Below, piece by piece: positions 1 through 52,518 of a DNA stretch of 52,518 nt. Numbering within the stretch: the first letter of the stretch is position 1; each line of letters begins with the position of its first letter. A program made the position numbers and the translations under genes. The DNA is from Spirochaetia bacterium (lineage in GTDB: Bacteria > Spirochaetota > Spirochaetia > PWKH01), in assembly GCA_007116075.1 (NCBI GenBank), contig SKJE01000054.1, forward strand, positions 1 through 52,518, in the 5' to 3' direction. Under the pieces are notes generated by a model. The model was given only the letters and a program-made list of their open reading frames with translations. It was not told the DNA's origin and ran no database searches.

Positions 1-468
1 ACCATCGGCATTGATATCTCCGAAGAGCGTCTTGAACTGGCCCGATCCCTGGGACTTGCTGATCACCTGCTTCCGGCATCATCCCGGAATGTGGAGGAGA
101 TCCTCGAGCTCACGAACTCAATGGGATGTGAGCGGACCATCGACTGCTCAGGCAGCGACCAGGCGCGGCAGACCGCGATACGAGCAGCAAGGAAATGGGG
201 AAAAATCTGTTTCATCGGTGAGGGCGGCACCTGCAGCTTCAGCCCCAGCCCCGATATTATCCATGACCAGAAAACCATTTACGGAAGCTGGGTGACATCC
301 ATCTGGAAAATGGAAGAACTCACAGAACGGCTGGTACGATGGAATATTCACCCCGAAGATCTGGTAACCCACCGGTTTCCCCTTGAACAGGCTTCTGAGG
401 CTTATGCGCTTATGGCAAGCGGAAAATGCGGGAAAGTTGCCGTTGTATTTGATGAGGAACTGAAATGA
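1..468 (+). CDS. Zn-dependent medium-chain alcohol/polyol dehydrogenase family protein, C-terminal part (5' end outside the window)
   Basis: Frame 1 is open from base 1 to TGA at 466-468. The tail (IDCSGSDQARQTAIRAARKWGKICFIGEGG...HRFPLEQASEAYALMASGKCGKVAVVFD) reads like the nucleotide-binding/C-terminal end of MDR dehydrogenases. The stop overlaps the next start (ATGA). Confidence 0.75.
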   Translation, partial: TIGIDISEERLELARSLGLADHLLPASSRNVEEILELTNSMGCERTIDCSGSDQARQTAIRAARKWGKICFIGEGGTCSFSPSPDIIHDQKTIYGSWVTSIWKMEELTERLVRWNIHPEDLVTHRFPLEQASEAYALMASGKCGKVAVVFDEELK

Positions 469-1487
469 GTCATTTTACCATATCGCCTGAGGCTGTAGAT
501 CATACAACCATACCAAAGGGTAAACTCCGTAGCGGGGACACCATCCCGATGATCGGGTTCGGCACCTTCGGCTCTGACCATGCCCGGCCCCGGGAGGTCG
601 CAGAGGCGGTCCTCACCGCTCTCTCGGTCGGGTATCGCCATCTGGACTGTGCCTCGGTATACCGGAATGAGGTAACCATCGGAGAAATCCTTACCGAGGT
701 GCTGGCTTCAGGATTAATCAAGCGGGAGGAACTCTGGATCACCTCAAAGGTATGGAACGACAAGCACGGCCCCGGTCAGGTAATCGCATCCTGTGAGCAG
801 TCACTGAAGGATCTGCAGCTTGATTACCTGGATTTATACCTTGTGCACTGGCCCTTCCGGAACTACCACCCCCCGGGATGTGACAAAAGTTCCCGCAGCC
901 CCGATGCTCATCCCTATCGACACGAAGAGTATATGGAGACCTGGGAGCAGCTGGAACAGCTGAAGCAGAGAGGTCTGGTGCGCAACATCGGTACATCAAA
1001 CATGACCATCAGGAAGATGGAGCTTCTCCTGAAGGATGCATCCCACAAACCTGACTGCTGCGAGCTGGAACTGCATCCCCATTTCCAGCAGCCCGAGCTG
1101 TTCTCCTATCTTCAGGAGCATCAGATACAGCCGGTCGGGTTCTCCCCCCTGGGATCTCCCAACCGTCCCGAGCGGGACAGGGACCCGGGAGACACCAATC
1201 CCCTGGAGGATCCCGTAATCCTTGCCATAGCGGCGGAGCACCAGATCCATCCTGCCCTGGTATGCCTCAAGTGGGCTGTCCAGCGGGGACAAATCCCTAT
1301 TCCCTTTTCGCTGAACCCTAGGAATATCAGGTCAAATTTGCTGGCGGTGACAGAAGATCCCCTCAGCCAGTCTGAGCTTGACATGATCACAGGGATCGAT
1401 CGAAACTGCCGGCTTATCAAGGGCTATGTATTCCTCTGGGAGACAGCCCAAGGCTGGCAGGAACTCTGGGATGAGCCTGTAATGTAA
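465..1487 (+). CDS. aldo/keto reductase family oxidoreductase
   Basis: 340-aa ORF with AKR-like blocks (IPMIGFGTFG, GYRHLDCASVYRNE, LWITSKVWN, LDYLDLYLVHWP, IGTSNM). ATGA overlap with the upstream gene. A hairpin follows. Confidence 0.85.
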   Translation: MSHFTISPEAVDHTTIPKGKLRSGDTIPMIGFGTFGSDHARPREVAEAVLTALSVGYRHLDCASVYRNEVTIGEILTEVLASGLIKREELWITSKVWNDKHGPGQVIASCEQSLKDLQLDYLDLYLVHWPFRNYHPPGCDKSSRSPDAHPYRHEEYMETWEQLEQLKQRGLVRNIGTSNMTIRKMELLLKDASHKPDCCELELHPHFQQPELFSYLQEHQIQPVGFSPLGSPNRPERDRDPGDTNPLEDPVILAIAAEHQIHPALVCLKWAVQRGQIPIPFSLNPRNIRSNLLAVTEDPLSQSELDMITGIDRNCRLIKGYVFLWETAQGWQELWDEPVM

Positions 1488-1504
1488 ATACCTGAACTAT
1501 GCAG

Positions 1505-1533
1505 ACCCATATCCTCCTGATGAGGATATGGGT
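1505..1533 (+). terminator. putative intrinsic terminator after the ADH/AKR pair
   Basis: Perfect 12-bp stem ACCCATATCCTC / GAGGATATGGGT with a 5-nt loop, 18 nt after the AKR stop. The U-tail is weak (TATGTTC). Confidence 0.5.
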
Positions 1534-1581
1534 TATGTTCAATAAAACAATCCAGCCGCTTTTTTCATACCCGGAGCTATC

Positions 1582-1609
1582 TTCACATCACCCCAATCTG
1601 TGATACAAT
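1582..1609 (+). promoter_or_regulatory. candidate sigma70-type promoter for the acyl-CoA ligase gene
   Basis: TTCACA (1582-1587), 16 nt, then TGaTACAAT (extended -10, TACAAT at 1604-1609), about 95 nt upstream of the ATG at 1702. Confidence 0.4.
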
Positions 1610-1701
1610 GCTCTAGATTATTTAGATATTAACATCAAACCAACCACTTTGGATGAGATAAAGCAGGATACACTGCTGCACAATATGAAAAGGGGTAATC
1701 A

Positions 1702-3633
1702 ATGAGAACAGTACTGAGAATGCTTCATGAAGCTTCAGAGAAATACCCGGAACGGGCGTATACAACAAAAAAAGGCGATGATGGATGGATCAACTGGACC
1801 TTCCCCAGAACCGATGCTGAATCAGATACCATTGCAGCTGCGCTGCTGGACATCGGTATCGGACATGGTTCAACGGTTTCCATCCTTTCTGAGGGAAGAC
1901 CGGAATGGGTGATCGGTGAATACGGTGTGCTTAAGGCAGCCGCACTATCCGTACCCCTGTCCATCAAGCTCTCCCCGGAGGAGATTGCCTTTCGGATAGA
2001 CCACTCGGAAAGTAAAGCATTTTTTGCTTCATCCAATACGATAGCTAAAGTTGCCGAAGCGTGGAACCATATGGAGCACAAACCGGTCATGCTCTACCTG
2101 GATGAAGACGATTCCCGAATGGAGCAGACAATCTCTGAACTGAAACTGGTCAGGGGAAAGACCCTCTACACCTGGAAGGATCTCATAGACAGAGGGACTG
2201 AGAAACTGGCTAAAGAACCAACTCTCATCAGTGATCTGGAACCGACCATAGACGAACAGGATGTGGTGAATATCTGCTACACATCGGGCACCACAGGGTA
2301 TCCCAAGGGAATCATGCTCACCCACCTCAACTACTGGACCAATGCCCAGGATGCAGTGACTTTGTGCAATATTCCCGATGGAGAGTTTGAGACGCTGATC
2401 ATGCTCCCCCTCGATCACTCCTTCGCCCATACTGTAGGGCTCTATGCGTCACTGCTGCGGGGCATAACCATGCACTTTGTTGACGCCCGGGGCAGTAACA
2501 GTGCCATTATCAGGAACATCCCGAAAAACCTGACAGAGACAAACCCATCATACCTGATGACTGTTCCCGCCCTGTCCGGGAATTTTATGAAGAAGATCAT
2601 CAGCGGAGTAGCCCAGAAGGGAGCATTCATTAACGGCATATTCCAGTCAGGCATACGGGCAGGGATCAGGCTCAACGGAGACGGCTTCAATCCTGTGCCC
2701 CTCGGAACACGTCTGAAAAGCTATTTCCCCTACTGGCTTGCATCAGTCCTTGTATTTCCAAAGATCAGGAAGATTTTCGGGGATCGCATTCAGTTCTGTA
2801 TTGGCGGGGGAGCTCTTTTGGAGATCAAGCAGCAGCAGTTTTTCGCAGCCCTGGGAGTACCTATCTACCAGGGATACGGCTTGACCGAAGCAGCACCGAT
2901 CATCTGCAGTAACTCTGCAGATACACATAAATTCGGCACTTCTGGTATGGTTGCACCATCTATTACCTGCAAAATCATGAAAAGTGAATCTGAGGAGGCT
3001 GTCATCGGCGAACGCGGTGAGATCGTCATCAAGGGCGGCAACGTCATGAAGGGCTATTTCAAGAATCCCGAGGCTTCCAGGGAGGCTCTTCGTGACGGCT
3101 GGCTGTGGACCGGTGATTTGGGGTATATCGATCAGGACGGGTTTCTGGTGGTAACCGGGAGGGCTAAGGCGCTGCTCATCGCTCCGGATGGAGAGAAGTA
3201 CTCCCCCGAGGAGGTCGAGGAAGCGGTAATAAACAACTCCCGGTTCATCAACCAGATCATGGTCTATAACGACCACAAAGTATTCACCTCCGCGCTGATC
3301 ACCCTGCAGACAGAACATCTCAAGCAGGCCATCACTGAAGGGGATATGAAGACCGCCCGCCAGGTCCTGGAACTTGTTGAGAAGGACCTGCTGTCCTTCA
3401 AGGAGCGGGAACCCGGCAGAATTCCCCTGCAGTGGGTACCTGCAGCATTCGAAATCATTCCGAAGGATTTTTCCGAAGAGGATAAGCTTATCAACTCAAC
3501 CATGAAGCTGGTGCGTCACAAAGTTACCGATCTCTACCAGGAGAGAATCAACAGCATGTATGAGGATAAGAACACCCTCAATGAGCGCAACCTTAAGGCC
3601 ATTGAGGAGCTTTTTTCACTCCCCACGGAATAG
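1702..3633 (+). CDS. AMP-dependent synthetase / long-chain-fatty-acid--CoA ligase
   Basis: 643-aa ORF with the AMP-binding signature YTSGTTGYPKGIMLTH, plus GYGLTE and WLWTGDLGYIDQDGFLVVTGRAK blocks. RBS AAAGGGG lies before the ATG. Confidence 0.85.
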   Translation: MRTVLRMLHEASEKYPERAYTTKKGDDGWINWTFPRTDAESDTIAAALLDIGIGHGSTVSILSEGRPEWVIGEYGVLKAAALSVPLSIKLSPEEIAFRIDHSESKAFFASSNTIAKVAEAWNHMEHKPVMLYLDEDDSRMEQTISELKLVRGKTLYTWKDLIDRGTEKLAKEPTLISDLEPTIDEQDVVNICYTSGTTGYPKGIMLTHLNYWTNAQDAVTLCNIPDGEFETLIMLPLDHSFAHTVGLYASLLRGITMHFVDARGSNSAIIRNIPKNLTETNPSYLMTVPALSGNFMKKIISGVAQKGAFINGIFQSGIRAGIRLNGDGFNPVPLGTRLKSYFPYWLASVLVFPKIRKIFGDRIQFCIGGGALLEIKQQQFFAALGVPIYQGYGLTEAAPIICSNSADTHKFGTSGMVAPSITCKIMKSESEEAVIGERGEIVIKGGNVMKGYFKNPEASREALRDGWLWTGDLGYIDQDGFLVVTGRAKALLIAPDGEKYSPEEVEEAVINNSRFINQIMVYNDHKVFTSALITLQTEHLKQAITEGDMKTARQVLELVEKDLLSFKEREPGRIPLQWVPAAFEIIPKDFSEEDKLINSTMKLVRHKVTDLYQERINSMYEDKNTLNERNLKAIEELFSLPTE

Positions 3634-3647
3634 AAGCGTAACAAGCT

Positions 3648-3681
3648 GAGGCCGTAATCCAAAAAAAAAGATTACGGCCTC
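3648..3681. terminator. hairpin between convergent genes (possible bidirectional terminator)
   Basis: Perfect 12-bp stem GAGGCCGTAATC / GATTACGGCCTC around a CAAAAAAAAA loop, between the stop at 3633 (+) and the stop at 3696 (-). There are no flanking U-tracts, so function is uncertain. Confidence 0.45.
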
Positions 3682-3695
3682 AATCACCACTGTTT

Positions 3696-4643
3696 TTACA
3701 GTTTCGGGTGAAGCTGCTCTTCAAGCCAACTGACTATCTGACGTTCCACGCCTTCCAGTCTCCTCTCGAAGGATTCCTGGGTCCGATATCCGATATGGGG
3801 TGTAACGATAACCTGATCAAATTCAAGAAGCCGGTGATCCTTCTCCATGTTCGTCTTTTCCTTGGTATCAATCCCGGCTCCTGCAATGCATCCTTCCTTC
3901 AGAGCCCTGATGAGCCCCTCCATCTCAATGACAGATCCACGACCCACATTTATGACAAAGGCAGAGGGCTTCATTGTCGAAAGCAGTTCATAGGTGACCA
4001 TCCCTTCAGTCTCTTCTGTCAGGGGGCAATGGATGGAGAGTATGTCAGACTCCCGAAAGAGCTGCTCCAGCTTCACATAGGTCACCCCCGCCTGGTACGC
4101 CTCCCCACTGGGAGTGAGATCATAGGCGATCACCCTGCAGCCGAAGGTATTGACAATCCTTGCTACGGTCACCCCCACGTCTCCAAGACCGATAATACCG
4201 ATTGTCCTGCCGTGAAGTTCCTGACCCAGATAGGGCAGATCATGGAGGCCGGTCCTCATGGCATTATTAGCAATAATCATGGAACGTAGCAGGCTGATCA
4301 TCATGGCTACAGCCAGCTCAGCCACCGCAAAGGCTGAGTACCCTCTAATCTGGGCAACCCTGATACCCCGGTTACTGCAGGTCTCAAGATCAACATGATC
4401 CTGACTTGAAAAGGCTACCACCAGCAGTTTCAGATGTTTTGTCTTCTCTATGACTGCCTGAGTTACCGGGAGGTCAGTGATCACTACCACGTCAGCCTCC
4501 CTTATTCTCAGTGCTGTCTCCTTCTGCGTACCCGGTCGATCAGTATAATAGATGAATTGATGTCCCAGCTGTTCAAACCGCTTTTTGAGCCCCTCCACCA
4601 TATCATAAGAGACAGACAGGGGCTCTGCACATACTATGTTCAT
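3696..4643 (-). CDS. D-isomer-specific 2-hydroxyacid dehydrogenase (glycerate/phosphoglycerate dehydrogenase-like)
   Basis: NAD-binding motif GIIGLGDVGVTVAR and a C-terminal TPHIGYRT block. I chose the start at ATG 4643 (MNIVCAEP...) because GGAGGTG lies 5 nt upstream. The track ORF extends to 4712 without an RBS. Confidence 0.85.
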   Translation of the reverse strand: MNIVCAEPLSVSYDMVEGLKKRFEQLGHQFIYYTDRPGTQKETALRIREADVVVITDLPVTQAVIEKTKHLKLLVVAFSSQDHVDLETCSNRGIRVAQIRGYSAFAVAELAVAMMISLLRSMIIANNAMRTGLHDLPYLGQELHGRTIGIIGLGDVGVTVARIVNTFGCRVIAYDLTPSGEAYQAGVTYVKLEQLFRESDILSIHCPLTEETEGMVTYELLSTMKPSAFVINVGRGSVIEMEGLIRALKEGCIAGAGIDTKEKTNMEKDHRLLEFDQVIVTPHIGYRTQESFERRLEGVERQIVSWLEEQLHPKL

Positions 4644-4749
4644 ATACTCACCTCCAGCATATGGATTCATAAAAAGACCCCTCATTCTACCCCCATCCGG
4701 AGGTGAGAACAAGGGGTATGCATTCCCCCAAAATGATTCAAAGGGTGAA

Positions 4750-6066
4750 TCAGCGGACTGCCTGTACCAGTGCGGCCAGTGCTTTCCGGTAGTCCGCTTC
4801 GGCCACAGATACCAGCAAGCTTAAGGGAGAATTACCGGCGGTTATGGATACTGTTTCAATACCCGATTTCCTCAGTGCAGCAGGCACCTGTTCAAAAAGT
4901 CCCGCCGTGACAGGAATCCCTTCACCAACCACACCAATCAGTGCCAGGGGGCCTGTGATTTCGCAGGCATCTGCTTCCAGCTCCTGCTCAATACGCTTAG
5001 CAGTTACCGAGCTGTCCCAATCGGCCTGTTTTGCATCTACATACAGGGCAATGGAGTCAAATCCACTCAATGTCACATCAGAGCGCAGTCCCATGTCGCT
5101 GAAAAGTTCGCGTACTTGTGCAGGGAATTCAGGATACCTGCTGAGCATGAACTTCTCAATAATGACCCGGTAGTAGGGCATCTTACCGGAAACCCCGACA
5201 ATCGGCTGGGATGAAACATCGCGGTCGGAGGATATCTTCGTCCCGGGGGCTAGAGGATCATTGGTATTCTTGATCTGGATCGGAATACCCGCCTTGCGTA
5301 CCGGAGCAATAGCCTCCTCATGGAATACGTTGGCACCGATCGATGCGAGTTCCCTGATCTCCCGATAGGTGATATTTCTCACCACCTGGGCATCTTCAAC
5401 AATCCTCGGATCCGCCGTGAGCAGTCCCGACACATCGGTCCAGTTCTCATAGAGATCCGCACCAACTGAGCGGGCCGCAATTGCTCCCGAGATATCCGAA
5501 CCTCCCCGGGTAAAGGTCTTCACCTTCCCTGAAGGATCAGATCCGTAAAACCCGCTCAGTACATAGATCGCATGGGGATCATTGAACCGTGCTGCGCAGC
5601 GTTCATAGGATGATTCATCTACCTGGCCGTCATCTGTGAGGCCTATCACTTCACTGGCATCAATAAACTGCGCACCCAATAACTCTGCGATCATCAGTCC
5701 GTTAAGGTACTCTCCCCGGCTGGCTGCAAAATCTGGGGTCTTTTCCCGGGGAATCTGCTCATAGATCCAGTCAAGTTCATCCTTCACCTGGCTGCCCGCC
5801 TGCAGCGATTGTGCTATGTCGAGAAAACGCTTGCGAATAATTCCGAAGGGCTTGTCGATCGACTCCCCCCTTTCAACGAGACGATGGCACTGATAGAGCA
5901 GATCCGTGATCTTCTCGTCCTCCTTGTGCTCCTTTCCGGGGGCTGAAACCACCACAATGCGGCGGCGCTCATCAGAAGCGATAATATCCTTCACCTTCTG
6001 TATCTGTTTCGCGTTCGCCAGGGACGTACCCCCGAACTTGCTGACCCATAATTCCTTAGCTGCCAT
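4750..6066 (-). CDS. lysC: aspartate kinase (monofunctional)
   Basis: 438-aa ORF with the N-terminal kinase motif VSKFGGTSL, GGSDISGAIAA, and C-terminal ACT-like regions. RBS GAAGGAG. Confidence 0.9.
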   Translation of the reverse strand: MAAKELWVSKFGGTSLANAKQIQKVKDIIASDERRRIVVVSAPGKEHKEDEKITDLLYQCHRLVERGESIDKPFGIIRKRFLDIAQSLQAGSQVKDELDWIYEQIPREKTPDFAASRGEYLNGLMIAELLGAQFIDASEVIGLTDDGQVDESSYERCAARFNDPHAIYVLSGFYGSDPSGKVKTFTRGGSDISGAIAARSVGADLYENWTDVSGLLTADPRIVEDAQVVRNITYREIRELASIGANVFHEEAIAPVRKAGIPIQIKNTNDPLAPGTKISSDRDVSSQPIVGVSGKMPYYRVIIEKFMLSRYPEFPAQVRELFSDMGLRSDVTLSGFDSIALYVDAKQADWDSSVTAKRIEQELEADACEITGPLALIGVVGEGIPVTAGLFEQVPAALRKSGIETVSITAGNSPLSLLVSVAEADYRKALAALVQAVR

Positions 6067-6100
6067 GGAACATCTCCTTCATCACACGTGTGAGTTGCTG

Positions 6101-7270
6101 TTATCGTACGAATAATGCTTCCGGAAACTCAATGATCTTCTCACATCCGCTGTCAGTGACCAGGAAGGGTTCACTGCATTCAAAGCCGTAGGTATCAAGC
6201 CAGATACCCGGCATGAAGTGGATGGTCATACCCGGTTTCAGGATTGTCTTGTCTCCCGGCCTGAGGCTGACGGTATGCTCACCCCAGTCAGGGACAAAAC
6301 TGAGACCAAAAGAGTACCCCACCCGGGAAGGTTTATCAATACCGGTACCGACAAGACAGGAACGCCACACAGCCTCAACTTCTTCAGCACTCATCCCCGG
6401 TCCGATTTCGGACAAGGTCTTCTGCAGTCCCTTCACGACTACATCAGCTACGTGCTGAAGATCCTGAGGCGGATCCCCGATAAACACAGTACGTGAGAGC
6501 GGGGCATGGTAGTGATGACGGGCAGAACCGAGTTCAAGAAGCACCACATCTCCCCGCTGGTACGCCCGCTGGGTATCAAAGGTCAGGTGAGCCGAGGAGG
6601 TACGTTCAGCACTGGGCATAATGGGAAAAATTGCCGGGCTGTCTCCGCCGAAGGATGGGGTTCCACGAATCTGCTGGGCTGATACCACAGCAGCCGCTTC
6701 CCGTTCCGCAACTCCCTCACGAATCGTGTCCAAGGCCAGGGACATTGCAGATGAGGTAATTTCGCCTGCTTCACGGATATACTGAATTTCCTGGTCCGTC
6801 TTAATCGTCTTCACCCATCCGACAAGATTATCTGCATCGACTATTGAGAGATAGGTCAGTTCCTTCATTAAGGTGTTATACATCTTGGGAGTGACCCAGT
6901 ATCCGTCCATCTCCATGGCAAGCACATGTCCCTTCCCCCGGATAAGACCTGCGACAAACTCCATAGTATGGATATACCGGGACTGCACATACTCATCTTT
7001 ATACCCGAATATATGGTCATCGGGCAGCCAGGTGGTCAGCCGGGCAGCATTGGAATCCTGCTGGCGACCGAACCAGAGGGGAACCGGATCCGTCAGAGAA
7101 ACGATCAGTCCCTGATGTACATAGAAACTCCAGCCGTCAAACCCTGTGAGATAATTCATATGGCTCGGGTCCATGACCAGCAGCAGCTGTATACCCCGAT
7201 GATCCATTGACTCCTGGACCAGACGGATTCTCCGCTGGTACTCCGCAGCGGGAAATGCAAGTTTGTTCAT
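6101..7270 (-). CDS. M24 (creatinase/prolidase-fold) hydrolase, ectoine-hydrolase (DoeA/EutD)-like, paralog 2
   Basis: Creatinase-type N-domain plus pita-bread C-domain. About 45% identical by eye to the ORF at 9286-10464 (shared NYLTG(F/Y)DGWSFYVHQ, HYHAP, PDWGEHT, RPGDKTIL). ATG at 7270 is preceded by AGGTGG. The track start at 7279 is GTG. Confidence 0.7.
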   Translation of the reverse strand: MNKLAFPAAEYQRRIRLVQESMDHRGIQLLLVMDPSHMNYLTGFDGWSFYVHQGLIVSLTDPVPLWFGRQQDSNAARLTTWLPDDHIFGYKDEYVQSRYIHTMEFVAGLIRGKGHVLAMEMDGYWVTPKMYNTLMKELTYLSIVDADNLVGWVKTIKTDQEIQYIREAGEITSSAMSLALDTIREGVAEREAAAVVSAQQIRGTPSFGGDSPAIFPIMPSAERTSSAHLTFDTQRAYQRGDVVLLELGSARHHYHAPLSRTVFIGDPPQDLQHVADVVVKGLQKTLSEIGPGMSAEEVEAVWRSCLVGTGIDKPSRVGYSFGLSFVPDWGEHTVSLRPGDKTILKPGMTIHFMPGIWLDTYGFECSEPFLVTDSGCEKIIEFPEALFVR

Positions 7271-7285
7271 GCTGTCCACCTGCCT

Positions 7286-8287
7286 CTACCGTTGAACCCG
7301 TATTCCTGCGTTCTTCTTCCGGGCAATATCATAGGCCATCAGTGCAATCATCGTATCCTGGACACCGACTCCGGTCAGGTCGCAGATGGTCACCTGGTCA
7401 TCATCTATCCGTCCCGACTGCCTGCCGTGAATGATCGCACCGAGTTCCTGAACAGGAGTCTCATCGGTAACAATATCTGCAGCTACGGCAGACCTCAGCT
7501 CACCGAGCCGGAAACACTGGGATTTCAGGTCGCAGGCTATGATGTCTGCACCCCGGAACACTTCAGGCAGCAGTTCCTGTTTATCCTCGGAATCACTGCC
7601 CATACTGGTTATATGCATCCCCGGCCGCACCCACTCAGGTTTGAAATAACCCTTCCGCGCAGGAGTGGTGGTCACGATGATACCGCTGTGTGCAGCAACC
7701 TCTTCTCCGATCTCAGCAGAGACCACCTCCACCTTCAGCCCTTTGGTCATGTCATCGACAAAGGCCGCTTTACGTTCATCCGAATCGATGCTGTACATGT
7801 AGATTTTCTTAAAGGGCCGTACCAGGAAGAGCGCTTCCATCTGGTAGCGTGCCTGGACGCCGCAGCCGAAGACACCGACCGTATCGACATTCCTCGGCGC
7901 CAGATACTTGGCGGCAATCGCTCCAGCCGCTGCAGTACGCACCTGGGTAAGATAACCGTTGTCAAGCAGTACCGCCTGAAGGAACCCGGTTTCTGCACTA
8001 ATCACAAGCATCTGTCCGCTCTGGGAAGGCAGGCCTATCTCGTTATTGTGAAAGAACCCCGAAGCGATTTTTATCGCCATACCGGGCAGGCCCTTGATGA
8101 AGGCGCTCTTGATATCGACCTCACCATCCTTATCAGGCACAGGCAGCATCATGATAGGCGGAACCGTCGCCTGACCCGCCTCCAGGGCTGCAAAGCCCTG
8201 CTCCACCTGGGCAATGACCTGTTCATCCAGCTTCACATAGGAACGTAATTCCTTTTCTGACAGAATAATGACTGCATCATCTTTCAT
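7286..8287 (-). CDS. ornithine cyclodeaminase / mu-crystallin family protein (EutC-like)
   Basis: 333-aa ORF with Rossmann block VGVFGCGVQARYQ and typical OCD-family length. RBS AGGAGGAG. The start overlaps the upstream gene by 11 nt. Confidence 0.8.
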   Translation of the reverse strand: MKDDAVIILSEKELRSYVKLDEQVIAQVEQGFAALEAGQATVPPIMMLPVPDKDGEVDIKSAFIKGLPGMAIKIASGFFHNNEIGLPSQSGQMLVISAETGFLQAVLLDNGYLTQVRTAAAGAIAAKYLAPRNVDTVGVFGCGVQARYQMEALFLVRPFKKIYMYSIDSDERKAAFVDDMTKGLKVEVVSAEIGEEVAAHSGIIVTTTPARKGYFKPEWVRPGMHITSMGSDSEDKQELLPEVFRGADIIACDLKSQCFRLGELRSAVAADIVTDETPVQELGAIIHGRQSGRIDDDQVTICDLTGVGVQDTMIALMAYDIARKKNAGIRVQR

Positions 8288-9281
8288 CTGTTTGCTTCTC
8301 CTCCTGCATCATCACCGTAAGATATTGTGATCGGTCCACATTTCGACCGGTAAGGGGAAGGACAACCCGCCTGCCGGAGATCTCAATTTTTCCAGACAGG
8401 ATTGCCCCGATTCCAACGCAGGCCGCCCCTTCAGCGACCAGGCCGTGGTGCCGGAAGCAGAAATACATACCCCGGCTCACATCATCCTCATCCACGATGA
8501 TATGTTCATCAACATACCGTGAGATCAGTTCCATGGTATACCTGTTCTCCCTGCCGATTCCCCCTAAGAGAGAGTCCGCCAGGGTATCCTGCTCTCTGAG
8601 AACAACCGGCTTTCCCGCCTTCAGGCTCTCAATCATAACAGGAGAACGTTCAATGGAGACACCGATCACCCTGATGGAGCTCTTCAGCTCCTTGGCTGCC
8701 ATGGCAATTCCTGCCAGCAGTCCTCCTCCGGACAGGGGTACCAGCAGGGTATCTGCCTCTTTGTACTGCTGCAGGATCTCCAGGGCGATGGTCCCCTGCC
8801 CCGCAATAACTGCGGGATCATCAAAGGGAACCACCGGCGTGAGTTTCCGCTCTTCGGCAATACGGCAGTAGGCCTCTTCAGCCTCATCCTGGGATGATCC
8901 GACCACTACCGGTTCACCGCCGAGGCTCCGGATCGCCTCAATCCGGTACCGGGGGACCCGTTTGGATAAACACACCACAGCCGGAATCCCGCTCTCTGAT
9001 GCAGCCAGGGACACCGCCCGTCCATGGTTCCCCGTGGAAAAGGTGATCACCCCCCGTTTCTGTTCCTCCGGACTAAGGGAGCGAATCCGGTTTGTCGCCC
9101 CCCGGATTTTAAAGGATCCGGTGGGCTGAAGCAGCTCCAGCTTCAGGTGCACTTCGGTTCCTGCCCCGCCTTTCCGGGAAAGCTCCGGGGCATGAATAAG
9201 AGGCGTTTTCCGGGCCACTGCATAGATCCGCCTGGCAGCTTCATATACTGCGGCAATATCGGGGGTCATACGCTTTTCCAT
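8277..9281 (-). CDS. PLP-dependent threonine/serine dehydratase-fold enzyme (EutB-like)
   Basis: Fold-type II PLP motifs: SFKIRGATNR (PLP lysine), STGNHGRAVS, PLSGGGLLAGI. Sits directly upstream of the OCD-family gene, as in eutB-eutC. Confidence 0.8.
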   Translation of the reverse strand: MEKRMTPDIAAVYEAARRIYAVARKTPLIHAPELSRKGGAGTEVHLKLELLQPTGSFKIRGATNRIRSLSPEEQKRGVITFSTGNHGRAVSLAASESGIPAVVCLSKRVPRYRIEAIRSLGGEPVVVGSSQDEAEEAYCRIAEERKLTPVVPFDDPAVIAGQGTIALEILQQYKEADTLLVPLSGGGLLAGIAMAAKELKSSIRVIGVSIERSPVMIESLKAGKPVVLREQDTLADSLLGGIGRENRYTMELISRYVDEHIIVDEDDVSRGMYFCFRHHGLVAEGAACVGIGAILSGKIEISGRRVVLPLTGRNVDRSQYLTVMMQEEKQTDER

Positions 9282-9285
9282 CGTC

Positions 9286-10464
9286 CTACTCTTTCACCAG
9301 CATCATGTCGATGGGATAGTCATACAGCGGTTCATACCCGTCGTCGGTCATATAGATTGATGCATCGATCTCAAACCCCACGTTTTCATACCAGATGCCC
9401 GGTATCAGGTGTATGGCCATGTTGGGAACCAGAATGGTCTTGTCCCCGGGACGGAAACTGATGGTGTGCTCACCCCAGTCCGGCGGATAATTCACACCGA
9501 TGGAGTACCCGAGGCGGGACTCCTTCACAATGGTGGAGTGGCTGATGGCTTCTCTCCATTTCGCCTCCACCTCCTCTGCGGTGACCCCCGGCCTGATCCA
9601 GTCCAGGGTTGCCTGAAGCCCCTCAGTGACGATATCTGCAGTCTCCTGCATAAGCTTAGGAGGGTTTTCACCAAGGAATATGGTTCGTGCAATGGGAGCA
9701 TGGTAGTGCTTGTAGACCCCGCTCAGCTCAAGGAGCACCGCCTCATCCTTTACAAAGGGTGTATCACTCCATGTCAGGTGGGGTGTTTTGGTGGCTTCTC
9801 CCGCCATAATCAGGGGAACAATGGCAGGGTAATCTCCTCCGTACTGTTCAGTTCCCGCATACTGGGCCTGTACAATCCGGGCAGCGGCATCGCATTCCCG
9901 TACTCCCGGCTTGATGCTGTTCTTCGCTGCATCCATAACCTTTACGGCAATCTGACCGGCCCGTTTCATCATCTCGATCTCCTGGTCGGATTTCACCACC
10001 CGGATCCAGTTCACCAGGGCATTTGCATCAACAAAACTGGCGTTGGGCAGGCTCTTCTCAAGCTCAACATAGGAGCGATGGGTGAAATAAAACTGGTCCA
10101 TCTCCACCCCGATGGTCTTACTCCCCCAGCGCCGTTCTTTGATGAGGCCCGCCACGAAGTGCATGGGATGCTTCACCAGTGACTGGACGTAATCATCGGC
10201 ATACTCAAAGATATGCTCATCATCAAGATAGCTGGTGATCCTGGCACCGTTGGCATCCATTCCCCGGCCGATCCAGAGCGGCTGTTCCTCTTCCAGGGAG
10301 ATCACAAGACACTGATGCACGTAGAAACTCCAACCGTCATACCCGGTCAGGTAATTCATATTCGCCGGATGGCTGATAATAAGCAGATCCATTCCCTTTT
10401 CCTGCATGGACTGCTTTGTTTTCTTAACCCGCTCCATATATTCCTGTTTTGTGAAGACTGACAT
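9286..10464 (-). CDS. M24 (creatinase/prolidase-fold) hydrolase, ectoine-hydrolase (DoeA/EutD)-like, paralog 1
   Basis: 392 aa, same architecture as 6101-7270. RBS GAAGGAGG. Placed between the EutA-like and EutB-like genes. Confidence 0.7.
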   Translation of the reverse strand: MSVFTKQEYMERVKKTKQSMQEKGMDLLIISHPANMNYLTGYDGWSFYVHQCLVISLEEEQPLWIGRGMDANGARITSYLDDEHIFEYADDYVQSLVKHPMHFVAGLIKERRWGSKTIGVEMDQFYFTHRSYVELEKSLPNASFVDANALVNWIRVVKSDQEIEMMKRAGQIAVKVMDAAKNSIKPGVRECDAAARIVQAQYAGTEQYGGDYPAIVPLIMAGEATKTPHLTWSDTPFVKDEAVLLELSGVYKHYHAPIARTIFLGENPPKLMQETADIVTEGLQATLDWIRPGVTAEEVEAKWREAISHSTIVKESRLGYSIGVNYPPDWGEHTISFRPGDKTILVPNMAIHLIPGIWYENVGFEIDASIYMTDDGYEPLYDYPIDMMLVKE

Positions 10465-10492
10465 GAAAAACCTCCTTCAATACTCACATATA

Positions 10493-11230
10493 CTACATAA
10501 ATCCGGAAAACCGGCGCTTAACCACCGCCGAATAAACAAAATCAATCATAGTCACAAAGTCAAACACCGGCAAGCCAACCGCCTCCTGAACTGCAGCTCC
10601 GTAGGGAGGAAGCAGGCTGCATTCCAGCAGGATTGCCCTGACCTCCGGATAATCCCTGGATAGATCCACAGCGCGCTGCACCACCGCAGCTTCCACAAGA
10701 TCCGTATCCAGTTCGCCCAGCTCTCTCACTACCGCATCAGTAAAATGATCATGATCCTCCAGGCCGCGAATCCGCAGGGCGGGAAGCAGCTCTTCCGGCA
10801 CACCGGCTCCGTGAAACAGCTCAGGGGTCAGTGAATGCTTATTGGCGGTAATCACACCGATCTCCCTATTTCTGCCGATGATCTGGCTGATAAAGGGGAT
10901 CTGCATTAAACTTGAAAGAAACACGGGAATTCCGGCATTCCGGGCTATCTGCTGCTGGTATATCGCCATAAAGCCGCAGTCTCCCGTCACTGCCCGAACT
11001 CCCTCCCGCTGGAGAGCGGCCACCGCTTCGGTAACCGCATCCAGGAGTTCCATATCATGGCGGAAAATCCGTTCCACCGTAAATCCTTCCACCCGCTGGA
11101 ACCTTACCGGATAGGAGTAGGTTGTGGCATTTGCCACGTCACCGGGTATGAAGGGGGCATAATTCTCCAATAGGACAATACCGATTGCCTCACCGTAGCT
11201 GACCTGTCCCACTTTCACCCGATACCGCAT
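10493..11230 (-). CDS. Asp/Glu/hydantoin racemase (arylmalonate decarboxylase) family protein, EutA-like
   Basis: 245 aa with two Cys-containing blocks (TGDCGFM and LLECSLLPPY) at the spacing typical of this fold. RBS AAGGGGGAG. Confidence 0.7.
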   Translation of the reverse strand: MRYRVKVGQVSYGEAIGIVLLENYAPFIPGDVANATTYSYPVRFQRVEGFTVERIFRHDMELLDAVTEAVAALQREGVRAVTGDCGFMAIYQQQIARNAGIPVFLSSLMQIPFISQIIGRNREIGVITANKHSLTPELFHGAGVPEELLPALRIRGLEDHDHFTDAVVRELGELDTDLVEAAVVQRAVDLSRDYPEVRAILLECSLLPPYGAAVQEAVGLPVFDFVTMIDFVYSAVVKRRFSGFM

Positions 11231-11251
11231 AACACTCCCCCTTAGTAGTTC

Positions 11252-12529
11252 CTACACATTTGATATGCTCGGCAGGAAGGTGGCAATCTGGGGAAACAAA
11301 ATGATCAGTATCGTCGAGAACACCAGCATCAGCACAAAGGGCGGTGTTTTCCTGATTACCTCCACATAGGGCCTGCGGAATATCAGCTGGGCAGTAAAAA
11401 TGTCGCACCCGAAGGGCGGCGTCGCAGAACCAATCGCCGACTGGAGCACTACCAGGGTACCCAGCAGGATCGGGTCGATGCCGGTACTCACTACGTAGGG
11501 CTGGAAAATCGGGCTGAGCACGTAGATCGCCACGATCGGGTCTACAAACATACAGGCCACAAAGTAGGCGATGACCACCACAATGATCAGCTGCAGCTGA
11601 GTTGGATCGGTCCCGATAATTATCGGCATGATCTGCTGGGGAATACGAAGGAAACTGATGACCCAGGAGAACACCTGCCCGGCACCGACCAGAATGAATA
11701 CCACACCGGTAACGATACCTGCATCGAGGATCGCCTTTACCAGTTTCTGGAAGGTCAGGGTTCGGTAGATAAACCCCTCCAGGATCAGTGCATAGGCAAC
11801 GCCTGCAGCTGCGGCTTCGGTCGGGCTGAAGATACCGCCGTAGATACCGCCGACAACAAGGATGGGAAAACCAAGGACCAGGAAGCCATCCTTGATGGCC
11901 TTCCAGCGAACAGCCCAGCTGGCCTTCTCGAGAATAGCAATTTTATTTATCTTGGAGTAGAAGAACACATAGGTTGAAAAGAGCAGGAAGATCAGGATAC
12001 CGGGGCCAATTCCTGCTAAGAACAGCTTACCGATTGATGTGCTGGTAACAACTCCATAGACGATAAAACCGATGCTTGGAGGGATCAGCAGTGCCACGTC
12101 ACTGGCATTAATAATTAACCCGAGGGTAAATGGACTTGAATAACCGGCCTTCAAGAGCATCGGCCGCATGGTTCCTCCGATGGCTGACACGGTTGCCTGG
12201 GTTGACCCGGACACCGCACCAAAAAGGGTGCAGCTTGCAGTAGTGGTGATAGCAAGTCCACCCGGGATATGGCCTACAAATACCCGGATCATATCTATGA
12301 GGCGAGTAGCAGCCTTTCCTGAGGTCATCAAGTTTGCCGCAAGAATGAACATCGGCACCGTAACCAGTGACGGAGGAACAAATCCGTTGATTATCTGCTG
12401 GATAACCACCTGCATATTGATCTGCGGCATGGCGATACCAAGAAAGAGCATCAGCGGGGCAAGCAGGGTCACCATGAAGGGAAATCCCAGCAGCAGCATC
12501 AGCACCATAGAAATCCACATAACATTCAT
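11252..12529 (-). CDS. TRAP transporter large permease (DctM type)
   Basis: 425-aa polytopic membrane protein, highly hydrophobic throughout, immediately downstream of a DctQ-size gene. RBS GAAGGAGAG. Confidence 0.9.
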   Translation of the reverse strand: MNVMWISMVLMLLLGFPFMVTLLAPLMLFLGIAMPQINMQVVIQQIINGFVPPSLVTVPMFILAANLMTSGKAATRLIDMIRVFVGHIPGGLAITTTASCTLFGAVSGSTQATVSAIGGTMRPMLLKAGYSSPFTLGLIINASDVALLIPPSIGFIVYGVVTSTSIGKLFLAGIGPGILIFLLFSTYVFFYSKINKIAILEKASWAVRWKAIKDGFLVLGFPILVVGGIYGGIFSPTEAAAAGVAYALILEGFIYRTLTFQKLVKAILDAGIVTGVVFILVGAGQVFSWVISFLRIPQQIMPIIIGTDPTQLQLIIVVVIAYFVACMFVDPIVAIYVLSPIFQPYVVSTGIDPILLGTLVVLQSAIGSATPPFGCDIFTAQLIFRRPYVEVIRKTPPFVLMLVFSTILIILFPQIATFLPSISNV

Positions 12530-12530
12530 A

Positions 12531-13172
12531 CTACTTGCTCTCCTTCATAGTGATTTGCTCCAGCATGCTCTCCGATTCCTTGGTGGCCTCCGCGATCATG
12601 CTTTCCTCATCCTCATATTCACTCTGCTGCTCAGGTGACTGCCAGATATCCTTTTCCCGGATGTTCTTGATAAACGTCCTTACATACTGGAACCCGGCCA
12701 TAAAAAACCCGATCGGGGCTGCTATGATAAAGTACCAGTAGGGCATCCTTAAAGAAGCCGTTGTGGTTCCCCGTACTCGTATATTCATCAGATACTGCAA
12801 TGAAATATAGGCAAGGTAAAACATCACTATAGCGCTCACCGCAGAAATCACAAACATCATTGCCTTTTCCAGCTTCGGGGGGAATGCCTCCAGAAGTGCT
12901 CCCATGCGAATATGACGAGCCTTTCTCGCTGCATAACTTGTCCCGATAAACGTGATGATCATGACAAAAAACTGCGCCAGCTCTTCAGCAAAATAAATAC
13001 TTCTGTAGATATTCCGAGCAGCTACATTTGCAATCAGCAGTACAGCCAGTGCCATCGTACTGATGGTAATTATTGAAACTTCAAAACGATCGACCACCAG
13101 AGAAAGTACTTTCCCGATCTTCCCAATTACGGTGATTTCTTCGCCTTTGGAATCGTTTTTTTGTTCGCTCAT
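12531..13172 (-). CDS. TRAP transporter small permease (DctQ type)
   Basis: About 213 aa with 4 predicted TM segments, sitting between DctP-type and DctM-type genes. Start set at ATG 13172 (MSEQKN...) because the longer track ORF would run through a GC-rich hairpin. The C-terminal acidic tail is unusual. Start is uncertain. Confidence 0.75.
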   Translation of the reverse strand: MSEQKNDSKGEEITVIGKIGKVLSLVVDRFEVSIITISTMALAVLLIANVAARNIYRSIYFAEELAQFFVMIITFIGTSYAARKARHIRMGALLEAFPPKLEKAMMFVISAVSAIVMFYLAYISLQYLMNIRVRGTTTASLRMPYWYFIIAAPIGFFMAGFQYVRTFIKNIREKDIWQSPEQQSEYEDEESMIAEATKESESMLEQITMKESK

Positions 13173-13205
13173 AGGTTTTTTTACCCTTATTTCGTGTATA
13201 GATTG

Positions 13206-13231
13206 TGCCCCGGGGGCGCACCCCCGGGGCA
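13206..13231 (-). other. GC-rich intercistronic stem-loop between the TRAP binding-protein and permease genes
   Basis: Perfect 11-bp stem TGCCCCGGGGG / CCCCCGGGGCA with a 4-nt loop and no U-tail. Located in the 87-nt gap after the SBP stop. Confidence 0.6.
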
Positions 13232-13259
13232 GTATCATCCGTCTAGAAATCTGTATGTA

Positions 13260-14324
13260 CTACATCCCTAATGCAGCCATTGCGTTTTCAATGTCCTGCT
13301 GCAGTGCTTCAAGCATCTGTTCTGAATCGGGTCCGCCGATCTGCGGGAATACAGGATATACGTTATTCACAATCTGCTCCCTAAGATGGGCTTGCTGCTC
13401 ATCGGTAAATTCAGAGAACTGAATTGACGGCCTGTTAGTCTCAATCTGTGCCCGCATGTCAGCATTCACATCCATGATCCATTCAGCTGAATCAACAATT
13501 GCCTGATCCCAGAACTCATGAATGAGGTCTCTGTATTCATCAGACAAACTCTCATAGAATGCCAGGTTTACAACAGGAATACCCAGGAAGGGCTCTGCCC
13601 AGAGCTGCACAAAGTAGTCGGTCACTTCATAGAATCCCATGGTGTAGTTGGCAAACATAGGCTGGCTCTGTGCATCAATCAGACCGGTCTGCAGTCCGCT
13701 GTAGATTTCACCATAAGCCAGTGGAGTGGGGTCTATGCCGTAGGCGCGGTAGTTTCTGCTCAGCATATCAGAGGGCATAATCCTGGTCTTCAGTCCAACT
13801 AGATCTGATGGTCCGCCAACGGGCGTCTTGGAGGTCAGCCACTGCCAGCCTTCGAAGTAGATACCCAGGGGTACCAGGTCATTCCGGCGGAACTTCTCAT
13901 CCATCATGGGAAAGAAATCACCGTTTCGCACAACATGCTCAAGTACCTCAGCAATATTTTCCTTCGGCCATACATAGTGCAGGGCAAGGGCATTTACCTG
14001 AGATACAAAGGAACTCAGCCAGCCGTAGTCGGTAAAGACAAATTCCATAACCCCGTACTGGACCAGCTCAACAATATCTCTGGTATCACCAACAGTTCCA
14101 TAGGGATACACAGTAATATCGAACATCCCATCTGTCTCTTCCCTCATGAAGTCGCCAAACTTCTCTGCCCACACGGTCATGAAGTCAGTGTCCGCTGCAC
14201 CTTCAGCAGAAGCTAACCGCACCTCAAGTTTCTGCGGTCCCTCTGTTTCCTGCGCTCCCTGGGCAAACATACCCATCGGAACCAGCAGCAGTACTGCTGC
14301 TGCAATAACTAATAATTTCTTCAT
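13260..14324 (-). CDS. TRAP transporter substrate-binding protein (DctP type)
   Basis: About 354 aa with an N-terminal signal peptide (MKKLLVIAAAVLLLVPMGMFAQG). Size and position are typical for DctP-family SBPs. Start at ATG 14324 with RBS AAGGGGGA. Confidence 0.85.
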   Translation of the reverse strand: MKKLLVIAAAVLLLVPMGMFAQGAQETEGPQKLEVRLASAEGAADTDFMTVWAEKFGDFMREETDGMFDITVYPYGTVGDTRDIVELVQYGVMEFVFTDYGWLSSFVSQVNALALHYVWPKENIAEVLEHVVRNGDFFPMMDEKFRRNDLVPLGIYFEGWQWLTSKTPVGGPSDLVGLKTRIMPSDMLSRNYRAYGIDPTPLAYGEIYSGLQTGLIDAQSQPMFANYTMGFYEVTDYFVQLWAEPFLGIPVVNLAFYESLSDEYRDLIHEFWDQAIVDSAEWIMDVNADMRAQIETNRPSIQFSEFTDEQQAHLREQIVNNVYPVFPQIGGPDSEQMLEALQQDIENAMAALGM

Positions 14325-14435
14325 ACTAAAATCCCCCTTAATAAATTTTGTATCTTTTTTTTCCATAGGTCAACCAAAGCTTCTTTTTTCTTTGCATCCA
14401 CCTCCTTTTCTCTCCGTTCACCCCATAGGTGAATC

Positions 14436-15617
14436 CTATGAGTATCTCTCAAAGTATCTCATGGCTCCGCGAACCAAAAGCTCCACCCCTGTCGTAAGCG
14501 TAGCCTCATCAATGGTAAACTTCGGGTTGTGGTGGGGATAGGTACTTCCCGCCTCCTCCCGAGCTGTACCGAGGAACACCAGTACCGACGGCACCTGATC
14601 ACAGAATGCTGAAAAGTCCTCACAGGCCATGGATGCATGTTCTGTAATGCAGGACTCTCCAAGCATCTCCTTGGCAACATCAAAGGCCATTGAAGTCATG
14701 GTCGGATGATTCACCACCGCATCATTTTCGTGCTGGATGTCAAAGGTGCATCCGCATCCATGAACAGTACATATGTCCGTGACAAGTTTCCTGAACCGCT
14801 CAGTGGGGTTATGCAGGTCCCCAGGACCGGCGGCATAAAGATACCGTATGGTCCCCTCCAGCACCACCTCATCGGGGATAATATTGTTCTTCGATCCCCC
14901 CTGGACCTTGCCGAACATAATTGCCGTAGCGTTCATCGGTGAGATGAGCCTCGTCTGGATCTGCTGTACCTGCTGTATCACGTTTGCAGCGGCAATAACC
15001 GGATCAACCGCACTCTCAGGATACCCCGTATGCCCTCCCCTGCCGGATATGGTGACAGAGAAGACATCCATGGAGGCGGTTACCGGTCCGGCCTTGATCC
15101 CGACCTTCCCGCTCTCGATGGGCGACCAGATATGCAGTGCCAGGGAAGCATCAACATGGGGATCTTCCAGCACCCCCTCATCTATCATCAGCTGGGCACC
15201 GGCTATCTCCTCATTGGGCTGGAAGACAAACTTGATCCTGCCTTCCAGTTCATCGGCCATCTCAGTAAGTATTTTTGCTGCAATAAGCATCATCGCCATA
15301 TGGGCATCATGGCCGCAGGCATGCATCACGCCGGGATGCATTGAGGCAAAGGCAAAGGAGTTCTCCTCCTGGATCGGCAGGGCATCCATATCGGCACGCA
15401 GCAGAAGGACTGCTCCGTCCTTTCGGCGACCGTCAAGCATGGCTGCGACACCTGTACCGGCGATGCGTTCAGTTTCCAAGCCGAGGGACTGCAGGTATGT
15501 CTCAACCTTTTCAGCTGTCCTGAATTCCCGGAACCCCAGTTCCGGATACGCATGAAAATCTCTTCTCAGTGCAATCAGTTCTTCCCTGTATGTCTCTACG
15601 GCCCTGCGTATTTCCAT
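14436..15617 (-). CDS. M20D-family amidohydrolase (N-acyl-amino acid amidohydrolase / hippurate hydrolase-like)
   Basis: 393 aa with blocks FHAYPELGF, LRADMDALP, HACGHDAHMAM and a C-terminal HHNPKF. Confidence 0.85.
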   Translation of the reverse strand: MEIRRAVETYREELIALRRDFHAYPELGFREFRTAEKVETYLQSLGLETERIAGTGVAAMLDGRRKDGAVLLLRADMDALPIQEENSFAFASMHPGVMHACGHDAHMAMMLIAAKILTEMADELEGRIKFVFQPNEEIAGAQLMIDEGVLEDPHVDASLALHIWSPIESGKVGIKAGPVTASMDVFSVTISGRGGHTGYPESAVDPVIAAANVIQQVQQIQTRLISPMNATAIMFGKVQGGSKNNIIPDEVVLEGTIRYLYAAGPGDLHNPTERFRKLVTDICTVHGCGCTFDIQHENDAVVNHPTMTSMAFDVAKEMLGESCITEHASMACEDFSAFCDQVPSVLVFLGTAREEAGSTYPHHNPKFTIDEATLTTGVELLVRGAMRYFERYS

Positions 15618-15622
15618 GATAC

Positions 15623-16639
15623 CTACACCAAATTCCTCTTTATTAACGTTTCGGCGATCTGCACTGCATTGAGGGCAGCCCCCTTGCGGACGTTATTTGA
15701 AACGCACCAGAGGTTGATGCCCGTCTCAATGGTGAGATCCTCCCGGATCCGGCCGACCATCGTAAGATCTTCATCATTGCTCATAAAAGGCGTAGGATAC
15801 TCTTCTTGAGCTGGATTATCGATCACCTTGATCCCTTCAGCCCGGGAAAGCATATCCCTCACCTCGTCTGCTGAGATTTTTTTCTCAGTCTCGATATTGA
15901 TAGACTCGGAGTGACCGTACCAGACTGGAATCCTGACACAGGTAGCAGATACCTCGATATCCGGGGAGAGCATTTTCTTGGTCTCGTTGACCATTTTATA
16001 CTCCTCCTTGGTATATCCAGCTTCCTCGAACACATCAATATGGGGAATAGCGTTAAATGCGATCTGCTGGTTGTAGACCCGGGGAGCAGATACCTTTCCG
16101 TCCCGAAGCATTTCCCTCGCCTCTTCATCGAGCCCCAAAATGCCTTTCTGACCGGAACCGGACACTGCCTGGTATGTGGATACCACCACCCGCTTAATCT
16201 TAGCCGCATCATGGATCGGCTTGAGCGCCACCAGCATCTGGGTGGTAGAGCAGTTGGGATTGGCAATAATTCCCTTGTGCCAGTCAAGATCCTGGGGATT
16301 TACCTCGGGAACCACCAGCGGACAGTCCGGGTCCATACGCCAATGTGAACTGTTATCCACCACAATGGCTCCCTCCTCTACGGCAACGGGGGCCAGCACC
16401 TTGCTGGCATCCCCGCCTGCGGAGAAGATCGCAATATCGACTCCTGTAAAGGCTCCCTTCTTTGCCTCCTGCACTTCCCACTCTTTTCTCTGGAACGTGA
16501 CTTGCTTGCCGACCTGGGATGCTACATCCAAGGGCACCAAGGTGCCAACGGGAAATGACCGGCGCTCCAGGGTAGATATCATTTCTGTACCGACAACCCC
16601 AAGCGCACCAACCACTGCAACAGTATACGTCTTAGCCAT
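15623..16639 (-). CDS. asd: aspartate-semialdehyde dehydrogenase (phosphorylating)
   Basis: N-terminal VAVVGALGVVG Rossmann motif and active-site block IIANPNCSTTQM. ATG at 16639 is preceded by AGGGGGAAG. The track start at 16645 is GTG. Confidence 0.9.
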   Translation of the reverse strand: MAKTYTVAVVGALGVVGTEMISTLERRSFPVGTLVPLDVASQVGKQVTFQRKEWEVQEAKKGAFTGVDIAIFSAGGDASKVLAPVAVEEGAIVVDNSSHWRMDPDCPLVVPEVNPQDLDWHKGIIANPNCSTTQMLVALKPIHDAAKIKRVVVSTYQAVSGSGQKGILGLDEEAREMLRDGKVSAPRVYNQQIAFNAIPHIDVFEEAGYTKEEYKMVNETKKMLSPDIEVSATCVRIPVWYGHSESINIETEKKISADEVRDMLSRAEGIKVIDNPAQEEYPTPFMSNDEDLTMVGRIREDLTIETGINLWCVSNNVRKGAALNAVQIAETLIKRNLV

Positions 16640-16651
16640 CTTCACTTCCCC

Positions 16652-18034
16652 CTAAGCAAGCTTTCCGTCTTCCAGGTCCTTTATCACTCCTGCAAGAATA
16701 TCAATACCCTTCATCAACAGCTCTTCGGTGATGACTAATGGCGGAAGCATTCTTGCCACGTTATTGTGGTGTCCGCCGACCTCAATCATGACTCCCCGCT
16801 GGTGTGCATATTTCCGGACCTTCTTGGCCAGATCTGCAGAGGGTTTCTTTGTCTTCTTGTCCTCCACCATTTCAAGGCCCATCATGAGTCCGATGCCCCT
16901 GGCTTCACCAAGGATCTTTGAGGATTTCTCAAGTTCCTTCAGCTTTACCATGGCCTTCTTCCCCAGTTCAGCTGCCCGCTCGGGCACCTTGTTGTCAACC
17001 ATCCAGTTGATCGCTGTAGATCCGGCAGCAAATGCCACCATATTGCCCCGGAAGGTTCCGATGGTTTTTCCCGGCGGCCATGTGTTCAGTTCCTCCCGAT
17101 ATGCAATAGCAGAGATGGGAAATCCGATTCCTCCGAGGGCCTTGCTCATGGTGACAATATCGGGAACGATGCCGGCATGTTCAAAGGCAAACATCTTACC
17201 GGTCCTGCCGAGGCCTGCCTGGATTTCATCACAGATCATCAGCACACCGTGCTTCTCGGTAATTTCACGAACTCTCTGGAGAAACCGCGGTGAAGGAATA
17301 ATTGTTCCGCCCTCACCCTGGACCGACTCCAGAATGACTGCCGCAGGTTTTGAGAATCCTGAGTGGGAGTCCTCAAGGATTCGTTCAAGATAGTCCGCTG
17401 CCTGGTCTCCTACCTGCTCATCGGGACACCCGAAGGGGTTTCGGTAGGTATAGGGAAAGGGGATAAACTGGATGCCCGGCACCAGGGGTCCAAGTCCGTC
17501 CCGGTGACTGCTGTCGGTGGTCAGGGCAAGAGCCGCCCCGGTCATACCGTGATATGCTCCTTCAAAAGCTATAATGCCGAAGCGCTGGGTATTGAACTTC
17601 GCCAGCTTCAGGGCCTGTTCTACAGCGTCTGAACCGGTAGGACCGCCGAAAAAAATCCGGCTGAGCTCCTTGGGAAGCACGCTCCTGAGGGTTTTCACCA
17701 TCCGCTGCCTGGTCTCTGTCGGTATATCCAGCGAGTGGGTCACCTTGTCTATCTGCTCATGGGATGCCTTCAGCACATCAGGATGTCCATGACCGACAGC
17801 CATGACACCGGCTCCCGCAAAGAAATCTATATAGACATTCCCATCCACATCCTCCAGGGTTGCTCCCTTGCCCCGGGCGATAGCCATAGGCATGCCGCGG
17901 GAATAGGAAACCACTGAACTTTCGGTTTCGGCCTGGTACTTCAGGATTTCCTGAGACTTCGGTCCCGGCGGTACAGTCTTGATAATCGGTGCACCTGGGA
18001 TTGACAGTTCTTCAAACATCTTCTCTCTGTCCAT
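16652..18034 (-). CDS. class-III PLP aminotransferase (diaminobutyrate/4-aminobutyrate--2-oxoglutarate transaminase-like, DoeD/EctB-like)
   Basis: 460 aa with CDEIQAGLGRTGKMFAFEHAGIVPDIVTMSKALGG (PLP lysine) and GGPTGSDAVE blocks. RBS TAAGGAGAG. Confidence 0.85.
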   Translation of the reverse strand: MDREKMFEELSIPGAPIIKTVPPGPKSQEILKYQAETESSVVSYSRGMPMAIARGKGATLEDVDGNVYIDFFAGAGVMAVGHGHPDVLKASHEQIDKVTHSLDIPTETRQRMVKTLRSVLPKELSRIFFGGPTGSDAVEQALKLAKFNTQRFGIIAFEGAYHGMTGAALALTTDSSHRDGLGPLVPGIQFIPFPYTYRNPFGCPDEQVGDQAADYLERILEDSHSGFSKPAAVILESVQGEGGTIIPSPRFLQRVREITEKHGVLMICDEIQAGLGRTGKMFAFEHAGIVPDIVTMSKALGGIGFPISAIAYREELNTWPPGKTIGTFRGNMVAFAAGSTAINWMVDNKVPERAAELGKKAMVKLKELEKSSKILGEARGIGLMMGLEMVEDKKTKKPSADLAKKVRKYAHQRGVMIEVGGHHNNVARMLPPLVITEELLMKGIDILAGVIKDLEDGKLA

Positions 18035-18064
18035 TTCACACTCTCCTTATATATCTCATTATCC

Positions 18065-18883
18065 TCATCGGCTGGGCCTGAATGAGGATCGTGTGTTCTC
18101 CGCTACCCGCTCGGTAATCCTCCGGGCAGCCTGCATCAGCGGCTGGACCAGATCCATAATCCTGGCTTCTGTTAGCCGCATGGAAGGTCCTGATATCGAT
18201 ATGGTAGCAATTACCGTACCCTCAACATCAATAATGGGTGCGGCTACACTGTTCAGGTCATCGCTGAACTCAAGTATCTCCGTAGAATAACCCTTGCCCT
18301 GGGCCGACCGTACAGCCCTGATGAACTCTTCACGCTCCAGTATCGTGCGGGAGGTTCGCTCCCGCATGGGGATCTCACTGAGATACCCCCGAAGCTGTTC
18401 ATCACTGTAGTGAGAGAGCAGCAGCTTCCCGGAAGCGCAGGAATTCACAGGATAGGAATAGGTAACATCAGGGTTGAGTATCACATGGTGGGCGCTTTTC
18501 ACTTCGTCAATTGCCAGTACCATGTCCTCGGAGAGCACATTGAGATAGATATTTTCATGGGCTATCTGCTCCAGCTCATTCATCGCAGGTTTTGCCACAT
18601 CCCGAAGGCTTTTATTGAGGGGCACTGTACTGGCAAGCTGGAAAAGCTTGAAGGTAAGCCCGTATCCCTGCTCCCATTTCTCCACATATCCCGCAGACAC
18701 CAATGTCGCCAGCAGCCGGTGCACATTTGCCCTGGTCAGCTCGAGCCCCTTGCTGATTGATGACGGGGAGACCGGCTGATGAGCTGCGATGTATTCAAGC
18801 ATATGGAACGCCTTCAGCACAGTCGTCGCCAGCACATAGCTTGATGTTTCATTATTTGTACGCTCGTTTAATTGGTGCAACAT
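18065..18883 (-). CDS. IclR-family transcriptional regulator
   Basis: 272 aa with an N-terminal wHTH (VLKAFHMLEYIAAHQPVSPSSISKGLELTRANVHRLLATLVSAGYV) and a C-terminal IclR effector domain. First gene of the co-directional train. Confidence 0.85.
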   Translation of the reverse strand: MLHQLNERTNNETSSYVLATTVLKAFHMLEYIAAHQPVSPSSISKGLELTRANVHRLLATLVSAGYVEKWEQGYGLTFKLFQLASTVPLNKSLRDVAKPAMNELEQIAHENIYLNVLSEDMVLAIDEVKSAHHVILNPDVTYSYPVNSCASGKLLLSHYSDEQLRGYLSEIPMRERTSRTILEREEFIRAVRSAQGKGYSTEILEFSDDLNSVAAPIIDVEGTVIATISISGPSMRLTEARIMDLVQPLMQAARRITERVAENTRSSFRPSR

Positions 18884-18964
18884 ATGTTTATTCTTTTACG
18901 AAAATGAGTAAATGTCAAGGATTTTTTGTAACTTTTTATGACTTAATATATCTCTACGCGGATT

Positions 18965-19002
18965 ATGTAATGTATATTACATGTTCATGCAAGTAATTAC
19001 TT
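18965..19002. promoter_or_regulatory. two GTAAT/ATTAC dyads upstream of the IclR gene (candidate operators)
   Basis: ATGTAAT-GTAT-ATTACAT (18965-18982) and the perfect 12-bp palindrome AAGTAATTACTT (18991-19002), 80-120 nt upstream of the iclR ATG. Confidence 0.35.
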
Positions 19003-19017
19003 GTACCAGGGCGTAAA

Positions 19018-19044
19018 AAATCCCCGGTTCATTACCGGGGATTT
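19018..19044 (-). terminator. intrinsic terminator of the opuA operon
   Basis: 10-bp stem AAATCCCCGG / CCGGGGATTT with a 7-nt loop, followed on the minus strand by a U-run (plus-strand A6 at 19015-19020). Lies 26 nt after the opuAC stop. Confidence 0.75.
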
Positions 19045-19069
19045 ATCAACAAAGATGTTGAGGTTTTAT

Positions 19070-19939
19070 TTACGGAATCCAAGCATCAACAACGTGCTCG
19101 TTTGCATACATCCACTCACGGGCAGCATCGAGTACGCCTGCATCAGCCTCTTCGATAAACAGCATCAGGTCAGCGAGTTCCTCAACTGTAAAGAACATGT
19201 TTCTTAAGAACTGTGCCAGTTCAGGTTTATCTTCTTCCAGGTCCTTACGTCCCAGGATATGGATATTCTCTGCATCCCAGATCATTTTGTCCTCATCCTG
19301 TTCAAGGAACTTCAGGTCCCATCGGCCGAACTTCCAGTGGGGATCCCAGCCGGTTACTACAATCCATTCTTCACGATTGATAGCATCCTGCAGTGCCGCA
19401 GCCATTGCGGGACCGCTGGAGGGCAGCAGTTCAAGTTCCAGTCCATATGTTGGAATCAAGCTTTCTTCAGTGGTGATCATCACCCCTGCACCTGCATCGA
19501 TACCAGTTATAACGCCGCCGAATTTATCAACGTGGTCATTGAGTTCAGAAATCTTATCGATGGTTACATATTCGGGAACAACGAGTCCGCTCAGAGTGCC
19601 TTCATAGACATGTCCGAGATCAAGAATATCATCACCATAGGTCTCATAGTAATCCCGGTGCAGAATCGGCAGCCAGCTTTCCATGAATGCGTCCATATCG
19701 CCCTGGGCAATAGAAGTATATCCAGGACCAACCTCAGCTGCAGTGATATTCACCTCGTAGCCCATCTTCTCTTCCAGTACAACCTTAGCCAAGTGTGTAT
19801 ATGCTACACCCTCCGCCCAGTTTACATATACCAGATTAGCTTCTTTTTCCGGTGCAGCCTGCTGTCCAGCAGCAAATACACCAGTAACAGAAATCAGCAG
19901 TATCATTGCAGATACAAGTACACGTTTCGTCAATTTCAT
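19070..19939 (-). CDS. opuAC: glycine betaine/proline betaine ABC transporter substrate-binding protein
   Basis: 289 aa with a signal peptide (MKLTKRVLVSAMILLISVTGVFAAG). OpuAC/ProX-like size, located downstream of the permease. RBS AGGAGGA. Confidence 0.8.
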   Translation of the reverse strand: MKLTKRVLVSAMILLISVTGVFAAGQQAAPEKEANLVYVNWAEGVAYTHLAKVVLEEKMGYEVNITAAEVGPGYTSIAQGDMDAFMESWLPILHRDYYETYGDDILDLGHVYEGTLSGLVVPEYVTIDKISELNDHVDKFGGVITGIDAGAGVMITTEESLIPTYGLELELLPSSGPAMAAALQDAINREEWIVVTGWDPHWKFGRWDLKFLEQDEDKMIWDAENIHILGRKDLEEDKPELAQFLRNMFFTVEELADLMLFIEEADAGVLDAAREWMYANEHVVDAWIP

Positions 19940-19958
19940 ATATATCCTCCTAAAAAAA

Positions 19959-20798
19959 TTATTTCTTCTGTGTCGAGTTACCCAATGCCTGAGTAAGCCT
20001 GTCCAAATAAATCGCTAATATTACAATCGCCAGACCACTTTCAAATCCGACGTCTATTCTCAGCTGGGTAATACCCTTGAGCACCTCGTTACCAAGGCCT
20101 CCGGCACCGATCATGCCTGCTATCACCACCATGGACAATGAGAGCATAATGGTCTGGTTCACCCCCGCAAGGATGGTCGGCAGCGCAACCGGCAGTTCCG
20201 CCTTGATAAGCATCTGCCTCGGCGTAGCACCGAAGGAGAGCGCCGCCTCCTTGATCTCCAGCGGAACCTGGCGTATACCCAGATTCGTAAGCCTGACTGC
20301 CGGAGGCAGTGAGAAGATCAATGTGGCGATAACGCCCGGAACCGGGCCGAGTCGGAAAAAGAGTACTGCGGGTATCAGGTAGACAAAGGCCGGCAAGGTC
20401 TGCATAAAGTCAAGAATCGGCCTGACTACATTCTGTACCTTGTCGCTCTTTGAAGCCCAGATACCTACTGGTATACCGATAATCAGTGCAAATACCACCG
20501 CGGTGATCACCAGGGACAGCGTCTGCATTGTTTGTCTCCAGAGGTTCATCTGCATAATCAGCAGAAAACCTAAAAGACCAAATATACCCATGCCCCTACC
20601 GGCAATCCACCAGGCAAGGGCCGCAAAGGCAACTACCAATACCAGGGCTGGAACAGCCAAGAGAATTGACTGGAATCCACCCAGCAGCCCCCGAACGAGC
20701 ATACTGATCGTATCAAATATGAATGCTGCATGCTCCCTCAGCCAGTTAATTATTCCTTCAAACCATTTTCCAATGGAAATAAAATCAAACATACTCAT
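19959..20798 (-). CDS. opuAB: glycine betaine ABC transporter permease
   Basis: 279-aa membrane protein with an ABC-permease EAA-type loop (IKEAALSFGATPRQMLIKAELPVALP). ATGA overlap with opuAA. Confidence 0.85.
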   Translation of the reverse strand: MSMFDFISIGKWFEGIINWLREHAAFIFDTISMLVRGLLGGFQSILLAVPALVLVVAFAALAWWIAGRGMGIFGLLGFLLIMQMNLWRQTMQTLSLVITAVVFALIIGIPVGIWASKSDKVQNVVRPILDFMQTLPAFVYLIPAVLFFRLGPVPGVIATLIFSLPPAVRLTNLGIRQVPLEIKEAALSFGATPRQMLIKAELPVALPTILAGVNQTIMLSLSMVVIAGMIGAGGLGNEVLKGITQLRIDVGFESGLAIVILAIYLDRLTQALGNSTQKK

Positions 20799-22051
20799 GC
20801 TTCATTCCTCACAACTTCTTCGGAACCATTGTCCAGTTCACTGAGCACCGTTGGGGAGGCTTCATCGTCGGTAAGCTTATTTACCTCTCCCATAATTGTA
20901 GCGCGATCGACCGCTCCCATCAGCTTGCCATTGTCATCCACCACCGCAATCGGGTACTGGGTCTCTATAGCTGTGGCAAGCAAATCATAAATTGAAGTCT
21001 CCTTCCGGGTGGTAAACAGATCGTTTCTGACAATCTTCATGATGTCCCGTTCTTTCTGCTTGCGCATCTCTACTGCATCCTCGATGGTCACGATTCCAAG
21101 AAGACGACGGTCTCCGTCGACAGCCAGCACTGAGGACACAGTGGACTTCTCCATGGTTCGTACTGCCGCACTGCATCCCTCCCGGGGGAGTGTAATAGTG
21201 GGATACCGATGCATAATAGTTGAGGCTGTAAGCACCTTAGTTCTGTCCACATTCTGGACAAATGCTTCAACGTAATCATCGGCCGGTTCGGAGAGAATCT
21301 GCTCGGGAGTACCGATCTGACGAATCTTTCCATCGGGTCCCAGCATCACAATCCGGTCACCTAAATTCAGGGCCTCATCAAGATCATGGGTGATGAAAAC
21401 AATGGTTTTATGCAGTCTTGCTTGGATATCAAGCAGCTCATCCTGCATCTGGGATCGAATCAGGGGATCAAGGGCGCTGAAAGCTTCATCCATGAGTAGC
21501 ACCTCAGGATCATTAGCCAGAGCTCGTGCAAGACCGACCCGCTGCTTCATGCCTCCGGAGAGTTCATGGGGATAGCTCTCTTCATATCCCTGCAGTCCGA
21601 CCACACTGAGAGCATCCATGGCTTTCTTACGCCGCTGCTCCTTTTCCATACCCCCGACTTCCATACCAAATTCAACATTATCTACGACGGTTCGGTTCGG
21701 CAGCAGCCCGAAGTTCTGAAATACCATGGACATGGTTTTGCGCCGCATTTGCAGCAGCTCATGCTTATTCATCTCCATGATATTCTTTCCATCTACAAAA
21801 ATATCGCCCCTCGTCGGTTCCACCAGCCTGTTGAGACATCGGATGAGCGTTGATTTTCCGCTCCCCGACAGTCCCATCACCACACAGATCTCCTTCTGCT
21901 CGATCTGAAAGGATACTCCATTGATAGCAACGGTATTTCCCGTCTTATCGAGAATCTCTTCCCTGGTCATACCCTTCTCAAGCATTGGAAATACTCGTTG
22001 TGGATTTGCACCGAATATCTTATACAGATCTCGTATCTCAATTGCCGCCAT
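20795..22051 (-). CDS. opuAA: glycine betaine/L-proline ABC transporter ATP-binding protein with a C-terminal CBS pair
   Basis: Walker A GLSGSGKST, signature LSGGMKQRVGLARAL, Walker B LLMDEAFSALD, then tandem CBS-like repeats. Start moved to ATG 22051 because AGGAG lies 8 nt upstream. The track start is 22057. Confidence 0.9.
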   Translation of the reverse strand: MAAIEIRDLYKIFGANPQRVFPMLEKGMTREEILDKTGNTVAINGVSFQIEQKEICVVMGLSGSGKSTLIRCLNRLVEPTRGDIFVDGKNIMEMNKHELLQMRRKTMSMVFQNFGLLPNRTVVDNVEFGMEVGGMEKEQRRKKAMDALSVVGLQGYEESYPHELSGGMKQRVGLARALANDPEVLLMDEAFSALDPLIRSQMQDELLDIQARLHKTIVFITHDLDEALNLGDRIVMLGPDGKIRQIGTPEQILSEPADDYVEAFVQNVDRTKVLTASTIMHRYPTITLPREGCSAAVRTMEKSTVSSVLAVDGDRRLLGIVTIEDAVEMRKQKERDIMKIVRNDLFTTRKETSIYDLLATAIETQYPIAVVDDNGKLMGAVDRATIMGEVNKLTDDEASPTVLSELDNGSEEVVRNEA

Positions 22052-22206
22052 GTACATTGCTCCTATTAACTACTTTACCAGGTAATAACATACCCATACT
22101 CCTTCCCGATCCGGAAGGATCCCTCAGCAAAGGGGATATGGTGATGTGTGTTTTCACCTTCATTACCTAGGCGCCGATATCCCTAGGGCATCAGCGTGTG
22201 ATTAGT
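22052..22206 (-). promoter_or_regulatory. structured ~150-nt 5' leader of opuA (candidate cis-regulatory RNA)
   Basis: Four consecutive hairpins on the minus strand: CCUAGG..CCUAGG, GGUGA..UCACC, AUCCC..GGGAU, (U)CCUUCC..GGAAGG(A). They are bracketed by a possible closing helix AGGUAAU/AUUACCU, which competes with the first hairpin for its AGG. Confidence 0.4.
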
Positions 22207-22235
22207 AATCTAACTAATTATATGAGTAATGTCAA
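22207..22235 (-). promoter_or_regulatory. candidate sigma70-type promoter of opuA
   Basis: Minus strand: TTGACA (22235-22230), 17 nt, TAGATT (22212-22207). Confidence 0.45.
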
Positions 22236-22395
22236 ACGATCTGAGGTCTTTTTGGAGAAAACACTGGATGCTCCACACTGAAAAGGCACTATATCTATAT
22301 ATGCATATGTATTTCACATATACAGTTATGCAGCAAGAGAGGTAAAACCTTCAGTCTTCAAGAAATATTTGATCATTGAAGTATTTATTAGTTGA

Positions 22396-22779
22396 CTAAT
22401 GGTTAATGTGTCCCTCCAGGGACTGGACAAAGGAAGGAACTGACGCCTTTGCAACGTGCTCGAGAAGTATCTCACCTTCACTGTGTATGATGGTGATCTT
22501 CGCGAAGAGAAGCCCCTTGGCAACCTGCACCTGCTGCACCGCAGACCGTTCAATCATTTTGACTTCTGTCTTTGATACCGGATGAACCGCTATGAGATAC
22601 AGATGTCTTCCTGTCACCACCGCCATCCACCGTCTGGACTCAAATACACCGGAGGTTACCCCGTAGATACGTTCATCCATATGAAGAATCTGCGGCAGGG
22701 CACGGATCTCCAACCGATAACGGTACAGATGATCAACTCCAAGCTCCTTGAGAACATCCTGCACGTCATGTTTCATCAT
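22396..22779 (-). CDS. bacterial PH-domain (YokE/bPH-like) protein
   Basis: 127 aa. The pattern LPQILHMDERIYGVTSGVF...WMAVVTGRHLYLI...ITIIHSEGEILLEH resembles stand-alone bacterial pleckstrin-homology domain proteins. Confidence 0.55.
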   Translation of the reverse strand: MMKHDVQDVLKELGVDHLYRYRLEIRALPQILHMDERIYGVTSGVFESRRWMAVVTGRHLYLIAVHPVSKTEVKMIERSAVQQVQVAKGLLFAKITIIHSEGEILLEHVAKASVPSFVQSLEGHINH

Positions 22780-22847
22780 ATCATCCGCCTCCTCTTGTCA
22801 TCTCTTGCATGACCGGTACAAGATATACTATCATGGGGTACAAAAAG

Positions 22848-23624
22848 ATGAAACGTGCAATTATTATCGGAGGAGGGGTCGGACCTATGGCCGGCACTGA
22901 CCTCCACAGGCAGATTATCCTCAATACCAGGACCGACGGGACTGACCAGGATCATATTGATGTGGTGCATCTTTCCTATGCATCAAGAATCTCTGATCGT
23001 ACGAAGTTTCTGCTGCATACCGTAGAAGATCATCCCGGACTGGCCATGGCGGATGTTATTATCGGCGGTGCAGAGTTTGTTGCCCGGCAGGGCCAGAAAG
23101 CAGTTGCTGGGGTTCCCTGCAACACCTTCCATGCCCCGGAAATTTTTCAGCCCTACAGGGAGGAACTGCAGCGACGCAGCCCCGAGACTGATGTTGCACA
23201 TATGCTGGAGGAGACTGCCCGCTATCTCAAGGAACATGTACCCGGCATCAGGAACATCGGGCTGCTTTCAACCACCGGTACAAGAAACAGCCGGGTCTGG
23301 CATACCCAAATGGAACAGTACGGCATAACGATTACCGAGATACCGGAAGAGCTGCAGCCGCGTCTCCATGAGAACATCTATCATCCTCTGTGGGGCATAA
23401 AAGCACTCAGCAAGGCAGGTGAGCGAGTCAGAACAGATTTTGACAGTTTCTGTCAGATGCTGCTGGAAGAAAAAGTCCAGGCCATTCTGCTGGGCTGCAC
23501 CGAATTGCCCATGATATTCCCTGTACCGGAGTATCTTGGCGTTCCCCTAATTGATCCCATGGTACCCCTTGCGCGGTCACTTGTCCGCATGGCGAGTCCG
23601 AACCAGCTGCTGCCCCTTGCCTGA
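22848..23624 (+). CDS. aspartate racemase family protein (two-Cys Asp/Glu racemase fold)
   Basis: MKRAIIIGGGVGPMAG N-terminus and both catalytic Cys blocks (GVPCNTFHAP and LLGCTELP). Start is uncertain; the track ORF begins at 22809. Confidence 0.75.
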   Translation: MKRAIIIGGGVGPMAGTDLHRQIILNTRTDGTDQDHIDVVHLSYASRISDRTKFLLHTVEDHPGLAMADVIIGGAEFVARQGQKAVAGVPCNTFHAPEIFQPYREELQRRSPETDVAHMLEETARYLKEHVPGIRNIGLLSTTGTRNSRVWHTQMEQYGITITEIPEELQPRLHENIYHPLWGIKALSKAGERVRTDFDSFCQMLLEEKVQAILLGCTELPMIFPVPEYLGVPLIDPMVPLARSLVRMASPNQLLPLA

Positions 23625-24422
23625 CTATTCAGCCAGGTCGCGAACCCCCTCCAGGATGATGGTGGGACTGTAGGGATACTCCTGCACAGCATCCCTCCGG
23701 GTTACCCCGGAGAGGACCAGAACGGTATCTATTTCGCTCTCTATACCGGAAATGATGTCCGTATCCATTCTGTCCCCGATAATTGCCGTATCCTCCCGTT
23801 TACTGCCGAGCCGCTTCAGGGCATGACGCATCATAAGGGGATTAGGTTTGCCGACAAAGTAGGGTTCCCGTTGAGTTGCCAGGGAGATGGGTGCGATCAG
23901 TGCTCCCGTTGCGGGCATGATCCCCCGTTCGATTGGACCGGTCAAGTCTGGATTGGTCCCAATAAGCCGGGCTCCCTGTTTTACCAGGTTCACCGCATGG
24001 GTGACCGTTTCCAGGTTATAGTTTCTGGATTCCCCAACCACCACATAATCGGGATTGATGTCATTCATGCTGTATCCAGCTTCATAGAGCGCATTAATGA
24101 GTCCCGCCTCTCCAATGACATAGGCCGTACCTCGGGGAAGCTGGCTTGCCAGGAATGATGCCGTAGCCAAGGCGGAGGTATAGAAGTGCTGTTTATCGAT
24201 TTCCAGTCCGAGGCGCTGCAGTTTCTGCTGCAGCTCCAACGGCGAGCGTTCACTGGAGTTGGTCAGGAAAAGATACCGTTTATTTTGGTCATGGAGCCAG
24301 GCTATAAACTCCTTGACTCCCTCAAGGAGCCTGTTCCCATGGTAAATGACTCCGTCCATATCACAAATGAATGCCTGTTTTGACCTGATTCGCTTCAGCA
24401 GATCCTGATGTTTTCCGTCCAT
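23625..24422 (-). CDS. HAD-superfamily subfamily IIA hydrolase (NagD-like sugar/nucleotide phosphatase)
   Basis: Motif I FICDMDGVIYHG, LTNSS, C-terminal IIGDRMDTDI. ATG at 24422 is preceded by AAAGGAGGAG. The track start at 24428 is GTG. Confidence 0.8.
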   Translation of the reverse strand: MDGKHQDLLKRIRSKQAFICDMDGVIYHGNRLLEGVKEFIAWLHDQNKRYLFLTNSSERSPLELQQKLQRLGLEIDKQHFYTSALATASFLASQLPRGTAYVIGEAGLINALYEAGYSMNDINPDYVVVGESRNYNLETVTHAVNLVKQGARLIGTNPDLTGPIERGIMPATGALIAPISLATQREPYFVGKPNPLMMRHALKRLGSKREDTAIIGDRMDTDIISGIESEIDTVLVLSGVTRRDAVQEYPYSPTIILEGVRDLAE

Positions 24423-24424
24423 GA

Positions 24425-25288
24425 TCACTCCTCCTTTTCCAATTGCCGGACTACGTAATCAATTACCCAGTCCGGTGTAGATGCCCCGGCGGTGAGACCA
24501 ATCACATCAAATTGCTTCATCTCCCGGGTGACCTCATCAGCCCCGGAGATGAGCCATGATGGTTTACCGAGCAGCCGGGAACGTTCAAAGAGCCTGACTG
24601 TATTTGCACTGTGCTTGCCCCCGACTACAATTACCGCATCGACTACACCAGTGAGTTCCTCCAGAGCCTGCTGCCGGGATTTCGTGGCAGGACAGATGGA
24701 ATCAATCACCTCCAGATAGGTTATACCGTATGCTTTCCCGTGGAGTGCAAGCTCATCTCGTACTGCTTCATATTGTGATTTTGAAAAGGTGGTCTGGGCC
24801 AGCAGCAGTACCTTCCCGTGAAAGGGTATATCAGCTGCATCCCGGGGAACCTTCACGACATAGCACTTACCGGGCGGGTGGGCGTATCCCACCAGTGAAA
24901 TCACCTCGCCATGACCGGCATCACCGGCAATCACAACGGTAGATCCTTCACTGGAATACTGCTCCACCAGCCGCTGGGAGCGGTGAACACGGATACAGGT
25001 TCCGTCCAGCAGGATGAATCCCCGGGAAAGGAATGCATCCCCCAGAGCTCTGGGTATGCCGTGTGCACGAACAACTGCTATACCCGGAGGAGCGTCCCCG
25101 GGAGAGTCTATCACACGCACACCCTGCTGCTGAGCAAAACGGAGAAACTCTTCATTATGGATTAAGGGACCGATTGTGTAGACCGGTAGTTTTTTTTCAG
25201 CTCCTAGACGAATACCCTCTTCAAGGAGATCGACACCCCGCTTTACACCGGAACAGAAACCCATCACCCGGGATCGAATAATTCTCAT
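24425..25288 (-). CDS. ispH: 4-hydroxy-3-methylbut-2-enyl diphosphate reductase
   Basis: GFCSGVKRGV N-terminal block, conserved Cys/His blocks and the SANTVRL motif. Start set at ATG 25288 (RBS AAGGGAG). The track start at 25315 is TTG. Confidence 0.85.
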   Translation of the reverse strand: MRIIRSRVMGFCSGVKRGVDLLEEGIRLGAEKKLPVYTIGPLIHNEEFLRFAQQQGVRVIDSPGDAPPGIAVVRAHGIPRALGDAFLSRGFILLDGTCIRVHRSQRLVEQYSSEGSTVVIAGDAGHGEVISLVGYAHPPGKCYVVKVPRDAADIPFHGKVLLLAQTTFSKSQYEAVRDELALHGKAYGITYLEVIDSICPATKSRQQALEELTGVVDAVIVVGGKHSANTVRLFERSRLLGKPSWLISGADEVTREMKQFDVIGLTAGASTPDWVIDYVVRQLEKEE

Positions 25289-25299
25289 AGACTCCCTTA

Positions 25300-25932
25300 T
25301 TATTCTATCTTCCAACTGATCATCAGTCCGTGTCCCACCGGCAGAACCGACGTAACGAACCGCTGGTCATCTCTGATCATCCTGTTGAACAGATCCACCG
25401 GGGCTTTCAGCCCTCTCCGGACATCCTTTTCAACCGGAAAGAGCACATCATCTGTTACAAGTATACCCCCCGGAATCAGGAGTGTATAGATATACTCAAG
25501 CACCTGGGGATACAGCTGTTTCGCCCCGTCCTGGAACACCATATCCAAGCTCGACGGTATGTTCCGTGCAAGAAGGGAGGTCACCTCCCTGATATCACCG
25601 CTCTTCTGTATAATACAGGATCCGACCCCGGACCGGGAAAACATCTCTGCGGCCTCCCTGCCGGTTCGTTCATGGTTGTCGACGGTGGTGACCGTTCCAC
25701 CTGTATGCACGAGACCTGAAGCAATCCAGAGTGCGGAATATCCGATGCCGGTACCGAGTTCCAGTACCCGCTTCATCTGTTTCATCCGTACCAGAAGCGC
25801 CAAAAACCGTCCGATCTCCGGCTCCACAAAGGGCTGCAGGTCATCCCTGCCCCGATGTTCCCTATCCAGCTCCTCAAGGAGGGGCACTTCACAGGGAATC
25901 TGCTTCATGAGATATGCTCTGTAGCTGTCCAT
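25300..25932 (-). CDS. class I SAM-dependent O-methyltransferase (caffeoyl-CoA OMT / YrrM-like)
   Basis: 210 aa with SAM-binding block VLELGTGIGYSALW and a downstream DMVFQDGAK block. Confidence 0.75.
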   Translation of the reverse strand: MDSYRAYLMKQIPCEVPLLEELDREHRGRDDLQPFVEPEIGRFLALLVRMKQMKRVLELGTGIGYSALWIASGLVHTGGTVTTVDNHERTGREAAEMFSRSGVGSCIIQKSGDIREVTSLLARNIPSSLDMVFQDGAKQLYPQVLEYIYTLLIPGGILVTDDVLFPVEKDVRRGLKAPVDLFNRMIRDDQRFVTSVLPVGHGLMISWKIE

Positions 25933-25951
25933 ACTCTCCCTATAACGTATA

Positions 25952-25975
25952 ACAGCCGGTCTGAAAAGACCGGCT
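25952..25975 (-). terminator. putative terminator of the yajC-secD-secF operon
   Basis: 9-bp stem CAGCCGGTC / GACCGGCTG with a 6-nt loop, 25 nt after the secF stop. The minus-strand tail is TTATACGTT. Confidence 0.5.
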
Positions 25976-25999
25976 GCGCCATTGAAAAAAGATACATTC

Positions 26000-27349
26000 C
26001 TATTTTTTTCGCTGTTTCCGTTTTCCCTTCAGTTTCCTCTGGGCCTCAGGAACATCAAGCTCTTTCCTGGGAGCCTGGGATACTGGCTGAGCCTGCGTCT
26101 CCGCAGTTCCGGCTGCTTCCAGGGCAACCTCATGATCTTCCACATAATCCTTACCAAGTTTCTTCGCAAGCTTTTTCTTTGCCCGCTTCATCCATCCGAC
26201 AAGGACAGGAGAAGCTACAAAGATGGAAGAATAGGTACCGACCACAACACCGACGATCAGGTTCAAGGCAAAATCACGGATCATACCGGTACCGAAGATA
26301 AACAGTGCTGTCACAGCCAGCAAAGTGGTCATTGAAGTAATCAAGGTCCTGCTGAGTGACTGGGTGATGCTTGTGTCAACAACTCTGGCAAAGGATGACT
26401 GCTTATGGATAGAAACATTCTCTCGAATCCGGTCAAAGATAACAATGGTATCATTGAGGGAGTAACCGATGATTGTAAGGATAGCCGCTATGGTTGCGGT
26501 ATTCACCTCTATCTGGAATGCCCCGATAAAGGCCAGCATGAACAGAAGGTCATGGGCCAGGGCGGAGATTGAGGAGACCGCAAAACCGAGACGGAACCTG
26601 AACCAGACATATAACAGGATCAGCAGCAGGGCAACAATGGTTAACAGTGCCGACTGCCGCGCAAGAGCCTCTGAGAATCTCGGGCCTACATAGTCCGACT
26701 GCTTCAGCACCATGGTATTAGCCCCGAATTCACCCTCAATAAGTCCTGCAATACGTGCTTCAAGCTGGTCCTTCTGTCCTCCCGTGGTATCCTCCACCCG
26801 GACGAGAAACTCCTGGTTTACAGGATTTCCCATCTGCTGCACCTGTACCGCACCTAAATCTTCGAGTACCCTGCGGATATCCTGAATCTCCACGGCAGCC
26901 GTACCGGTCTGGCGAAAATTAAGATACACCGGATCATCGGTGAGTTCATAGGGAAGACCGAGGCCTGTCACAAGGGTGTCAGCAGCCGCAGTACCGTCAC
27001 CGGTGACCTGGGCCTGCACCCCGGAAAGTTCCTGAATACCGGAAGCCAGCTGCTGCAGGCTTGCGTATTCCCCAGGCGGAAAGGTTCTGGAAACCGTTCC
27101 TTCCGCTTCACGTACTTCAACCCGGACAACACCGCCGCTCACATGCAGCAAGGCCTGGTCGGCACCCGAATAGGTAACCTCCAATCCAACCGGCGCAACC
27201 TGAAACCGCTGGCTCAAGCCAGCCTGAAAGTCGATACCAAGGTTAAACCCGCCCTGGGTTGCCGTAGCTATAAACCCGGCAACAATCAGAAGCGATGTCA
27301 GGGCAATCATATAAAATCGTGCTTTGCTGAAACGAATGATCTTGTTCAT
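26000..27349 (-). CDS. secF: protein translocase subunit SecF (long form with a charged C-terminal tail)
   Basis: SecF TM core (GYSLNDTIVIFDRIREN). ATG at 27349 overlaps the secD stop (TAATG) with RBS TGGAGGG. The track start is TTG at 27361. Confidence 0.9.
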   Translation of the reverse strand: MNKIIRFSKARFYMIALTSLLIVAGFIATATQGGFNLGIDFQAGLSQRFQVAPVGLEVTYSGADQALLHVSGGVVRVEVREAEGTVSRTFPPGEYASLQQLASGIQELSGVQAQVTGDGTAAADTLVTGLGLPYELTDDPVYLNFRQTGTAAVEIQDIRRVLEDLGAVQVQQMGNPVNQEFLVRVEDTTGGQKDQLEARIAGLIEGEFGANTMVLKQSDYVGPRFSEALARQSALLTIVALLLILLYVWFRFRLGFAVSSISALAHDLLFMLAFIGAFQIEVNTATIAAILTIIGYSLNDTIVIFDRIRENVSIHKQSSFARVVDTSITQSLSRTLITSMTTLLAVTALFIFGTGMIRDFALNLIVGVVVGTYSSIFVASPVLVGWMKRAKKKLAKKLGKDYVEDHEVALEAAGTAETQAQPVSQAPRKELDVPEAQRKLKGKRKQRKK

Positions 27350-29085
27350 TACGCCCTCCAACTGATACGAAGCGTCTTGATCTTGAGCTTCTGGACTAAA
27401 AAGTCAAAGATCAAGCGGGATACAAAGAGTGCACAGAACATGGAGGTAACAATTCCTACCGCCAGGGTATTAGCAAATCCCTGAATCGGTCCGGTTCCCA
27501 GCTGGGAAAGCACCAGCGCGGCTATGAAGGTTGTAATATTTGCATCCATGATCGTCCAGAATGCCTTGCGGAATCCTGCGGAAACTGCAGCCTCCGGGCT
27601 CTTCCCAAGACGATACTCCTCTTTGATACGCTCAAAGATGATGACATTTGCATCGACGGCAATACCTACCGTAAGGATAAGTCCGGCAATACTGGTCAAG
27701 GTCAGGGTCAGGTTGAAGGCTGAAAGTACCGAAATCAGGATCAGCAGGTTCAATACCAGAGCAAAGTCTGCAATGACACCTGCCCTCCTGTAATAGATCG
27801 CCATAAATATGAGCACCAGGGCAAACCCGACGGCAATAGCCCTCAGTCCCTGTCGTACTGAATCTTCACCCAGTGATGCACCGACAGCCTGCTGGTTTAT
27901 CACCTCAAGCTCTATAGGCAGTGCAGCGGTTCTCAGCACAATTGCCAGGTCCCTCGCTTCATCTTGATCAAATCCACGTATCTGGACATTTTCCCGGATC
28001 GGCTCTGAAATCGTCGCCATGGAGCGGACCCGGTCATCCATAACGACAGCCATGGTCTCGTTCACATTGTTCGATGTAAGGGAATAAAACCGCTCCCCAC
28101 CTTCAACGGTAAGCCGAAAGTTCACAACCGGCCGCCCGGTCAGGGGATCTTCTCCCACCGTGGCCTCTTCTATATAGATACCGTCCAGGCCAATTTCATC
28201 CCGGACGACAACAAAACGCTGGAGTTCATCAATACCGTATGCATCCCTAGTATAGTACCCAAAGACTTTAAACCCTGAATCTACAAAATCTGGAGTCCTG
28301 ACCCGCCCGTCGGGAGTATACATCTCTCCCGGATTCTGGGCAAAGTACTGGGCAAGCTCTTCACTTTGCTCACGGTTTACGATCCTGAAATTCAGGGATC
28401 CCCGACCCATGAGAAAGGTATTGACCCGCTCCGGATCGGCAGCTCCGGCGATTTCCACCGCGATCTGGGTATCTCCCTGGCGACGAATCATCGGTTCTGA
28501 TATACCGAACCGGTCAATTCGGTTGTTGAGAATCTCAATACTCTGCTGAACCGCCTCGTCAATCTCAGCTGAGCCCGGACTGCGCTGGTGTCGCTGTATA
28601 TAGTTCTCCTCGAAGGATTCGGTATCCGCCTCAAGCAGGATACTCAATCCACCGGAAAGGTCCAGTCCAAGCTGCAGTACCTGCTCGCTGTTGCTCTTCA
28701 GGTTCAGGAGACTTGAACGGTAGTACTGTTCAATTGCCTGGAAAAAGGCCTGCTCGTCAGGGTAAGCCCTCATGACCTCAGTAACCGTCCAGCTCCTCGG
28801 CACATCACGACCGCTGTTGCGGTACTGATCCCTTGCAAGGGAAGTGAGGTAACTCATTGTTTCGGGAATCTGCGCTCCCGAATCCTCTTCTACTAAGCCC
28901 GTCAACAGGGCAAGATCTCTTGTAGCCTGCCCTCTGGCATATTCTCTGATTTGCTCCCGGGACCCCGTTACGAGATCCTTGGTTTCCTGGGGTACTCCAA
29001 CATACCACTGGATCGTAGGATACAGAAAGACCCCACAGACCACCAGCACAAGAAGCACGATGAACAAACGCCCACGTTTTGACAT
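27349..29085 (-). CDS. secD: protein translocase subunit SecD
   Basis: 578 aa with a large periplasmic domain, then the SecD TM core (LGLDLSGG, GIAVDANVIIFERIKEE). Confidence 0.9.
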   Translation of the reverse strand: MSKRGRLFIVLLVLVVCGVFLYPTIQWYVGVPQETKDLVTGSREQIREYARGQATRDLALLTGLVEEDSGAQIPETMSYLTSLARDQYRNSGRDVPRSWTVTEVMRAYPDEQAFFQAIEQYYRSSLLNLKSNSEQVLQLGLDLSGGLSILLEADTESFEENYIQRHQRSPGSAEIDEAVQQSIEILNNRIDRFGISEPMIRRQGDTQIAVEIAGAADPERVNTFLMGRGSLNFRIVNREQSEELAQYFAQNPGEMYTPDGRVRTPDFVDSGFKVFGYYTRDAYGIDELQRFVVVRDEIGLDGIYIEEATVGEDPLTGRPVVNFRLTVEGGERFYSLTSNNVNETMAVVMDDRVRSMATISEPIRENVQIRGFDQDEARDLAIVLRTAALPIELEVINQQAVGASLGEDSVRQGLRAIAVGFALVLIFMAIYYRRAGVIADFALVLNLLILISVLSAFNLTLTLTSIAGLILTVGIAVDANVIIFERIKEEYRLGKSPEAAVSAGFRKAFWTIMDANITTFIAALVLSQLGTGPIQGFANTLAVGIVTSMFCALFVSRLIFDFLVQKLKIKTLRISWRA

Positions 29086-29120
29086 ACTTCTACTCCAACT
29101 CTGAGATTAAGGTTAATACG

Positions 29121-29612
29121 TTACTGCTGCTTCGTCTCGTCTTCCTCCGGCTGGTCTTCCGCCGGTTCTTCCTGGACAGGTTCAGCCTTCTGGGCCTTCC
29201 CCTTGGACGTACTCTGCTTCTTTCCACCTGTTTTCTTGGCGGCTGTCTTCTGAGGCTCCTGCTTCGTCTCAGGTTCACCCTGGGACTGGGCATTGAGCAC
29301 ACTCGCAATAGCCCCTTTTGAGAACTCTATCTTGGTAGTGTCGTCAACCTTTACCACGATAGTTGCTTCACGTACCGATAATACCGTACCGCGAATCCCA
29401 CCGATGGAAACAACCTTGTCTCCTTTTTTCAGGGCACTGAGCATCTCTTTGGTCTGACGCTCCTTTTTCTTCTGCGGCCGAATAATCAGAAAATAAAAAA
29501 TCGCAATAATCAGACCAAATGTAATGAAGGTCGTGACCATAGATCCTGCCTGCCCGCCGCCTCCGGCTGGAGCGGCCATAAGTACAGGCAACGCCGTTAA
29601 CTGGGATATCAT
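29121..29612 (-). CDS. yajC: preprotein translocase subunit YajC with a ~65-aa K/E/Q/P-rich C-terminal extension
   Basis: YajC core (FGLIIAIFYFLIIRPQKKKERQ...LKKGDKVVSIGGIRGTV), followed by the low-complexity tail QSQGEPETKQEPQKTAAKKTGGKKQSTSKGKAQKAEPVQEEPAEDQPEEDETKQQ. Confidence 0.85.
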   Translation of the reverse strand: MISQLTALPVLMAAPAGGGGQAGSMVTTFITFGLIIAIFYFLIIRPQKKKERQTKEMLSALKKGDKVVSIGGIRGTVLSVREATIVVKVDDTTKIEFSKGAIASVLNAQSQGEPETKQEPQKTAAKKTGGKKQSTSKGKAQKAEPVQEEPAEDQPEEDETKQQ

Positions 29613-29656
29613 ACAGTTTTACTCCTCGCACATGTATGCTAAATAATGTATCGTGA

Positions 29657-29685
29657 AAAGTACCATGTTAAGAAGGTGTAGTCAA
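29657..29685 (-). promoter_or_regulatory. candidate promoter of yajC-secDF
   Basis: Minus strand: TTGACT (29685-29680), 17 nt, TACTTT (29662-29657), about 45 nt upstream of the yajC ATG. Confidence 0.4.
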
Positions 29686-29704
29686 GGATACTAAACTTAC
29701 AGCA

Positions 29705-30004
29705 CTACACCCGGATGACCGTATTAATCTCTTCTGGTACGGCGGAAATGCCAAGCAGCCGCTTCATCTCATCCGTTCCGGTAATCCCCGCACCGGTCAA
29801 TTCGTTATACGCGGAGATCACCAACTGCATATCGGGTTCACTCTGGTCATACATCGCCGCCGAACAGGCGGAGCGAAACAGCCCTTTTTCCAGCAGCTGC
29901 CGGGATGAAAGCTTTCCATAGGCCTTTTTTGCCCTGCTGTCCACCACGGCCGCATTTCCCTGGTATCCGACGCACCAAATAAAATCTTCTCTTCGAAGCA
30001 TCAT
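29705..30004 (-). CDS. hypothetical protein (99 aa)
   Basis: ORF with RBS AAGGA and an 11-nt gap to the upstream gene. I recognise no motif. Coding status rests on ORF length and operon packing. Confidence 0.5.
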   Translation of the reverse strand: MMLRREDFIWCVGYQGNAAVVDSRAKKAYGKLSSRQLLEKGLFRSACSAAMYDQSEPDMQLVISAYNELTGAGITGTDEMKRLLGISAVPEEINTVIRV

Positions 30005-30015
30005 TCCATCCTTAC

Positions 30016-30804
30016 CTAACGAAGTTTCATCTGCAGGTTCACCCCTAACGCAAAGGAGCGGTCAGCCCCGTCAAGCAGGTCAAGCCCGGCAATATCTGCT
30101 GAAATACGCAGTTGTTCCCCCAATCCGATAGGATTGAGCCGGAGTCCTGCATTGATAATCCCCCGATCAGGGTCAGTTCCGCTGGCATCATTACTGTAGG
30201 AGACATTTCCTACATCAAACACAAGACTTACGTACTCCTTTAATACCGAAGGAAAGAGCAGGGTATCAAAGCCGACAGAGAAATCTATATCAAATTTCAT
30301 ATCTTTTTGAAAGGTATAGCCGATGAGCACCGTAGTGAGCGCCGACTGATCAAAGAAAGAGCTCTTGAACGTTGAGGTCAGATACGCCTGGGCTGCCCAT
30401 TCTGTCTCGTTCCCGATATCAAGTGACTGACCCAGCAATCCAACGGCGATCATGGTGTTTCCGGTGTCCAGAAATCTCCACTTAGCTCCTGTCAGCACGT
30501 CAAAGGTTCCTTCAAAGGTATCAAGGGCAATCGTTGTCTCAAAGTTGCGAAACAGTGCAAAATTCACGTAGGGCACATGGGCAAGCTTTCCCTTTGTAGC
30601 AATCATAGTATACCCGGTGGAAAGAGCGAACTCGCTGTCGTCCCAGAAGAGGTCAGCACTGGGCGTTACAATGTGTCCGGTAGTTCCACTGATGGTCGTT
30701 CCATGAATTCCCTGTTCACCTGCCACCATTGATATATTCCCGAAAACCGAGAAAACCCCGCAGATCAATATGATCACGGTCACGATTACTGTTCTTCTGT
30801 TCAT
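30016..30804 (-). CDS. exported beta-strand-rich protein, possible outer-membrane beta-barrel
   Basis: Signal-peptide-like N-terminus (MNRRTVIVTVIILICGVFSVFG), then alternating hydrophobic/polar strands through to the C-terminus. Start at ATG 30804 (RBS GGAGGA). The longer track ORF would overlap the groEL terminator. Confidence 0.5.
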   Translation of the reverse strand: MNRRTVIVTVIILICGVFSVFGNISMVAGEQGIHGTTISGTTGHIVTPSADLFWDDSEFALSTGYTMIATKGKLAHVPYVNFALFRNFETTIALDTFEGTFDVLTGAKWRFLDTGNTMIAVGLLGQSLDIGNETEWAAQAYLTSTFKSSFFDQSALTTVLIGYTFQKDMKFDIDFSVGFDTLLFPSVLKEYVSLVFDVGNVSYSNDASGTDPDRGIINAGLRLNPIGLGEQLRISADIAGLDLLDGADRSFALGVNLQMKLR

Positions 30805-30866
30805 AACGCTTAATCCTCCATTACTCATAGTATAATGAAGCTTTCCATTGTTGACAACGCACAAAA

Positions 30867-30891
30867 ATACCCGGGAATACATCCCGGGTAT
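30867..30891 (-). terminator. intrinsic terminator of groEL
   Basis: 10-bp stem ATACCCGGGA / TCCCGGGTAT with a 5-nt loop, followed on the minus strand by TTTTGT. Lies 21 nt after the groEL stop. Confidence 0.7.
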
Positions 30892-30911
30892 TTATTATGC
30901 AGAGTATGGGC

Positions 30912-32591
<1,680 letters not shown>

Positions 32592-32689
32592 TTAATGTTA
32601 ACTGACAAATATGTGAGAATACTGCATATGTCACAAAGTAAAGATACAAATTTTTTGTCCCATCATCAATATAAAACTTAAAAAATTTT

Positions 32690-33268
32690 TTATTCCCCAG
32701 GATTTCCCCTCAGACCAAGCTCATCCGCAGCCTCACCCATGCCTGTGATAGTCCAGGTGATCACCTCATTGAGCTCCATCCCGAGCATCTGTGCTCCCTT
32801 TTCTATGATTGAACGGTCTACCCCTGCTGAAAAGGCCTTGGTATTCCATTTCTTCTTTACCGATTTCGCCTTCATATCCAGGATGCTTTTCGATGGACGG
32901 ACAAGAGCACTGGCCGACACCAGTCCTGTCAGCTCATCTACGGTAAACAGGGTCTTCTCAAGCCGAGTCTCCGGCTTCACATCCGTACAGATTGACCACC
33001 CGTGACTCAGCACCGCCCTTATATACTCCTCCGGCCAGCCGGCACCCTGCAGGATCTCTCGGGCATGCTGCAGATGCTCATCCGGATACTGCTCGTAGTC
33101 AATATCATGGCAGAGTCCGATTACCCGCCAGGGCTGTTCATCCTCACCGAACTGCCTGGCGAAATACCCCATAGCCGCCTCAACCGCCAGGGCGTGGCGT
33201 ATCAACTGCTGGGACTGCACATGCTTCTGGAGCAGTTCCCATGCTGAAATGCGGTCAATAATCTGCAT
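32690..33268 (-). CDS. HD-domain phosphohydrolase
   Basis: H...HD metal motif (IRHALAVE ... GLCHDIDYE). Start at ATG 33268 because GAAGGAGG lies 5 nt upstream. The track ORF starts at 33304. Confidence 0.7.
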   Translation of the reverse strand: MQIIDRISAWELLQKHVQSQQLIRHALAVEAAMGYFARQFGEDEQPWRVIGLCHDIDYEQYPDEHLQHAREILQGAGWPEEYIRAVLSHGWSICTDVKPETRLEKTLFTVDELTGLVSASALVRPSKSILDMKAKSVKKKWNTKAFSAGVDRSIIEKGAQMLGMELNEVITWTITGMGEAADELGLRGNPGE

Positions 33269-33327
33269 CTGTACCTCCTTCAAGATCGGCTGCATCAGCC
33301 CCATGCTGACACTATACGGAAATTCGG

Positions 33328-34134
33328 CTAAGAATCCAAGTCATCATCGCTTATTCGAAGAATCTCCCCGGAATAGAGGTGCTCCACCCCATGGGAAGAC
33401 TCAAGCATCAGTGCCCCGTCTGAAGCAATTCCAGTTATCCTGCCCTGAATAACCCCTCGCTTCCCCCCGGTCATGAAATCAATTGTCCGACCAATACCGT
33501 AGAGATGCTCTTCAGTCATGGAAGGGGTACGTTCATGGAGAGCAGTGCTCAGGGCCCTGCTCACCTCCCGGGCAAGCTGATCCAGGTCATAGGTTGTATT
33601 GGTAATCTCCTCCAGGCAGACCGGAGGCCTGCGCATCCCATCTGGAAAGCGCTGTCTGTGTACATTCAACCCAATCCCGATCAGGACGCTTCGGGATTTT
33701 CCCTCGCAGAGCACTCCGCAGAGTTTACGTTCCCCGTAGAGCAGATCATTAGGCCACTTCACCTTCAGCATCCCTCCGGCTCCGCGGGAATGAAGCACCC
33801 CTTTGAGTGCCGTCCCTGCGGCGAGGGGAATGAGCTGCAGAGGCAAAGACACCTCTTCAGACGGAAAGACCCAAGTACACAGGAGATGCTTCCCCGGGTC
33901 GTCAACCCAGATTCTCCCCGCAGTACGTCCCCGGCCGCTGCGCTGGGTATCACTGCGCAGGGCAAGAGAGATCCCAGTATGCCCTCTGGAGATCAGGAAT
34001 GCGCTCTCCATAGTGGAGCCGCAGCTAGGTGTATAGTAATGGTCCACCCTAGCGCCTGCTCCTGCAGGACAGCTGCCCCGGGTGTATATGATGTCCACAG
34101 GCACCTCCTGTACGTTGTTCTGAAGTTTTTTCAC
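33328..34134 (-). CDS. birA: biotin--[acetyl-CoA-carboxylase] ligase (group I, no HTH)
   Basis: GRGRTAGRIW and KWPNDLL motifs. Apparent GTG start at 34134. Start is uncertain. Confidence 0.8.
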   Translation of the reverse strand: MKKLQNNVQEVPVDIIYTRGSCPAGAGARVDHYYTPSCGSTMESAFLISRGHTGISLALRSDTQRSGRGRTAGRIWVDDPGKHLLCTWVFPSEEVSLPLQLIPLAAGTALKGVLHSRGAGGMLKVKWPNDLLYGERKLCGVLCEGKSRSVLIGIGLNVHRQRFPDGMRRPPVCLEEITNTTYDLDQLAREVSRALSTALHERTPSMTEEHLYGIGRTIDFMTGGKRGVIQGRITGIASDGALMLESSHGVEHLYSGEILRISDDDLDS

Positions 34135-34187
34135 CGATTTGCTCTTGCTTTATCATGCCGATAATCGTATGTTTATACAACACTGAA

Positions 34188-34201
34188 AGTATAAATATGC
34201 A
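34188..34201. promoter_or_regulatory. ARG-box-like site in the birA/argR divergent region
   Basis: AGTATAAATATGCA matches the TGnATwwwwATnCA core at 13 of the 14 pattern positions (12 of the 12 specified). It lies 20-33 nt upstream of the argR ATG. Confidence 0.25.
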
Positions 34202-34220
34202 TATATTTGGAGGGCGTAGC

Positions 34221-34691
34221 ATGAGGGAACGCCAAAGCAGACTCAGCAAAATCAAGGAACTGATAAAAAATAACCGCATCGACAGCCAGGAGATTCTTCT
34301 TGAGTACCTTTCCCGTGCAGGGTTTGTGGTGACCCAGGCTACACTTTCCCGGGACTTGAAGATGCTCAAGGTAGGCAAGATCTCCGACGGCTGGTCCGGA
34401 TACTATTACGCCCTGCCGGAGAAGGAGCTGATCTCGGAGTCCGAGAAAAGCTATATCCAGGATGTACGCCGGGGGGTCATCTCCATCGAATTCAGCAGCA
34501 ACATCGGGGTCATTAAAACCAGGCAGGGCCATGCGGACAGTGTAGCCCTTGCCCTCGATATTCTTGCCATTCCGGAGATTCTCGGCTCGGTAGCCGGAGA
34601 TGATACGATTTTCATCATCCTCCGGGAGGGTATGACCAAGGAAGACCTGATTGAAAGCTTCCGTAAGAGAATTCCCGAAGTAGAAACCTGA
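34221..34691 (+). CDS. argR: arginine repressor ArgR
   Basis: N-terminal wHTH (RQSRLSKIKELIKNNRIDSQEILLEYLSRAGFVVTQATLSRDLKMLK) and a C-terminal oligomerisation/arginine domain (GSVAGDDTIFI). ATG at 34221 with RBS GGAGGG. Confidence 0.9.
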   Translation: MRERQSRLSKIKELIKNNRIDSQEILLEYLSRAGFVVTQATLSRDLKMLKVGKISDGWSGYYYALPEKELISESEKSYIQDVRRGVISIEFSSNIGVIKTRQGHADSVALALDILAIPEILGSVAGDDTIFIILREGMTKEDLIESFRKRIPEVET

Positions 34692-34751
34692 TCATCGTTG
34701 TTGACACGTCCCTCCCGGTACTGCATAACTACAAGTACAGGAGGAACAGGA

Positions 34752-36335
34752 ATGAGTACAACATACCGCAATCTGCACGAAACCCGGCATTTCAAGCTGC
34801 TCAAGGAGCAGCGGATCCCGTCCCTGCGTGAGCTGCTCTCACCGGAACGTATTAAGGGCGCTTCAGTCCCCATGGCTGCCGGATTAACCTACCACTACAG
34901 TGCTATCCCTGTGGATCACACCCAGCTTGGTCTCCTCCAGGGGCTTGCTGACGAGATGGAGGTAACCTCATCCTACCAGCAGCTGCTGGACGGGGAGATC
35001 ATGAATACCGGGGAGTCGAGAATGGTACTCCACCATCTTACCCGGGGCCAGCTCGGGAAAGATATCTACGAGGACGGAGTACTGAAGAAGGAATTCTACC
35101 AGCAGCAGCTCTCCCGAATCCAGGATTTTGCCAGGAAAGTCCATAACGGTACCATCTGCGGTTCAACAGGAAAACCCTTTGATACGGTGGTGCAGATCGG
35201 TATTGGAGGATCGGACCTCGGACCCCGGGCGCTCTATCTTTCCCTCCGGGGATACGCCGCCAGCGAAGGCCGCACCCCGGCGATGCGAGCCCAGTTCATT
35301 TCCAATGTAGATCCTGACGATGCTGCTCAGGTCCTCGAAGACATAGACTGCGAAAAAACACTCTTCATCCTCGTCTCCAAGAGCGGCACAACCCAGGAAA
35401 CCCTCACCAACCGGGAGCTGGTGTTCCACCACATAGAGCAGGCTCATATTCCCGGTCTGGACCCCGCTGCCCACATGGTAGCTGTCACCAGCAGGACCAG
35501 TCCCCTGGCACAGGATTCCCGGGTTCTTGACGCCTTCTACATCGACGACTACATCGGCGGCAGATACTCTTCCACCAGTGCCGTGGGCACACTGGTGCTC
35601 AGCCTCGCCTACGGGGCTGAACTGGTCCTGGATATCCTTGCCGGTGCCCATGAGGCGGATGCCCTCGCGCTGGAACAGGATATCACCAAAAATGCGGCCC
35701 TGCTGGATGCACTCATCGGGGTCTACCTCCGCTCTGTAAGAGGATACCCGACCACTGCAGTGCTTCCCTATTCCCAGGCACTGAGCAGGTTTGCCGCCCA
35801 TCTGCAGCAGCTCGACATGGAGAGCAACGGTAAATCGGTAAACCGCTTTGGGGAGACGGTACCCTACCCCACCGGTCCGGTCATTTTCGGTGAACCGGGC
35901 ACCAACGGGCAGCACTCATTCTACCAGCTGCTGCACCAGGGGACCGATATCATTCCGCTTCAATTTATTGGATTCAGGCAGAGCCAGTACCGCCGGGACC
36001 TGAAAACCGACGGATCCACAAGCCAGCAGAAACTACAGGCAAACCTTGCCGCCCAGATTACTGCCTTCGCTTTGGGCAGGAGCAGCGAACAGCCGAATAA
36101 GCATTTTCCCGGAGAACGTCCGTCAAGTCTTATTATTGGACAGCAGCTCACTCCCCGTTCACTGGGAGCCCTGCTTGCCCACTTTGAGAATAAGGTGATG
36201 TTTCAGGGATTTCTCTGGAATCTGAATTCCTTTGACCAGGAGGGAGTGCAGCTGGGAAAAGTGCTCTCCCAGCAGCTGCTGGAGGGATCCAGTCCCGACC
36301 CCGTTCTCAAGGCCTTCTACGACCTGCTGGTATAG
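34752..36335 (+). CDS. pgi: glucose-6-phosphate isomerase
   Basis: PGI signature DDYIGGRYSSTSAVG, plus the VSKSGTTQET block. ATG at 34752 is preceded by AGGAGG. The track start at 34698 is a non-ATG extension. Confidence 0.9.
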   Translation: MSTTYRNLHETRHFKLLKEQRIPSLRELLSPERIKGASVPMAAGLTYHYSAIPVDHTQLGLLQGLADEMEVTSSYQQLLDGEIMNTGESRMVLHHLTRGQLGKDIYEDGVLKKEFYQQQLSRIQDFARKVHNGTICGSTGKPFDTVVQIGIGGSDLGPRALYLSLRGYAASEGRTPAMRAQFISNVDPDDAAQVLEDIDCEKTLFILVSKSGTTQETLTNRELVFHHIEQAHIPGLDPAAHMVAVTSRTSPLAQDSRVLDAFYIDDYIGGRYSSTSAVGTLVLSLAYGAELVLDILAGAHEADALALEQDITKNAALLDALIGVYLRSVRGYPTTAVLPYSQALSRFAAHLQQLDMESNGKSVNRFGETVPYPTGPVIFGEPGTNGQHSFYQLLHQGTDIIPLQFIGFRQSQYRRDLKTDGSTSQQKLQANLAAQITAFALGRSSEQPNKHFPGERPSSLIIGQQLTPRSLGALLAHFENKVMFQGFLWNLNSFDQEGVQLGKVLSQQLLEGSSPDPVLKAFYDLLV

Positions 36336-36357
36336 CGACGAGGGCACAAAAAAAAAT

Positions 36358-36393
36358 CCCCCCAGGGAAAAGGAGGTATAAAACCCTGGGGGG
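36358..36393. terminator. strong hairpin between convergent pgi and pfk (minus-strand intrinsic terminator; may also stop pgi transcripts)
   Basis: 10-bp stem CCCCCCAGGG / CCCTGGGGGG with a 16-nt loop. The plus-strand A9 run at 36348-36356 gives a U9 tail on the minus strand. Confidence 0.65.
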
Positions 36394-36573
36394 TAACATC
36401 AAAAGGAGGTCGATGAAAAAAAGTCTCTTTCTTTCAATATCCTAAACATCAGGCATATTAAAAGGTTACAAAACGTTTTTTTCACGTACTGCTTCATGCA
36501 GTATTGTTTGTATCTGCAATATACAAAAAAACCTAGGAAAGAATCAAGTGGTATCGATTACATTTTTTAAGTT

Positions 36574-37908
36574 TCATTCATTTCTCATATGCACCGGCTG
36601 TCTGGTATTCTCCAGCACGTCCCTCCAGAGACTTCCCTCAGTGTTCACCTTGTTGCGCGCAGAGACAGCTACCTTAATGGGAATATGAACAAACTTGTTA
36701 TTCACCAGGCTGATCAGTGTCTGGGTCTTACCGGTCATTGCCGCATGCACCGCGTGGGCACCCAGCCGGGAACAGTAGATTGAGTCGTTGGGGTTTGCCG
36801 GAGCACTCCTGATGATGTAGCTGGGATCAATATACTTCATATTCACTTCAATCTTCTCGGCTCTGAAAAACTTCGTGATCTCATCCCGCAGATAGGTACC
36901 GATATCCACATATTTGGCGTTGCCTGAAGCATCCTTCTCCGCAGGCTTGTCCTTTAACAGGTGCTGACCCGCCCCTTCAGCTACAAGGATAACCGCATGG
37001 CTGCGGTCCGAGATACGCCGTTTCAAGTTACTCAGCAGTCCCTTCGGCCCCTCCATCTCAAAGGGGTCCTCGGGAATCATGCAGAAGTTTACATCACTCA
37101 TGGCAAGAGCGGTATGGGCGGCAATAAATCCTGAGTCCCGACCCATCACTTTCACCAACCCGATACCGTTGATGCTGTCATGGGCTTCCACATGGGCTCC
37201 CCGTACGACCTGGACCGCCATGGAGACGGCGGAGTCAAACCCGAAGGAGCTCTGGATAAATGAAAGGTCATTATCTATGGTTTTCGGAATCCCGATCACA
37301 GCAATCTTCAGTCCCCGCTTCTTGATTTCATCACCTATCTCATCAGATCCGCGCAATGTTCCGTCCCCGCCGACCGTAAAGAGCATATTGATATTCATCC
37401 GCTCCAGGGAGTCCACAATTTCCTCTACACGGTCTCCCCCTCCCCGGGCTGCACCGAGGATAGTGCCGCCCTTGACCTGGATGTCATCCACCACATCCGG
37501 ATCAAGGGGAATGGGAGGGAAATTCGCCTCCGGCAGCAGTCCCCGATACCCATACTGGATACCGCTGATCCTTCTCACTCCGTAGCTGTACCAAAGACAG
37601 CGCACCAACGCCCGAATCACGTTGTTCAGGCCCGGACAGAGACCACCGCAGGTAGCTATCGCCGCATGGACATGGGAGGGATTGAAGTAGATATTCTCCC
37701 GGGGGCCCGCAAGCTGGAGCACATCATCCATGATCAGTTCAGTCTGTTCTCCGACCATTTTTGCATCGATATCAAAAAAGACGTACTCGTCATCCTTTAC
37801 ATAGGCGGCAGTAGCTTCTCCCTTCTCTGTGGACATCTTAATGGGGGACTTAATCTTAGCCTCCCCAAGCTTCGGCACCTGAAAATCAAAATTCTTATTA
37901 CTTCCCAT
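36574..37908 (-). CDS. pfk: 6-phosphofructokinase (long clade; phosphoryl donor ambiguous)
   Basis: TCGGLCPGLNNVIR, TVGGDGTLRGS and IGIPKTIDNDL motifs. ATG at 37908 is preceded by AGGGAGG. The track start at 37935 is TTG. Confidence 0.88.
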   Translation of the reverse strand: MGSNKNFDFQVPKLGEAKIKSPIKMSTEKGEATAAYVKDDEYVFFDIDAKMVGEQTELIMDDVLQLAGPRENIYFNPSHVHAAIATCGGLCPGLNNVIRALVRCLWYSYGVRRISGIQYGYRGLLPEANFPPIPLDPDVVDDIQVKGGTILGAARGGGDRVEEIVDSLERMNINMLFTVGGDGTLRGSDEIGDEIKKRGLKIAVIGIPKTIDNDLSFIQSSFGFDSAVSMAVQVVRGAHVEAHDSINGIGLVKVMGRDSGFIAAHTALAMSDVNFCMIPEDPFEMEGPKGLLSNLKRRISDRSHAVILVAEGAGQHLLKDKPAEKDASGNAKYVDIGTYLRDEITKFFRAEKIEVNMKYIDPSYIIRSAPANPNDSIYCSRLGAHAVHAAMTGKTQTLISLVNNKFVHIPIKVAVSARNKVNTEGSLWRDVLENTRQPVHMRNE

Positions 37909-38257
37909 GAAGGGCCTCCCTGATATCATCAGCAAACTGCTGAAAAGCTAGATGGGCATCTGCTTTGACGGTACGCTGAAAATGATTATAATGATTTATT
38001 ACAGTAAATCCAAGTTCTGTCAAGATTGCACCGTTACGGGATGCCCCGCCCCGGCGACGATAGATCACCGGGGATCCCAGGGCATCCTCAAGGGTGCTCA
38101 CCATGCGGTGCGCCTTGGTATAGGAGATGCCAAGGGATTGTGCCGCCCGGAGGATAGAGCCGAGTCTGCTGATTTCCTCCAGCAGCCACAGGACTCCAAT
38201 ACCTAGGAACTTCTTCCCCTGGTCATCGGTGATGTAAATCTTCAGCTTTAATTCCAT
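37898..38257 (-). CDS. stand-alone ModE-N-terminal-like winged-helix DNA-binding protein
   Basis: 119 aa. GSILRAAQSLGISYTKAHRMVSTLEDALGSPVIYRRRGGASRNGAILTELG resembles the ModE/LysR-type HTH_1 N-domain. There is no effector (Mop/TOBE) domain. Overlaps both neighbours by 10 and 11 nt. Confidence 0.65.
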   Translation of the reverse strand: MELKLKIYITDDQGKKFLGIGVLWLLEEISRLGSILRAAQSLGISYTKAHRMVSTLEDALGSPVIYRRRGGASRNGAILTELGFTVINHYNHFQRTVKADAHLAFQQFADDIREALHGK

Positions 38258-39540
38258 AGCTCTCCGGCGGCCCGGTAGAGAATCTCGTAGAGTTCCTCAA
38301 GTCGGTCCACATCGACACTGGAAAAAGCTATCCGTAGATAATCATGCTGTATGGCAATAGTGCCGACCTGGTAGGCATCCAGAAGATAAATCCTCAACTG
38401 TTCAGCATCCCCCCGGGTGGCAAAGGTCATAAAGTACCCCGAATTGAAGGGCAGCGGGACAAGGTTCTTATCTTCGCTGTGGGCTGCAAGGATCTCCTTT
38501 ACCTTCACATACCGCTTTTCCAGCAGATCAAAGGCATACTGCTTCTCCTCCAGATAGGTGCTGCTGGTCAACCCTTTGAGCAGCAGACTCTGAGCTGGTT
38601 TGCTGGCGTTGGAGATGGATGAGCGGATCGCACCCATGGTCTTTTTTTCCATGGCTTCATACTGCTCAGGAGTCACATCCTTTCCACCATAGGTAATAAA
38701 TCCTATCCTAAAGCCCCAGACCAGTTCCTCCTTGGTCGCTCCGTCAACCTTGACAGCCAGAATATGTTCATGGGCATCGGCCAGAAGAGCAAAAAGGGAC
38801 TGGGGATAGGTATCCTCCTCAAAGAAAAGGCCGAAGTAGGCATCATCGGTGATAACGAGGATCTTGGTACCCGCCTCCGCATGCCGCTTCAGCACATGAA
38901 CGATCTGCTCGGCCTCATCCTTAGTTGGAGAATACCCCGAAGGATTATTGGGAAAGTTCAGGATCAGTGCCGCCTTTCCTCCCTGAAGAGCCTCAAGCGC
39001 GTCATCTATTGCCTTGATATTCATCCCGTCCTTTTCAGGAGTATAGAAGGGAAAACTCTTCAGTGTTGATTCCCTGCGCTCCTCAAAAATCAACCGGTAG
39101 TTACCCCAGAACATATCGGGCACCAGGATGGTGTCCCCCTTGTCAAGGAAGAGATCCGCCGTGATCGATATCCCGTGGGTAAGGCCTGCACAGACCAGAG
39201 GAAGAGAGGTCTGCTTTCCCTCCATATCGGGATTCTTACGAACCATCTCTTTTTTCCACACCTCCCGCAGGGCTTTCTCCCCTCCAGTGGGCGCATAGGG
39301 AAACACCTCAGAGGGCGTCATCCCGGAAAAATCCCGGTAGATCGATTTCAGGTACAAGGGCTCATTGCCCTCGGTCGCCATACCCACCGTTGCGGTAAGC
39401 CGTTTGGCCTTTTCCTTCGCTTCAGCAGACTGGGAAATAATACCCTTCGGGAAATAGAACCGCTTTCCCAAATCCGACAACAATTCCGGTATGACTGATC
39501 CGGTCAGTTTCTCATTCAGCTCTTTGGCTATCTGATGCAT
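38248..39540 (-). CDS. class I/II PLP-dependent aminotransferase
   Basis: 430 aa with NFPNNPSGYSPT, ITDDAYFGL and a PLP-lysine block VDGATKEELVWGFRIGF. Confidence 0.8.
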   Translation of the reverse strand: MHQIAKELNEKLTGSVIPELLSDLGKRFYFPKGIISQSAEAKEKAKRLTATVGMATEGNEPLYLKSIYRDFSGMTPSEVFPYAPTGGEKALREVWKKEMVRKNPDMEGKQTSLPLVCAGLTHGISITADLFLDKGDTILVPDMFWGNYRLIFEERRESTLKSFPFYTPEKDGMNIKAIDDALEALQGGKAALILNFPNNPSGYSPTKDEAEQIVHVLKRHAEAGTKILVITDDAYFGLFFEEDTYPQSLFALLADAHEHILAVKVDGATKEELVWGFRIGFITYGGKDVTPEQYEAMEKKTMGAIRSSISNASKPAQSLLLKGLTSSTYLEEKQYAFDLLEKRYVKVKEILAAHSEDKNLVPLPFNSGYFMTFATRGDAEQLRIYLLDAYQVGTIAIQHDYLRIAFSSVDVDRLEELYEILYRAAGELWN

Positions 39541-39620
39541 GCAATAACCCCCACGTCAGTATTGATATTGTTCTCCGCCAGTATACCAGCGGATGTGATA
39601 AATTCATACTCCCGCCGCAG

Positions 39621-41672
39621 CTAATTACGCTGTTCCAGCAGCGAGAGAAATGTCTGTTCGTCAACAATCTCGGCACCGAGTTCCCGAGCCTTCTCTAGTT
39701 TGCTTCCCGCCTTCTTTCCCGCCAGCAGGTGGGTCACCTGCTTCGACACCGCCGAGACAACCTTCCCTCCCTGCTGTTCAATAAGCTCTTCAGCACGGGT
39801 TCGCGGCGTAAAGGCCTCAAAGCTGCCGGTGACGCACCATGTCTGAGCAGTGAAGATCCCAGAAGCAGATTCCCTCCGGCTCTGGGAGAACTGGAGTCCT
39901 GATTGGCTCAGCCTCCGGATCCGCTTAACCATCTCCGGATTCCGGAGAGCCTCTCCCAGGGATGCGGCCATGGAGACTCCAAAGCCCTTAATCTCACACA
40001 GCTGCTGTTCCTCGTGCCGTTGGGCCAGGTCAAGCAGGAGCTCAATATCACCGTATCCGTGATTTACCAGCAGCTGGGACGCTTTTTTCCCGATCTCCCC
40101 AATTCCCAGGGATGCGAGCACCTGAACAAAGGGTCTCTCCTTGCTCTTCTCTATTGATGCTGTTACGGCATTTATTTTCTTCTCACCAAACCCGGCTACT
40201 CCAGAGAGCACCCGGTCATAGGGCAGCTCATAGAGATCAGCGGTATCCTTCAGCACCCCGAGTTCAATGAGGGTCCTGATGGTCTCCGGACCCACCCCGT
40301 CTATATCCATCTGCTGACGGGCACAGAAAAACCTGATCCGTCCAAATACCTGGTCGGGACATGCCGGGTTTGGACAGAAATGGTGGGCTCCCCGCTGTTC
40401 AAGAAAGGCGGAGCAGGAGGGACACTGCTTCGGGAGCTCCCAGTGGGGGGCTGCATCGGGCTGTTTATCAATGACCCGCTCAACCGCGGGGATCACATCT
40501 CCCCGTTTGGAGATCGCCACCCGGTCTCCCTCTGCAGCTTCCAGCACCCTGATATAATCCTGGTTGTGTAAAGTGACATTGGAAACCACTGAACCGCCGA
40601 TCTGCACTGGCTCCACCCGCGCTACGGGAGTCACCCGACCGGTACGCCCGATCTGCACTTCTATTGCATTGATCACCGTCTCAGCCTCGGGAGACTCAAA
40701 TTTGAAAGCCAGGGCCCATCGGGGATGATGTCCCGTATAGCCCAGCTGCTCCCGCACGTCAAGCTCATTTACCTTGAACACCAGACCGTCAATTTCATAG
40801 TCCCGCTGGCTCCGGGCTTCCGTCAGCTCCCGGATATACTCCTCCATCTTCCCGGTGTCGAGACGGCTCCAATGGGAAAATCCCTGATCATCCCATTCAC
40901 GGCGGCTCACCGGCTCTTGGGAGAACAGCGCAATATAACGGCTCAGGGGCAGACCGAGCCGGGAAAGATACCTGAGCATCTCGTCATGGGTGTCCAGGGC
41001 AAATCCTTCCGGATACCCTTCGTAGACGCAGAGCTGCAGGGGAACCCGGGCGGTCTCGCTGCTCTTGACCCGTCTCAGGGAACCTGCGGCAAGGTTCCTC
41101 GGATTTGCATAGACCGTTTCCCCCTCCCGGGCAATCTTCTCAAAGTCGCTTTTAGCAAGGAATATCTCTCCGCGTACCGCAATAGTGACCGGTTCAGTCA
41201 GCCTGAGGGGGACTTGACGGATGGTCCTTACATTCCCCGTGACATCATTGCCCGCAAACCCGTTGCCCCGGGTCACCGCCCGGTCAAGCACTCCCTCCCG
41301 GTAATAGAGCACAATAGCCGCTCCGTCAATTTTTTCCTCCGCGGCAAAGGAGAGGTGTCTCCCTGCCCTTCGGGCAGTCCTGTCCATCCACCCCTGGAGA
41401 TCAGGAAGGCTGTAGGCTTTATCAAGGCTGAGTACCGGTATGGTGTGCTCTGTTTCCGGCAGTTCACCGGAGAGGTCAGATCCGACCCTGAGGGAGGGAG
41501 AATCGCTTCTTTTCAGCTCCGGATGGGCTTGTTCAAGTTCAATCAGCCGGTCAAAGAGCCGATCATACTCCCGGTCACTCACCAGGGATGTTTGTTCAAC
41601 ATAGTAGGCGTGCTGGAGACGCTGCAGGTCACGTACCAGCCGATCATATTCCTGTTCCAGGTATTCACTCAT
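39621..41672 (-). CDS. ligA: NAD-dependent DNA ligase
   Basis: 683 aa with adenylation motif EEKIDGAA, a Zn-finger Cys cluster (CPSC...CPNPAC), HhH and a C-terminal BRCT (WCVTGSF...). RBS GGGAGGAG. Confidence 0.95.
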   Translation of the reverse strand: MSEYLEQEYDRLVRDLQRLQHAYYVEQTSLVSDREYDRLFDRLIELEQAHPELKRSDSPSLRVGSDLSGELPETEHTIPVLSLDKAYSLPDLQGWMDRTARRAGRHLSFAAEEKIDGAAIVLYYREGVLDRAVTRGNGFAGNDVTGNVRTIRQVPLRLTEPVTIAVRGEIFLAKSDFEKIAREGETVYANPRNLAAGSLRRVKSSETARVPLQLCVYEGYPEGFALDTHDEMLRYLSRLGLPLSRYIALFSQEPVSRREWDDQGFSHWSRLDTGKMEEYIRELTEARSQRDYEIDGLVFKVNELDVREQLGYTGHHPRWALAFKFESPEAETVINAIEVQIGRTGRVTPVARVEPVQIGGSVVSNVTLHNQDYIRVLEAAEGDRVAISKRGDVIPAVERVIDKQPDAAPHWELPKQCPSCSAFLEQRGAHHFCPNPACPDQVFGRIRFFCARQQMDIDGVGPETIRTLIELGVLKDTADLYELPYDRVLSGVAGFGEKKINAVTASIEKSKERPFVQVLASLGIGEIGKKASQLLVNHGYGDIELLLDLAQRHEEQQLCEIKGFGVSMAASLGEALRNPEMVKRIRRLSQSGLQFSQSRRESASGIFTAQTWCVTGSFEAFTPRTRAEELIEQQGGKVVSAVSKQVTHLLAGKKAGSKLEKARELGAEIVDEQTFLSLLEQRN

Positions 41673-41744
41673 ATTCTGACTCCTCCCTGTCTATTGTACT
41701 CTATTTTATTGCAGTTTCAATCCTATACATGGTACGCTGTATGC

Positions 41745-43724
41745 ATGGCACAAAAGTCACGTTACATCAGCGGCATGTACCGGCCGAATATGCTCTACGG
41801 AACGATTATCCGCTCCCCCATCAACCGGGGAAGGATTACCTCTATCGATATTCCCCCTATGGGGGATGATGTGGTGGTGGTCAGGGCATCGGATATCCCC
41901 GGGTCCAATGGGCTGAGGATTCTCAAGGAAACCCTGCCGCTGCTCACTGGAGAAACAATTCATTATCTCGGCCAGCCGATCCTTGCGGTCTTTGCTCCCA
42001 CCTTGGAGGATGCAAAGGTACACGCCTCGTCCGTGGCCATCCAGTTTGACACCATCCCTCCGGATATGGAGGACCGGGGTATCTTCACCGACAGAACGGT
42101 AACTCATGGCGACATTGACAAAGCCCTTATGGACCATCCCCGGGTCGTTGAACGCTCCTACCTGACGAGAGAGCTAGAGAGCAGCTACACAGCACCAACC
42201 GGTGCGCTCTCCTATCCTGAGGATGACCGTGTTATTATACATGCCTCAACCCAATGGCCCTTCCACGTCCGGGACAGCGTTGCTGAGGTCTGCGGGCTCC
42301 AGAAGCGCAGGATTTCGGTCTACACAACTCCCTACTCACCAAACTACGGTGAGAAGCTGGTATATCCGTCTATGTATGCATGCCTGACAGCCCTGGCATC
42401 CATCAAGTCAGGACGCCCTGCCCGCCTGATTTCCCGGTTCCCGGCCCTCAGTCCCCGGATCACCGTCTTAAGGAAAACCGCACTGGATGAATCCGGGATT
42501 CCCTGTGCCGAGGATATCCTGGTCACCGCTGATGTGGGTGCATATCCGCTTTTTGCCGAAGAGATAACCGAACACCTGCGGTGCGGGGTAATGGGATATA
42601 TTCCTCTGGACCACTACCGGATCCGGGTTAAAACCCTCCACTCTCCCCACCCGCCCCGGTACCATTTTGACGGTTTCGGATACCCTTCAGCCCTCTTCAG
42701 TTCCGAAAGTCATATTTCGGAAATCTGCTATGACCAGGAGGTAAACCCTGCCCAGTGGCGGTTAAACCAGTACACATCACAGCAGCTGCACCTGCTCAAC
42801 GGCGCATCCATGGGAGAGACACCCCTGGAAGAGGTGATCCAGCGGGTAGTGAAGGAGTCAGCCTTCAACCGAAAGTTTGCAGTATGTAAGATTAACCAGG
42901 TGCAGCGCAGCAGTCACGCCTCCTTCAGAGGGTACCTGCGGGGCATCGGGATTGCCTCAGGATTTGCCCCGAACGGCTTCTCCAGAAACTATCCCTGGGA
43001 AAAACTGTATTCAGTCCAGGTCCGTCTGGATGAGAACAACCGCCTTTCCATCCATACCAGTCTCTGTAATTCCGGGGCTTCCTACACATGGCGCAGAACC
43101 TCCTCAGAAATACTTGGGATTCCCGAGGAGAATATCGAGGTAGTGTACGGCGGCACCAGGGAACTACCAAATTCCGGACCCCATATCCTCTCCCGGGATA
43201 TTTCGATTATTACTCCCCTGATCCGCCGATGCTGCGAATCCATCAAGAGTCAGCGGTTCAAGGAACCCCTGCCGATCATTGTAAAGCGGGGCTTCAAGGC
43301 GAAGAGCCATGAACCGATACAGGAGTTCCATCGATTCAAGCCCTTCACCACCGCCTGCTGGGGGGCGGTGGTGGTGGAGCTTGAAGTGGACAGTGTCTCC
43401 TTTATGCCGGAATTCAGGGGTATCTGGTGTGCAATCGACTGCGGGAGACTCTTCAACGAGGAGGTCCTCAGAAACAATCTGCGTACCAAACTCCTGAAAA
43501 TCCTCCATCTCGCGGTAGGAGGGAGAATCACTCCCGACTACATGCCGAAAGTCGAAATTCAGTTTGTCGACCGGGGCAGTTCCGTACCGCTGTCAGGCAG
43601 CCAGGTGCTGGTGGGCCTATTCTATGCAGCCTTCACCTCAGCCCTCTCCCAGGCTTTAGACCGCTCCATCACGGAGCTTCCCATCACTCCCCCGGACATC
43701 CTGGCACAACTGGAGGATCTATGA
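41745..43724 (+). CDS. xanthine dehydrogenase/aldehyde oxidase family molybdopterin-subunit homolog, apparently degenerate
   Basis: About 659 aa. The N-terminal a/b-hammerhead-like region (LYGTIIRSPINRGRITSIDIPPMG...IHYLGQPILAVFAPTLEDA) and overall collinearity with the family are clear. The canonical GGGFGGK and GxGE motifs are not visible. Real start is ATG 41745; upstream, the 999-aa track ORF is antisense to ligA. Confidence 0.7.
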   Translation: MAQKSRYISGMYRPNMLYGTIIRSPINRGRITSIDIPPMGDDVVVVRASDIPGSNGLRILKETLPLLTGETIHYLGQPILAVFAPTLEDAKVHASSVAIQFDTIPPDMEDRGIFTDRTVTHGDIDKALMDHPRVVERSYLTRELESSYTAPTGALSYPEDDRVIIHASTQWPFHVRDSVAEVCGLQKRRISVYTTPYSPNYGEKLVYPSMYACLTALASIKSGRPARLISRFPALSPRITVLRKTALDESGIPCAEDILVTADVGAYPLFAEEITEHLRCGVMGYIPLDHYRIRVKTLHSPHPPRYHFDGFGYPSALFSSESHISEICYDQEVNPAQWRLNQYTSQQLHLLNGASMGETPLEEVIQRVVKESAFNRKFAVCKINQVQRSSHASFRGYLRGIGIASGFAPNGFSRNYPWEKLYSVQVRLDENNRLSIHTSLCNSGASYTWRRTSSEILGIPEENIEVVYGGTRELPNSGPHILSRDISIITPLIRRCCESIKSQRFKEPLPIIVKRGFKAKSHEPIQEFHRFKPFTTACWGAVVVELEVDSVSFMPEFRGIWCAIDCGRLFNEEVLRNNLRTKLLKILHLAVGGRITPDYMPKVEIQFVDRGSSVPLSGSQVLVGLFYAAFTSALSQALDRSITELPITPPDILAQLEDL

Positions 43725-44209
43725 ACATTACCTGTACCATCAACGGAAAACAGGCAGTATACCAGGTCTCCTCGGATATGCCCCTGCTCGACCTGCTTAT
43801 CGACAACGCCCATATCACATCACTGCGGCCGGGATGCCGGAAGGGACACTGCGGCAGCTGTATCGTGCTCATTGATGACCGGCCGGCCCTTTCCTGCCTG
43901 GTCCCTGTATTCGACATCCGGGGCAGAGATATCATCACCTTTGAACGGTTCCAGCGAACCCGGGACTCCACGGATATCAGGAAGGGTTTTGAGCAGGCGG
44001 AGGCGGTTCCCTGTTCCTACTGCTACCCATCAAAGACCCTTATCACCCACGGAATCATCAGCAGAAACGTAAATCCGGAACCCGATGAGATCCTGGCAGC
44101 CTTTGCCCTCCATGCATGCACCTGTCTCGAACCGGACCAGGTAGTCCGGGGTGTACTCCAGGCAGGGTCCTATCGGGGTCGAAGGAGGAAGTATGCCCGC
44201 AGTAAATAG
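43721..44209 (+). CDS. [2Fe-2S]-binding small subunit of a xanthine-dehydrogenase-family enzyme
   Basis: 162 aa with both cluster signatures: C-x4-C-x2-C-x11-C (CRKGHCGSCIVLIDDRPALSC) and C-x2-C-x31-C-x-C (CSYC...CTC). ATGA overlap with the upstream gene. RBS TGGAGGA. Confidence 0.85.
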   Translation: MNITCTINGKQAVYQVSSDMPLLDLLIDNAHITSLRPGCRKGHCGSCIVLIDDRPALSCLVPVFDIRGRDIITFERFQRTRDSTDIRKGFEQAEAVPCSYCYPSKTLITHGIISRNVNPEPDEILAAFALHACTCLEPDQVVRGVLQAGSYRGRRRKYARSK

Positions 44210-45077
44210 ATCCCCGGTTGTCTACACTCCTTCAACCGTATCGGAACTTCTTGAGCTCAGGACCCGCATGCCCCAGGCAACCATCTGGGCAGGGGGAACG
44301 GCACTCATGAGCCGCTACTATTTCTATCCCTACCCCCTCTCCCGTGATATCATCTCCCTGGGAAAGGTTGCGGAGCTCTCCCGGATTACCCGGACCGAGC
44401 GCTACCTCGATATCGGCTCCACCGCCACTATTGAACAGATCCTTACCGTGGGGCACCACATTCTCCCACCCCTGCTTGCCAGGGCACTGAGACAGATAGG
44501 GCCGCCCACCCTCACCTCCCGGGCAACAATCGGGGGAAATCTCTGCATACCTGATCTTCGACTCAACCTGAGTGCTTCTCTCTCCCTTTTTCAGGTGCAG
44601 GTGGAACTCCGGGGGGGCAAGCGCTTCGGCCAGCAGAGCAGATGGATCCCCCTCAACCGGCTCTACCAGAAGGAAGGGGGGCTTCTGATCCAAGACCATG
44701 AAGTGCTTACCCGCATCCGCATCACCTTCGATGAAGGAGACTTCCAGCAGTTTCAGCAGATCGGATTTCCCTACCGCTACCCCGAAGAGGCGGTGCTCTT
44801 CTCTCTCTTTGCCCGGCACAGTCAGTCCTCGGTATCGGACTACCGGCTAGCATTCACCTTTCCCCGTATCGGGATTTTCCGGGACCGGGACATTGAGTCG
44901 GCTGTGACCAACCAGAGCCTTCCACTGATGCACGGAGATATTGCTGAGATCTCTGATCTGCTGCGCAGGAGCCTCCATCATTTCAGCTCCAGGATTGCAC
45001 CGATCCAGTACGCCCGCTCAATCCGCGCCTTTGAACGATCCCTGACCCTGCTGAATACCAGAAGCGTCTCCCGGTAA
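44193..45077 (+). CDS. FAD-binding (CoxM/XdhB-like) medium subunit of a xanthine-dehydrogenase-family enzyme
   Basis: About 294 aa with the IWAGGTALMS (AGGT-x-L) FAD motif and LDIGSTATIEQI. ATG at 44193 is preceded by GAAGGAGG. Overlaps the FeS gene by 17 nt. Confidence 0.75.
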   Translation: MPAVNRSPVVYTPSTVSELLELRTRMPQATIWAGGTALMSRYYFYPYPLSRDIISLGKVAELSRITRTERYLDIGSTATIEQILTVGHHILPPLLARALRQIGPPTLTSRATIGGNLCIPDLRLNLSASLSLFQVQVELRGGKRFGQQSRWIPLNRLYQKEGGLLIQDHEVLTRIRITFDEGDFQQFQQIGFPYRYPEEAVLFSLFARHSQSSVSDYRLAFTFPRIGIFRDRDIESAVTNQSLPLMHGDIAEISDLLRRSLHHFSSRIAPIQYARSIRAFERSLTLLNTRSVSR

Positions 45078-45087
45078 TCGTCTGCTC

Positions 45088-45117
45088 TTTACAAGCACCG
45101 TCGCAGATGAGTATAGT
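45088..45117 (+). promoter_or_regulatory. candidate promoter of dnaE
   Basis: TTTACA (45088-45093), 18 nt, TATAGT (45112-45117), 20 nt upstream of the dnaE ATG. Confidence 0.4.
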
Positions 45118-45137
45118 ACCAGCGAGGTTGCATAGAT

Positions 45138-48100
45138 ATGAGTGAATTCGTCCATCTCCATAACCATACTGAATTCTCCCTGCTTGACGGAGCCGCCCCG
45201 GTAAATAAACTGGTGGAGCGGGCCAAGGAACTGGGTATGAAGCATCTGGCTATTACAGATCACGGCAACATGTTCGGTGTGCTGCGGTTCTATAAGGCCT
45301 GCAGGGCTGCTGAAATTAACCCGATTATCGGCTGCGAATTCTATGTGGCTCCCCAGTCCCGGCTTATCAAGACCGGTACTGAAGGGATCAATACCTACCA
45401 CCACATGGTGCTGCTGGCCAAGAATAAGCAGGGATACAAGAATCTCCTGCTGCTCTCATCCCTGGCCTACACCGAAGGATTCTACTACAAACCCCGGATC
45501 GACGATGAGCTGCTCAGAGAGCATCATGAAGGACTGATCTGCACCAGCGCCTGTCTTGCCGGCGAGATACCCTCCCTGATTCTCCAGCGCAACTATGGGG
45601 CGGCAAAGCAGAAGGCCCTTCAGTATCGGGAACTCTTCGGGGAGGACCACTTTTATCTTGAACTGCAGGATCACGGAATCCCCGAACAGAAAACGGTGAA
45701 TCTCTCCCTTATTGAGCTCTCCCGGGAAACCGGCATTCCCCTCATTGCAGCCAATGATATTCATTATATCAACAGGGAGGATGCATCCGCCCAGGATATC
45801 ATGATCTGTATCGGCACCAACAGGAAGCTTAACGATGAAAAGCGGATGAAGTTCGAAACAGACCAGTTCTACCTGAAGAGCGCCGAGGAGATGGCCCAGA
45901 CCTTCAGCGAAGTTCCCGAAGCCCTAGAGAACACCGTGAAGATTGCCGAGATGTGTAATCTCACCATAGACCTTCCTGGACCGCTGCTGCCGGATTACAC
46001 CATTCCCGAGGAATTCAAGACCCCCGACGACTACCTGCGTCACCTTGCCCATGAGGGGCTCAAGCACCGCTATGAGACAGTCACCGATGAAATCAGCAGG
46101 CGGTGCGACTTCGAACTTGAAGTTATTATCTCCATGGGATTCACCGGCTACTTCCTGATTGTATGGGACTTCATCCGGTGGGCCAGGGAACAGGATATAC
46201 CCGTCGGACCCGGCAGGGGCTCCGGAGCGGGGTCCATCGTTGCCTATTCCCTGACCATCACCGACATAGACCCCCTGAAATATGACCTGCTCTTTGAGCG
46301 GTTTCTCAATCCTGAACGGGTAAGCATGCCTGACTTCGATATCGATTTCTGCTTCGAGCGGCGCCAGGAGGTGATCGACTATGTGAACCGGCGCTACGGC
46401 AGTGACCGGGTCGGCCAGATCATCACCTTCGGCACCCTGAAGGCAAAGGCCGCCATCAGGGATGTGGCCAGAGTGCTTGACATCCCCTACGCCGAGGCGG
46501 ACCAGATCGCCAAACTCATCCCCAAGGATCCCTCCATCACCATAGAGAAAGCTATGGAGCAGGAATCAAAACTCCGGGAACTCTATGGACAGGGAGGTAT
46601 ATACCGGGAACTCATCGATGCCAGCAAAAAGCTGCAGGGACACAGCAGGAATGCCTCCACCCATGCTGCCGGGGTGGTGATTGGGAAGGATATCCTCACC
46701 GAGTACGTGCCGCTCTACCGGGATCCGAAAACCGGGTCGGTATCGACCCAGTTCACCATGGACCAGCTTGAAGAGTGCGGCCTGGTGAAGATGGACTTTC
46801 TCGGTCTGAAGACGCTCACCCTTATCAGGAATACAGAGAAGATGATCCGCAGACAGGGCAAGCCCTTCGACATCAACCACATCCCCGAGGATGATCGGGC
46901 AACCTTCGCCATGCTCTCCGAGGGTAAAAGCGCCTGTGTATTCCAGTTTGAGGGTTCAGGTATGCAGGGGATCCTCAAGGAAGCCAAGCCTGACACTATC
47001 GAGGACCTGATAGCCTTGAATGCCCTCTACCGGCCGGGGCCGATGGCGAATATTCCACAGTTTATTGCATCGAAAAACGGAACTACTTCTATCACCTATC
47101 CCCATCCAGACCTGGAGGAGGTACTCAAGCCCACCTACGGAGTCATTGTCTACCAGGAGCAGGTGATGATGGCCGCCCAGATTATCGGCGGATTTTCCCT
47201 GGGCAGGGCGGATATCCTGCGCCGGGCTATGGGAAAAAAGCAACTCAAGGAGATGGCCCAGATGAAGGAGGAATTCCTTCAGGGTGCGTTGAAGAAGGGA
47301 TACTCAAGGGAGTTTGCTTCCCAGATTTTTGAGATGCTGGAGCCCTTTGCAGGGTACGGATTCAACAAGTCCCATGCTGCGGCATACTCCATCCTGGCAT
47401 ACCAGACCGCCTATCTGAAGGCAAACTACCCGGTTGAGTTCATGGCAGCCAATCTCACCAACGAAATCAACGACCCCGACAAACTGGCCCTCTACATTGC
47501 AGAAACCCAGAGTATGGGCATAGAGGTACTTCCGCCGGACATCAATATATCCGAACAGGACTTCACCGCAAAGGACGGGAGAGTGGTCTATGGGCTCAGG
47601 GGAATCAAGCATGTCGGTACCGGTGTCGTAGAGGCTATCGTTACCGAGCGGGAAGAGCACGGTCCCTATAGTTCCATGGTTGATGTACTCAACCGGCTTG
47701 ATCTGCGCCAGATCAACAGGAAGGTACTGGAGGCCCTGATCCAGTGCGGAGCCTTCGACTCGCTGGGGGAGCACCGGGCGACGCTGCTGCTCAATCTGGA
47801 ACGGGCAACCGAATATGTTGCAAGCAAGAAAGAGGCCGAGCGCTACGGCCAGAGCTCCCTCTTCGATCTTGAAGAGGAGGAATCCCTCGGCAATTTTGAG
47901 ATGCACCAGACTCCGGATTTTGACCTCAAGGAAAAGCTGCAGTTTGAACGGAACCTGCTGGGATTCTACTTTTCCGGTCACCCCATGGATAAGTACCGCC
48001 AGCAGTGGGAGCAGGCTGTCCGGATGGACCTGTCCCAGCCTGATACCCTCTCTGCAAGCAGGCCTGGAAATCTGCTGGCCATGGTGCAGCAGGTCCGCTC

Positions 48101-48560
48101 CATAGTAACCAAGAAGGGTGATCCCATGGCCTTCGTCATTGTCGAGGACTTCCGGGGATCCATTGAGCTGATTTTTTTCCCCAAACTATGGCAGACCTGC
48201 CGCCACCTGGTGGAACCGGAGGCGGTGCTGGGCTTCAAGGGAAAGGTTGACCGCTCTAAGGGAGAAGTGAAGTTTCTCGTGGACGAGGTGGTCCAGCCTG
48301 AGGAGCTGCAGCCTGAAAATGTCACCCAGTTTCATATCAGGTGCAGCCGGGAATTATGCTCCCATGAACTCATAAATAGGATGCGGGAAATCCTGATTGA
48401 CCATCCCGGTCCCTGCAGGGTATATATGCATCTTGCAGATGAAGTGAAAGAAGAAGAGACGGTAATCCGGGCATCAACTCAGCTGCTTGTGGAGTATTCA
48501 GAGGCCCTTACCCAGCTGCTGAAGACCATACCAGCAGTAACTGAAGTCTGGTACGGATAG
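45138..48560 (+). CDS. dnaE: DNA polymerase III subunit alpha
   Basis: 1140 aa with an N-terminal PHP domain (FVHLHNHTEFSLLDG), polymerase core (PDFDIDF), HhH and OB regions. Confidence 0.96.
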   Translation: MSEFVHLHNHTEFSLLDGAAPVNKLVERAKELGMKHLAITDHGNMFGVLRFYKACRAAEINPIIGCEFYVAPQSRLIKTGTEGINTYHHMVLLAKNKQGYKNLLLLSSLAYTEGFYYKPRIDDELLREHHEGLICTSACLAGEIPSLILQRNYGAAKQKALQYRELFGEDHFYLELQDHGIPEQKTVNLSLIELSRETGIPLIAANDIHYINREDASAQDIMICIGTNRKLNDEKRMKFETDQFYLKSAEEMAQTFSEVPEALENTVKIAEMCNLTIDLPGPLLPDYTIPEEFKTPDDYLRHLAHEGLKHRYETVTDEISRRCDFELEVIISMGFTGYFLIVWDFIRWAREQDIPVGPGRGSGAGSIVAYSLTITDIDPLKYDLLFERFLNPERVSMPDFDIDFCFERRQEVIDYVNRRYGSDRVGQIITFGTLKAKAAIRDVARVLDIPYAEADQIAKLIPKDPSITIEKAMEQESKLRELYGQGGIYRELIDASKKLQGHSRNASTHAAGVVIGKDILTEYVPLYRDPKTGSVSTQFTMDQLEECGLVKMDFLGLKTLTLIRNTEKMIRRQGKPFDINHIPEDDRATFAMLSEGKSACVFQFEGSGMQGILKEAKPDTIEDLIALNALYRPGPMANIPQFIASKNGTTSITYPHPDLEEVLKPTYGVIVYQEQVMMAAQIIGGFSLGRADILRRAMGKKQLKEMAQMKEEFLQGALKKGYSREFASQIFEMLEPFAGYGFNKSHAAAYSILAYQTAYLKANYPVEFMAANLTNEINDPDKLALYIAETQSMGIEVLPPDINISEQDFTAKDGRVVYGLRGIKHVGTGVVEAIVTEREEHGPYSSMVDVLNRLDLRQINRKVLEALIQCGAFDSLGEHRATLLLNLERATEYVASKKEAERYGQSSLFDLEEEESLGNFEMHQTPDFDLKEKLQFERNLLGFYFSGHPMDKYRQQWEQAVRMDLSQPDTLSASRPGNLLAMVQQVRSIVTKKGDPMAFVIVEDFRGSIELIFFPKLWQTCRHLVEPEAVLGFKGKVDRSKGEVKFLVDEVVQPEELQPENVTQFHIRCSRELCSHELINRMREILIDHPGPCRVYMHLADEVKEEETVIRASTQLLVEYSEALTQLLKTIPAVTEVWYG

Positions 48561-48577
48561 CCCACCCGAAAAAAATA

Positions 48578-48586
48578 TGGTATACT
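48578..48586 (+). promoter_or_regulatory. extended -10 element upstream of yggT
   Basis: TGgTATACT at 48578-48586, 17 nt upstream of the yggT ATG. There is no clear -35. Confidence 0.3.
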
Positions 48587-48602
48587 CAATCTTGAGAGGT
48601 GA

Positions 48603-49199
48603 ATGATGCAGGCAGCAGCACAGATTATTAGTTTTATTGTTTCCATATACTCATTTCTGATCGTCATCAGAATTCTCTTCACCTGGGTCAGTCTCGGACA
48701 GGATCAGTTCGGCGGATTGTACCAGACCCTCTGTTCCCTCACTGATCCGGTACTCAATATGTTCCGGAATATCAGCTGGATGCGCCGGGGGAGCATCGAC
48801 TTTTCTCCCCTGGCCGCACTGGTCACCCTGGGTATTCTCAACACCATCTTCACGACCCTCGCCCGACAGGGACGTATTACCTTGGGCATTATCCTGGGCA
48901 TCATACTCCAGGGCATCTGGTCTGTGGTCGCCTTTTTCCTGCTGATGTTCATCATTCTGCTTATTGTCCGGCTTATCATGGATTTTTCCGAGTCAGCCTC
49001 GGCATCACAGTACCGGCCGCTGGTGGACTCGTTAACCAGGTGGCCTATCGATCTTGCCCACAGTCTCTTTTTTTCAGGAAAGAGCATCTCCATCCGGCAG
49101 GGAATCTACGGAGGATTGCTGCTGACCATCGGAATGCGCTTTATCGGGGGCATTATCATCAACTGGCTGATCCGGCTGCTCCTGAGCCTGCCTATTTAG
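48603..49199 (+). CDS. yggT: YggT-family integral membrane protein (two-repeat form)
   Basis: 198 aa. The N-terminal IISFIVSIYSFLIVIRILFTWV block is typical of YggT/Ycf19. A second hydrophobic repeat lies in the C-terminal half. Confidence 0.75.
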   Translation: MMQAAAQIISFIVSIYSFLIVIRILFTWVSLGQDQFGGLYQTLCSLTDPVLNMFRNISWMRRGSIDFSPLAALVTLGILNTIFTTLARQGRITLGIILGIILQGIWSVVAFFLLMFIILLIVRLIMDFSESASASQYRPLVDSLTRWPIDLAHSLFFSGKSISIRQGIYGGLLLTIGMRFIGGIIINWLIRLLLSLPI

Positions 49200-49206
49200 T
49201 TGGATC

Positions 49207-51279
49207 ATGTTTCTCAAGGAACTTAACCAGAGTATTACAACCCTGAAGGGAATTGGTGAACGCACCGCCGAGGCCTATGCCAAGCTCGGTATCAGGACAT
49301 GGTCTGACCTGCTCACCCACCTGCCGAGAAGTTATGAGGACAGGACGGTCACCAGGCCCTTTGCCAAGGGATATGACGGTTCTCCTGTGCTGACGGTTAT
49401 GGATGTGGTTGCCCATGAACAGATCAGGTATCGGAAAGGCTTTGCCCTGAAAGTCATTGTAAAAGACGATACCGGACCGGCTGCCCTGCTCTGCTACGGC
49501 AGGAACTTCCTGAAAAGCACCTTGGAAGTGGGAAGGAGATTGTATTTCTACGGCCAGGGGAAACTCCAGTATGGAGAGCTCCAGTTCAGCGCCTTTGAGA
49601 CCGCCCCCTGGGAGGAGGGAGTGCCTCCGCCGGCGGAGTTTTCCCGGATCCTGCCGGTATATCCCCTCACAGAGGGACTTACCCAGAGACGGCTCAGGAG
49701 GGATATTGCAGCACTGCTTCGAAGCAGTGCCCGCCACCTCAGTGAGGAGCTGCCCCAGGATATACGTTCCCGCCATGATCTCATGGGTATCACCCAGGCA
49801 GTCAAACGGATCCATTTCCCCCCTGACCTCAAGGCAATTGAACGTGCCCGGCACACCCTGGTCTTCGGGGAATTTTTCTACCTCAACCTCCTGATACGCC
49901 GACGGGCTCTGAAGCGAAAGGAGGAGCGCAGGAAGACTGTCACCTATCCCAGGGGACTCTATGAACGTCTGAAGCACGCTCTACCCTTCCCCCTCACCGA
50001 GGGACAGCAGAGAACCCTTGGTGAAATCCTGGAGGATCTGGAGGGAGATACCCCTGCGGCCCGGCTGATCCAAGGGGATGTCGGATCCGGAAAGACCCTC
50101 ACCGCCCTGCTTTCTGCTGTCGTGCTGATTGAAGCGGGCAGGCAGGCTGCATTCATGGTGCCCACGGAACTGCTTGCCAGGCAGCACGCAGAGGAGGCAG
50201 CCCGACTCCTGGAACCTTTAGGTATCAATACTGCGCTGCTCCATGGGGGACTGAAACCCTCTGAGCGGAAACTGCTTGTGAAGGCCCTCTCCTCAGGAGA
50301 TATAGACCTGCTCATCGGCACCCATGCCCTCTTCAGCAGGGATGTCTCCTTCCGGGATCTTGGACTGGTGATTATTGATGAACAGCACCGTTTCGGGGTG
50401 CTCCAGCGTGTCGCCCTGAGCAGGAAGGGATCCACCCCGGATATGCTCTATATGACCGCAACACCTATTCCCCGGACACTGACCATGACCGTTTTCGGGG
50501 ACCTGGACGTATCCACCATTGACACAATGCCTCCGGGAAGAAAGCCGGTGATCACCCATCTCGCATCAGAACAGAGCCGCATGCGGGTCTACCAGGCGGT
50601 CCGTCGGGAGCTCGAGCGGGGAAGACAGGCCTATTTTGTGTATCCCCGGATCGGCCAGGGAGTTGAGGAGGCCCTCAAGGATGCCACATCCATGTACCGG
50701 TACCTCACAGAAGAGGTGTATCCCGGCATGCCGGCAGGTCTGGTGCACTCCAAGGTTCCCCAGGATGAGCAGGAGCGGACCATGGCCGCCTTTAAAAAGG
50801 GATCAATCTTATATCTTGTGGCCACCAGCGTCGTTGAAGTCGGAGTCCATGTGCCCCATGCTACCTGTATGGTCATTGAGCACGCAGAACGGTTCGGTCT
50901 TTCAGCCCTGCACCAGCTGCGGGGGCGGGTCGGCAGGGGATCCGACCAGGCTTATGCCTTTTTCATCTACTCCCGGGAGCTGACCGACCAGGGAAAACAG
51001 CGACTGAAGGTCATGAAGGAGACAACCGACGGATTCCGGATAGCCGAAGAGGATTTGAAAATCCGGGGGCCCGGGGATATATCGGGAACCCGGCAGTCCG
51101 GATTCATCCAGCTCACCTTCGGCGATTTGGTAAGGGATCTCAAGGTGCTGCACACGACCCGCAAGGAGGCGGACCGAATCATTGATGAGGATCCTGGACT
51201 GCTCTCGCCGTCGTACTCGATCTGCCGGGAGGTGCTCGAACGATCGGCAGACTTTACTGAAGAGCTTTTTGACGGCTAG
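49207..51279 (+). CDS. recG: ATP-dependent DNA helicase RecG
   Basis: 690 aa with a wedge/OB N-domain, Walker A GDVGSGKT, DEQHRFG, and the QLRGRVGRG motif VI. Confidence 0.95.
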   Translation: MFLKELNQSITTLKGIGERTAEAYAKLGIRTWSDLLTHLPRSYEDRTVTRPFAKGYDGSPVLTVMDVVAHEQIRYRKGFALKVIVKDDTGPAALLCYGRNFLKSTLEVGRRLYFYGQGKLQYGELQFSAFETAPWEEGVPPPAEFSRILPVYPLTEGLTQRRLRRDIAALLRSSARHLSEELPQDIRSRHDLMGITQAVKRIHFPPDLKAIERARHTLVFGEFFYLNLLIRRRALKRKEERRKTVTYPRGLYERLKHALPFPLTEGQQRTLGEILEDLEGDTPAARLIQGDVGSGKTLTALLSAVVLIEAGRQAAFMVPTELLARQHAEEAARLLEPLGINTALLHGGLKPSERKLLVKALSSGDIDLLIGTHALFSRDVSFRDLGLVIIDEQHRFGVLQRVALSRKGSTPDMLYMTATPIPRTLTMTVFGDLDVSTIDTMPPGRKPVITHLASEQSRMRVYQAVRRELERGRQAYFVYPRIGQGVEEALKDATSMYRYLTEEVYPGMPAGLVHSKVPQDEQERTMAAFKKGSILYLVATSVVEVGVHVPHATCMVIEHAERFGLSALHQLRGRVGRGSDQAYAFFIYSRELTDQGKQRLKVMKETTDGFRIAEEDLKIRGPGDISGTRQSGFIQLTFGDLVRDLKVLHTTRKEADRIIDEDPGLLSPSYSICREVLERSADFTEELFDG

Positions 51280-52439
51280 ATCAGTGCACTCATAACCAGC
51301 ACACCGGTCTCAAGCTGTCGGTCATCAAAGTCGAAGGTACTGCTGTGCAGCTTTGGATGATCCTCCCCGATACCCAGCAGCAGCATACATCCCGGCACCC
51401 GCTCAAGATAAAAGGCAAAGTCCTCAGCCACCATGGAATGCTTCTCCAGCCGGATCACCCGCTTCTTGCCCACAGTTTTCTCGGCTGCATCAGCAGCCCG
51501 GGAAGTCTCTTGGGGATGATTGCGCACCGGAAAACGGTACCGTTGATGATAGGTGATGGTGCTGCGGGTACCCCAGTGCTGGTCAACCTGGTCGATCAGG
51601 GAGTACACGGAAGCGCGTATCATGTCCCCGACAGTTTCATCGAGGATACGCACGGTCCCCTTGATCAATACTGACTGGGGAATCACGTTGGTACTTGATC
51701 CTCCCTGGATCCCGCAGGGAGACACCACCGACTGATTCCGGGAGCGCATCTCGCGATGCAGCTCATCAAGGCGGAGCACCAGATCCGCTGCCGCAGGAAG
51801 CGGGTTGAGTCCCTCCGAGGGCACCGCTCCGTGGCAGGAGATGCCCTCCAGGTTTATTTCAAAGGTATGGGCCGCTGCAGTAAGCACGCCCTCCTTGATG
51901 CCGATACTGCCCGCAGGCAGTCCCGGCCAGCTGTGGAATGCATAGACCCGGTCAAGGCCGTCACACACCCCGGCCTCGGTGAGGTCTGCGCCTGCACACA
52001 CCTCCTCCTCCCCGGGCTGGAAGATAAACCGCACCGTCGGGCGCTGCCGGTGATCAACCCGTGAGACCAGGGCTGCGGTGAGGGCGAGGATGGCCATATG
52101 ACCGTCATGACCGCAGGCATGCATCATCCCCGGCACCGTTGATGTATAGGGGAGATCAGTCTGCTCATCCAGCGGCAGGGCGTCCATATCTGAACGGAGG
52201 CCGACAGTCCCATCGAGATCCCCGGGCAGTTCAAAGACCAGATCCGTCCCGATCAGCGGATCAAAAAGATACGCCTGCTCCAGAACCCCCATGTCACCAA
52301 GCCACTTCAGCAGCCGGGAGCGGGTCTGCTCCTCCTTGAGGGCAATTTCAGGATACCGGTGCAGCTCCCTTCTCAGGGCAGTCCCATATTCAAGGAGTTC
52401 GCTGAGCAGACACTGCAGTTCATCTCGGGATATCTTCAT
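51276..52439 (-). CDS. M20D-family amidohydrolase (second copy in the window)
   Basis: LHRYPEIAL, LRSDMDALP and HACGHDGHMAIL blocks. Start is uncertain: ATG at 52439 or 52457, and the ORF is open to the window edge. The stop overlaps the recG stop (CTAG). Confidence 0.8.
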   Translation of the reverse strand: MKISRDELQCLLSELLEYGTALRRELHRYPEIALKEEQTRSRLLKWLGDMGVLEQAYLFDPLIGTDLVFELPGDLDGTVGLRSDMDALPLDEQTDLPYTSTVPGMMHACGHDGHMAILALTAALVSRVDHRQRPTVRFIFQPGEEEVCAGADLTEAGVCDGLDRVYAFHSWPGLPAGSIGIKEGVLTAAAHTFEINLEGISCHGAVPSEGLNPLPAAADLVLRLDELHREMRSRNQSVVSPCGIQGGSSTNVIPQSVLIKGTVRILDETVGDMIRASVYSLIDQVDQHWGTRSTITYHQRYRFPVRNHPQETSRAADAAEKTVGKKRVIRLEKHSMVAEDFAFYLERVPGCMLLLGIGEDHPKLHSSTFDFDDRQLETGVLVMSALI

Positions 52440-52518
52440 GGCCGTTGATACTATCATAAACCCAGGCAAGATAAAACTGCACAGATTGATTTCCTCGACG
52501 CTTAAGGGTATGGTCACT

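Follow-up and report, generated by a model that had tools for sequence, protein, structure and literature searches.

A predicted operon for ectoine and hydroxyectoine catabolism in an anaerobic spirochaete, with a candidate ATP-forming end

The doeABX-doeCD cluster of Halomonas elongata and the doeBDAC cluster of Methylotuvimicrobium alcaliphilum enable these aerobes to convert ectoine to N-alpha-acetyl-diaminobutyrate, diaminobutyrate, aspartate semialdehyde and finally aspartate, with DoeC catalyzing the last step. These clusters do not contain a transporter, EutB, EutC, a second DoeA, asd or lysC. The genetically validated DoeA of Methylotuvimicrobium is 42% identical to that of H. elongata (PMC7192451). 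Recently, putative ectoine clusters were described in Thermodesulfobacteriota, Bacillota and Actinomycetota; those of Thermodesulfobacteriota contain two eutD genes and lack eutE and ssd, and putative clusters are also present in Clostridia (Boas Lichty et al., 2026; PMC13188858). The locus described here appears to share the core chemistry of the H. elongata and M. alcaliphilum systems. We hold with moderate confidence that it is an operon that would import ectoine and hydroxyectoine and degrade them to aspartate, with aspartate-semialdehyde dehydrogenase (Asd) and aspartate kinase (LysC) as an ATP-forming end.

The window, a stretch of 52,518 nucleotides from a Spirochaetia bacterium, contains 14 tightly spaced ORFs that all lie on the minus strand between 3696 and 18883 (15 kb; Table 1). 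An earlier sequence-only reading had described this head-to-tail train; its ORFs are present at the coordinates it gave, and its family assignments agree with profile searches for all 14 genes. It had placed the host outside the Proteobacteria, and the named top GroEL matches are all from Spirochaetia, with up to 89% identity. The host is a free-living anaerobic spirochaete. The departures from the canonical gene set that it listed, namely an IclR regulator, an M20 enzyme, two M24 paralogues, the lack of an aldehyde dehydrogenase and the presence of asd and lysC, are all real. All large ORFs of the window were assigned to families and none is of the aldehyde-dehydrogenase family; a six-frame scan of the window with a strict aldehyde-dehydrogenase motif was also negative. 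The interpretation as an ectoine operon is largely borne out by matches to DoeA, UehA/TeaA and the transaminase and by the recurrence of the gene order in other genomes; among the points that needed correction are the relation of one gene to EutA and a module that included OpuA. In profile and relative searches the best matches were DoeA/EutD, EutB, EutC, UehA/TeaA and diaminobutyrate transaminase, and the racemase-fold protein did not match EutA. Of what the sequence libraries can recognize, an operon for the uptake and catabolism of (hydroxy)ectoine is what this cluster resembles most. The DoeA, EutB and TIGR02992-EutC matches are under the NCBI equivalog cut-offs, and hence strict orthology is not established.

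Table 1. Genes and candidate control signals of the train and its flanks, with positions counted in the window.
Feature	Position	Strand	Basis
Hairpin, 12 bp, perfect, T9 loop	3649..3681	.	Between convergent HADH and acyl-CoA-ligase-like genes; read directly
D-isomer-specific 2-hydroxyacid dehydrogenase (HADH)	3696..4685 (ORF 3696-4712)	-	Pfam 2-Hacid_dh, 2-Hacid_dh_C
Aspartate kinase lysC, ACT domains	4750..6066	-	TIGR00657 236 bits, cut-off 209
M24 hydrolase DoeA2	6101..7270 (ORF 6101-7279)	-	PDB DoeA, E=5e-98
OCD/mu-crystallin-family NAD(P)H imine reductase or cyclodeaminase, EutC-like	7286..8287	-	NF006141
PLP-dependent dehydratase, EutB-like, threonine-dehydratase fold	8277..9281	-	NF005680 389.9 bits
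M24 hydrolase DoeA1, predicted ectoine hydrolase	9286..10464	-	PDB DoeA 6twk, E=4e-109
Two-cysteine racemase/epimerase-fold protein, PRK07475	10493..11230	-	NF005679 281 bits, cut-off 231
DctM, large TRAP membrane subunit	11252..12529	-	TIGR00786 332 bits, cut-off 268
DctQ, small TRAP membrane subunit	12531..13172 (ORF 12531-13238)	-	Pfam DctQ
DctP-family TRAP substrate-binding protein, TeaA/UehA-like	13260..14324 (ORF 13260-14366)	-	Signal peptide
M20D N-acyl-L-amino-acid amidohydrolase	14436..15617	-	TIGR01891 345 bits, cut-off 154
Phosphorylating aspartate-semialdehyde dehydrogenase, asd	15623..16639 (ORF 15623-16645)	-	NF011456, TIGR01296
Class-III aminotransferase, DoeD/EctB-like	16652..18019 (ORF 16652-18034)	-	TIGR00709 'dat' 425.8 bits
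IclR-family regulator	18065..18883	-	Pfam HTH_IclR, IclR_C
Promoter-like site TTGACA-17-AAGAAT	18890..18918	-	10/12 matches; ends 6 nt before iclR ATG
Two perfect palindromes, candidate IclR operators	18965..19003	.	CAAGTAATTACTTG and ATGTAAT-N4-ATTACAT
Intrinsic terminator after opuAC	19015..19042	-	ATCCCCGG-TAATGAA-CCGGGGAT then T6; read from sequence
opuAA-opuAB-opuAC, glycine-betaine-type ABC importer	19070..22057	-	Pfam ABC_tran+CBS, BPD_transp_1, OpuAC

GC skew places the whole 0-46 kb stretch on one replichore, where most genes are on the minus strand, and the same-strand run extends upstream through opuA. Co-directionality by itself is therefore weak evidence for one transcription unit. 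A single unit is instead indicated by the short gaps, by the lack of terminator-like sites between the genes of the train in a pattern scan of the window, and by a gene order that is kept in many genomes. In the recorded gene calls of the contig, the junctions from iclR to the HADH gene measure 45, 12, 5, 69, 87, 1, 21, 28, 4, -11, 15, 34 and 64 nt. The three larger gaps reported earlier can each be located: 87 nt is the DctP-DctQ junction, 106 nt is the lysC-HADH junction if the NCBI start is used (locus L083), and 111 nt is the M20-DctP junction if DctP starts at ATG 14324, which has a good ribosome-binding site and opens the signal peptide. The promoter scan taken as a whole gave no excess over chance, and the promoter-like box before iclR recurs, equally far from the start of iclR, in about 14/27 related loci. 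Each of the two palindromes upstream of it occurs once in the window, related loci have other palindromes at the equivalent place, and the two in the window may be IclR operators. The regulator itself matches PcaR, KdgR and BhcR in NCBIfam, all under cut-off, and it heads the cluster in relatives with 47-61% identity. The transcription unit probably ends at the hairpin on the far side of the train.

The same succession of 13 genes, iclR to lysC, is found in Spirochaetota MAGs, in Pleomorphochaeta sp. and in the cultured Sediminispirochaeta smaragdinae DSM 11293, and in several Sphaerochaetaceae loci it is kept except that lysC is missing. Desulfuromusa kysingii has a rearranged, ectoine-only subset without eutB, eutC and doeA2, and its cluster also codes for a large NAD-glutamate dehydrogenase that would recycle the glutamate of the transaminase. 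Related MAG loci come from the soda-lake series (names T1Sed10 and CSSed); such sites are saline, and ectoines abound there as osmolytes. Among the loci examined, OpuA lies beside the cluster, and HADH at its end, only in the window's own lineage (for HADH, the window's own contigs). OpuA is a neighboring, separate transcription unit outside the conserved cluster. Because it is not conserved with the cluster and an intrinsic terminator, which is missing from the pattern-scan list and was recognized by direct reading, lies between the two, the single compatible-solute module proposed earlier is unsupported. The dehydrogenase said to close the train is present and is not conserved with the cluster. 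All NCBIfam matches of HADH are under cut-off, PDB matches exist, and it is possibly a lineage-specific add-on for redox balance.

The top two PDB relatives of DctP are both ectoine binders, UehA (3fxb, 2e-39) and TeaA (2vpn, 1e-35). At the six positions that contact the ligand in TeaA, R144 and F209 are identical in DctP, F66->W, W167->Y and N184->N/Q are conservative changes, and W188->A is the only radical one. Across 46 DctP orthologues, only N184 varies, between N and Q; the other five positions are invariant. Since W188->A is one of these, DctP could prefer a ligand other than ectoine. Among solved structures, only DoeA is strongly related to the two M24 proteins (368 and 332 bits; prolidases, 102 bits or less). 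DoeA1 and DoeA2 are 42.7% and 39.9% identical to H. elongata DoeA, a divergence (43% and 40%) that equals the 42% between the Halomonas and Methylotuvimicrobium enzymes, and they score 465 and 376 bits against TIGR02993, both under its cut-off of 613. DoeA2 is 47% identical to DoeA1, forms a separate clade, and is only ever found alongside EutB (19/19 loci, which are not phylogenetically independent). We propose that DoeA2 may be specific for hydroxyectoine.

The gene that had been called EutA-like is a member of another two-cysteine racemase-fold family, NF005679/PRK07475, which is its only NCBIfam match even at E<=10. The EutA model has no match at the same threshold, and identity as an EutA orthologue was rejected. 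The protein has no sequence match in the PDB. Foldseek relates its AlphaFold2 model (pLDDT 87) to arylmalonate decarboxylase and to hydantoin and Asp/Glu racemases, with TM about 0.6; by this model, it is like EutA in fold only. Its C85 and C204 are invariant, and it is a constant, obligatory partner of DoeA1.

The M20D enzyme is predicted to be an N-alpha-acetyl-diaminobutyrate deacetylase. It aligns end to end with the DoeB2 model NF038260 (266 bits, under the cut-off of 550), in the PDB it is related to YxeP and ILR1-like proteins, and its gene is found in 34/35 related loci. There is precedent for an M20 deacetylase: NCBIfam already has this M20-type model, which we infer was derived from methanotroph DoeB. 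The aminotransferase is predicted to be an L-2,4-diaminobutyrate:2-oxoglutarate transaminase. It clears the curated diaminobutyrate-transaminase cut-off of TIGR00709 (401.6 bits), matches EctB in the PDB (6rl5, E=4e-80) and is 72-85% identical across related clusters. The EutB-like protein is just under the NF005680 cut-off of 413 bits, and its PDB relatives are TdcB and serine racemases. The EutC-like protein clears NF006141 (420.3 against 408 bits) and is under TIGR02992 EutC (354.6 against 471.7); its PDB relatives are AlaDH 1omo, pyrroline-2-carboxylate reductase and iminosuccinate reductase 6rqa.

Asd scores 474 bits against NF011456 (cut-off 223) and 445.5 against TIGR01296 (cut-off 324), and both catalytic motifs, NPNCST and GHS, are present. 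The aspartate kinase scores 413 against PRK09034, under the cut-off of 434, and matches PDB 3tvi with E=8e-100. Of 35 well-covered loci, which are not phylogenetically independent, 18 have both transaminase and Asd and 16 have neither; the transaminase is never alone. This strict co-occurrence (18/18) is new here. The cluster Asd of Desulfuromusa shares 65% identity with its counterpart in the spirochaete cluster and only 56% with another Asd encoded about 1 kb upstream in that genome, which indicates an extra Asd copy that travels with the cluster. The lysC gene lies at the cluster end in many Spirochaetota and Desulfuromusa loci, and it co-diverges with the cluster faster than the other genes. 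The strict aldehyde-dehydrogenase motif also missed two Aldedh-like ORFs in Bacilli loci; a broader motif caught them, and with it such motifs are found in both Bacilli loci and in 0/78 other loci. The strict pairing of asd with the transaminase and the lack of an aldehyde-dehydrogenase motif in the anaerobe loci suggest that Asd and LysC may run in reverse, from semialdehyde via aspartyl-phosphate to aspartate and ATP. The equilibrium of aspartate kinase is far on the side of aspartate and ATP, and Asd is reportedly assayed routinely in the oxidative direction with phosphate (Black and Wright, 1955). To our knowledge, the two enzymes are known in vivo only in the biosynthetic direction, and their catabolic use is a hypothesis.

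In the proposed pathway, with every step deduced from homology and gene context, the unit would be a substrate-inducible operon of the strictly chromosomal kind in an anaerobic spirochaete, and it would convert ectoine and 5-hydroxyectoine to L-aspartate, acetate and ammonia-bearing glutamate. The solutes would enter via the TeaA/UehA-like TRAP transporter. DoeA1 would open the ectoine ring to N-alpha-acetyl-L-2,4-diaminobutyrate, DoeA2 would form the hydroxyectoine counterpart, and the M20D amidohydrolase, replacing EutE/DoeB, would remove acetate. In the hydroxylated branch, the EutB-like PLP dehydratase would eliminate water from 3-hydroxy-diaminobutyrate and the EutC-like OCD-family reductase would convert the resulting 2-imino acid to diaminobutyrate, as in BhcB/BhcD. 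The class-III transaminase would then form aspartate-4-semialdehyde and glutamate from diaminobutyrate and 2-oxoglutarate. Phosphorylating Asd, in place of the irreversible NAD-dependent DoeC/Ssd, would yield 4-aspartyl-phosphate, and aspartate kinase would move the phosphate to ADP to give aspartate and one ATP. IclR would control the unit from a promoter directly before its own gene. If this is true, two "biosynthetic" enzymes replace the usual aerobic last step and could earn one ATP per molecule.

The same route could also operate with Asd and LysC as ordinary biosynthetic genes, possibly the only copies, which balance the aspartate-family amino-acid pools when diaminobutyrate-derived semialdehyde floods in; the semialdehyde would be drained elsewhere, for example by homoserine dehydrogenase or dihydrodipicolinate synthase. 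We regard this as unlikely. LysC retains ACT regulatory domains as biosynthetic kinases do and is absent from many otherwise complete clusters, several of Sphaerochaetaceae included, which counts against an ATP-forming pair, and both proteins meet or nearly meet models of biosynthetic enzymes. However, Asd is superfluous for biosynthesis once the transaminase makes the semialdehyde, yet its gene is the one most strictly coupled to the transaminase, and in the Desulfuromusa cluster it is an additional paralogue adjoining another Asd. In the anaerobe loci neither an alternative semialdehyde-consuming enzyme nor an aldehyde-dehydrogenase motif was found, and the operon has neither a riboswitch nor any other known leader of biosynthetic genes.

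A lower probability is given to an operon whose substrate is not ectoine itself but a related compound that yields diaminobutyrate, such as free N-acetyl-diaminobutyrate (alpha or gamma), homoectoine, another cyclic amidine, or hydroxyectoine only. The sub-cut-off scores of all ectoine-specific models, the invariant alanine in the binding pocket, and two hydrolase paralogues that imply two substrates would fit such a substrate, as would the racemase-fold protein; almost all clusters contain it, our scheme gives it no role, and this counts against the scheme. Against this, DoeA and the ectoine binders are the closest characterized relatives by a wide margin, the divergence equals that between two experimentally supported DoeA enzymes, and related MAG loci come from the soda-lake series. 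It is very improbable that the cluster is biosynthetic, with LysC, Asd and the transaminase leading from aspartate to diaminobutyrate for a product derived from it, a route like those to ectoine or siderophores. Associations of the ask-asd-ectB type beside ectoine biosynthetic genes are known (PMC5924519; PMC13342039), but the train has no gene for EctA acetyltransferase, EctC synthase or an NRPS and, because all 14 ORFs are assigned, no room for one. An importer combined with a pair of ring hydrolases and a deacylase speaks for catabolism, as does the glutamate dehydrogenase of the Desulfuromusa version.

The ectoine reading that we prefer can be set beside several known systems. A mechanistic analogue of its Asd/LysC end would be the substrate-level phosphorylation by GAPDH and phosphoglycerate kinase, where a Cys-dependent dehydrogenase converts an aldehyde and phosphate to an acyl-phosphate and a kinase passes the phosphate to ADP; the enzyme families are unrelated. 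In the beta-hydroxyaspartate cycle, the PLP dehydratase BhcB acts on a beta-hydroxy-alpha-amino acid and is followed by the OCD-family imine reductase BhcD, and the regulator BhcR is of the IclR family as in the window. The EutB-like and EutC-like proteins score 205 and 181 bits against the Bhc models, far under the equivalog cut-offs, and by analogy their substrate would be 3-hydroxy-2,4-diaminobutyrate instead of hydroxyaspartate. The ueh/eut-type operons regulated by EnuR (MocR) with AsnC likewise combine importer and catabolic enzymes in one long substrate-type operon, with a TRAP importer and UehA-like binding protein, an M24 hydrolase, EutB, EutC, a class-III diaminobutyrate transaminase and aspartate as the end product. 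The window differs from them in its IclR regulator, M20D in place of EutE/DoeB, two M24 paralogues, a racemase-fold gene from a family other than EutA, asd and lysC in place of Ssd/DoeC, and an anaerobic spirochaete host. The recently described clusters have 9-13 co-directional genes, usually two eutD homologues, no eutE or ssd, and no synteny with proteobacterial clusters; the Bacilli version has the amidohydrolase gene abgB in the deacetylase place and uses homoserine dehydrogenase and aldehyde dehydrogenase (PMC13188858). Desulfobacterales loci L074-L080 appear to belong to this cluster type. That paper leaves the extra genes unassigned and says nothing of Spirochaetota, asd or aspartate kinase (PMC13188858); compared with the clusters it describes, those of the spirochaetes and Desulfuromusa have transaminase-asd(-lysC) in addition.

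A train of 14 consecutive minus-strand ORFs fills positions 3696 to 18883 of the window. Together with about 80 related loci, the window forms a coherent anaerobe-type family that has a binding-protein pocket, a deacetylase, a regulator, and a partner protein of its own. The train is probably an operon for the catabolism of ectoine and hydroxyectoine that ends in aspartate via Asd and the aspartate kinase LysC. The operon readings rest on sequence, predicted structure, and gene context. The sequence-only reading had described 14 head-to-tail genes of the families listed in the table, and the ORF listing and profile searches reproduce all of these ORFs and assignments. The gaps of 87, 106, and 111 nt that it had quoted are recovered with plausible start codons, namely DctQ at 13172, DctP at 14324, and the NCBI call for the terminal D-2-hydroxyacid dehydrogenase. 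The DctP start is preceded by an AAGGGGG ribosome-binding site and followed by a signal peptide.

Genes and sites of the train and its surroundings, in window coordinates, with the matches on which each assignment is based
Feature	Position	Strand	Basis
Inverted repeat beyond the train	3649-3681		12-bp perfect repeat
D-2-hydroxyacid dehydrogenase	3696-4712	-	scores below cut-offs
Aspartate kinase (LysC)	4750-6066	-	TIGR00657 236 bits (cut-off 208.7)
M24 paralogue no. 2 (DoeA2)	6101-7279	-	best family DoeA/EutD
OCD-fold protein (EutC-like)	7286-8287	-	NF006141 420.3 bits (cut-off 408)
Thr-dehydratase-fold protein (EutB-like)	8277-9281	-	EutB model NF005680 389.9 bits (cut-off 413)
M24 paralogue no. 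1 (DoeA1)	9286-10464	-	best family DoeA/EutD
Racemase-fold protein	10493-11230	-	NF005679 above cut-off
DctP, DctQ, DctM	11252-14366	-	TRAP transporter families
M20D amidohydrolase	14436-15617	-	TIGR01891 345 bits (cut-off 154)
Asd	15623-16645	-	NF011456 474 bits (cut-off 223)
Class-III aminotransferase	16652-18034	-	TIGR00709 diaminobutyrate transaminase family 425.8 bits (cut-off 401.6)
IclR regulator	18065-18883	-	profile scores below cut-offs
TTGACA-17-AAGAAT box	18890-18918		promoter-like site
Terminator after opuAC	19042-19015	-	7-bp stem, 7-nt loop
OpuA ABC importer	19070-22057		upstream of train
Second Asp/Glu racemase family gene	22809-23624	+	Pfam 69 bits
Molybdoenzyme, three subunits	41802-45077	+	xanthine dehydrogenase family
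Second M20 peptidase gene	51276-52517	-	right end of window

The train is read as one unit because its junctions are short, its synteny is conserved, and a pattern scan of the window found no intergenic terminator-like site inside it. The shared direction of the genes is little evidence in itself, since the left 46 kb of the window have GC skew of one sign and mostly minus-strand genes. Between the D-2-hydroxyacid dehydrogenase gene and a convergent acyl-CoA-ligase-like (AMP-dependent ligase) gene lies a perfect inverted repeat with a T9 loop, which is likely a bidirectional transcript end. The glycine-betaine-type importer OpuA had been joined with the train into a single compatible-solute module, and this grouping is not supported. 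OpuA is a neighbor outside the unit because an intrinsic terminator with a G+C-rich stem (ATCCCCGG-TAATGAA-CCGGGGAT-T6) separates its operon from the iclR-led train; moreover, OpuA was not found beside the cluster in related loci. This terminator was read from the sequence and is absent from the pattern-scan list. Just past opuA lies a second gene of the Asp/Glu racemase family, probably a glutamate racemase, and the window ends in a second M20 peptidase gene. Both are outside the cluster.

The host is an uncultured spirochaete, and its habitat is most probably anoxic saline or alkaline sediment. Outside the train the window is chromosomal housekeeping DNA (SecDF, GroEL, PGI, PFK, LigA, DnaE, RecG). 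The top named GroEL matches all come from Spirochaetia (Sphaerochaetaceae, Salinispira, Sediminispirochaeta) at 89% identity or less. An 82.9-kb ENA metagenome contig and the NCBI MAG GCA_003556725.1 also encode a protein identical to DoeA1, and a soda-lake sediment series (isolate names T1Sed10, CSSed) is present among the related MAG loci. The window also encodes a molybdoenzyme with MoCoBD, 2Fe-2S, and FAD-binding subunits. Its large subunit is listed as a 999-aa ORF that overlaps ligA on the opposite strand, and so the true start is probably near 41.8 kb.

The two M24 proteins, DoeA1 and DoeA2, had been read as paralogs, with a EutD-like gene among them. Both are present, and in a neighbor-joining tree of 115 sequences they form two separate clades with Halomonas elongata DoeA outside both. 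The likeness to EutD stands in so far as H. elongata DoeA is their only strong solved relative, but their scores against the ectoine hydrolase model TIGR02993 (464.7 bits for DoeA1, 375.7 bits for DoeA2) are below the equivalog cut-off of 613. The next families are far behind (DoeA_2 at 214 bits, PepQ at 95 bits). Both proteins have a Creatinase_N plus Peptidase_M24 architecture (Pfam). The H. elongata structure (PDB 6twk) aligns end to end with them, over residues 4-387 for DoeA1 (E=4e-109) and 7-392 for DoeA2 (E=5e-98), and prolidases come next at 1e-25 to 1e-28. DoeA1 is 42.7% and DoeA2 39.9% identical to H. elongata DoeA, and they are 47% identical to each other. These matches suggest that DoeA1 and DoeA2 would act as ectoine/hydroxyectoine hydrolases with N-alpha-acetyl-diaminobutyrate as product.

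The TRAP importer that was noticed upstream of these genes also points to ectoines. The closest solved relatives of its binding protein DctP are the ectoine/hydroxyectoine binders UehA (3fxb, 139 bits) and TeaA (2vpn, 127 bits), in that order the top two of 82 TRAP receptors. We take the ligand contacts of TeaA to be F66, R144, W167, N184, W188, and F209 (Kuhlmann, 2008), and the residue types agree with the 2vpn chain. At these positions DctP has identical R144 and F209, conservative changes of F66 to W, W167 to Y, and N184 to Q, and a radical change of W188 to A. Across 46 cluster orthologues five of the six positions are invariant and position 184 has N in 28 of them and Q in the remaining 18, which gives a near-fixed variant pocket (F66W, R144, W167Y, N184N/Q, W188A, F209). 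Judged by these residues, the predicted pocket is a re-arranged aromatic box in which the arginine and the amide are kept.

Hydroxyectoine, when ring-opened and deacetylated, would yield 3-hydroxy-2,4-diaminobutyrate, a beta-hydroxy-alpha-amino acid. The EutB-like protein as a dehydratase and the EutC-like protein as an imine reductase would convert it to diaminobutyrate. These roles are proposed because such a substrate is expected and because of family resemblances: the EutB-like protein resembles catabolic threonine dehydratases, the EutC-like protein resembles imine reductases including the iminosuccinate reductase BhcD, and the pair matches the BhcB and BhcD models. They fit the rapid conversion of hydroxy-diaminobutyrate to diaminobutyrate in Ruegeria pomeroyi (PMC8739950). 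The names EutB and EutC are only partly borne out. EutB is the best-scoring family of the Thr-dehydratase-fold protein, yet the cut-off of NF005680 is narrowly missed and that of TIGR02991 is missed as well (351 bits; cut-off 413.35). The OCD-fold protein passes the cyclodeaminase model NF006141 but is under the cut-off of the EutC model TIGR02992 (354.6 bits; cut-off 471.65). DoeA2 occurs with EutB in 19 of 19 loci, and as it is only ever found in that company, its predicted substrate is hydroxyectoine.

None of the 14 train proteins matches the EutE/DoeB (TIGR02994-type) model, and an M20D enzyme fills the deacetylase slot as proposed. This substitution is not as unusual as it had seemed, since the enzyme aligns end to end with the NCBIfam model of DoeB2, an M20-type N-acetyl-diaminobutyrate deacetylase (NF038260, 266.3 bits; cut-off of 550 missed). 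It belongs to the broader amidohydrolase subfamily TIGR01891, and among solved structures its relatives are N-acyl-amino-acid amidohydrolases, for example YxeP and ILR1-like proteins. The class-III aminotransferase is confirmed by the diaminobutyrate-2-oxoglutarate transaminase family and is under the cut-offs of the narrower models EctB (TIGR02407) and PRK06938. The gene called EutA-like shares its fold class with EutA but belongs to another family. It does not match the EutA model, which we take to be TIGR02990 (judged also from the run of accession numbers), and its sole NCBIfam match, even at E<=10, is NF005679/PRK07475. A PDB sequence search found no solved relative. Its AlphaFold2 model (pLDDT 87) resembles arylmalonate decarboxylase and hydantoin, allantoin, and Asp/Glu racemases at a TM of about 0.6. 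C85 and C204 are invariant in the family, and two-base racemases likewise have two cysteines. The gene adjoins or stands near doeA1 in 30 of 35 loci, including loci without eutB and eutC, which ties its role to the core and not to the hydroxy branch.

Homologues of DoeA1 number in the thousands, and those nearest to it (70-79% identity) come exclusively from anaerobes. A scan of genome collections gave 80 loci, which were annotated with the proteins of the window; those named here by L and a number come from other genomes. The order iclR-aminotransferase-asd-M20-dctPQM-racemase-doeA1-eutB-eutC-doeA2(-lysC) recurs in many Spirochaetota. It is complete in Pleomorphochaeta sp. and in the cultured anaerobe Sediminispirochaeta smaragdinae DSM 11293 (complete genome CP002116, 585936-607108). 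The family also spans Desulfuromusa, Clostridia-type Bacillota, Halanaerobiales, and Atribacteria-type and Desulfobacterales MAGs. Desulfuromusa kysingii DSM 7343 has iclR-aminotransferase-asd-racemase-M20-dctPQM-doeA1, then four genes, then lysC. The interval (L016, 11757-19386) encodes a 1020-aa NAD-glutamate dehydrogenase, a proline-racemase-family protein, a fumarate-reductase/aspartate-oxidase-like flavoprotein, and a fused 2Fe-2S/4Fe-4S/CCG protein. These may serve to recycle glutamate and to process aspartate or fumarate, and the glutamate dehydrogenase fits a catabolic flux through the transaminase. A smaller core of M20, dctPQM, racemase-fold gene, and doeA1 is found in Clostridia-type Bacillota (including Alkaliphilus peptidifermentans) and in the Atribacteria-type and Desulfobacterales MAGs, and in rearranged form in Halanaerobiales. 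The D-2-hydroxyacid dehydrogenase does close the train in the window, but it is not conserved with the cluster and stands at its end only in the window's own lineage.

Clostridia-type and Halanaerobiales clusters have no transaminase, asd, or lysC. They carry instead a conserved triad of a PanB-like (ketopantoate hydroxymethyltransferase family) protein, a protein about 312 aa long without a Pfam match, and a Glu/Leu/Phe/Val-type dehydrogenase. The triad was identified by family in L027 (485-3608) and is inferred from matching ORF sizes and order in L049 (668-3779), L058 (261-3417), and L065 (6794-9973). It may be a third, undescribed route for diaminobutyrate disposal. The Halanaerobiales loci L064-L068 and L072 have the order doeA1-...-eutB-...-M20'-doeA2-dctQM-M20. 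The two hydrolase/deacylase pairs (DoeA1 and DoeA2, with M20 enzymes about 50-52% and 33-34% identical to that of the window) suggest separate ring-opening and deacetylation of two substrates.

Profile and Pfam assignments uphold an IclR-type regulator in place of MocR/EnuR. IclR is also found in related loci, and no MocR-type (EnuR) regulator adjoins the cluster. Two to three tandem IclR paralogues precede the catabolic genes in L014, L020, L022, L023, L025, L029, L033, and L084. Two perfect palindromes, CAAGTAATTACTTG and ATGTAAT-N4-ATTACAT, each unique in the window, lie at 18965-19003 between the opuAC terminator and the TTGACA box. Lineage-specific palindromes are found 60-120 nt upstream in related loci with iclR (L001-L039). 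The TTGACA-17-AAGAAT box stops 6 nt ahead of the iclR ATG, and a TTGACA-17-xAxAAT box lies 5-7 nt ahead of the iclR start in about 14 of 27 related loci. A promoter and terminator scan of the window as a whole gave no excess over chance, and from the promoter scan only this box gains backing, through its conservation. An Rfam scan found no riboswitch or leader. The recurrence of the box at the same distance suggests an iclR-initiated transcript that may be autoregulated and leaderless or nearly so.

The canonical last step is catalyzed by DoeC/Ssd, an NAD-dependent aldehyde dehydrogenase. Such an enzyme had been reported absent from the train, with asd and lysC embedded instead, and this is correct: all large ORFs of the window fall in families other than Aldedh, and Asd and LysC pass the models given for them in the table. 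A strict six-frame Aldedh motif scan of the window was negative, by a motif that also misses a true positive elsewhere; a broader motif, applied to the 80 loci, picked up Aldedh-like ORFs in L070 and L079 alone, both of them from Bacilli. Asd also passes the equivalog model TIGR01296 (445.5 bits; cut-off 324.2) and has the catalytic Cys/His motifs NPNCST and GHS. LysC is a normal two-domain enzyme (AA_kinase and ACT_9, Pfam; PDB 3tvi, E=8e-100) with 413 bits against the equivalog PRK09034, below the cut-off of 434.

A phosphorylating Asd lies between transaminase and deacetylase at every locus with the transaminase. Of the 35 loci whose flanking DNA is long enough, 18 have both genes and 16 have neither; the transaminase is never alone, and asd is alone once, at a locus edge. 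The Asd of the Desulfuromusa cluster shares 65% identity with its counterpart in the spirochaete cluster but only 56% with another Asd, encoded about 1 kb upstream in that genome; it is therefore an additional copy that moves together with the cluster. In S. smaragdinae, Pleomorphochaeta, several MAGs, and Desulfuromusa, lysC closes the cluster, as it does in the window with only the D-2-hydroxyacid dehydrogenase beyond. It co-diverges with the rest of the cluster, changing faster than the other genes do.

The Asd reaction is freely reversible, and the equilibrium of aspartate kinase strongly favors aspartate and ATP. The simplest reading is therefore that both would run in reverse. Asd would convert the semialdehyde, Pi, and NAD(P)+ to aspartyl-phosphate and NAD(P)H, and LysC would convert aspartyl-phosphate and ADP to aspartate and ATP. 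We tentatively propose, just short of favoring it, that ectoine catabolism in anaerobic Spirochaetota and Desulfuromusa ends in this dedicated, cluster-borne Asd (with aspartate kinase), conserving ATP. Several complete clusters without lysC, and the ACT domains that LysC retains, count against a catabolic role of the pair.

Other accounts of the genes were weighed. A chance or non-operon arrangement is rejected in view of the spacing and the conserved synteny, and a mobile element in view of the housekeeping flanks and uniform composition. The train has no acetyltransferase or synthase ORF, and a biosynthetic cluster is rejected for that reason. Independent recruitment of lysC in different lineages is also rejected, as the sequence identity of LysC rises and falls with that of DoeA2, the transaminase, and Asd, though at lower values. 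The operon might instead serve a related compound that yields diaminobutyrate. This would agree with the ectoine equivalog models for DoeA, EutB, EutC (TIGR02992), and DoeB2, which all score below their NCBI cut-offs. Identity between the Halomonas enzyme and the DoeA of Methylotuvimicrobium alcaliphilum, which has genetic support, is likewise only 42% (PMC7192451), and so the divergence of DoeA1 and DoeA2 is within the range of enzymes known for the job. We regard a substrate other than ectoine as improbable and keep ectoine and hydroxyectoine as the probable substrates.

Ectoines are among the most abundant bacterial osmolytes. Predicted consumers were at first only Proteobacteria, plus one Desulfovibrio (Czech et al., 2018; PMC5924519). 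Putative clusters were later reported in Thermodesulfobacteriota, Bacillota, Actinomycetota, and Archaea (Boas Lichty et al., 2026; PMC13188858). Those of Thermodesulfobacteriota have 9-13 genes with two eutD, without eutE or ssd, and the extra genes are unassigned there; the paper makes no mention of spirochaetes, asd, or aspartate kinase (PMC13188858). As a general idea, non-canonical clusters in anaerobes have thus already been published. The 13-gene architecture of spirochaetes (iclR to lysC), the strict coupling of transaminase and asd, the distinct racemase-fold partner, the variant pocket of the binding protein, and the proposed ATP yield are unpublished. In the literature on anaerobic ectoine degradation or a catabolic Asd/aspartate kinase pair, no such pair was found described, and only PMC13188858 touches these clusters. 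Cultured carriers allow direct tests: S. smaragdinae DSM 11293 has the 13 genes, while D. kysingii DSM 7343 and Alkaliphilus peptidifermentans DSM 18978 carry a related set.

If true, the reversal of Asd and LysC would be an undescribed substrate-level phosphorylation by two textbook biosynthetic enzymes and a new ATP-yielding reaction for anaerobic amino-acid-type fermentations. Compatible solutes would then be an energy-yielding fermentation substrate in anoxic saline sediments, which would explain the recycling of ectoine carbon and nitrogen in anoxic saline and soda-lake sediments. An ATP-yielding pair would be sensible for fermenters and sulfur reducers. The proposed pair would resemble GAPDH/PGK in yielding ATP, and would take the place of the energy-wasting oxidation.

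Follow-up and report, generated by a model that had tools for sequence, protein, structure and literature searches.

Other microbes release ectoines, which are abundant osmolytes. In degrading them, aerobes oxidize aspartate semialdehyde with the non-phosphorylating DoeC/Ssd aldehyde dehydrogenase. The locus examined here lies in a 52,518-nucleotide stretch of DNA from a Spirochaetia bacterium, the whole of which was analyzed and is referred to as the window. The closest described systems are Halomonas elongata DoeABCD and EutABCDE-Ssd-Atf with UehABC of Ruegeria pomeroyi and Sinorhizobium meliloti, which it resembles in its DoeA/EutD and EutA, EutB, and EutC homologs (PMC13188858, PMC5924519), and a diaminobutyrate (DABA) transaminase, a TRAP importer, and aspartate as the predicted end product are also common to both. 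It differs from the canonical systems in having a phosphorylating aspartate-semialdehyde dehydrogenase (Asd) together with an aspartokinase (Ask) and no DoeC/Ssd aldehyde dehydrogenase (ALDH)-family enzyme, an M20 deacetylase instead of DoeB/EutE, an IclR regulator instead of EnuR/AsnC, and two DoeA copies, and its hosts are anaerobes (Spirochaetota and Desulfuromusa). None of its DoeA and EutB matches reaches the NCBIfam equivalog cutoff.

Putative ectoine clusters reported in AEM in 2026 from Thermodesulfobacteriota and Bacillota consist of 9-13 genes in one direction, in most cases including two eutD homologs but neither eutE nor ssd, and show no synteny with the proteobacterial clusters, a description that fits the present operon type (PMC13188858). 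The remaining genes of those clusters were left as "not shown to be involved," and none of the terms asd, lysC, aspartokinase, aspartate kinase, and semialdehyde dehydrogenase came up in a word search of the main text (PMC13188858). The version found in Bacillales, abgB-thrA-adh, encodes a homoserine dehydrogenase and an aldehyde dehydrogenase and represents a different solution from Asd plus Ask (PMC13188858).

In the window, the Ask gene closes a tight 14-gene operon that runs from 18883 to 4750 on the minus strand with spacers of 0-87 nt, in the order IclR, DABA transaminase, Asd, M20, TRAP importer, EutA, DoeA, EutB, EutC, DoeA, and Ask. The features of the locus are listed in the direction of transcription.

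18065-18883, minus strand: IclR-family regulator, first operon gene (HTH_IclR and IclR_C).
16652-18034, minus strand: class-III aminotransferase, predicted diaminobutyrate:2-oxoglutarate transaminase, DoeD/Atf/EctB-like (Aminotran_3, E 1.8e-103).
15623-16645, minus strand: phosphorylating aspartate-semialdehyde dehydrogenase of the asd_B type (TIGR01296, 445.5 bits, cutoff 324.2).
14436-15617, minus strand: M20 amidohydrolase, predicted N-acetyl-DABA deacetylase (Peptidase_M20 and M20_dimer).
11252-14366, minus strand: TRAP transporter, predicted ectoine/hydroxyectoine importer, with Pfam matches for DctP (13260-14366), DctQ (12531-13238), and DctM (11252-12529).
10493-11230, minus strand: EutA-like protein of the Asp/Glu racemase superfamily (NF005679 PRK07475, 281 bits, cutoff 231; weak Asp_Glu_race match).
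9286-10464, minus strand: ectoine hydrolase homolog DoeA/EutD, copy 1 (Creatinase_N and Peptidase_M24).
8277-9281, minus strand: EutB-like PLP dehydratase (PALP; NF005680 EutB, 389.9 bits, narrowly under the cutoff of 413).
7286-8287, minus strand: EutC-like reductase of the ornithine cyclodeaminase/mu-crystallin family (OCD_Mu_crystall; NF006141, 420.3 bits, cutoff 408).
6101-7279, minus strand: ectoine hydrolase homolog DoeA/EutD, copy 2 (Creatinase_N and Peptidase_M24).
6067-6100, minus strand: 34-nt spacer before Ask, with an AGGAG Shine-Dalgarno sequence and without a terminator.
4750-6066, minus strand: aspartokinase (AA_kinase and ACT), ATG start, 438 amino acids, final gene of the operon.
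4669-4717, minus strand: terminator-like hairpin followed by CUUUUUAU, directly 3' of the Ask stop codon.
3696-4643, minus strand: D-2-hydroxyacid dehydrogenase, accessory gene (2-Hacid_dh_C, E 1.2e-55; under all NCBIfam equivalog cutoffs).

The position given to the Ask gene in the first-pass annotation, 34 nt downstream of the second M24 hydrolase and on the same strand as asd, is exact. The transaminase, predicted to convert DABA to aspartate semialdehyde, scores above the cutoff of TIGR00709 dat (425.8 bits, cutoff 401.6), and it is 75-83% identical in the related loci L004, L097, L098, and L103. The M20 enzyme is below the cutoff for NF038260 DoeB2 (266 bits, cutoff 550) and above that for TIGR01891 amidohydrolases (345 bits, cutoff 153.75); a DoeB/EutE-type deacetylase gene was not found in the cluster, and the M20 enzyme is predicted to stand in for it. 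DctM is 66-84% identical in all related loci, including those of Desulfuromusa and Alkaliphilus. Both DoeA copies have TIGR02993 ectoine_eutD as best match, under its equivalog cutoff of 613 (464.7 bits for copy 1 and 375.7 bits for copy 2). Homologs of copy 1 with at least 69% identity are present in cultured anaerobes, Sediminispirochaeta smaragdinae has a DoeA homolog of 72% identity, and copy 2 is found in most other loci. No lineage other than that of the window and L009/L010 has the D-2-hydroxyacid dehydrogenase gene 3' of Ask, and the start codon of this gene, an ATG at 4643 preceded by GGAGG, agrees with the NCBI gene call in L003.

Aspartate kinase (EC 2.7.2.4) interconverts aspartate and ATP with aspartyl-4-phosphate and ADP and is under allosteric control by lysine and threonine. 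A Pfam search of the Ask protein identifies an AA_kinase domain (PF00696, E 1.5e-40) and, at the C-terminus, ACT_9 at residues 377-436 (27.7 bits, cutoff 27). It scores above the cutoff of TIGR00657 asp_kinases (236 bits, cutoff 208.7) and narrowly below that of the aspartate kinase equivalog NF006540 (413.4 bits, cutoff 434), as do its homologs from Desulfuromusa and from the Sphaerochaetaceae locus L095. It aligns end to end with the aspartokinase of PDB 3TVI (E 8e-100, through residue 436), an alignment in which the KFGGTS, RGGSD, and WTDVxG..TADPR motifs are all intact. That the protein scores as a normal aspartokinase, and that cluster-linked Ask keeps both ACT regulatory modules, count against an ATP-forming role. 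The precomputed ACT match is absent from many close homologs, and a comparison of the ACT/kinase identity ratio across clades gave no consistent signal of relaxed constraint on the ACT region, the divergence ratios being 0.62, 0.72, and 0.90 in linked clades and 0.72 in unlinked Asks.

In every related locus having the lower-pathway genes, Asd is near the head of the cluster and Ask is at its tail, and this tail position is kept in L004-L010, L091-L093, L096-L100, and Desulfuromusa L094/L103. The cluster-tail Asks of the Spirochaetota loci L004-L010 and L091-L093 are 50-68% identical, and in Spirochaetota the linked Ask is followed by at least five unrelated downstream contexts. A metagenome scan with EutC gave six loci, and Ask comes after the second DoeA in all five of the loci that were found through EutC independently of Ask. 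As a negative control, a contig scan with Ask returned only Asks of at most 48% identity, none of the 80 being linked to doe/eut genes, and the genome to which the window belongs was not recovered by it. The Desulfuromusa cluster keeps Asd and Ask and has a middle part that differs from the Spirochaetota arrangement, lacking EutB and EutC; in L103 the order is IclR-AT-Asd...DoeA-GDH-TfrAB-like-Ask, with another M20 gene behind Ask, and L094, from the cultured Desulfuromusa kysingii (Ask WP_092344162.1), resembles L103 and carries the cluster with Ask. An Alkaliphilus locus without Ask is also without Asd and the transaminase. In the Ask phylogeny, all linked Asks, Desulfuromusa included, group together in a single clade (96% bootstrap), apart from the unlinked Asks, which include those of other Spirochaetia and of deltaproteobacteria. 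In two phyla, Ask and Asd are genuine members of operons of this type and are conserved in them.

The Asd of the operon is an extra copy in several of these loci: a second Asd, of the asd_EA type, lies a few kilobases away in L004 and L005, and a further Asd is found upstream in Desulfuromusa L103. In an alignment that included the solved Asds, the operon Asd keeps the NPNCST, GHSES, WRMD, ETKK, and GRIRED motifs; the family-conserved Cys, His, and Gln we take to be catalytic, and the Arg, Lys, and Glu to bind substrate and phosphate. Since these conserved active-site residues are retained, an acyl phosphate is its expected product. There is also a weak Pfam match to Gp_dh_C. The cofactor region has an NAD-type signature. 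Where solved Asds have L-A-S-x-R-S, the operon Asd has P-L-D-V-A-S-Q, and the clade form is P-L-D-[VI]-A-x, so that Rossmann strand beta-2 ends in an Asp (Asp38) and the Arg of the NADP-dependent Asds is missing. This Asp is present in 119/119 close homologs having an N-terminus, and the Arg is absent from the clade; Asp or Glu occupies the position in only 4 of 150 family representatives. On the basis of known Rossmann folds and solved Asd structures, we assume that the S-x-R-S segment contacts the 2'-phosphate of NADP(H). A literature search on Asd cofactor specificity gave nothing specific to Asd, and the prediction of NAD+ use therefore draws on the general Rossmann rule and on the alignment with solved Asds. 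The operon Asd is predicted to use NAD+ and to work oxidatively, and the NADPH that had been proposed as its reduced product is accordingly revised to a predicted NADH, given the Asp at beta-2 and the lost Arg.

In the window, the signals around Ask fit its place as the last gene of the operon. The 34-nt spacer preceding it folds with -4.9 kcal/mol, not better than shuffled sequence, and the 98-nt stretch at 4655-4752, which contains the hairpin that follows Ask, has a minimum free energy of -36.7 kcal/mol (z = -2.9). The hairpin and U-run after Ask are comparable in L007, L092, and L093, and there is a strong hairpin in L005. Folding also places a strong bidirectional terminator at ~3650-3690, 3' of the D-2-hydroxyacid dehydrogenase gene. 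The best promoter-like site on the operon strand is at 18918-18890, just 5' of IclR. In a promoter and terminator consensus scan of the operon, the counts were not above those of shuffled sequence, and the hairpins were revealed by direct folding only. The spacer before Ask is 91-198 nt long and contains hairpins in L004, L007, and L091, so co-transcription of Ask is not certain in every locus. With Rfam, no riboswitch or leader was found in the window or near Ask in seven related loci; the sole Rfam match in those seven loci is a tRNA in L004.

In the pathway that we propose, the TRAP system would bring in ectoine or hydroxyectoine, the DoeA/EutD hydrolases would open the ring, with the hydroxylated form being handled by EutABC, the M20 enzyme would remove the acetyl group to give DABA, and the transaminase would convert DABA to aspartate semialdehyde. 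The operon Asd would then use NAD+ and phosphate to form aspartyl-4-phosphate, from which Ask, with ADP, would form aspartate and ATP. No DoeC/Ssd-type ALDH was found among the ORFs of the window, of L001, or of the adjoining 10 kb at the window start, and we propose that Asd and Ask take its place. The aspartokinase equilibrium lies far toward aspartate and ATP. It is from gene context and thermodynamics that we infer the direction of flux and the formation of ATP, and the substrates and cofactor preference are likewise predictions. Because of the synteny, the Ask phylogeny, and the extra NAD-type Asd, the ATP-forming reading is well supported by context, and we hold with moderate confidence that Ask is the final, ATP-forming enzyme of an anaerobe-type ectoine/hydroxyectoine catabolic operon, paired with a phosphorylating Asd. 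The wider proposal, that the ATP-forming Ask and the NAD+-specialized Asd replace DoeC/Ssd in an anaerobe-specific fermentation of ectoine/hydroxyectoine that gene transfer has carried between Spirochaetota and Desulfuromusa, seems to us evenly poised. No published proposal of an ATP-forming route through Asd and Ask was found in a literature search, nor did reports of growth on ectoines, or of induction by them, turn up for Spirochaetota or Desulfuromusa.

The sequence of reactions could in principle run the other way, with Ask, Asd, and the EctB-like enzyme taking aspartate through aspartyl phosphate and aspartate semialdehyde to DABA in a locus that makes a compatible solute or a DABA-derived product. 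These are the first three steps of ectoine synthesis, and specialized aspartokinases do occur in ect biosynthetic clusters (review PMC5924519). Such an Ask_Ect, of ectABC(D)-ask clusters, resembles the present Ask in being an aspartokinase co-located with ectoine-related genes, but it adjoins ectABC and feeds synthesis, whereas the present Ask has degradative neighbors and no ect genes, a distinction made by gene context. Neither a GNAT/EctA gene nor an EctC cupin gene was found among the scanned ORFs of the 52.5-kb window or the genes called in the adjoining 10 kb at its start, so the absence of both genes, from which the first-pass annotation had argued against an ask/asd/ectB biosynthetic trio, holds, and it extends to one of the flanks in which that annotation had allowed that ectA and ectC might lie. 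The 127-amino acid ORF at 22396-22779 was considered as EctC and rejected, as it is a bacterial PH-domain protein. The importer and several hydrolases noted earlier are likewise present as TRAP DctPQM, two M24 proteins, and one M20 protein; the M24 pair are the two DoeA/EutD homologs, the M20 is of the DoeB2-like deacetylase type, and EutABC accompanies them. The Asd signature is NAD-type and not NADPH-type, and the Desulfuromusa version brings in further catabolic functions, namely a glutamate dehydrogenase and a pair resembling fumarate reductase. A biosynthetic locus is rejected because ectA and ectC are absent from the window and the scanned flank, and we regard it as highly improbable; the gene content supports a locus for ectoine/hydroxyectoine breakdown. 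Within a catabolic locus, Ask and Asd could act mainly on hydroxylated intermediates, for example from 3-hydroxy-aspartate semialdehyde to 3-hydroxyaspartate and ATP, with EutB as a hydroxyaspartate dehydratase and EutC as an iminosuccinate reductase finishing the pathway. The presence of two DoeA paralogs points to two ring substrates, and the EutABC roles given in the literature are proposals (PMC13188858). EutB has further matches to threo-3-hydroxyaspartate ammonia-lyase (236 bits) and to BhcB (205 bits), and EutC has one to the iminosuccinate reductase BhcD (181 bits). These alternative matches are far under their family cutoffs, and the EutB and EutC models score higher; moreover, Desulfuromusa, without EutB and EutC, still has Asd and Ask, and L004, which is missing the second DoeA, still has Ask. 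We consider this reading improbable, and it is in any case a variant of the best explanation and no true alternative.

The explanation that weighs most against an ATP-forming Ask is that it is an ordinary housekeeping, ATP-consuming aspartokinase for lysine/diaminopimelate, threonine, and methionine that adjoins, or is co-transcribed with, an ectoine island, in which case ectoine-derived semialdehyde would go straight to biosynthesis or to another oxidizing enzyme. The Ask of L095 is nested inside the linked clade (100% bootstrap) and has the same 3' genes as the Asks of L007, L092, and L093 (DHO_dh, acyltransferase, and MutL), but 5' of it are metY/HTS/serA/serC-like genes and AsnC, and ectoine genes are absent within a distance of 10 kb. 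This Ask is presumably used for biosynthesis, and the linked-clade type can thus persist without an adjacent cluster. The window Ask is also of the PRK09034 type, like the unlinked Spirochaetia Asks in L011, L013, and L057, its ACT domains are kept and its scores are normal for an Ask, and a second ask was not found, in a contig scan that did not recover the window's genome. Chance adjacency, in contrast, fits poorly with an Ask that stays attached to the cluster through the different downstream contexts and that moves with it into Desulfuromusa, where cluster genes lie on either side, and the window, L092, and L093 have their terminator-like hairpin 3' and not 5' of Ask. A dedicated NAD-type second Asd would serve no obvious purpose unless aspartyl phosphate were made and needed an outlet, and inducing a biosynthetic Ask would be wasteful while ectoine supplies aspartate semialdehyde. 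On balance, we regard a housekeeping role as unlikely, while giving it more weight than the other two readings.

Two known systems offer precedents for the proposed ATP-forming role of Ask. Carbamate kinase of the arginine deiminase pathway, which shares the amino-acid-kinase fold with Ask, forms ATP in catabolism from an acyl-phosphate-type donor, in the final reaction encoded by an anaerobic operon for the breakdown of a nitrogen compound. It differs in its substrate, in having no ACT domains, and in being a dedicated catabolic enzyme, whereas the sequence of the present protein is that of a regular aspartokinase. Mechanistically, Asd is related to GAPDH, and the Asd and Ask pair would act like GAPDH and phosphoglycerate kinase in substrate-level phosphorylation, with the aldehyde oxidized via a Cys thioester, phosphorolysis of the thioester to an acyl phosphate, and transfer of the phosphate to ADP. 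The substrates and the kinase fold differ between the two pairs, and the physiological direction of Asd and Ask is our proposal.

The replacement of Ala/Arg by Asp in the operon Asd provides a simple sequence marker for the pathway in genomes, and cultured strains that carry the cluster or its core genes include Desulfuromusa kysingii and Sediminispirochaeta smaragdinae. To our knowledge, few substrate-level ATP-forming reactions are known in anaerobes. If the proposal is correct, the aspartyl-phosphate/aspartokinase reaction would be a new one, obtained by reversing two textbook biosynthetic enzymes. It would account for the energy that fermenters and sulfur reducers obtain from ectoines in saline, anoxic sediments, and it would mean that ectoine catabolism reaches well past the aerobic Proteobacteria in which it has been studied so far.

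The aspartokinase gene (Ask) closes a 14-gene operon of predicted ectoine/hydroxyectoine catabolism. Its genes follow one another in the same direction on the minus strand, from 18883 down to 4750, at intervals of 0–87 nt, in this order:

Minus strand, IclR regulator (profile match)
Minus strand, class-III aminotransferase of the diaminobutyrate (DABA) transaminase family
Minus strand, phosphorylating aspartate-semialdehyde dehydrogenase (Asd), asd_B type (445 bits, cutoff 324)
Minus strand, M20 amidohydrolase (DoeB2 match below threshold)
Minus strand, TRAP transporter genes DctP, DctQ and DctM
Minus strand, EutA-like protein
Minus strand, DoeA/EutD copy 1, EutB, EutC and DoeA/EutD copy 2 (DoeA2)
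4750–6066, minus strand, Ask, ATG start, 438 aa, aspartokinase by sequence

As the first-pass annotation had noted, Ask shares the strand of asd and lies 34 nt downstream of the stop codon of the second M24 hydrolase gene (Creatinase_N/Peptidase_M24; 6101–7279, minus strand), and an AGGAG ribosome-binding site sits in this spacer, which folds into no stable structure. Immediately 3' of the Ask stop codon is a hairpin followed by CUUUUUAU, and the 98-nt stretch containing it has a folding energy of −36.7 kcal/mol (z = −2.9). Beyond the hairpin comes a D-2-hydroxyacid dehydrogenase gene, with its most plausible start at ATG 4643, which is preceded by GGAGG and agrees with the NCBI gene call; folding places a strong bidirectional terminator between this gene and the convergent genes. 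The remaining window holds housekeeping genes (SecDF, GroEL, IspH, PGI, PFK, LigA, DnaE and RecG), and the nearest homologs are from Spirochaetota. Two sequences match the window: an 82.9-kb contig from an ENA metagenome and one contig in NCBI assembly GCA_003556725.1.

Several other genes were recorded around the operon. Directly upstream of the IclR gene and on the same strand (19070–22057) is an OpuA-type ABC importer, comprising an OpuAC binding protein, a permease and an ATPase with CBS domains, and a second Asp/Glu-racemase-family gene lies at 22809–23624 on the strand opposite to IclR; together these may form another compatible-solute uptake or utilization unit. A xanthine-dehydrogenase-family molybdoenzyme set (about 41700–45077, plus strand) consists of MoCoBD_1/2 with a hammerhead domain, a 2Fe-2S subunit and a FAD_binding_5 subunit, and since its 999-aa ORF as called overlaps LigA, which is encoded on the opposite strand, the real start is later. 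A 288-aa ORF adjoining GroEL (30016–30882) has no Pfam match at E ≤ 0.001. Beyond the window start (L001 19323–20495), an encapsulin (Linocin_M18) gene adjoins a rubrerythrin/EncFtn-like cargo gene, followed by FeoB.

By sequence, Ask belongs to the aspartokinase family: profile searches find an AA_kinase domain and a C-terminal ACT region, TIGR00657 scores 236 bits (cutoff 208.7) and NF006540 413 bits against a cutoff of 434, and an alignment to the PDB 3TVI aspartokinase covers the protein from end to end and shows its catalytic motifs to be intact. The Ask_Ect class is defined by co-location with ectABC(D), a neighborhood that the window Ask does not have. A search of the window and of the 10 kb past its start found no ALDH-family (DoeC/Ssd-type), GNAT/EctA or EctC gene, and comparative genomics strongly supports the first-pass reading of a catabolic module over a biosynthetic ask/asd/ectB trio. 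The cluster represents a Doe/Eut variant with replacements for two defining components, DoeB/EutE and DoeC/Ssd; the canonical pathway uses the ALDH-family DoeC/Ssd, which the ectoine literature also names "aspartate-semialdehyde dehydrogenase" (PMC7192451) and which is not found in the window. Thermodesulfobacteriota clusters that have two copies of eutD but neither eutE nor ssd are described in a 2026 survey, which leaves the other genes unassigned (PMC13188858); a word search of its main text finds no mention of asd, lysC, aspartokinase, aspartate kinase or semialdehyde dehydrogenase. A full-text literature search returned no paper proposing an ATP-forming Asd/Ask branch and none on anaerobic ectoine fermentation in spirochaetes.

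The association of Ask with the cluster is conserved. Seven homologs with 50–68% identity (related loci L004–L010 and L091–L093) each occupy the 3' end of the same kind of cluster, and the cluster Asd is at the 5' end wherever enough upstream sequence is available. The genes 3' of Ask vary among at least five contexts: 2-hydroxyacid dehydrogenase with an AMP-binding enzyme; DUF763 with a second Asd; a short-chain dehydrogenase, Rce1-like protein and epimerase; DHO_dh, acyltransferase and MutL; and PilZ with CheD. In loci retrieved with EutC, a sampling independent of Ask, it follows DoeA2 in all five that have downstream sequence. Two loci were retrieved through DoeA. In one, Desulfuromusa L103, which represents a second phylum, the order is IclR, aminotransferase, Asd, EutA, M20, DctPQM, DoeA, glutamate dehydrogenase, a proline-racemase-like gene, a TfrA/TfrB-like (fumarate reductase) pair, Ask and a second M20, with neither EutB nor EutC; cultured D. 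kysingii (L094) has the same cluster tail. The genes between DoeA and Ask (L103 11669–19203, also in L094) encode a 1000-aa glutamate dehydrogenase, a proline-racemase/hydroxyproline-dehydratase-like protein, a TfrA-like flavoprotein and a TfrB/GlpC-like Fe-S/CCG subunit. The other locus retrieved through DoeA, Alkaliphilus L102, lacks Ask, Asd and the transaminase alike, so the three lower-pathway genes occur as a set or not at all. As a negative control, doe/eut neighbors were sought around 80 Asks of ≤48% identity and were found beside none. A neighbor-joining tree separates, with 96% bootstrap, the linked Asks, which come from two spirochaete groups and Desulfuromusa, from all unlinked ones, including those of other Spirochaetia and deltaproteobacterial MAGs. 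A tandem pair of aspartokinase genes, each about 41% identical to the window Ask, occurs in a Lachnospiraceae MAG (L023 8439–11308).

The main rival, which we regard as rather unlikely, is that Ask is a housekeeping enzyme merely adjacent to the cluster, or one with a dual use. In its favor, the linked Asks keep the ACT region, which, measured against the kinase domain, has not diverged consistently more in the linked clades, and the spacer 5' of Ask is 91–198 nt and hairpin-containing in L004, L007 and L091. In the 198-nt L007 spacer (9802–10000), a 30-aa ORF is called and there are GC-rich hairpins (CGCCCCUUGGGGCG, GGAGGCGAAGCCUCC) that lack a U-run; the spacer may be a repeat element or an RNA-stabilizing structure. 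The Sphaerochaetaceae locus L095 also favors this rival: its Ask nests within the linked spirochaete clade (100% bootstrap) and is followed by genes matching those in L007, L092 and L093, but it is preceded by metY-like, HTS, serA-like, serC-like and AsnC regulator genes, with no ectoine genes found within 10 kb and no 3' terminator found by folding. Two readings would fit L095: loss or relocation of the cluster in that lineage, or an Ask that is the family's housekeeping enzyme with an ectoine island beside it. In support of operon membership, L007, L092 and L093 have a terminator-like hairpin with a U-run 3' of Ask, L005 has a strong hairpin there, and the spacer 5' of Ask is only 23–34 nt in the window, L005, L092 and L093. 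Taken together, the tail position, the varied downstream contexts, the EutC-based sampling, the recurrence in a second phylum, the negative control, the single clade and the terminator position indicate that Ask belongs functionally to the cluster and moves with it.

The operon Asd is, from sequence comparison, clearly an additional, specialized copy. L004 and L005 encode a second Asd of the asd_EA type (TIGR00978 339–343 bits, cutoff 301), probably the housekeeping enzyme, with 27–29% identity to the operon Asd, and L103 has a further Asd just upstream. In both spirochaete lineages this second gene (L004 12960–13979; L005 13552–14574) lies a few kb downstream of the cluster and adjoins a DUF763 gene. 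The operon Asd keeps the family-conserved active-site Cys (NPNCST), His (GHSES), Gln, Arg, Lys and Glu, the last three of which we take to bind substrate and phosphate, so an acyl phosphate rather than the free acid is the expected product. In Rossmann folds, an acidic residue at the end of strand beta-2 favors NAD+ and disfavors the 2'-phosphate of NADP+. There the operon Asd reads P-L-D-[VI]-A-x-x, compared with L-[AG]-S-x-R-S in the three best solved Asds (2QZ9, 8JUO and 2GYY); among 119 close homologs having the N-terminus all have Asp and none Arg, whereas of 150 wider-family representatives 130 have Ala at the Asp position, 8 have Ser and only 4 have Asp/Glu, with Arg/Lys present in 110. 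This signature points to NAD+, revising the NADPH product proposed earlier, and an NAD+-linked Asd would suit an oxidative, catabolic role.

In the proposed pathway, the TRAP system would import ectoine or hydroxyectoine, the DoeA copies would hydrolyze the ring with EutABC dealing with the hydroxylated form, the M20 enzyme would deacetylate the ring-opening product, and the aminotransferase would convert DABA to aspartate semialdehyde, all as in the established Doe/Eut scheme (PMC13188858, PMC5924519). EutB (236 bits to threo-3-hydroxyaspartate ammonia-lyase, 205 to BhcB) and EutC (181 bits to the iminosuccinate reductase BhcD), a pair at 7286–9281 with all of these additional matches below cutoff, might here finish hydroxyectoine breakdown at the 3-hydroxyaspartate stage and not via hydroxy-ADABA. 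Asd would then convert aspartate semialdehyde, NAD+ and Pi to aspartyl-4-phosphate, from which Ask would form aspartate and ATP with ADP. We infer these last two steps from the absence of a DoeC/Ssd gene, the conserved Asd/Ask linkage, and the fate and equilibrium of aspartyl phosphate: we know of no other metabolic fate for it, and the aspartokinase equilibrium lies far on the ATP side. In Desulfuromusa, the glutamate dehydrogenase would fit regeneration of 2-oxoglutarate, and the fumarate-reductase-like genes an electron sink from aspartate through fumarate to succinate. The Asd/Ask pair would function in the manner of GAPDH and phosphoglycerate kinase, and Ask would parallel carbamate kinase, which shares its kinase fold and forms ATP. 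Comparative genomics gives strong support to the assignment as a catabolic module, and operation of Ask in the reverse, ATP-forming direction, toward which we lean, is the most economical reading.

Follow-up and report, generated by a model that had tools for sequence, protein, structure and literature searches.

Phosphorylating aspartate-semialdehyde dehydrogenase in a putative ectoine-degradation operon of a spirochaete

Ectoine is among the most abundant microbial osmolytes. To our knowledge, the breakdown pathway has been established only for aerobic Proteobacteria; there, the final reaction, catalysed by an irreversible aldehyde dehydrogenase (ALDH), gives no ATP. The window analysed here, a 52.5-kb stretch of DNA from a Spirochaetia bacterium, carries genes resembling those of ectoine consumers, but the gene following the transaminase encodes a phosphorylating aspartate-semialdehyde dehydrogenase (Asd). 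Does this enzyme belong to the pathway, and what would it do there? We take the host to be an anaerobic spirochaete that lives by fermentation and has its relatives among Sphaerochaetaceae/Pleomorphochaeta.

The gene train and its predicted substrate

All cluster genes lie on the minus strand. Open reading frames and gene calls define a train of 15 co-directional genes, separated by small gaps of 4-69 nt and with a single overlap of 11 nt. The train and the features directly upstream of it are as follows, in the order of the genes.

19070..22057, minus strand: OpuA-type ABC transporter (ATPase, permease and OpuAC binding protein; Pfam ABC_tran, BPD_transp_1, OpuAC), directly upstream of the train
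18890..18918, minus strand: candidate operon promoter, TTGACA-17-AAGAAT, just 5' of the IclR gene (10/12 matches)
18065..18883, minus strand: IclR-family transcriptional regulator, first gene of the train (Pfam HTH_IclR and IclR_C)
16652..18034, minus strand: class-III aminotransferase of the DABA--2-oxoglutarate type, putative DoeD/Atf role (TIGR00709, Pfam Aminotran_3)
15623..16639, minus strand: phosphorylating aspartate-semialdehyde dehydrogenase, B-type (EC 1.2.1.11; TIGR01296 above cut-off)
14436..15617, minus strand: M20 amidohydrolase (TIGR01891 345, cut-off 154)
11252..14366, minus strand: TRAP transporter DctP/DctQ/DctM, UehABC/TeaABC-like (Pfam DctP, DctQ, DctM)
10493..11230, minus strand: EutA-like protein, Asp/Glu-racemase-related, PRK07475 (NF005679 281, cut-off 231)
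9286..10464, minus strand: ectoine hydrolase homologue DoeA/EutD, copy 1 (TIGR02993 464.7, cut-off 613)
8277..9281, minus strand: EutB-like PLP dehydratase, hydroxyectoine branch (NF005680 389.9, marginally under the cut-off of 413)
7286..8287, minus strand: EutC-like cyclodeaminase-family protein (NF006141 420.3, cut-off 408)
6101..7279, minus strand: second DoeA/EutD-like M24 hydrolase (TIGR02993 375.7, under the cut-off of 613)
4750..6066, minus strand: aspartate kinase (Ask; TIGR00657 236, cut-off 208.7; Pfam AA_kinase and ACT_9)
3696..4712, minus strand: D-2-hydroxyacid dehydrogenase family, last gene of the train (PGDH 206, glyoxylate reductase 195.5, all NCBIfam matches below cut-off)

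A promoter scan found only one strong promoter-like site, upstream of the IclR gene. The promoter and terminator scans of the region yielded no more sites than shuffled controls, so the candidate promoter is weak evidence. At the other end, the gene beyond the D-2-hydroxyacid dehydrogenase is convergent to the train; our guesses for this last enzyme are a redox sink or a role in the hydroxyectoine branch. The binding protein of the OpuA-type transporter gave a choline/betaine-type match (117 bits), and the transporter is missing at the corresponding position in relatives L002-L028. It is probably a separate compatible-solute importer. No Rfam family was found anywhere in the window, and the source contig's left flank and some 6 kb of its right flank contain no genes of relevance.

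The closest solved structures of the TRAP binding protein are 3FXB (139 bits) and 2VPN (127 bits), which are UehA and TeaA, respectively (PMC5924519). By this resemblance, the TRAP system would be a UehABC/TeaABC-like importer of ectoine and hydroxyectoine. The closest solved structure of the first DoeA copy is the ectoine hydrolase DoeA (6TWK; 368 bits over the full length). Because the scores of DoeA, EutB and the DoeB2 model (266 bits for the M20 protein, cut-off 550) fall below the NCBIfam equivalog cut-offs, the substrate is something we infer. The same three scores favour a different substrate, namely an imported N-acyl-diamino acid or cyclic amidine whose degradation ends in a four-carbon amino-aldehyde, and the top solved relative of the transaminase is a GABA-type enzyme. 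We nevertheless regard a different substrate as very improbable, given that the ectoine proteins DoeA, UehA and TeaA are the best solved relatives of cluster proteins, that EutA and EutC exceed their cut-offs, and that the gene content agrees with that of Ueh-Eut clusters (PMC5924519). We also rejected a biosynthetic reading in which transaminase, Asd and Ask make DABA or ectoine, since ectA and ectC are both missing and the train encodes an uptake system together with a deacylase and two hydrolases. On the evidence of gene content and homology, we are somewhat inclined to read the region as an operon, presumably co-transcribed, for the uptake and breakdown of ectoine and 5-hydroxyectoine.

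Asd, its partner enzymes and a proposed route

A sequence-only reading of the locus had proposed that a DABA-type transaminase is followed by a classical biosynthetic-type Asd, and the profile searches agree on both enzymes. Asd contains the NPNCSTTQM motif and the Pfam domains Semialdhyde_dh and Semialdhyde_dhC, and it scores above the cut-offs of TIGR01296 asd_B (445.5 bits, cut-off 324.2) and PRK14874 (474, cut-off 223). Its closest solved structure is V. cholerae Asd2 (2QZ9, 317 bits). Eight residues, Arg101, Asn129, Cys130, Gln157, Glu219, Lys222, Arg236 and His243, are invariant in 81/81 aligned relatives; we take these to be the catalytic, substrate- and phosphate-binding sites by H. 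influenzae/E. coli numbering. As judged from its sequence, Asd is a canonical phosphorylating enzyme with its catalytic and phosphate-binding residues intact. At the position where NADP-type enzymes show 'ASxRS', it has Asp38 ('PLDVAS'), which hints at a preference for NAD; the cofactor may thus be NAD rather than NADP. We asked whether the 'PLD' motif might adapt the cluster enzyme to catabolism and rejected this idea, as the motif is common to all spirochaete B-type Asd proteins, including those with dapA/dapB neighbours.

Homologues and the gene call place the start of Asd at ATG 16639 (338 residues); the mechanical open reading frame begins at GTG 16645. With the ATG start, the spacers are exactly the 12 nt and 5 nt on which the claim of tight coupling had been based: 12 nt between the transaminase and Asd (TAG-GGGGAAGTGAAG-ATG) and 5 nt between Asd and the M20 gene (TAG-GTATC-ATG).

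The transaminase reading frame encodes 460 residues from position 18034; the gene call on the source contig starts at 18019 and gives 455 residues. The protein matches Pfam Aminotran_3 with 347 bits and exceeds the cut-off of TIGR00709 'dat' (425.8, cut-off 401.6), but lies below the cut-offs of the narrower models PRK06938 (463, cut-off 671) and PRK06931. Its best solved relatives include EctB (6RL5, 273 bits). No DoeB/EutE deacetylase of the succinylglutamate-desuccinylase/aspartoacylase type is present in the cluster, and the M20 amidohydrolase holds this slot. DoeB2 (NF038260), against which it was scored above, is itself an M20-type deacetylase model. The closest solved structures of the M20 protein are YxeP and ILR1-like N-acyl-amino-acid hydrolases. 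We propose that it is an N-alpha-acetyl-DABA deacetylase, a non-homologous stand-in for DoeB/EutE.

We searched for ALDH genes using reading frames of at least 200 residues that contain the PROSITE Glu (PS00687) or Cys (PS00070) signature. There were none in the train, in keeping with the sequence-only reading, nor anywhere else in the window. The gene calls across contig positions 2515-70610 (68 kb) likewise contain no Aldedh domain. Within 10 kb of asd, no ALDH gene was found in 87 loci, three single-motif matches there being spurious.

The aspartate kinase gene begins 34 nt past the second DoeA gene in the same direction. Its product exceeds the cut-off of TIGR00657, as listed above, and scores 413 against PRK09034 (cut-off 434).

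These assignments suggest the following route. Ectoine would be imported by the UehA/TeaA-like TRAP system and its ring opened by a DoeA-type hydrolase; the M20 amidohydrolase, replacing DoeB, would then remove the acetyl group. The class-III transaminase would convert DABA and 2-oxoglutarate to L-aspartate-4-semialdehyde and glutamate. At this point the presumably co-translated Asd, rather than an irreversible ALDH (DoeC/Ssd), would convert the semialdehyde, phosphate and NAD(P)+ to 4-aspartyl-phosphate and NAD(P)H. Finally, the aspartate kinase of the train would run backwards, turning aspartyl-phosphate and ADP into aspartate and ATP, so that one ATP could be gained at the semialdehyde-to-aspartate stage. 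Asd assays are routinely run in the direction of semialdehyde plus phosphate, and the aspartokinase equilibrium strongly favours aspartate and ATP. The chemistry is reminiscent of GAPDH and phosphoglycerate kinase, with a thiohemiacetal at an active-site cysteine, phosphorolysis to an acyl-phosphate and transfer to ADP, though the analogy is one of mechanism only. As the Asd step is reversible, ectoine-derived semialdehyde would also be tied to the aspartate-family amino-acid pool. Taken as a whole, the model (direction of Asd and Ask, ATP gain, co-transcription and substrate) has in our estimation slightly the better chance of being right.

Conservation among spirochaetes and other asd genes

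The transaminase and/or M20 gene adjoins asd in 63 of 80 species genomes or loci, nearly all labelled Spirochaetota, with Asd identities across the conserved loci ranging from 83% down to 61%. Among species-level loci with room for the respective neighbour, the transaminase gene is directly 5' of asd in 54/69 and the M20 gene directly 3' in 54/73. The median spacers in these relatives are 19 nt between transaminase and asd (n=61) and 5 nt between asd and M20 (n=57). The genes around this trio are reshuffled between loci from several spirochaete lineages, and the flanks vary: the present cluster has the OpuA-type transporter, L002 has metY/metA/serA-like genes. Of the 63 cluster loci, 46 have an IclR gene no more than 10 kb from asd. 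Glutamate dehydrogenase adjoins the transaminase in nine of the 63, which a catabolic, deaminating flow would predict. Adjacency that is conserved amid rearrangement supports operon membership more strongly than spacing alone. Together with the ectoine-type neighbours, it upholds the earlier argument that asd works as part of the operon and is not a chance neighbour. By all appearances, Asd truly belongs to the operon and stands in for DoeC.

Like glutamate dehydrogenase, the kinase looks recruited to the cluster, which favours the catabolic reading. An ask gene of the type in the window is present within 10 kb of asd in 29/63 cluster loci, in at least five different arrangements; at the cluster end of L006 and L018, Ask is missing. 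In L043, L066 and L088, ask adjoins asd outside any ectoine context, and in L089 it follows hom. Given that the pairing also occurs in non-ectoine settings, Ask linkage cannot fix the direction of the reaction.

The asd gene of the cluster could instead be a housekeeping gene, possibly the sole biosynthetic asd of the cell, with the ectoine genes having gathered round an ancestral asd...ask pair; ectoine-derived semialdehyde would then enter the biosynthetic pool or be oxidised by an enzyme encoded elsewhere. The distribution of asd copies bears on this directly. The sequence-only reading had suggested looking for a second asd, and the result was divided. A further asd in a clearly biosynthetic setting occurs in at least eight genomes, which speaks against a housekeeping role of the cluster copy; this other gene is of the B-type with dapA/dapB as neighbours, or of the archaeal type with hom-ask. 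In the source clade (21 species, including one complete 2.79-Mb chromosome), however, the search retrieved a single B-type asd per genome, the cluster copy, which may double as the housekeeping enzyme there. The asd of L076 adjoins dapA, dapA and dapB in a metagenome-assembled genome (MAG) that also contains the cluster locus L052, and L050 and L073 likewise come from one MAG. The L076 protein is 91% identical to that of L051, yet 86% identical to that of its MAG partner L052, so the two-copy MAGs could be chimeric. The archaeal-type asd_EA is found close to the cluster in six GTDB species loci; in a further assembly (L089) it is located beside hom-ask, and the pair in Spirochaeta africana is asd_EA-ask.

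A housekeeping role also receives support from the neighbour-joining tree, in which stand-alone and cluster Asd sequences are intermixed. The nesting of stand-alone copies among cluster copies led us to reject the notion that cluster Asd is an old, separate catabolic clade. The asd-ask pairs without ectoine genes, the NAD-type motif shared by both kinds of copy, and the metA and metY genes adjoining the cluster in L002 point the same way. On the other hand, it would be odd for an essential gene to sit 12 nt and 5 nt from its catabolic neighbours in a train headed by IclR, and to be kept there in 63 species amid the reshuffling of all else. Moreover, none of the clusters encodes an alternative enzyme for the semialdehyde, and a flood of semialdehyde from the transaminase would reverse Asd by mass action whatever its 'purpose'. 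We therefore think a purely housekeeping asd unlikely, but of the alternatives it is the one to be taken most seriously.

Assimilation is a further alternative: the semialdehyde might flow mainly to homoserine, threonine, methionine and lysine, with Asd acting as an overflow valve and no net ATP coming from Ask. The hom gene adjoining ask beside the cluster in L089, the methionine genes of L002 and the homoserine dehydrogenase gene reported in Bacillota clusters (PMC13188858) would fit this scheme. However, hom, dapA and thr genes are absent from the train and from 68 kb of contig, Hom is found in only three of the 63 cluster loci compared with 29 for Ask, and ectoine used as a source of carbon and nitrogen would far outstrip the demand for four amino acids. 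These points make assimilation an improbable main fate.

Relation to known systems and significance

If the catabolic reading with Asd in place of DoeC is adopted, the cluster resembles the proteobacterial Doe/Eut clusters in its putative UehA/TeaA-type TRAP transporter, its putative DoeA/EutD hydrolase, EutA, EutB, EutC and a DABA transaminase step, in its predicted end product, aspartate, and in its organisation as one long operon (PMC5924519). It differs from them in five respects. A phosphorylating Asd (with Ask) would take the final step, which DoeC/Ssd, an ALDH, performs there; an M20 enzyme would serve as deacetylase in place of one of the DoeB/EutE type; the cluster has an IclR regulator and not EnuR (MocR/GabR) and/or AsnC/DoeX; there are two DoeA paralogues; and the host is an anaerobic spirochaete. 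A 2018 account restricted the consumers of ectoine to Proteobacteria (PMC5924519).

Putative ectoine clusters of 9-13 co-directional genes have since been reported in Thermodesulfobacteriota and Bacillota (Appl Environ Microbiol 2026, PMC13188858). Those of Thermodesulfobacteriota usually have two eutD copies and lack eutE and ssd, and those of Bacillota contain an M20-like 'abgB' amidohydrolase and an aspartate-pathway gene (PMC13188858). The spirochaete cluster shares with these systems its non-proteobacterial host, two eutD-type copies, the absence of eutE and ssd, and an M20-type amidohydrolase; unlike it, the Bacillota clusters retain an aldehyde dehydrogenase along with the homoserine dehydrogenase. 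Asd, aspartate kinase and Spirochaetota are not mentioned in that report (PMC13188858).

The Ask-Asd pair of amino-acid biosynthesis, and Ask_Ect of ectoine biosynthetic clusters, belong to the same families and share the same chemistry, and the Asd described here retains every catalytic residue. The difference is in the setting: a catabolic, transporter-bearing operon with no ectA or ectC nearby, in which the pair is proposed to work in reverse. Our literature search found nothing on Asd in ectoine catabolism, on anaerobic ectoine fermentation or on ectoine use by spirochaetes, nothing helpful on the cofactor preference of Asd, and no paper treating aspartate kinase as an enzyme of substrate-level phosphorylation.

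The Pleomorphochaeta and Sphaerochaeta in culture live strictly by fermentation; to them, substrate-level ATP matters. It is conceivable, and we say so tentatively, that the fermentation of ectoine and hydroxyectoine yields energy to anaerobic spirochaetes at its last step, where Asd and aspartate kinase would run backwards. A conserved spirochaete version of the pathway with Asd (and aspartate kinase) would extend the ectoine consumers to an anaerobic phylum, and with the Asd swap, clusters that 'lack ssd and eutE' could be understood as complete. Such organisms will escape any screen for ectoine catabolism that demands both DoeB and DoeC, or both EutE and Ssd. With Asd-Ask, the reversal of a biosynthetic pair for ATP could be put to a direct test. 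If the proposal is true, aspartate kinase would join the short list of enzymes of substrate-level phosphorylation, and compatible solutes would serve in anoxic saline habitats as sources of energy.

Gene train and transaminase-asd-M20 unit

All relevant genes of the window lie on the minus strand, in a train of 15 co-directional genes running from 18883 down to 3696 with gaps of 4-69 nt and one 11-nt overlap. An IclR regulator, the transaminase, Asd, an M20 amidohydrolase and the TRAP components DctP, DctQ and DctM are followed by EutA-like, DoeA/EutD-like, EutB, EutC and second DoeA-like proteins, aspartate kinase (Ask) and a D-2-hydroxyacid dehydrogenase.

18034-16652, minus strand: class-III aminotransferase (Pfam Aminotran_3, 347 bits), passing the NCBIfam cut-off for the DABA--2-oxoglutarate transaminase family (TIGR00709, 425.8 vs 401.6)
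Start ATG 16639, minus strand: asd, B-type aspartate-semialdehyde dehydrogenase (TIGR01296, 445.5 vs 324.2; PRK14874, 474 vs 223)
15617-14436, minus strand: M20 amidohydrolase gene, directly downstream of asd
6101-7279, minus strand: second DoeA-like M24 hydrolase, preceding ask
6066-4750, minus strand: aspartate kinase, after the second DoeA-like hydrolase
3696-4712, minus strand: D-2-hydroxyacid dehydrogenase family gene, closing the train after ask

The mechanical open reading frame of asd starts at GTG 16645; ATG 16639 (338 aa) is the start in the source-contig gene call and in all close homologues. The transaminase/asd junction reads TAG-GGGGAAGTGAAG-ATG, so that the two genes are 12 nt apart and the gap includes a purine-rich ribosome-binding stretch, and the asd stop codon is separated from the M20 ATG by the five nucleotides GTATC. 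The sequence-only reading had described a DABA-type transaminase followed by a classical biosynthetic-type Asd, with 12 nt and a ribosome-binding stretch upstream of asd and 5 nt downstream; the family scores and junction sequences bear this out. It did not mention the aspartate kinase, which matters because this enzyme would take the Asd product. The published pathway has no role for the D-2-hydroxyacid dehydrogenase or the second DoeA-like hydrolase of the train.

Several proteins point independently to ectoine. The best solved relative of the first DoeA-like hydrolase is the ectoine hydrolase DoeA (6TWK; 368 bits, full length), and the closest solved structures to the TRAP binding protein are 3FXB and 2VPN, the two ectoine-binding proteins UehA and TeaA (PMC5924519). 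The EutA-like and EutC models scored above cut-off and EutB just below. Because the equivalog models for DoeA and the M20-type deacetylase 'DoeB2' matched below cut-off, we infer the substrate and do not regard it as proven.

Elsewhere in the window, another M20 amidohydrolase paralogue is encoded at the right-hand edge (51276-52517, minus strand) and a separate Asp/Glu-racemase-family gene just upstream of the OpuA-type ABC transporter (22809-23624, plus strand). Between ligA and dnaE lie three genes of a molybdenum hydroxylase (Ald_Xan_dh_C/MoCoBD, 2Fe-2S and FAD-binding; 41744-45077, plus strand); the 999-aa open reading frame at 40725-43724 exceeds the corresponding gene call of 659 aa by reading through the ligA antisense. 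About 7 kb to the left of the window on the source contig (L090, 5108-6280), a rubrerythrin/EncFtn-like gene precedes the shell gene of an encapsulin (Linocin_M18) beside feoAB; the two look like an iron-storage nanocompartment pair.

Absence of an ALDH and properties of Asd

We searched six-frame translations of the window and 87 related loci for two PROSITE active-site signatures of aldehyde dehydrogenases (ALDH), and none of the open frames examined (200 aa or longer) contained both; the three frames that matched a single motif were short, unrelated and located in other loci. On the 82.9-kb source contig, the Pfam-labelled gene calls between 2515 and 70610 included no Aldedh domain, second asd, hom or dap. 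The earlier view of the train as lacking an ALDH gene is thus upheld by both searches.

Asd residues R101, N129, C130, Q157, E219, K222, R236 and H243, which by their correspondence to residues of H. influenzae and E. coli Asd we take to serve catalysis and the binding of substrate and phosphate, are invariant in 81/81 aligned relatives. Their invariance argues that the window encodes, to judge by its sequence, a normal phosphorylating Asd and not a paralogue that has diverged towards another reaction.

After the second β-strand, all spirochaete B-type Asd carry PLD(I/V), whereas V. cholerae Asd2 and Desulfovibrio-type relatives carry ASxRS. In the window enzyme, residues 36-40 are PLDVA (16519-16533). 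Asp at the end of this strand is found in 72/81 aligned sequences, namely all spirochaete B-type enzymes, whether encoded in the cluster or stand-alone (same column in L008-L079), and the PLD-type motif is absent from every solved Asd structure inspected in alignment. The Arg of ASxRS binds the 2'-phosphate of NADP, and an acidic residue at that position is the classical mark of NAD preference. The motif suggests a lineage-wide NAD(H) preference common to cluster and stand-alone copies.

Conservation of the unit and the housekeeping question

Among Asd relatives whose source is named, the closest all carry Spirochaetota names (Sphaerochaetaceae, Pleomorphochaeta, Sediminispirochaeta, Alkalispirochaeta). 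We mapped the window proteins by tblastn onto 80 loci from one scan of species-representative genomes. In 63/80, asd has the transaminase gene, the M20 gene or both as direct neighbours. Among loci whose contig extends far enough, the transaminase gene immediately precedes asd in 54/69 and the M20 gene immediately follows it in 54/73. Median spacers are 19 nt (transaminase-asd, n=61) and 5 nt (asd-M20, n=57), and Asd identity across the 63 cluster loci falls from 83% to 61%. Beyond the triplet, gene order is shuffled: Alkalispirochaeta-type loci have EutB, EutC and DoeA in inverted orientation, Ask occupies a terminal, internal or upstream position, and the flanks vary, with an OpuA transporter in the window and metY/metA/serA-like genes in comparison locus L002. 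That the triplet survives so much reshuffling argues that it is under selection as a unit. Triplet synteny and the lack of an ALDH in the loci searched together support the proposal that asd is an operon member standing in for DoeC, the ALDH of the established pathway.

Only in this organism does the OpuA-type importer, with a choline/betaine-type binding protein (19070-22057, minus strand), directly precede the IclR gene; in relatives its place is taken by metY, metA, serA-like and AsnC genes. Three loci from metagenome-assembled genomes (MAGs) labelled Cloacimonadota (L034, OY781061.1), Alphaproteobacteria (L043, JBKEBO010000024.1) and Victivallales (L053, JAIPJT010000010.1) fall inside the spirochaete Asd clade, and in one of them the entire ectoine-type cluster is present, on a chromosome of 1.58 Mb; this may reflect mislabelling, mis-binning or gene transfer.

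The cluster asd may simply be the housekeeping gene, the organism's only asd, serving both directions. Several loci speak instead for a specialised cluster copy. Two MAGs each have a cluster and a stand-alone copy (L052 with L076, L073 with L050), the stand-alone L076 gene being flanked by two dapA genes and dapB, and the L050 and L063 genes follow an aspartate-aminotransferase-like gene. These two-copy MAGs might however combine more than one genome: L076 shares 91% identity with L051 and only 86% with its same-MAG partner L052. A second, archaeal-type asd lies a few kb away in six cluster loci and in L089, where it adjoins hom-ask.

L060 2706-3824, minus strand: archaeal-type asd (TIGR00978, 448 bits); also in L057, L064, L065, L067 and L068
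L089 10001-11098: archaeal-type asd (TIGR00978)

The complete genome of Spirochaeta africana has an asd_EA-ask pair whose neighbours are unrelated genes and include none of the ectoine type. On the other hand, stand-alone B-type genes are nested among cluster copies in the neighbour-joining tree, which rules out an ancient catabolic Asd clade, and in the source clade (21 species, including one complete 2.79-Mb chromosome) the scan retrieved cluster copies only, with search peptides that do recover stand-alone copies in other genomes. Even a sole asd serving both directions would leave the catabolic role standing, because the Asd reaction is reversible and the transaminase would supply the semialdehyde; Asd would then run towards aspartyl-phosphate.

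In some lineages two Asd classes thus share one neighbourhood, the archaeal-type asd sitting a few kb from the transaminase-Asd-M20 unit, beside IclR and hom-ask. In S. africana (L088) asd_EA is directly followed by a different type of ask.

Proposed route and relation to known systems

In the route we propose, the TRAP system would import ectoine or hydroxyectoine, DoeA-type hydrolases would open the ring, the M20 enzyme would remove acetate, and the transaminase would yield aspartate semialdehyde and glutamate. Asd would convert the semialdehyde and phosphate to aspartyl-phosphate, from which aspartate kinase would transfer the phosphate to ADP. In 9/63 cluster loci, of the Alkalispirochaeta type, the 2-oxoglutarate would be regenerated by a glutamate dehydrogenase (NCBIfam NADP-specific type, 658 bits) whose gene has ask on one side and the transaminase gene on the other, a position that fits 2-oxoglutarate regeneration and ammonia release in DABA breakdown.

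L051 6995-8347, minus strand: glutamate dehydrogenase
L060 6925-8262, minus strand: glutamate dehydrogenase
L089 5517-6854: glutamate dehydrogenase

The Asd step is near equilibrium, like GAPDH, and the kinase equilibrium lies far towards aspartate and ATP, so the pair would run downhill and gain an ATP as well as an NAD(P)H; the ALDH route gives only NADH. Cultured Pleomorphochaeta and Sphaerochaeta are obligate fermenters, for which such a route makes sense. Window-type Ask follows the Asd tree and shares only 30% identity with the S. africana enzyme paired with asd_EA; because ask also adjoins asd or hom outside ectoine clusters, linkage by itself does not establish direction. We consider it somewhat probable that Asd is the operon's semialdehyde-handling step; net ATP conservation by Asd and Ask is a more tentative idea. 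Confidence is thus moderate for the Asd step and lower for the ATP gain, and the flux direction and induction are put forward as proposals.

The spirochaete cluster shares the logic of uptake, ring-opening and transamination with the established Doe/Eut pathway, but differs in M20 deacetylation, IclR regulation and, above all, the Asd-Ask last step. The established DoeC/Ssd is a succinate-semialdehyde-dehydrogenase-like ALDH, and in 2018 ectoine consumers were reported as confined to Proteobacteria (PMC5924519). A 2026 study described putative clusters in Thermodesulfobacteriota with two eutD copies, as the window has two DoeA-like hydrolases, without eutE and ssd and with other genes unlabelled, and putative Bacillota clusters with amidohydrolase, homoserine dehydrogenase and aldehyde dehydrogenase; it mentions neither Asd, aspartate kinase nor spirochaetes (PMC13188858). 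We found nothing on point in the literature for anaerobic ectoine fermentation, Asd in ectoine catabolism or ATP formation by aspartate kinase. On genomic grounds, the spirochaete cluster is best regarded as a variant of the known ectoine pathway, and remains a non-orthologous replacement until biochemistry shows an energy gain. The claim is specific and testable and, if true, would change how ectoine catabolism is recognised in anaerobes.

Follow-up and report, generated by a model that had tools for sequence, protein, structure and literature searches.

Three overlapping genes in the window (the whole stretch of 52,518 nucleotides that was analysed) probably encode a functional Moco-independent FAD/[2Fe-2S] heterotrimer of molybdenum-hydroxylase descent, in which the large subunit has been remodelled. 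A housekeeping redox function is proposed for this complex and no purine or aldehyde catabolism; the term "degenerate" applies to its molybdenum chemistry only. A preliminary description of this DNA had stated that the large subunit (L) lost the Moco loops and the catalytic Glu, while the small (S) and medium (M) subunits keep their cofactor ligands, and every testable part of it held. It had left the choice between a scaffold and a different chemistry. Here, a different cofactor, ligand or chemistry is favoured at least equally with a passive scaffold, because the new pocket residues are invariant throughout the clade.

The genes are arranged in the order L-S-M (Table 1), with a 4-nt ATGA overlap between L and S and a 17-nt overlap between S and M, in agreement with the layout and coordinates reported before, and they are translationally coupled. 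The short gap between the divergent ligA and L presumably carries the promoters of both genes. In this gap, a promoter scan gave a single consensus match, a minus-strand promoter-like site; a further such site belongs to dnaE. Framed by ligA on one side and by dnaE, yggT and recG on the other, the module is located in a core-genome context, as had been recognized earlier, and neither Moco-related nor catabolic genes were found in the whole 52-kb window.

Table 1. Module and neighbouring features in the window, and counterparts in L of motifs and residues of canonical large subunits (bovine numbering).
Feature	Position	Strand	Remark
ligA	39621-41672	minus	flanks module
Intergenic, ligA start / L start	41673-41744		72 nt, from coordinates; divergent genes
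Promoter-like site in ligA-L gap	41720-41693	minus	promoter scan
L, XDH-family large subunit homologue	41745-43724	+	659 aa
S, small [2Fe-2S] subunit	43721-44209	+	162 aa
M, FAD-binding medium subunit	44193-45077	+	294 aa
Promoter-like site of dnaE	45088-45117		promoter scan
Conserved downstream block dnaE-yggT-recG	45138-51279	+	context of M
dnaE	45138-48560	+	Pfam; starts 60 nt past M
yggT	48603-49199	+	Pfam; same strand as M
recG	49207-51279	+	Pfam; same strand as M
GGGFGGKE (795-802)	L: S198-P-N-Y-G-E-K-L205		profile alignments
xEP	L: T-A150-P		profile alignments
F911-R-G-F-G-G-P-Q918	L: F308-D-G-F-G-Y-P-S315		profile alignments
G1039-Q1040	L: S443-G444		profile alignments
Q1194	L: N578		profile alignments
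E1261, catalytic Glu	L: Q620		profile alignments

L features the Pfam domains Ald_Xan_dh_C, MoCoBD_1 and MoCoBD_2 (PF01315, PF02738, PF20256) and aligns with canonical large subunits at an hhalign probability of 100 across 679 columns. Its AF2 model (pLDDT 89.4, pTM 0.90) reached TM values of 0.83-0.89 to 1jro_B, 1fiq_C, 1rm6 and 1sij in Foldseek, representing XDH, AOX, 4-HBCR and MOP. L thus keeps the complete, collinear XDH-family fold consisting of the a/b-hammerhead and two MoCoBD domains. About 100 residues are missing due to internal deletions near canonical positions 523-600 and 651-677 and at the N-terminus; that L is collinear with the family yet short, as suspected before, was borne out by profile alignments, hhalign and AF2.

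For motif mapping, L was aligned to PDB chains with phmmer and profiles, and to 32 canonical large subunits with hhalign, profile to profile. These methods reproduced the former by-eye assignment, according to which GGGFGGK, xEP, FRGFG, GQG and the catalytic Glu are lost, and the profile alignments, as the more rigorous check, confirmed the absence of the Moco loops and of this Glu from L (Table 1). Where canonical enzymes show GGGFGGK, GQGxxT, GQxxGG and FRGFG, L reads SPNYGEK, NSGASYT, NNLRTK and FDGFG, respectively. The canonical invariant columns G232, G233, F235, R347, G468, Q636 and G639 are all replaced, and 30 of the 77 canonical columns with at least 85% conservation are kept. The catalytic Glu (bovine E1261, R. 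capsulatus E730), present in 32/32 canonical sequences, is Q620 in L, and S, Q or P across its type A relatives. Two remnants speak against a Moco-less reading: Q170 (in TQWP), the equivalent of bovine Gln767 beside Mo, is retained in L and in 80 of 81 sequences (32/33 type A, 48/48 type B), and the dithiolene-contacting loop has partly preserved its S483-R484 segment.

The xanthine substrate residues E802, R880, F914 and F1009 (bovine) correspond to L205, H277, F311 and R414 in L, with a type A consensus of L, Q, L and a variable residue. All NCBIfam XDH-type models scored far under cut-off, the xanthine dehydrogenase equivalogs giving the module 66-95 bits as compared to cut-offs of 780-916. 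The replacement of E802, R880 and F1009 and such scores speak against a bona fide purine-hydroxylating XDH. Likewise, the module is no CoxLSM CO dehydrogenase: it features neither AYRCSFR (form I) nor AYRGAGR (form II), L reading YHFDGFGYP there, and the TIGR02416 score is 23.7 bits, with the cut-off at 991.

The other two subunits retain their cofactor ligands. S contains the Pfam domains Fer2/Fer2_2 with the ligand sets C39-x4-C44-x2-C47-x11-C59 and C98-x2-C101-x31-C133-x-C135, i.e., both 2Fe-2S signatures are intact with exactly the Cys spacing described before, and all eight Cys are kept in 80/80 homologues. The Gln of QCGFC, which hydrogen-bonds the pterin (bovine Q112), is replaced by Pro97 in S, and 34/34 type A sequences have Pro there, whereas the canonical sister locus L006 has Gln. 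The Moco-contact Gln was thus lost independently, on this second subunit. Furthermore, the C-terminus of S is an Arg-rich tail, YRGRRRKYARSK; this basic tail is found clade-wide and is absent from the canonical sister. M matches FAD_binding_5 (PF00941) at E 4e-23 and features AGGT at 33-36 and TIGGN at 112-116 (ATIGGNL); the AGGT-x-L noticed earlier was found again, reading WAGGTAL. G34, T36, T112, G114 and G115 of M are invariant or near-invariant across 77 homologues. CO_deh_flav_C was not detected in M by Pfam, its C-terminal domain being too diverged for this model.

A survey of the phyletic distribution of this degenerate subtype, as proposed in the preliminary description, revealed relatives in at least 125 species-representative genomes, and 80/80 listed belong to Spirochaetota. 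They share the gene order and the overlaps, the 4-nt L/S overlap occurring in 71/81 loci and the 17-nt S/M overlap in 51/79, with intact overlapping ORFs in the approximately 80 species examined. Among 75 complete loci, 37 have dnaE directly after M, with DnaE identities as low as 56%. For L, dN/dS amounted to 0.082, 0.104 and 0.062 in type A pairs with unsaturated dS; in close pairs, L evolves faster (0.082) than S and M (0.008 and 0.014). The module is therefore no one-off but belongs to a clade that spans the Spirochaetota and evolves under strong purifying selection. No MocA, XdhC or Moco-type neighbour was found within 8-10 kb at the degenerate-clade loci examined.

The clade is recognizable by its own signature in L, comprising TQWPFHxR, P-S past the D/G-E/G-K loop, SGPxxL, C497, RF..PLP, W561 and Q636, with D-E-K and SGPxxLSR as further clade-invariant elements of the former Mo site. 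It is additionally defined by an S with eight Cys and Arg-rich tail and by overlapping genes in L-S-M order. The clade-invariant residues fall exactly in the former Mo-site segments of L. The window L contains every signature residue, in TQWPFHVR (169-176), G-E-K-L (202-205), YPS (207-209), NSGPHILSRD (476-485) and RCCESIKSQRFKEPLPI (494-510), and groups with type A in an NJ tree.

The FAD of M would be the entry or exit point for electrons, with NAD(P)H or else a small acceptor as the most likely exchange partner. From there, the electrons would travel via both [2Fe-2S] clusters of S, and L would form the structural core that holds the other two subunits. The pocket that once took up Mo in L may have been remodelled into a clade-invariant site that probably binds a different ligand, the Arg-rich S tail or a partner, but not Moco; side chains that are bulky or charged (D/G-E-K for G-G-K, V/I-L for A-A) would fill the pterin space. 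Should the Borrelia burgdorferi genes bb_0554-0556 be orthologous, which their order and sizes suggest, the role would be linked to peroxide tolerance.

Several other explanations have to be weighed against such a Moco-independent oxidoreductase. That the genes represent a non-functional relic on its way to loss is hardly conceivable: motif loss and scores far under all NCBIfam cut-offs would fit decay, but it is contradicted by the ORFs, which are intact and overlap in the approximately 80 species examined, by conserved order and overlaps, by a dN/dS of 0.06-0.10, by the synteny conserved to 56% DnaE identity and by the knock-out phenotypes of the probable Borrelia counterpart (PMC9993122). 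L could instead be a passive, ligand-free scaffold that holds S and M, with all chemistry at the FAD, e.g., as NAD(P)H oxidase or diaphorase, and the Fe-S clusters as electron buffer or redox sensor. Possible though somewhat doubtful, this explanation draws on the high variability of several former active-site columns in type A (entropy of 1.8-3.1 bits at the equivalents of F1009, T1010, G1039, Q1040, T1077, Q1194 and E1261), on the faster evolution of L relative to S and M and on canonical L subunits, for which the pterin moiety is dispensable in folding and assembly (PDB 1ffu). Nevertheless, the pocket segments TQWPFHxR, SGPxxL and D/G-E/G-K are invariant in 81 sequences, which seems to exceed the needs of a cavity filler, and the dN/dS range applies across 659 residues, a constraint that is strong for a mere scaffold.

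A Mo or W enzyme that binds its cofactor non-canonically, as implied by the name xdhACB in Borrelia, seems quite improbable. It would agree with the intact fold (AF2, Foldseek), the kept Gln767 equivalent and partial S-R loop, the Glu1261 and Arg880 equivalents in Treponema-type relatives and the allopurinol and urate phenotypes of Borrelia (PMC9993122). However, all three glycine-rich pterin/phosphate loops are replaced, A1078/A1079 became V/I and L, G799/G800 became D/G and E, and the Gln of S became Pro. Moreover, no MocA, XdhC or Moco gene lies near the degenerate loci examined, whereas the canonical sister has a MocA-like one, and neither B. burgdorferi nor T. pallidum is known to possess Moco biosynthesis genes. 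Against a xanthine-type Mo enzyme in particular stand L, H and R in place of E802, R880 and F1009 in the window.

Within the preferred reading of a Moco-independent FAD/[2Fe-2S] oxidoreductase, a more specific version, albeit an unlikely one, assumes that the former Moco pocket of L was converted to a site for another nucleotide-type ligand, e.g., a nucleotide sugar. The Moco pocket of bacterial relatives binds pterin-cytosine dinucleotide. The idea arises from the near-invariable coupling of Treponema-type modules to PseB/PseC-like amino-sugar genes, from the clade-invariant residues of the pocket and from the Arg-rich tail on S. If it were true, the redox module of the ligA/dnaE-linked type A, to which the window and probably Borrelia belong, would have a core function including peroxide tolerance.

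Among known systems, the canonical LSM enzymes (1jro, 3hrd, 1rm6, 1sij) share the fold with the window L (TM 0.83-0.89) and the Fe-S and FAD ligands with S and M, but are 50-140 residues longer and keep GGxFGGKEE, FRGFGxPQ, GQG/GNG, GQIEGG, KGxGE and QCGFC, all of which the window module is without. The canonical sister group (P0056/P0059/P0060) features the same three-subunit architecture and L-S-M order with every motif kept; its S is without the Arg-rich tail, and in L006 the gene for a MocA-like cytidylyltransferase overlaps the start of L.

Closer to the window are the Treponema-type modules of T. medium CP027017, Treponema sp. OMZ strains and Breznakiella homolactica RmG30. They show the same order and overlaps, TQWPFHxR, SGPxxLSR and RF..PLP in L, the loss of GGGFGGK, GQG and GQxxGG and an Arg-rich tail on S, whereas the loop is D-G-K and not D-E-K as in the window type. 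In 52 loci, a PseC/DegT-like aminotransferase is located directly upstream, usually together with a PseB/PglF-like 4,6-dehydratase and, in L005, LoaP, while the window type lies beside ligA instead. As an observation against a Moco-less reading, Treponema-type sequences keep the catalytic Glu in 36 of 48 and an Arg at the R880 position in 39 of 48 cases, in contrast to Q620 and H277 in the window. Given these residues, the clade ancestor could still have been an enzyme using the former Mo site. Judged by gene order, sizes and annotation, T. pallidum TP0079-0081 is probably another counterpart and a Treponema-type member.

The B. burgdorferi operon named xdhACB consists of bb_0554 (622 aa, "hypothetical"), bb_0555 (155 aa, Fe-S) and bb_0556 (289 aa, FAD); it is required for resistance to H2O2 and TBHP and for the infection of ticks and mice (Phelan et al., 2023, PMC9993122). 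It was read as a true xanthine dehydrogenase producing urate; XDH activity could not be demonstrated, and the effects of allopurinol and urate were taken by the authors as support for it, which counts against a Moco-less reading (PMC9993122). The diverged bb_0554 is annotated as hypothetical, and its Phyre2 Moco domain covered only 12% (PMC9993122). By gene order (large, Fe-S, FAD), sizes (622/155/289 vs. 659/162/294 aa) and annotation, this cluster is probably the counterpart of the window module; its host is a spirochaete like that of the window, but a pathogen whose genome is reduced and whose iron content is very low. The Borrelia ligA is BB_0552, adjoining the cluster as in the window, while dnaE is not known to follow it, unlike in the window. 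The label "xanthine dehydrogenase" is probably wrong for the Borrelia cluster, because the Moco-less version is strongly conserved across spirochaetes, and the motif analysis of the clade argues against a urate-making XDH. The xanthine dehydrogenase/urate model deserves re-examination, since neither B. burgdorferi nor T. pallidum is known to have a genome that allows Moco to be made. Environmental and cultivable relatives, i.e., Sphaerochaetaceae, Breznakiella and oral Treponema, offer easier systems for biochemistry.

The xanthine-oxidase family is taken as defined by the molybdenum cofactor. A phylum-wide clade that shed the Moco contacts on two subunits, kept FAD and Fe-S clusters and is strongly selected would be a clear and testable Mo-independent descendant of this family. 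The clade signature further provides sequence-level markers for the problem of "orphan" molybdoproteins. Such molybdoenzyme homologues without a Moco pathway were reported for 292 bacteria, with no distinguishing sequence features in that survey (Peng, Xu and Zhang, 2018, PMC6147048). The orphan XO-family proteins have in common with the present module the concept of homologues that may be Mo-independent, whereas in the window clade two subunits have lost Moco contacts in a concerted manner and the clade has gained a signature of its own.

The xanthine dehydrogenase (XDH)-like module consists of genes for a large, molybdopterin-type (L), a small, Fe-S (S) and a medium, FAD (M) subunit, with a 4-nt ATGA overlap between L and S and one of 17 nt between S and M. 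Divergent ligA lies upstream, and dnaE, yggT and recG follow downstream. In Pfam, L matched Ald_Xan_dh_C, MoCoBD_1 and MoCoBD_2, S matched Fer2/Fer2_2 and M matched FAD_binding_5, and all NCBIfam models of characterised family members stayed about ten-fold under their cut-off for the window proteins. The L frame is open for 340 further codons in the 5' direction, antisense to ligA. Homologue alignments place the true start of L at 41745, and the longer open reading frame (ORF) is thus a mechanical artefact. Promoter and terminator sites were not more numerous in the window than in shuffled sequence.

Coordinates of the module, its neighbours and further features in the window (forward-strand positions) and in relative loci
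Feature	Sequence	Position	Strand	Remark
L	window	41745-43724	+	659 aa, ORF call
S	window	43721-44209	+	162 aa, ORF call
M	window	44193-45077	+	294 aa, ORF call
ligA	window	39621-41672	-	divergent, 72 nt upstream of L
dnaE	window	45138-48560	+	60 nt downstream of M
Extended L frame	window	40725-43724	+	999 aa
Solute-type cluster	window	4750-22057
ORF	window	10493-11230	-	245 aa, no Pfam match at E<=1e-5
ORF	window	30016-30882	-	288 aa, no Pfam match at E<=1e-5
Module with aminotransferase neighbour	L005, Treponema-type	6645-13396		LoaP antiterminator also upstream; MarR-EPS regulator and AroB-like gene downstream
Module with aminotransferase neighbour	L087, Treponema-type	5305-11344
Module with aminotransferase neighbour	L091, Treponema-type	8729-13455
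Module with Moco gene	L006, sister group	9417-14058
Glycerate kinase gene	L089, divergent type A	11355-12497		between M and dnaE

The preliminary description had noted by eye that L lacks the motifs which bind the molybdenum cofactor (Moco) in this family. These losses were reproduced by a phmmer alignment of L with nicotinate dehydrogenase and mouse AOX3, by a 43-sequence profile against bovine XO chain C (chain index + 570 giving bovine numbering) and by a global profile-profile alignment against 32 canonical large subunits, complemented by per-column statistics. These four analyses jointly give the mapping, and the reading by eye was therefore right. Bovine Q767 is retained as Q170 of L. 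In turn, G796-G797-F798-G799-G800-K801-E802 became P199-N-Y-G-E-K-L205, R880 became H277, and F911-R912-G-F914-G became F308-D309-G-F311-G. F1009 and T1010 correspond to R414 and N415, G1039 and Q1040 to S443 and G444, A1078-A1079-S1080 to I481-L482-S483, Q1194 to N578 and E1261 to Q620, and the invariant Glu of the canonical xEP motif is replaced by A150. Columns conserved to at least 85% in the 32 canonical subunits are kept in L at 30 of 77 positions, and the approximately 100 residues missing from L are internal deletions according to the profile-profile alignment. The confident AlphaFold2 model of L (pLDDT 89.4, pTM 0.90) superposes, at query-normalised TM values of 0.83-0.89 and 16-20% identity, on XDH, XO, AOX, 4-hydroxybenzoyl-CoA reductase, quinoline oxidoreductase and MOP; in this predicted structure the family fold is retained.

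The intactness ascribed to the other two subunits held as well. S possesses all eight Cys of its two 2Fe-2S signatures at the described spacing, as do 80/80 homologues for the Cys themselves, and M features AGGT and also TIGGN. The Gln of the QCGFC motif, which touches the pterin in canonical enzymes (bovine Q112), is Pro97 in S of the window.

The loss of motifs follows a gradient. The canonical sister group (large subunits P0056, P0059 and P0060, about 25% identity) retains GGxFGGKEE, FRGFGxPQ, GQG/GNG, GQIEGG and KGxGE in L and QCGFC in S. In its locus L006, the start of L shares 4 nt with a gene for a MocA/YgfJ-like Moco cytidylyltransferase, and the end of M overlaps a gene of 207 aa that matches nothing in Pfam or NCBIfam. 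Type B, which occurs in Treponemataceae, Breznakiellaceae and others, lacks GGGFGGK, reading H-L-D-G-K-L/I-W instead, as well as the Arg of FRGFG, GQG and GQxxGG; it retains xEP, and 39/48 sequences still have Arg at the position of R880 and 36/48 the catalytic Glu. On a second branch of the NJ tree, this Glu is lost, too. The branch comprises the ligA/dnaE-linked type A including the window, two Sediminispirochaeta-like loci, the oral-Treponema type and a 'GIGS' group. A scenario in which the catalytic Glu vanished many times independently was rejected, as the tree shows essentially one Glu-less branch and one sporadic loss (L086). Types A and B share residues which canonical subunits do not have, namely W171, F173 and H174 (TQWPFHxR), P208-S209, E273, W338, R376, S439, G478-P479-x-x-L482, C497, R504-F505, P510, W561 and Q636, each conserved to 85-100% within both types.

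The large-subunit search yielded about 60 relatives of 640-730 aa, mainly from Spirochaetia MAGs. When one genome for each GTDB species was scanned with an alignment of 17 closer sequences, at least 125 genomes contained relatives, and 80/80 among the matches listed belong to the Spirochaetota. Carriers include Sphaerochaetaceae, Treponemataceae, Breznakiellaceae (with the cultured Breznakiella homolactica RmG30), Pleomorphochaeta and Sediminispirochaeta, and a third search added oral Treponema (T. medium, Treponema sp. OMZ strains) as a further subtype. The module is present in the complete genomes OY782041.1 (type A), CP067089.2 (Breznakiella homolactica), CP027017.1 (T. medium) and OY762953.2. 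The M profile matched 578 clusters (50% identity) at E<=1e-30 among 1.84 billion representatives, the best 150 of these 578 all scoring >233 bits; the named-database search with this profile covered the best 120 of 399 matches. The order L-S-M occurs throughout, with the 4-nt L/S overlap in 71/81 loci and an S/M overlap of 17, 11 or 14 nt in 75/79. In type A pairs whose dS was not saturated, L had dN/dS values of 0.082, 0.104 and 0.062, and S and M had values of 0.008-0.118. The spread in the clade, the preserved order and overlaps, the low dN/dS and the invariant Cys show that the genes are functional. Two Spirochaetaceae MAGs from soda-lake sediment are the nearest relatives (L identity 69% and 63%). 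A cluster in the first 22 kb of the window, resembling ectoine/compatible-solute catabolism and uptake, agrees with this origin. It contains two M24 peptidase/creatinase-like genes, an M20 peptidase, ornithine cyclodeaminase-like, PALP, aspartate kinase, semialdehyde dehydrogenase and class-III aminotransferase genes, an IclR regulator, TRAP DctPQM and an OpuA-type ABC transporter.

Type A loci share the block aminotransferase <- ligA <- -> L-S-M -> dnaE -> yggT -> recG, which persists to a DnaE identity of 56%. Among 75 complete loci, dnaE is immediately 3' of the module in 37 and ligA immediately 5' in 27. Outside type A, a same-strand PseC/DegT-like aminotransferase gene directly precedes L in 52 loci, usually with a PseB/PglF-like UDP-GlcNAc 4,6-dehydratase gene further upstream. 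In Treponema-type loci, these neighbours point to an operon tie with amino-sugar synthesis. The order PseB-PseC-L-S-M-dnaE-yggT-recG, seen in ten loci, appears to be the more ancient one. An analogy to E1/E3 systems, in which the DegT-like protein would be a PMP/[2Fe-2S] 3-dehydrase (RfbH/AscC-like) reduced by S/M, fails because these proteins carry SFYATK, the usual motif with the catalytic Lys, just 2-3 scattered Cys and PseC as top NCBIfam match. In one divergent type A lineage (P0053, locus L089; L of 642 aa), Pfam is blind to S, yet all 8 Cys are present. M comprises 317 aa instead of about 280 in three loci of one termite-gut Treponema group (L041, L044, L045), which suggests a putative C-terminal extension based on the called start and stop. 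Furthermore, S ends in an Arg-rich tail (residues 150-162; YRGRRRKYARSK in the window), reading Y/F-RRRRRVRR in type A and IRQRRLYGR in type B. The tail is kept across the spirochaete clade (S genes of loci L001-L091) and missing in the canonical sister L006. Candidate partners of the tail are nucleic acid, a membrane and the acidic D-E in the remodelled pocket of L.

Spirochaete L-S-M is a phylum-wide heterotrimer of the XDH family that is under selection and keeps its Fe-S and FAD ligands; the Moco contacts were lost in concert on L and S, and the pocket was remodelled. As judged from these sequences, the complex probably works independently of Moco. Electrons would pass between FAD and the two [2Fe-2S] clusters, with L as the presumed structural core. 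Three of the signature segments coincide with those which in canonical structures line the Mo centre and dithiolene. The pocket is remodelled rather than simply given up, and other columns that once provided contacts vary strongly in type A. Given Moco independence, repurposing of the pocket is tentatively proposed, in which case it may hold something else, be it a novel ligand, a partner or the tail of S. The amino-sugar gene link of the Treponema type invites the speculation that such a ligand might be of nucleotide type. A purely passive scaffold, likewise free of Moco, is somewhat less likely. Non-canonical binding of Moco or W is quite improbable; genes for Moco biosynthesis, mocA and xdhC were not found in the 52-kb window. 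A non-functional relic is barely conceivable, and ORF integrity and dN/dS rule out a pseudogene.

Possible counterparts exist in pathogenic spirochaetes. TP0077 and TP0078 of Treponema pallidum are cap5D and spsC (CapD and DegT families), TP0080 was annotated as 'quinoline 2-oxidoreductase', and BB_0552 of Borrelia burgdorferi is ligA. Such neighbours would match the two contexts of the clade. A literature search on the TP0077-81 locus tags returned nothing relevant. In an in-silico study (PMC4403809), TPASS_0079 and TPASS_0081 are given as hypothetical proteins resembling XDH. In B. burgdorferi, bb_0554-0556 form an operon encoding a 'hypothetical' protein of 622 aa with a Phyre2 Moco domain on 12% of its length, an Fe-S protein of 155 aa and an XDH subunit M of 289 aa (Phelan et al., 2023; PMC9993122). 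It is needed against H2O2 and TBHP and for survival in tick and mouse, and was renamed xdhACB, although its activity could not be biochemically confirmed according to the authors (PMC9993122). Compared by gene order, size and annotation, homology of both clusters to L-S-M is a strong lead. A survey counted 292 bacteria that carry molybdoenzyme homologues without a Moco pathway and found no distinguishing sequence features; spirochaete names are absent from the supplements (Peng et al., 2018; PMC6147048). Already known are the family, its architecture and, for a probable member, a genetic phenotype. No account was found in the searched literature of how the Moco determinants were lost in concert, nor of the clade signature, the Arg-rich tail, the limited phyletic range or the two conserved contexts. 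These findings would open what a virulence-relevant operon of spirochaetes does to direct testing, and they challenge the name that this operon now carries.
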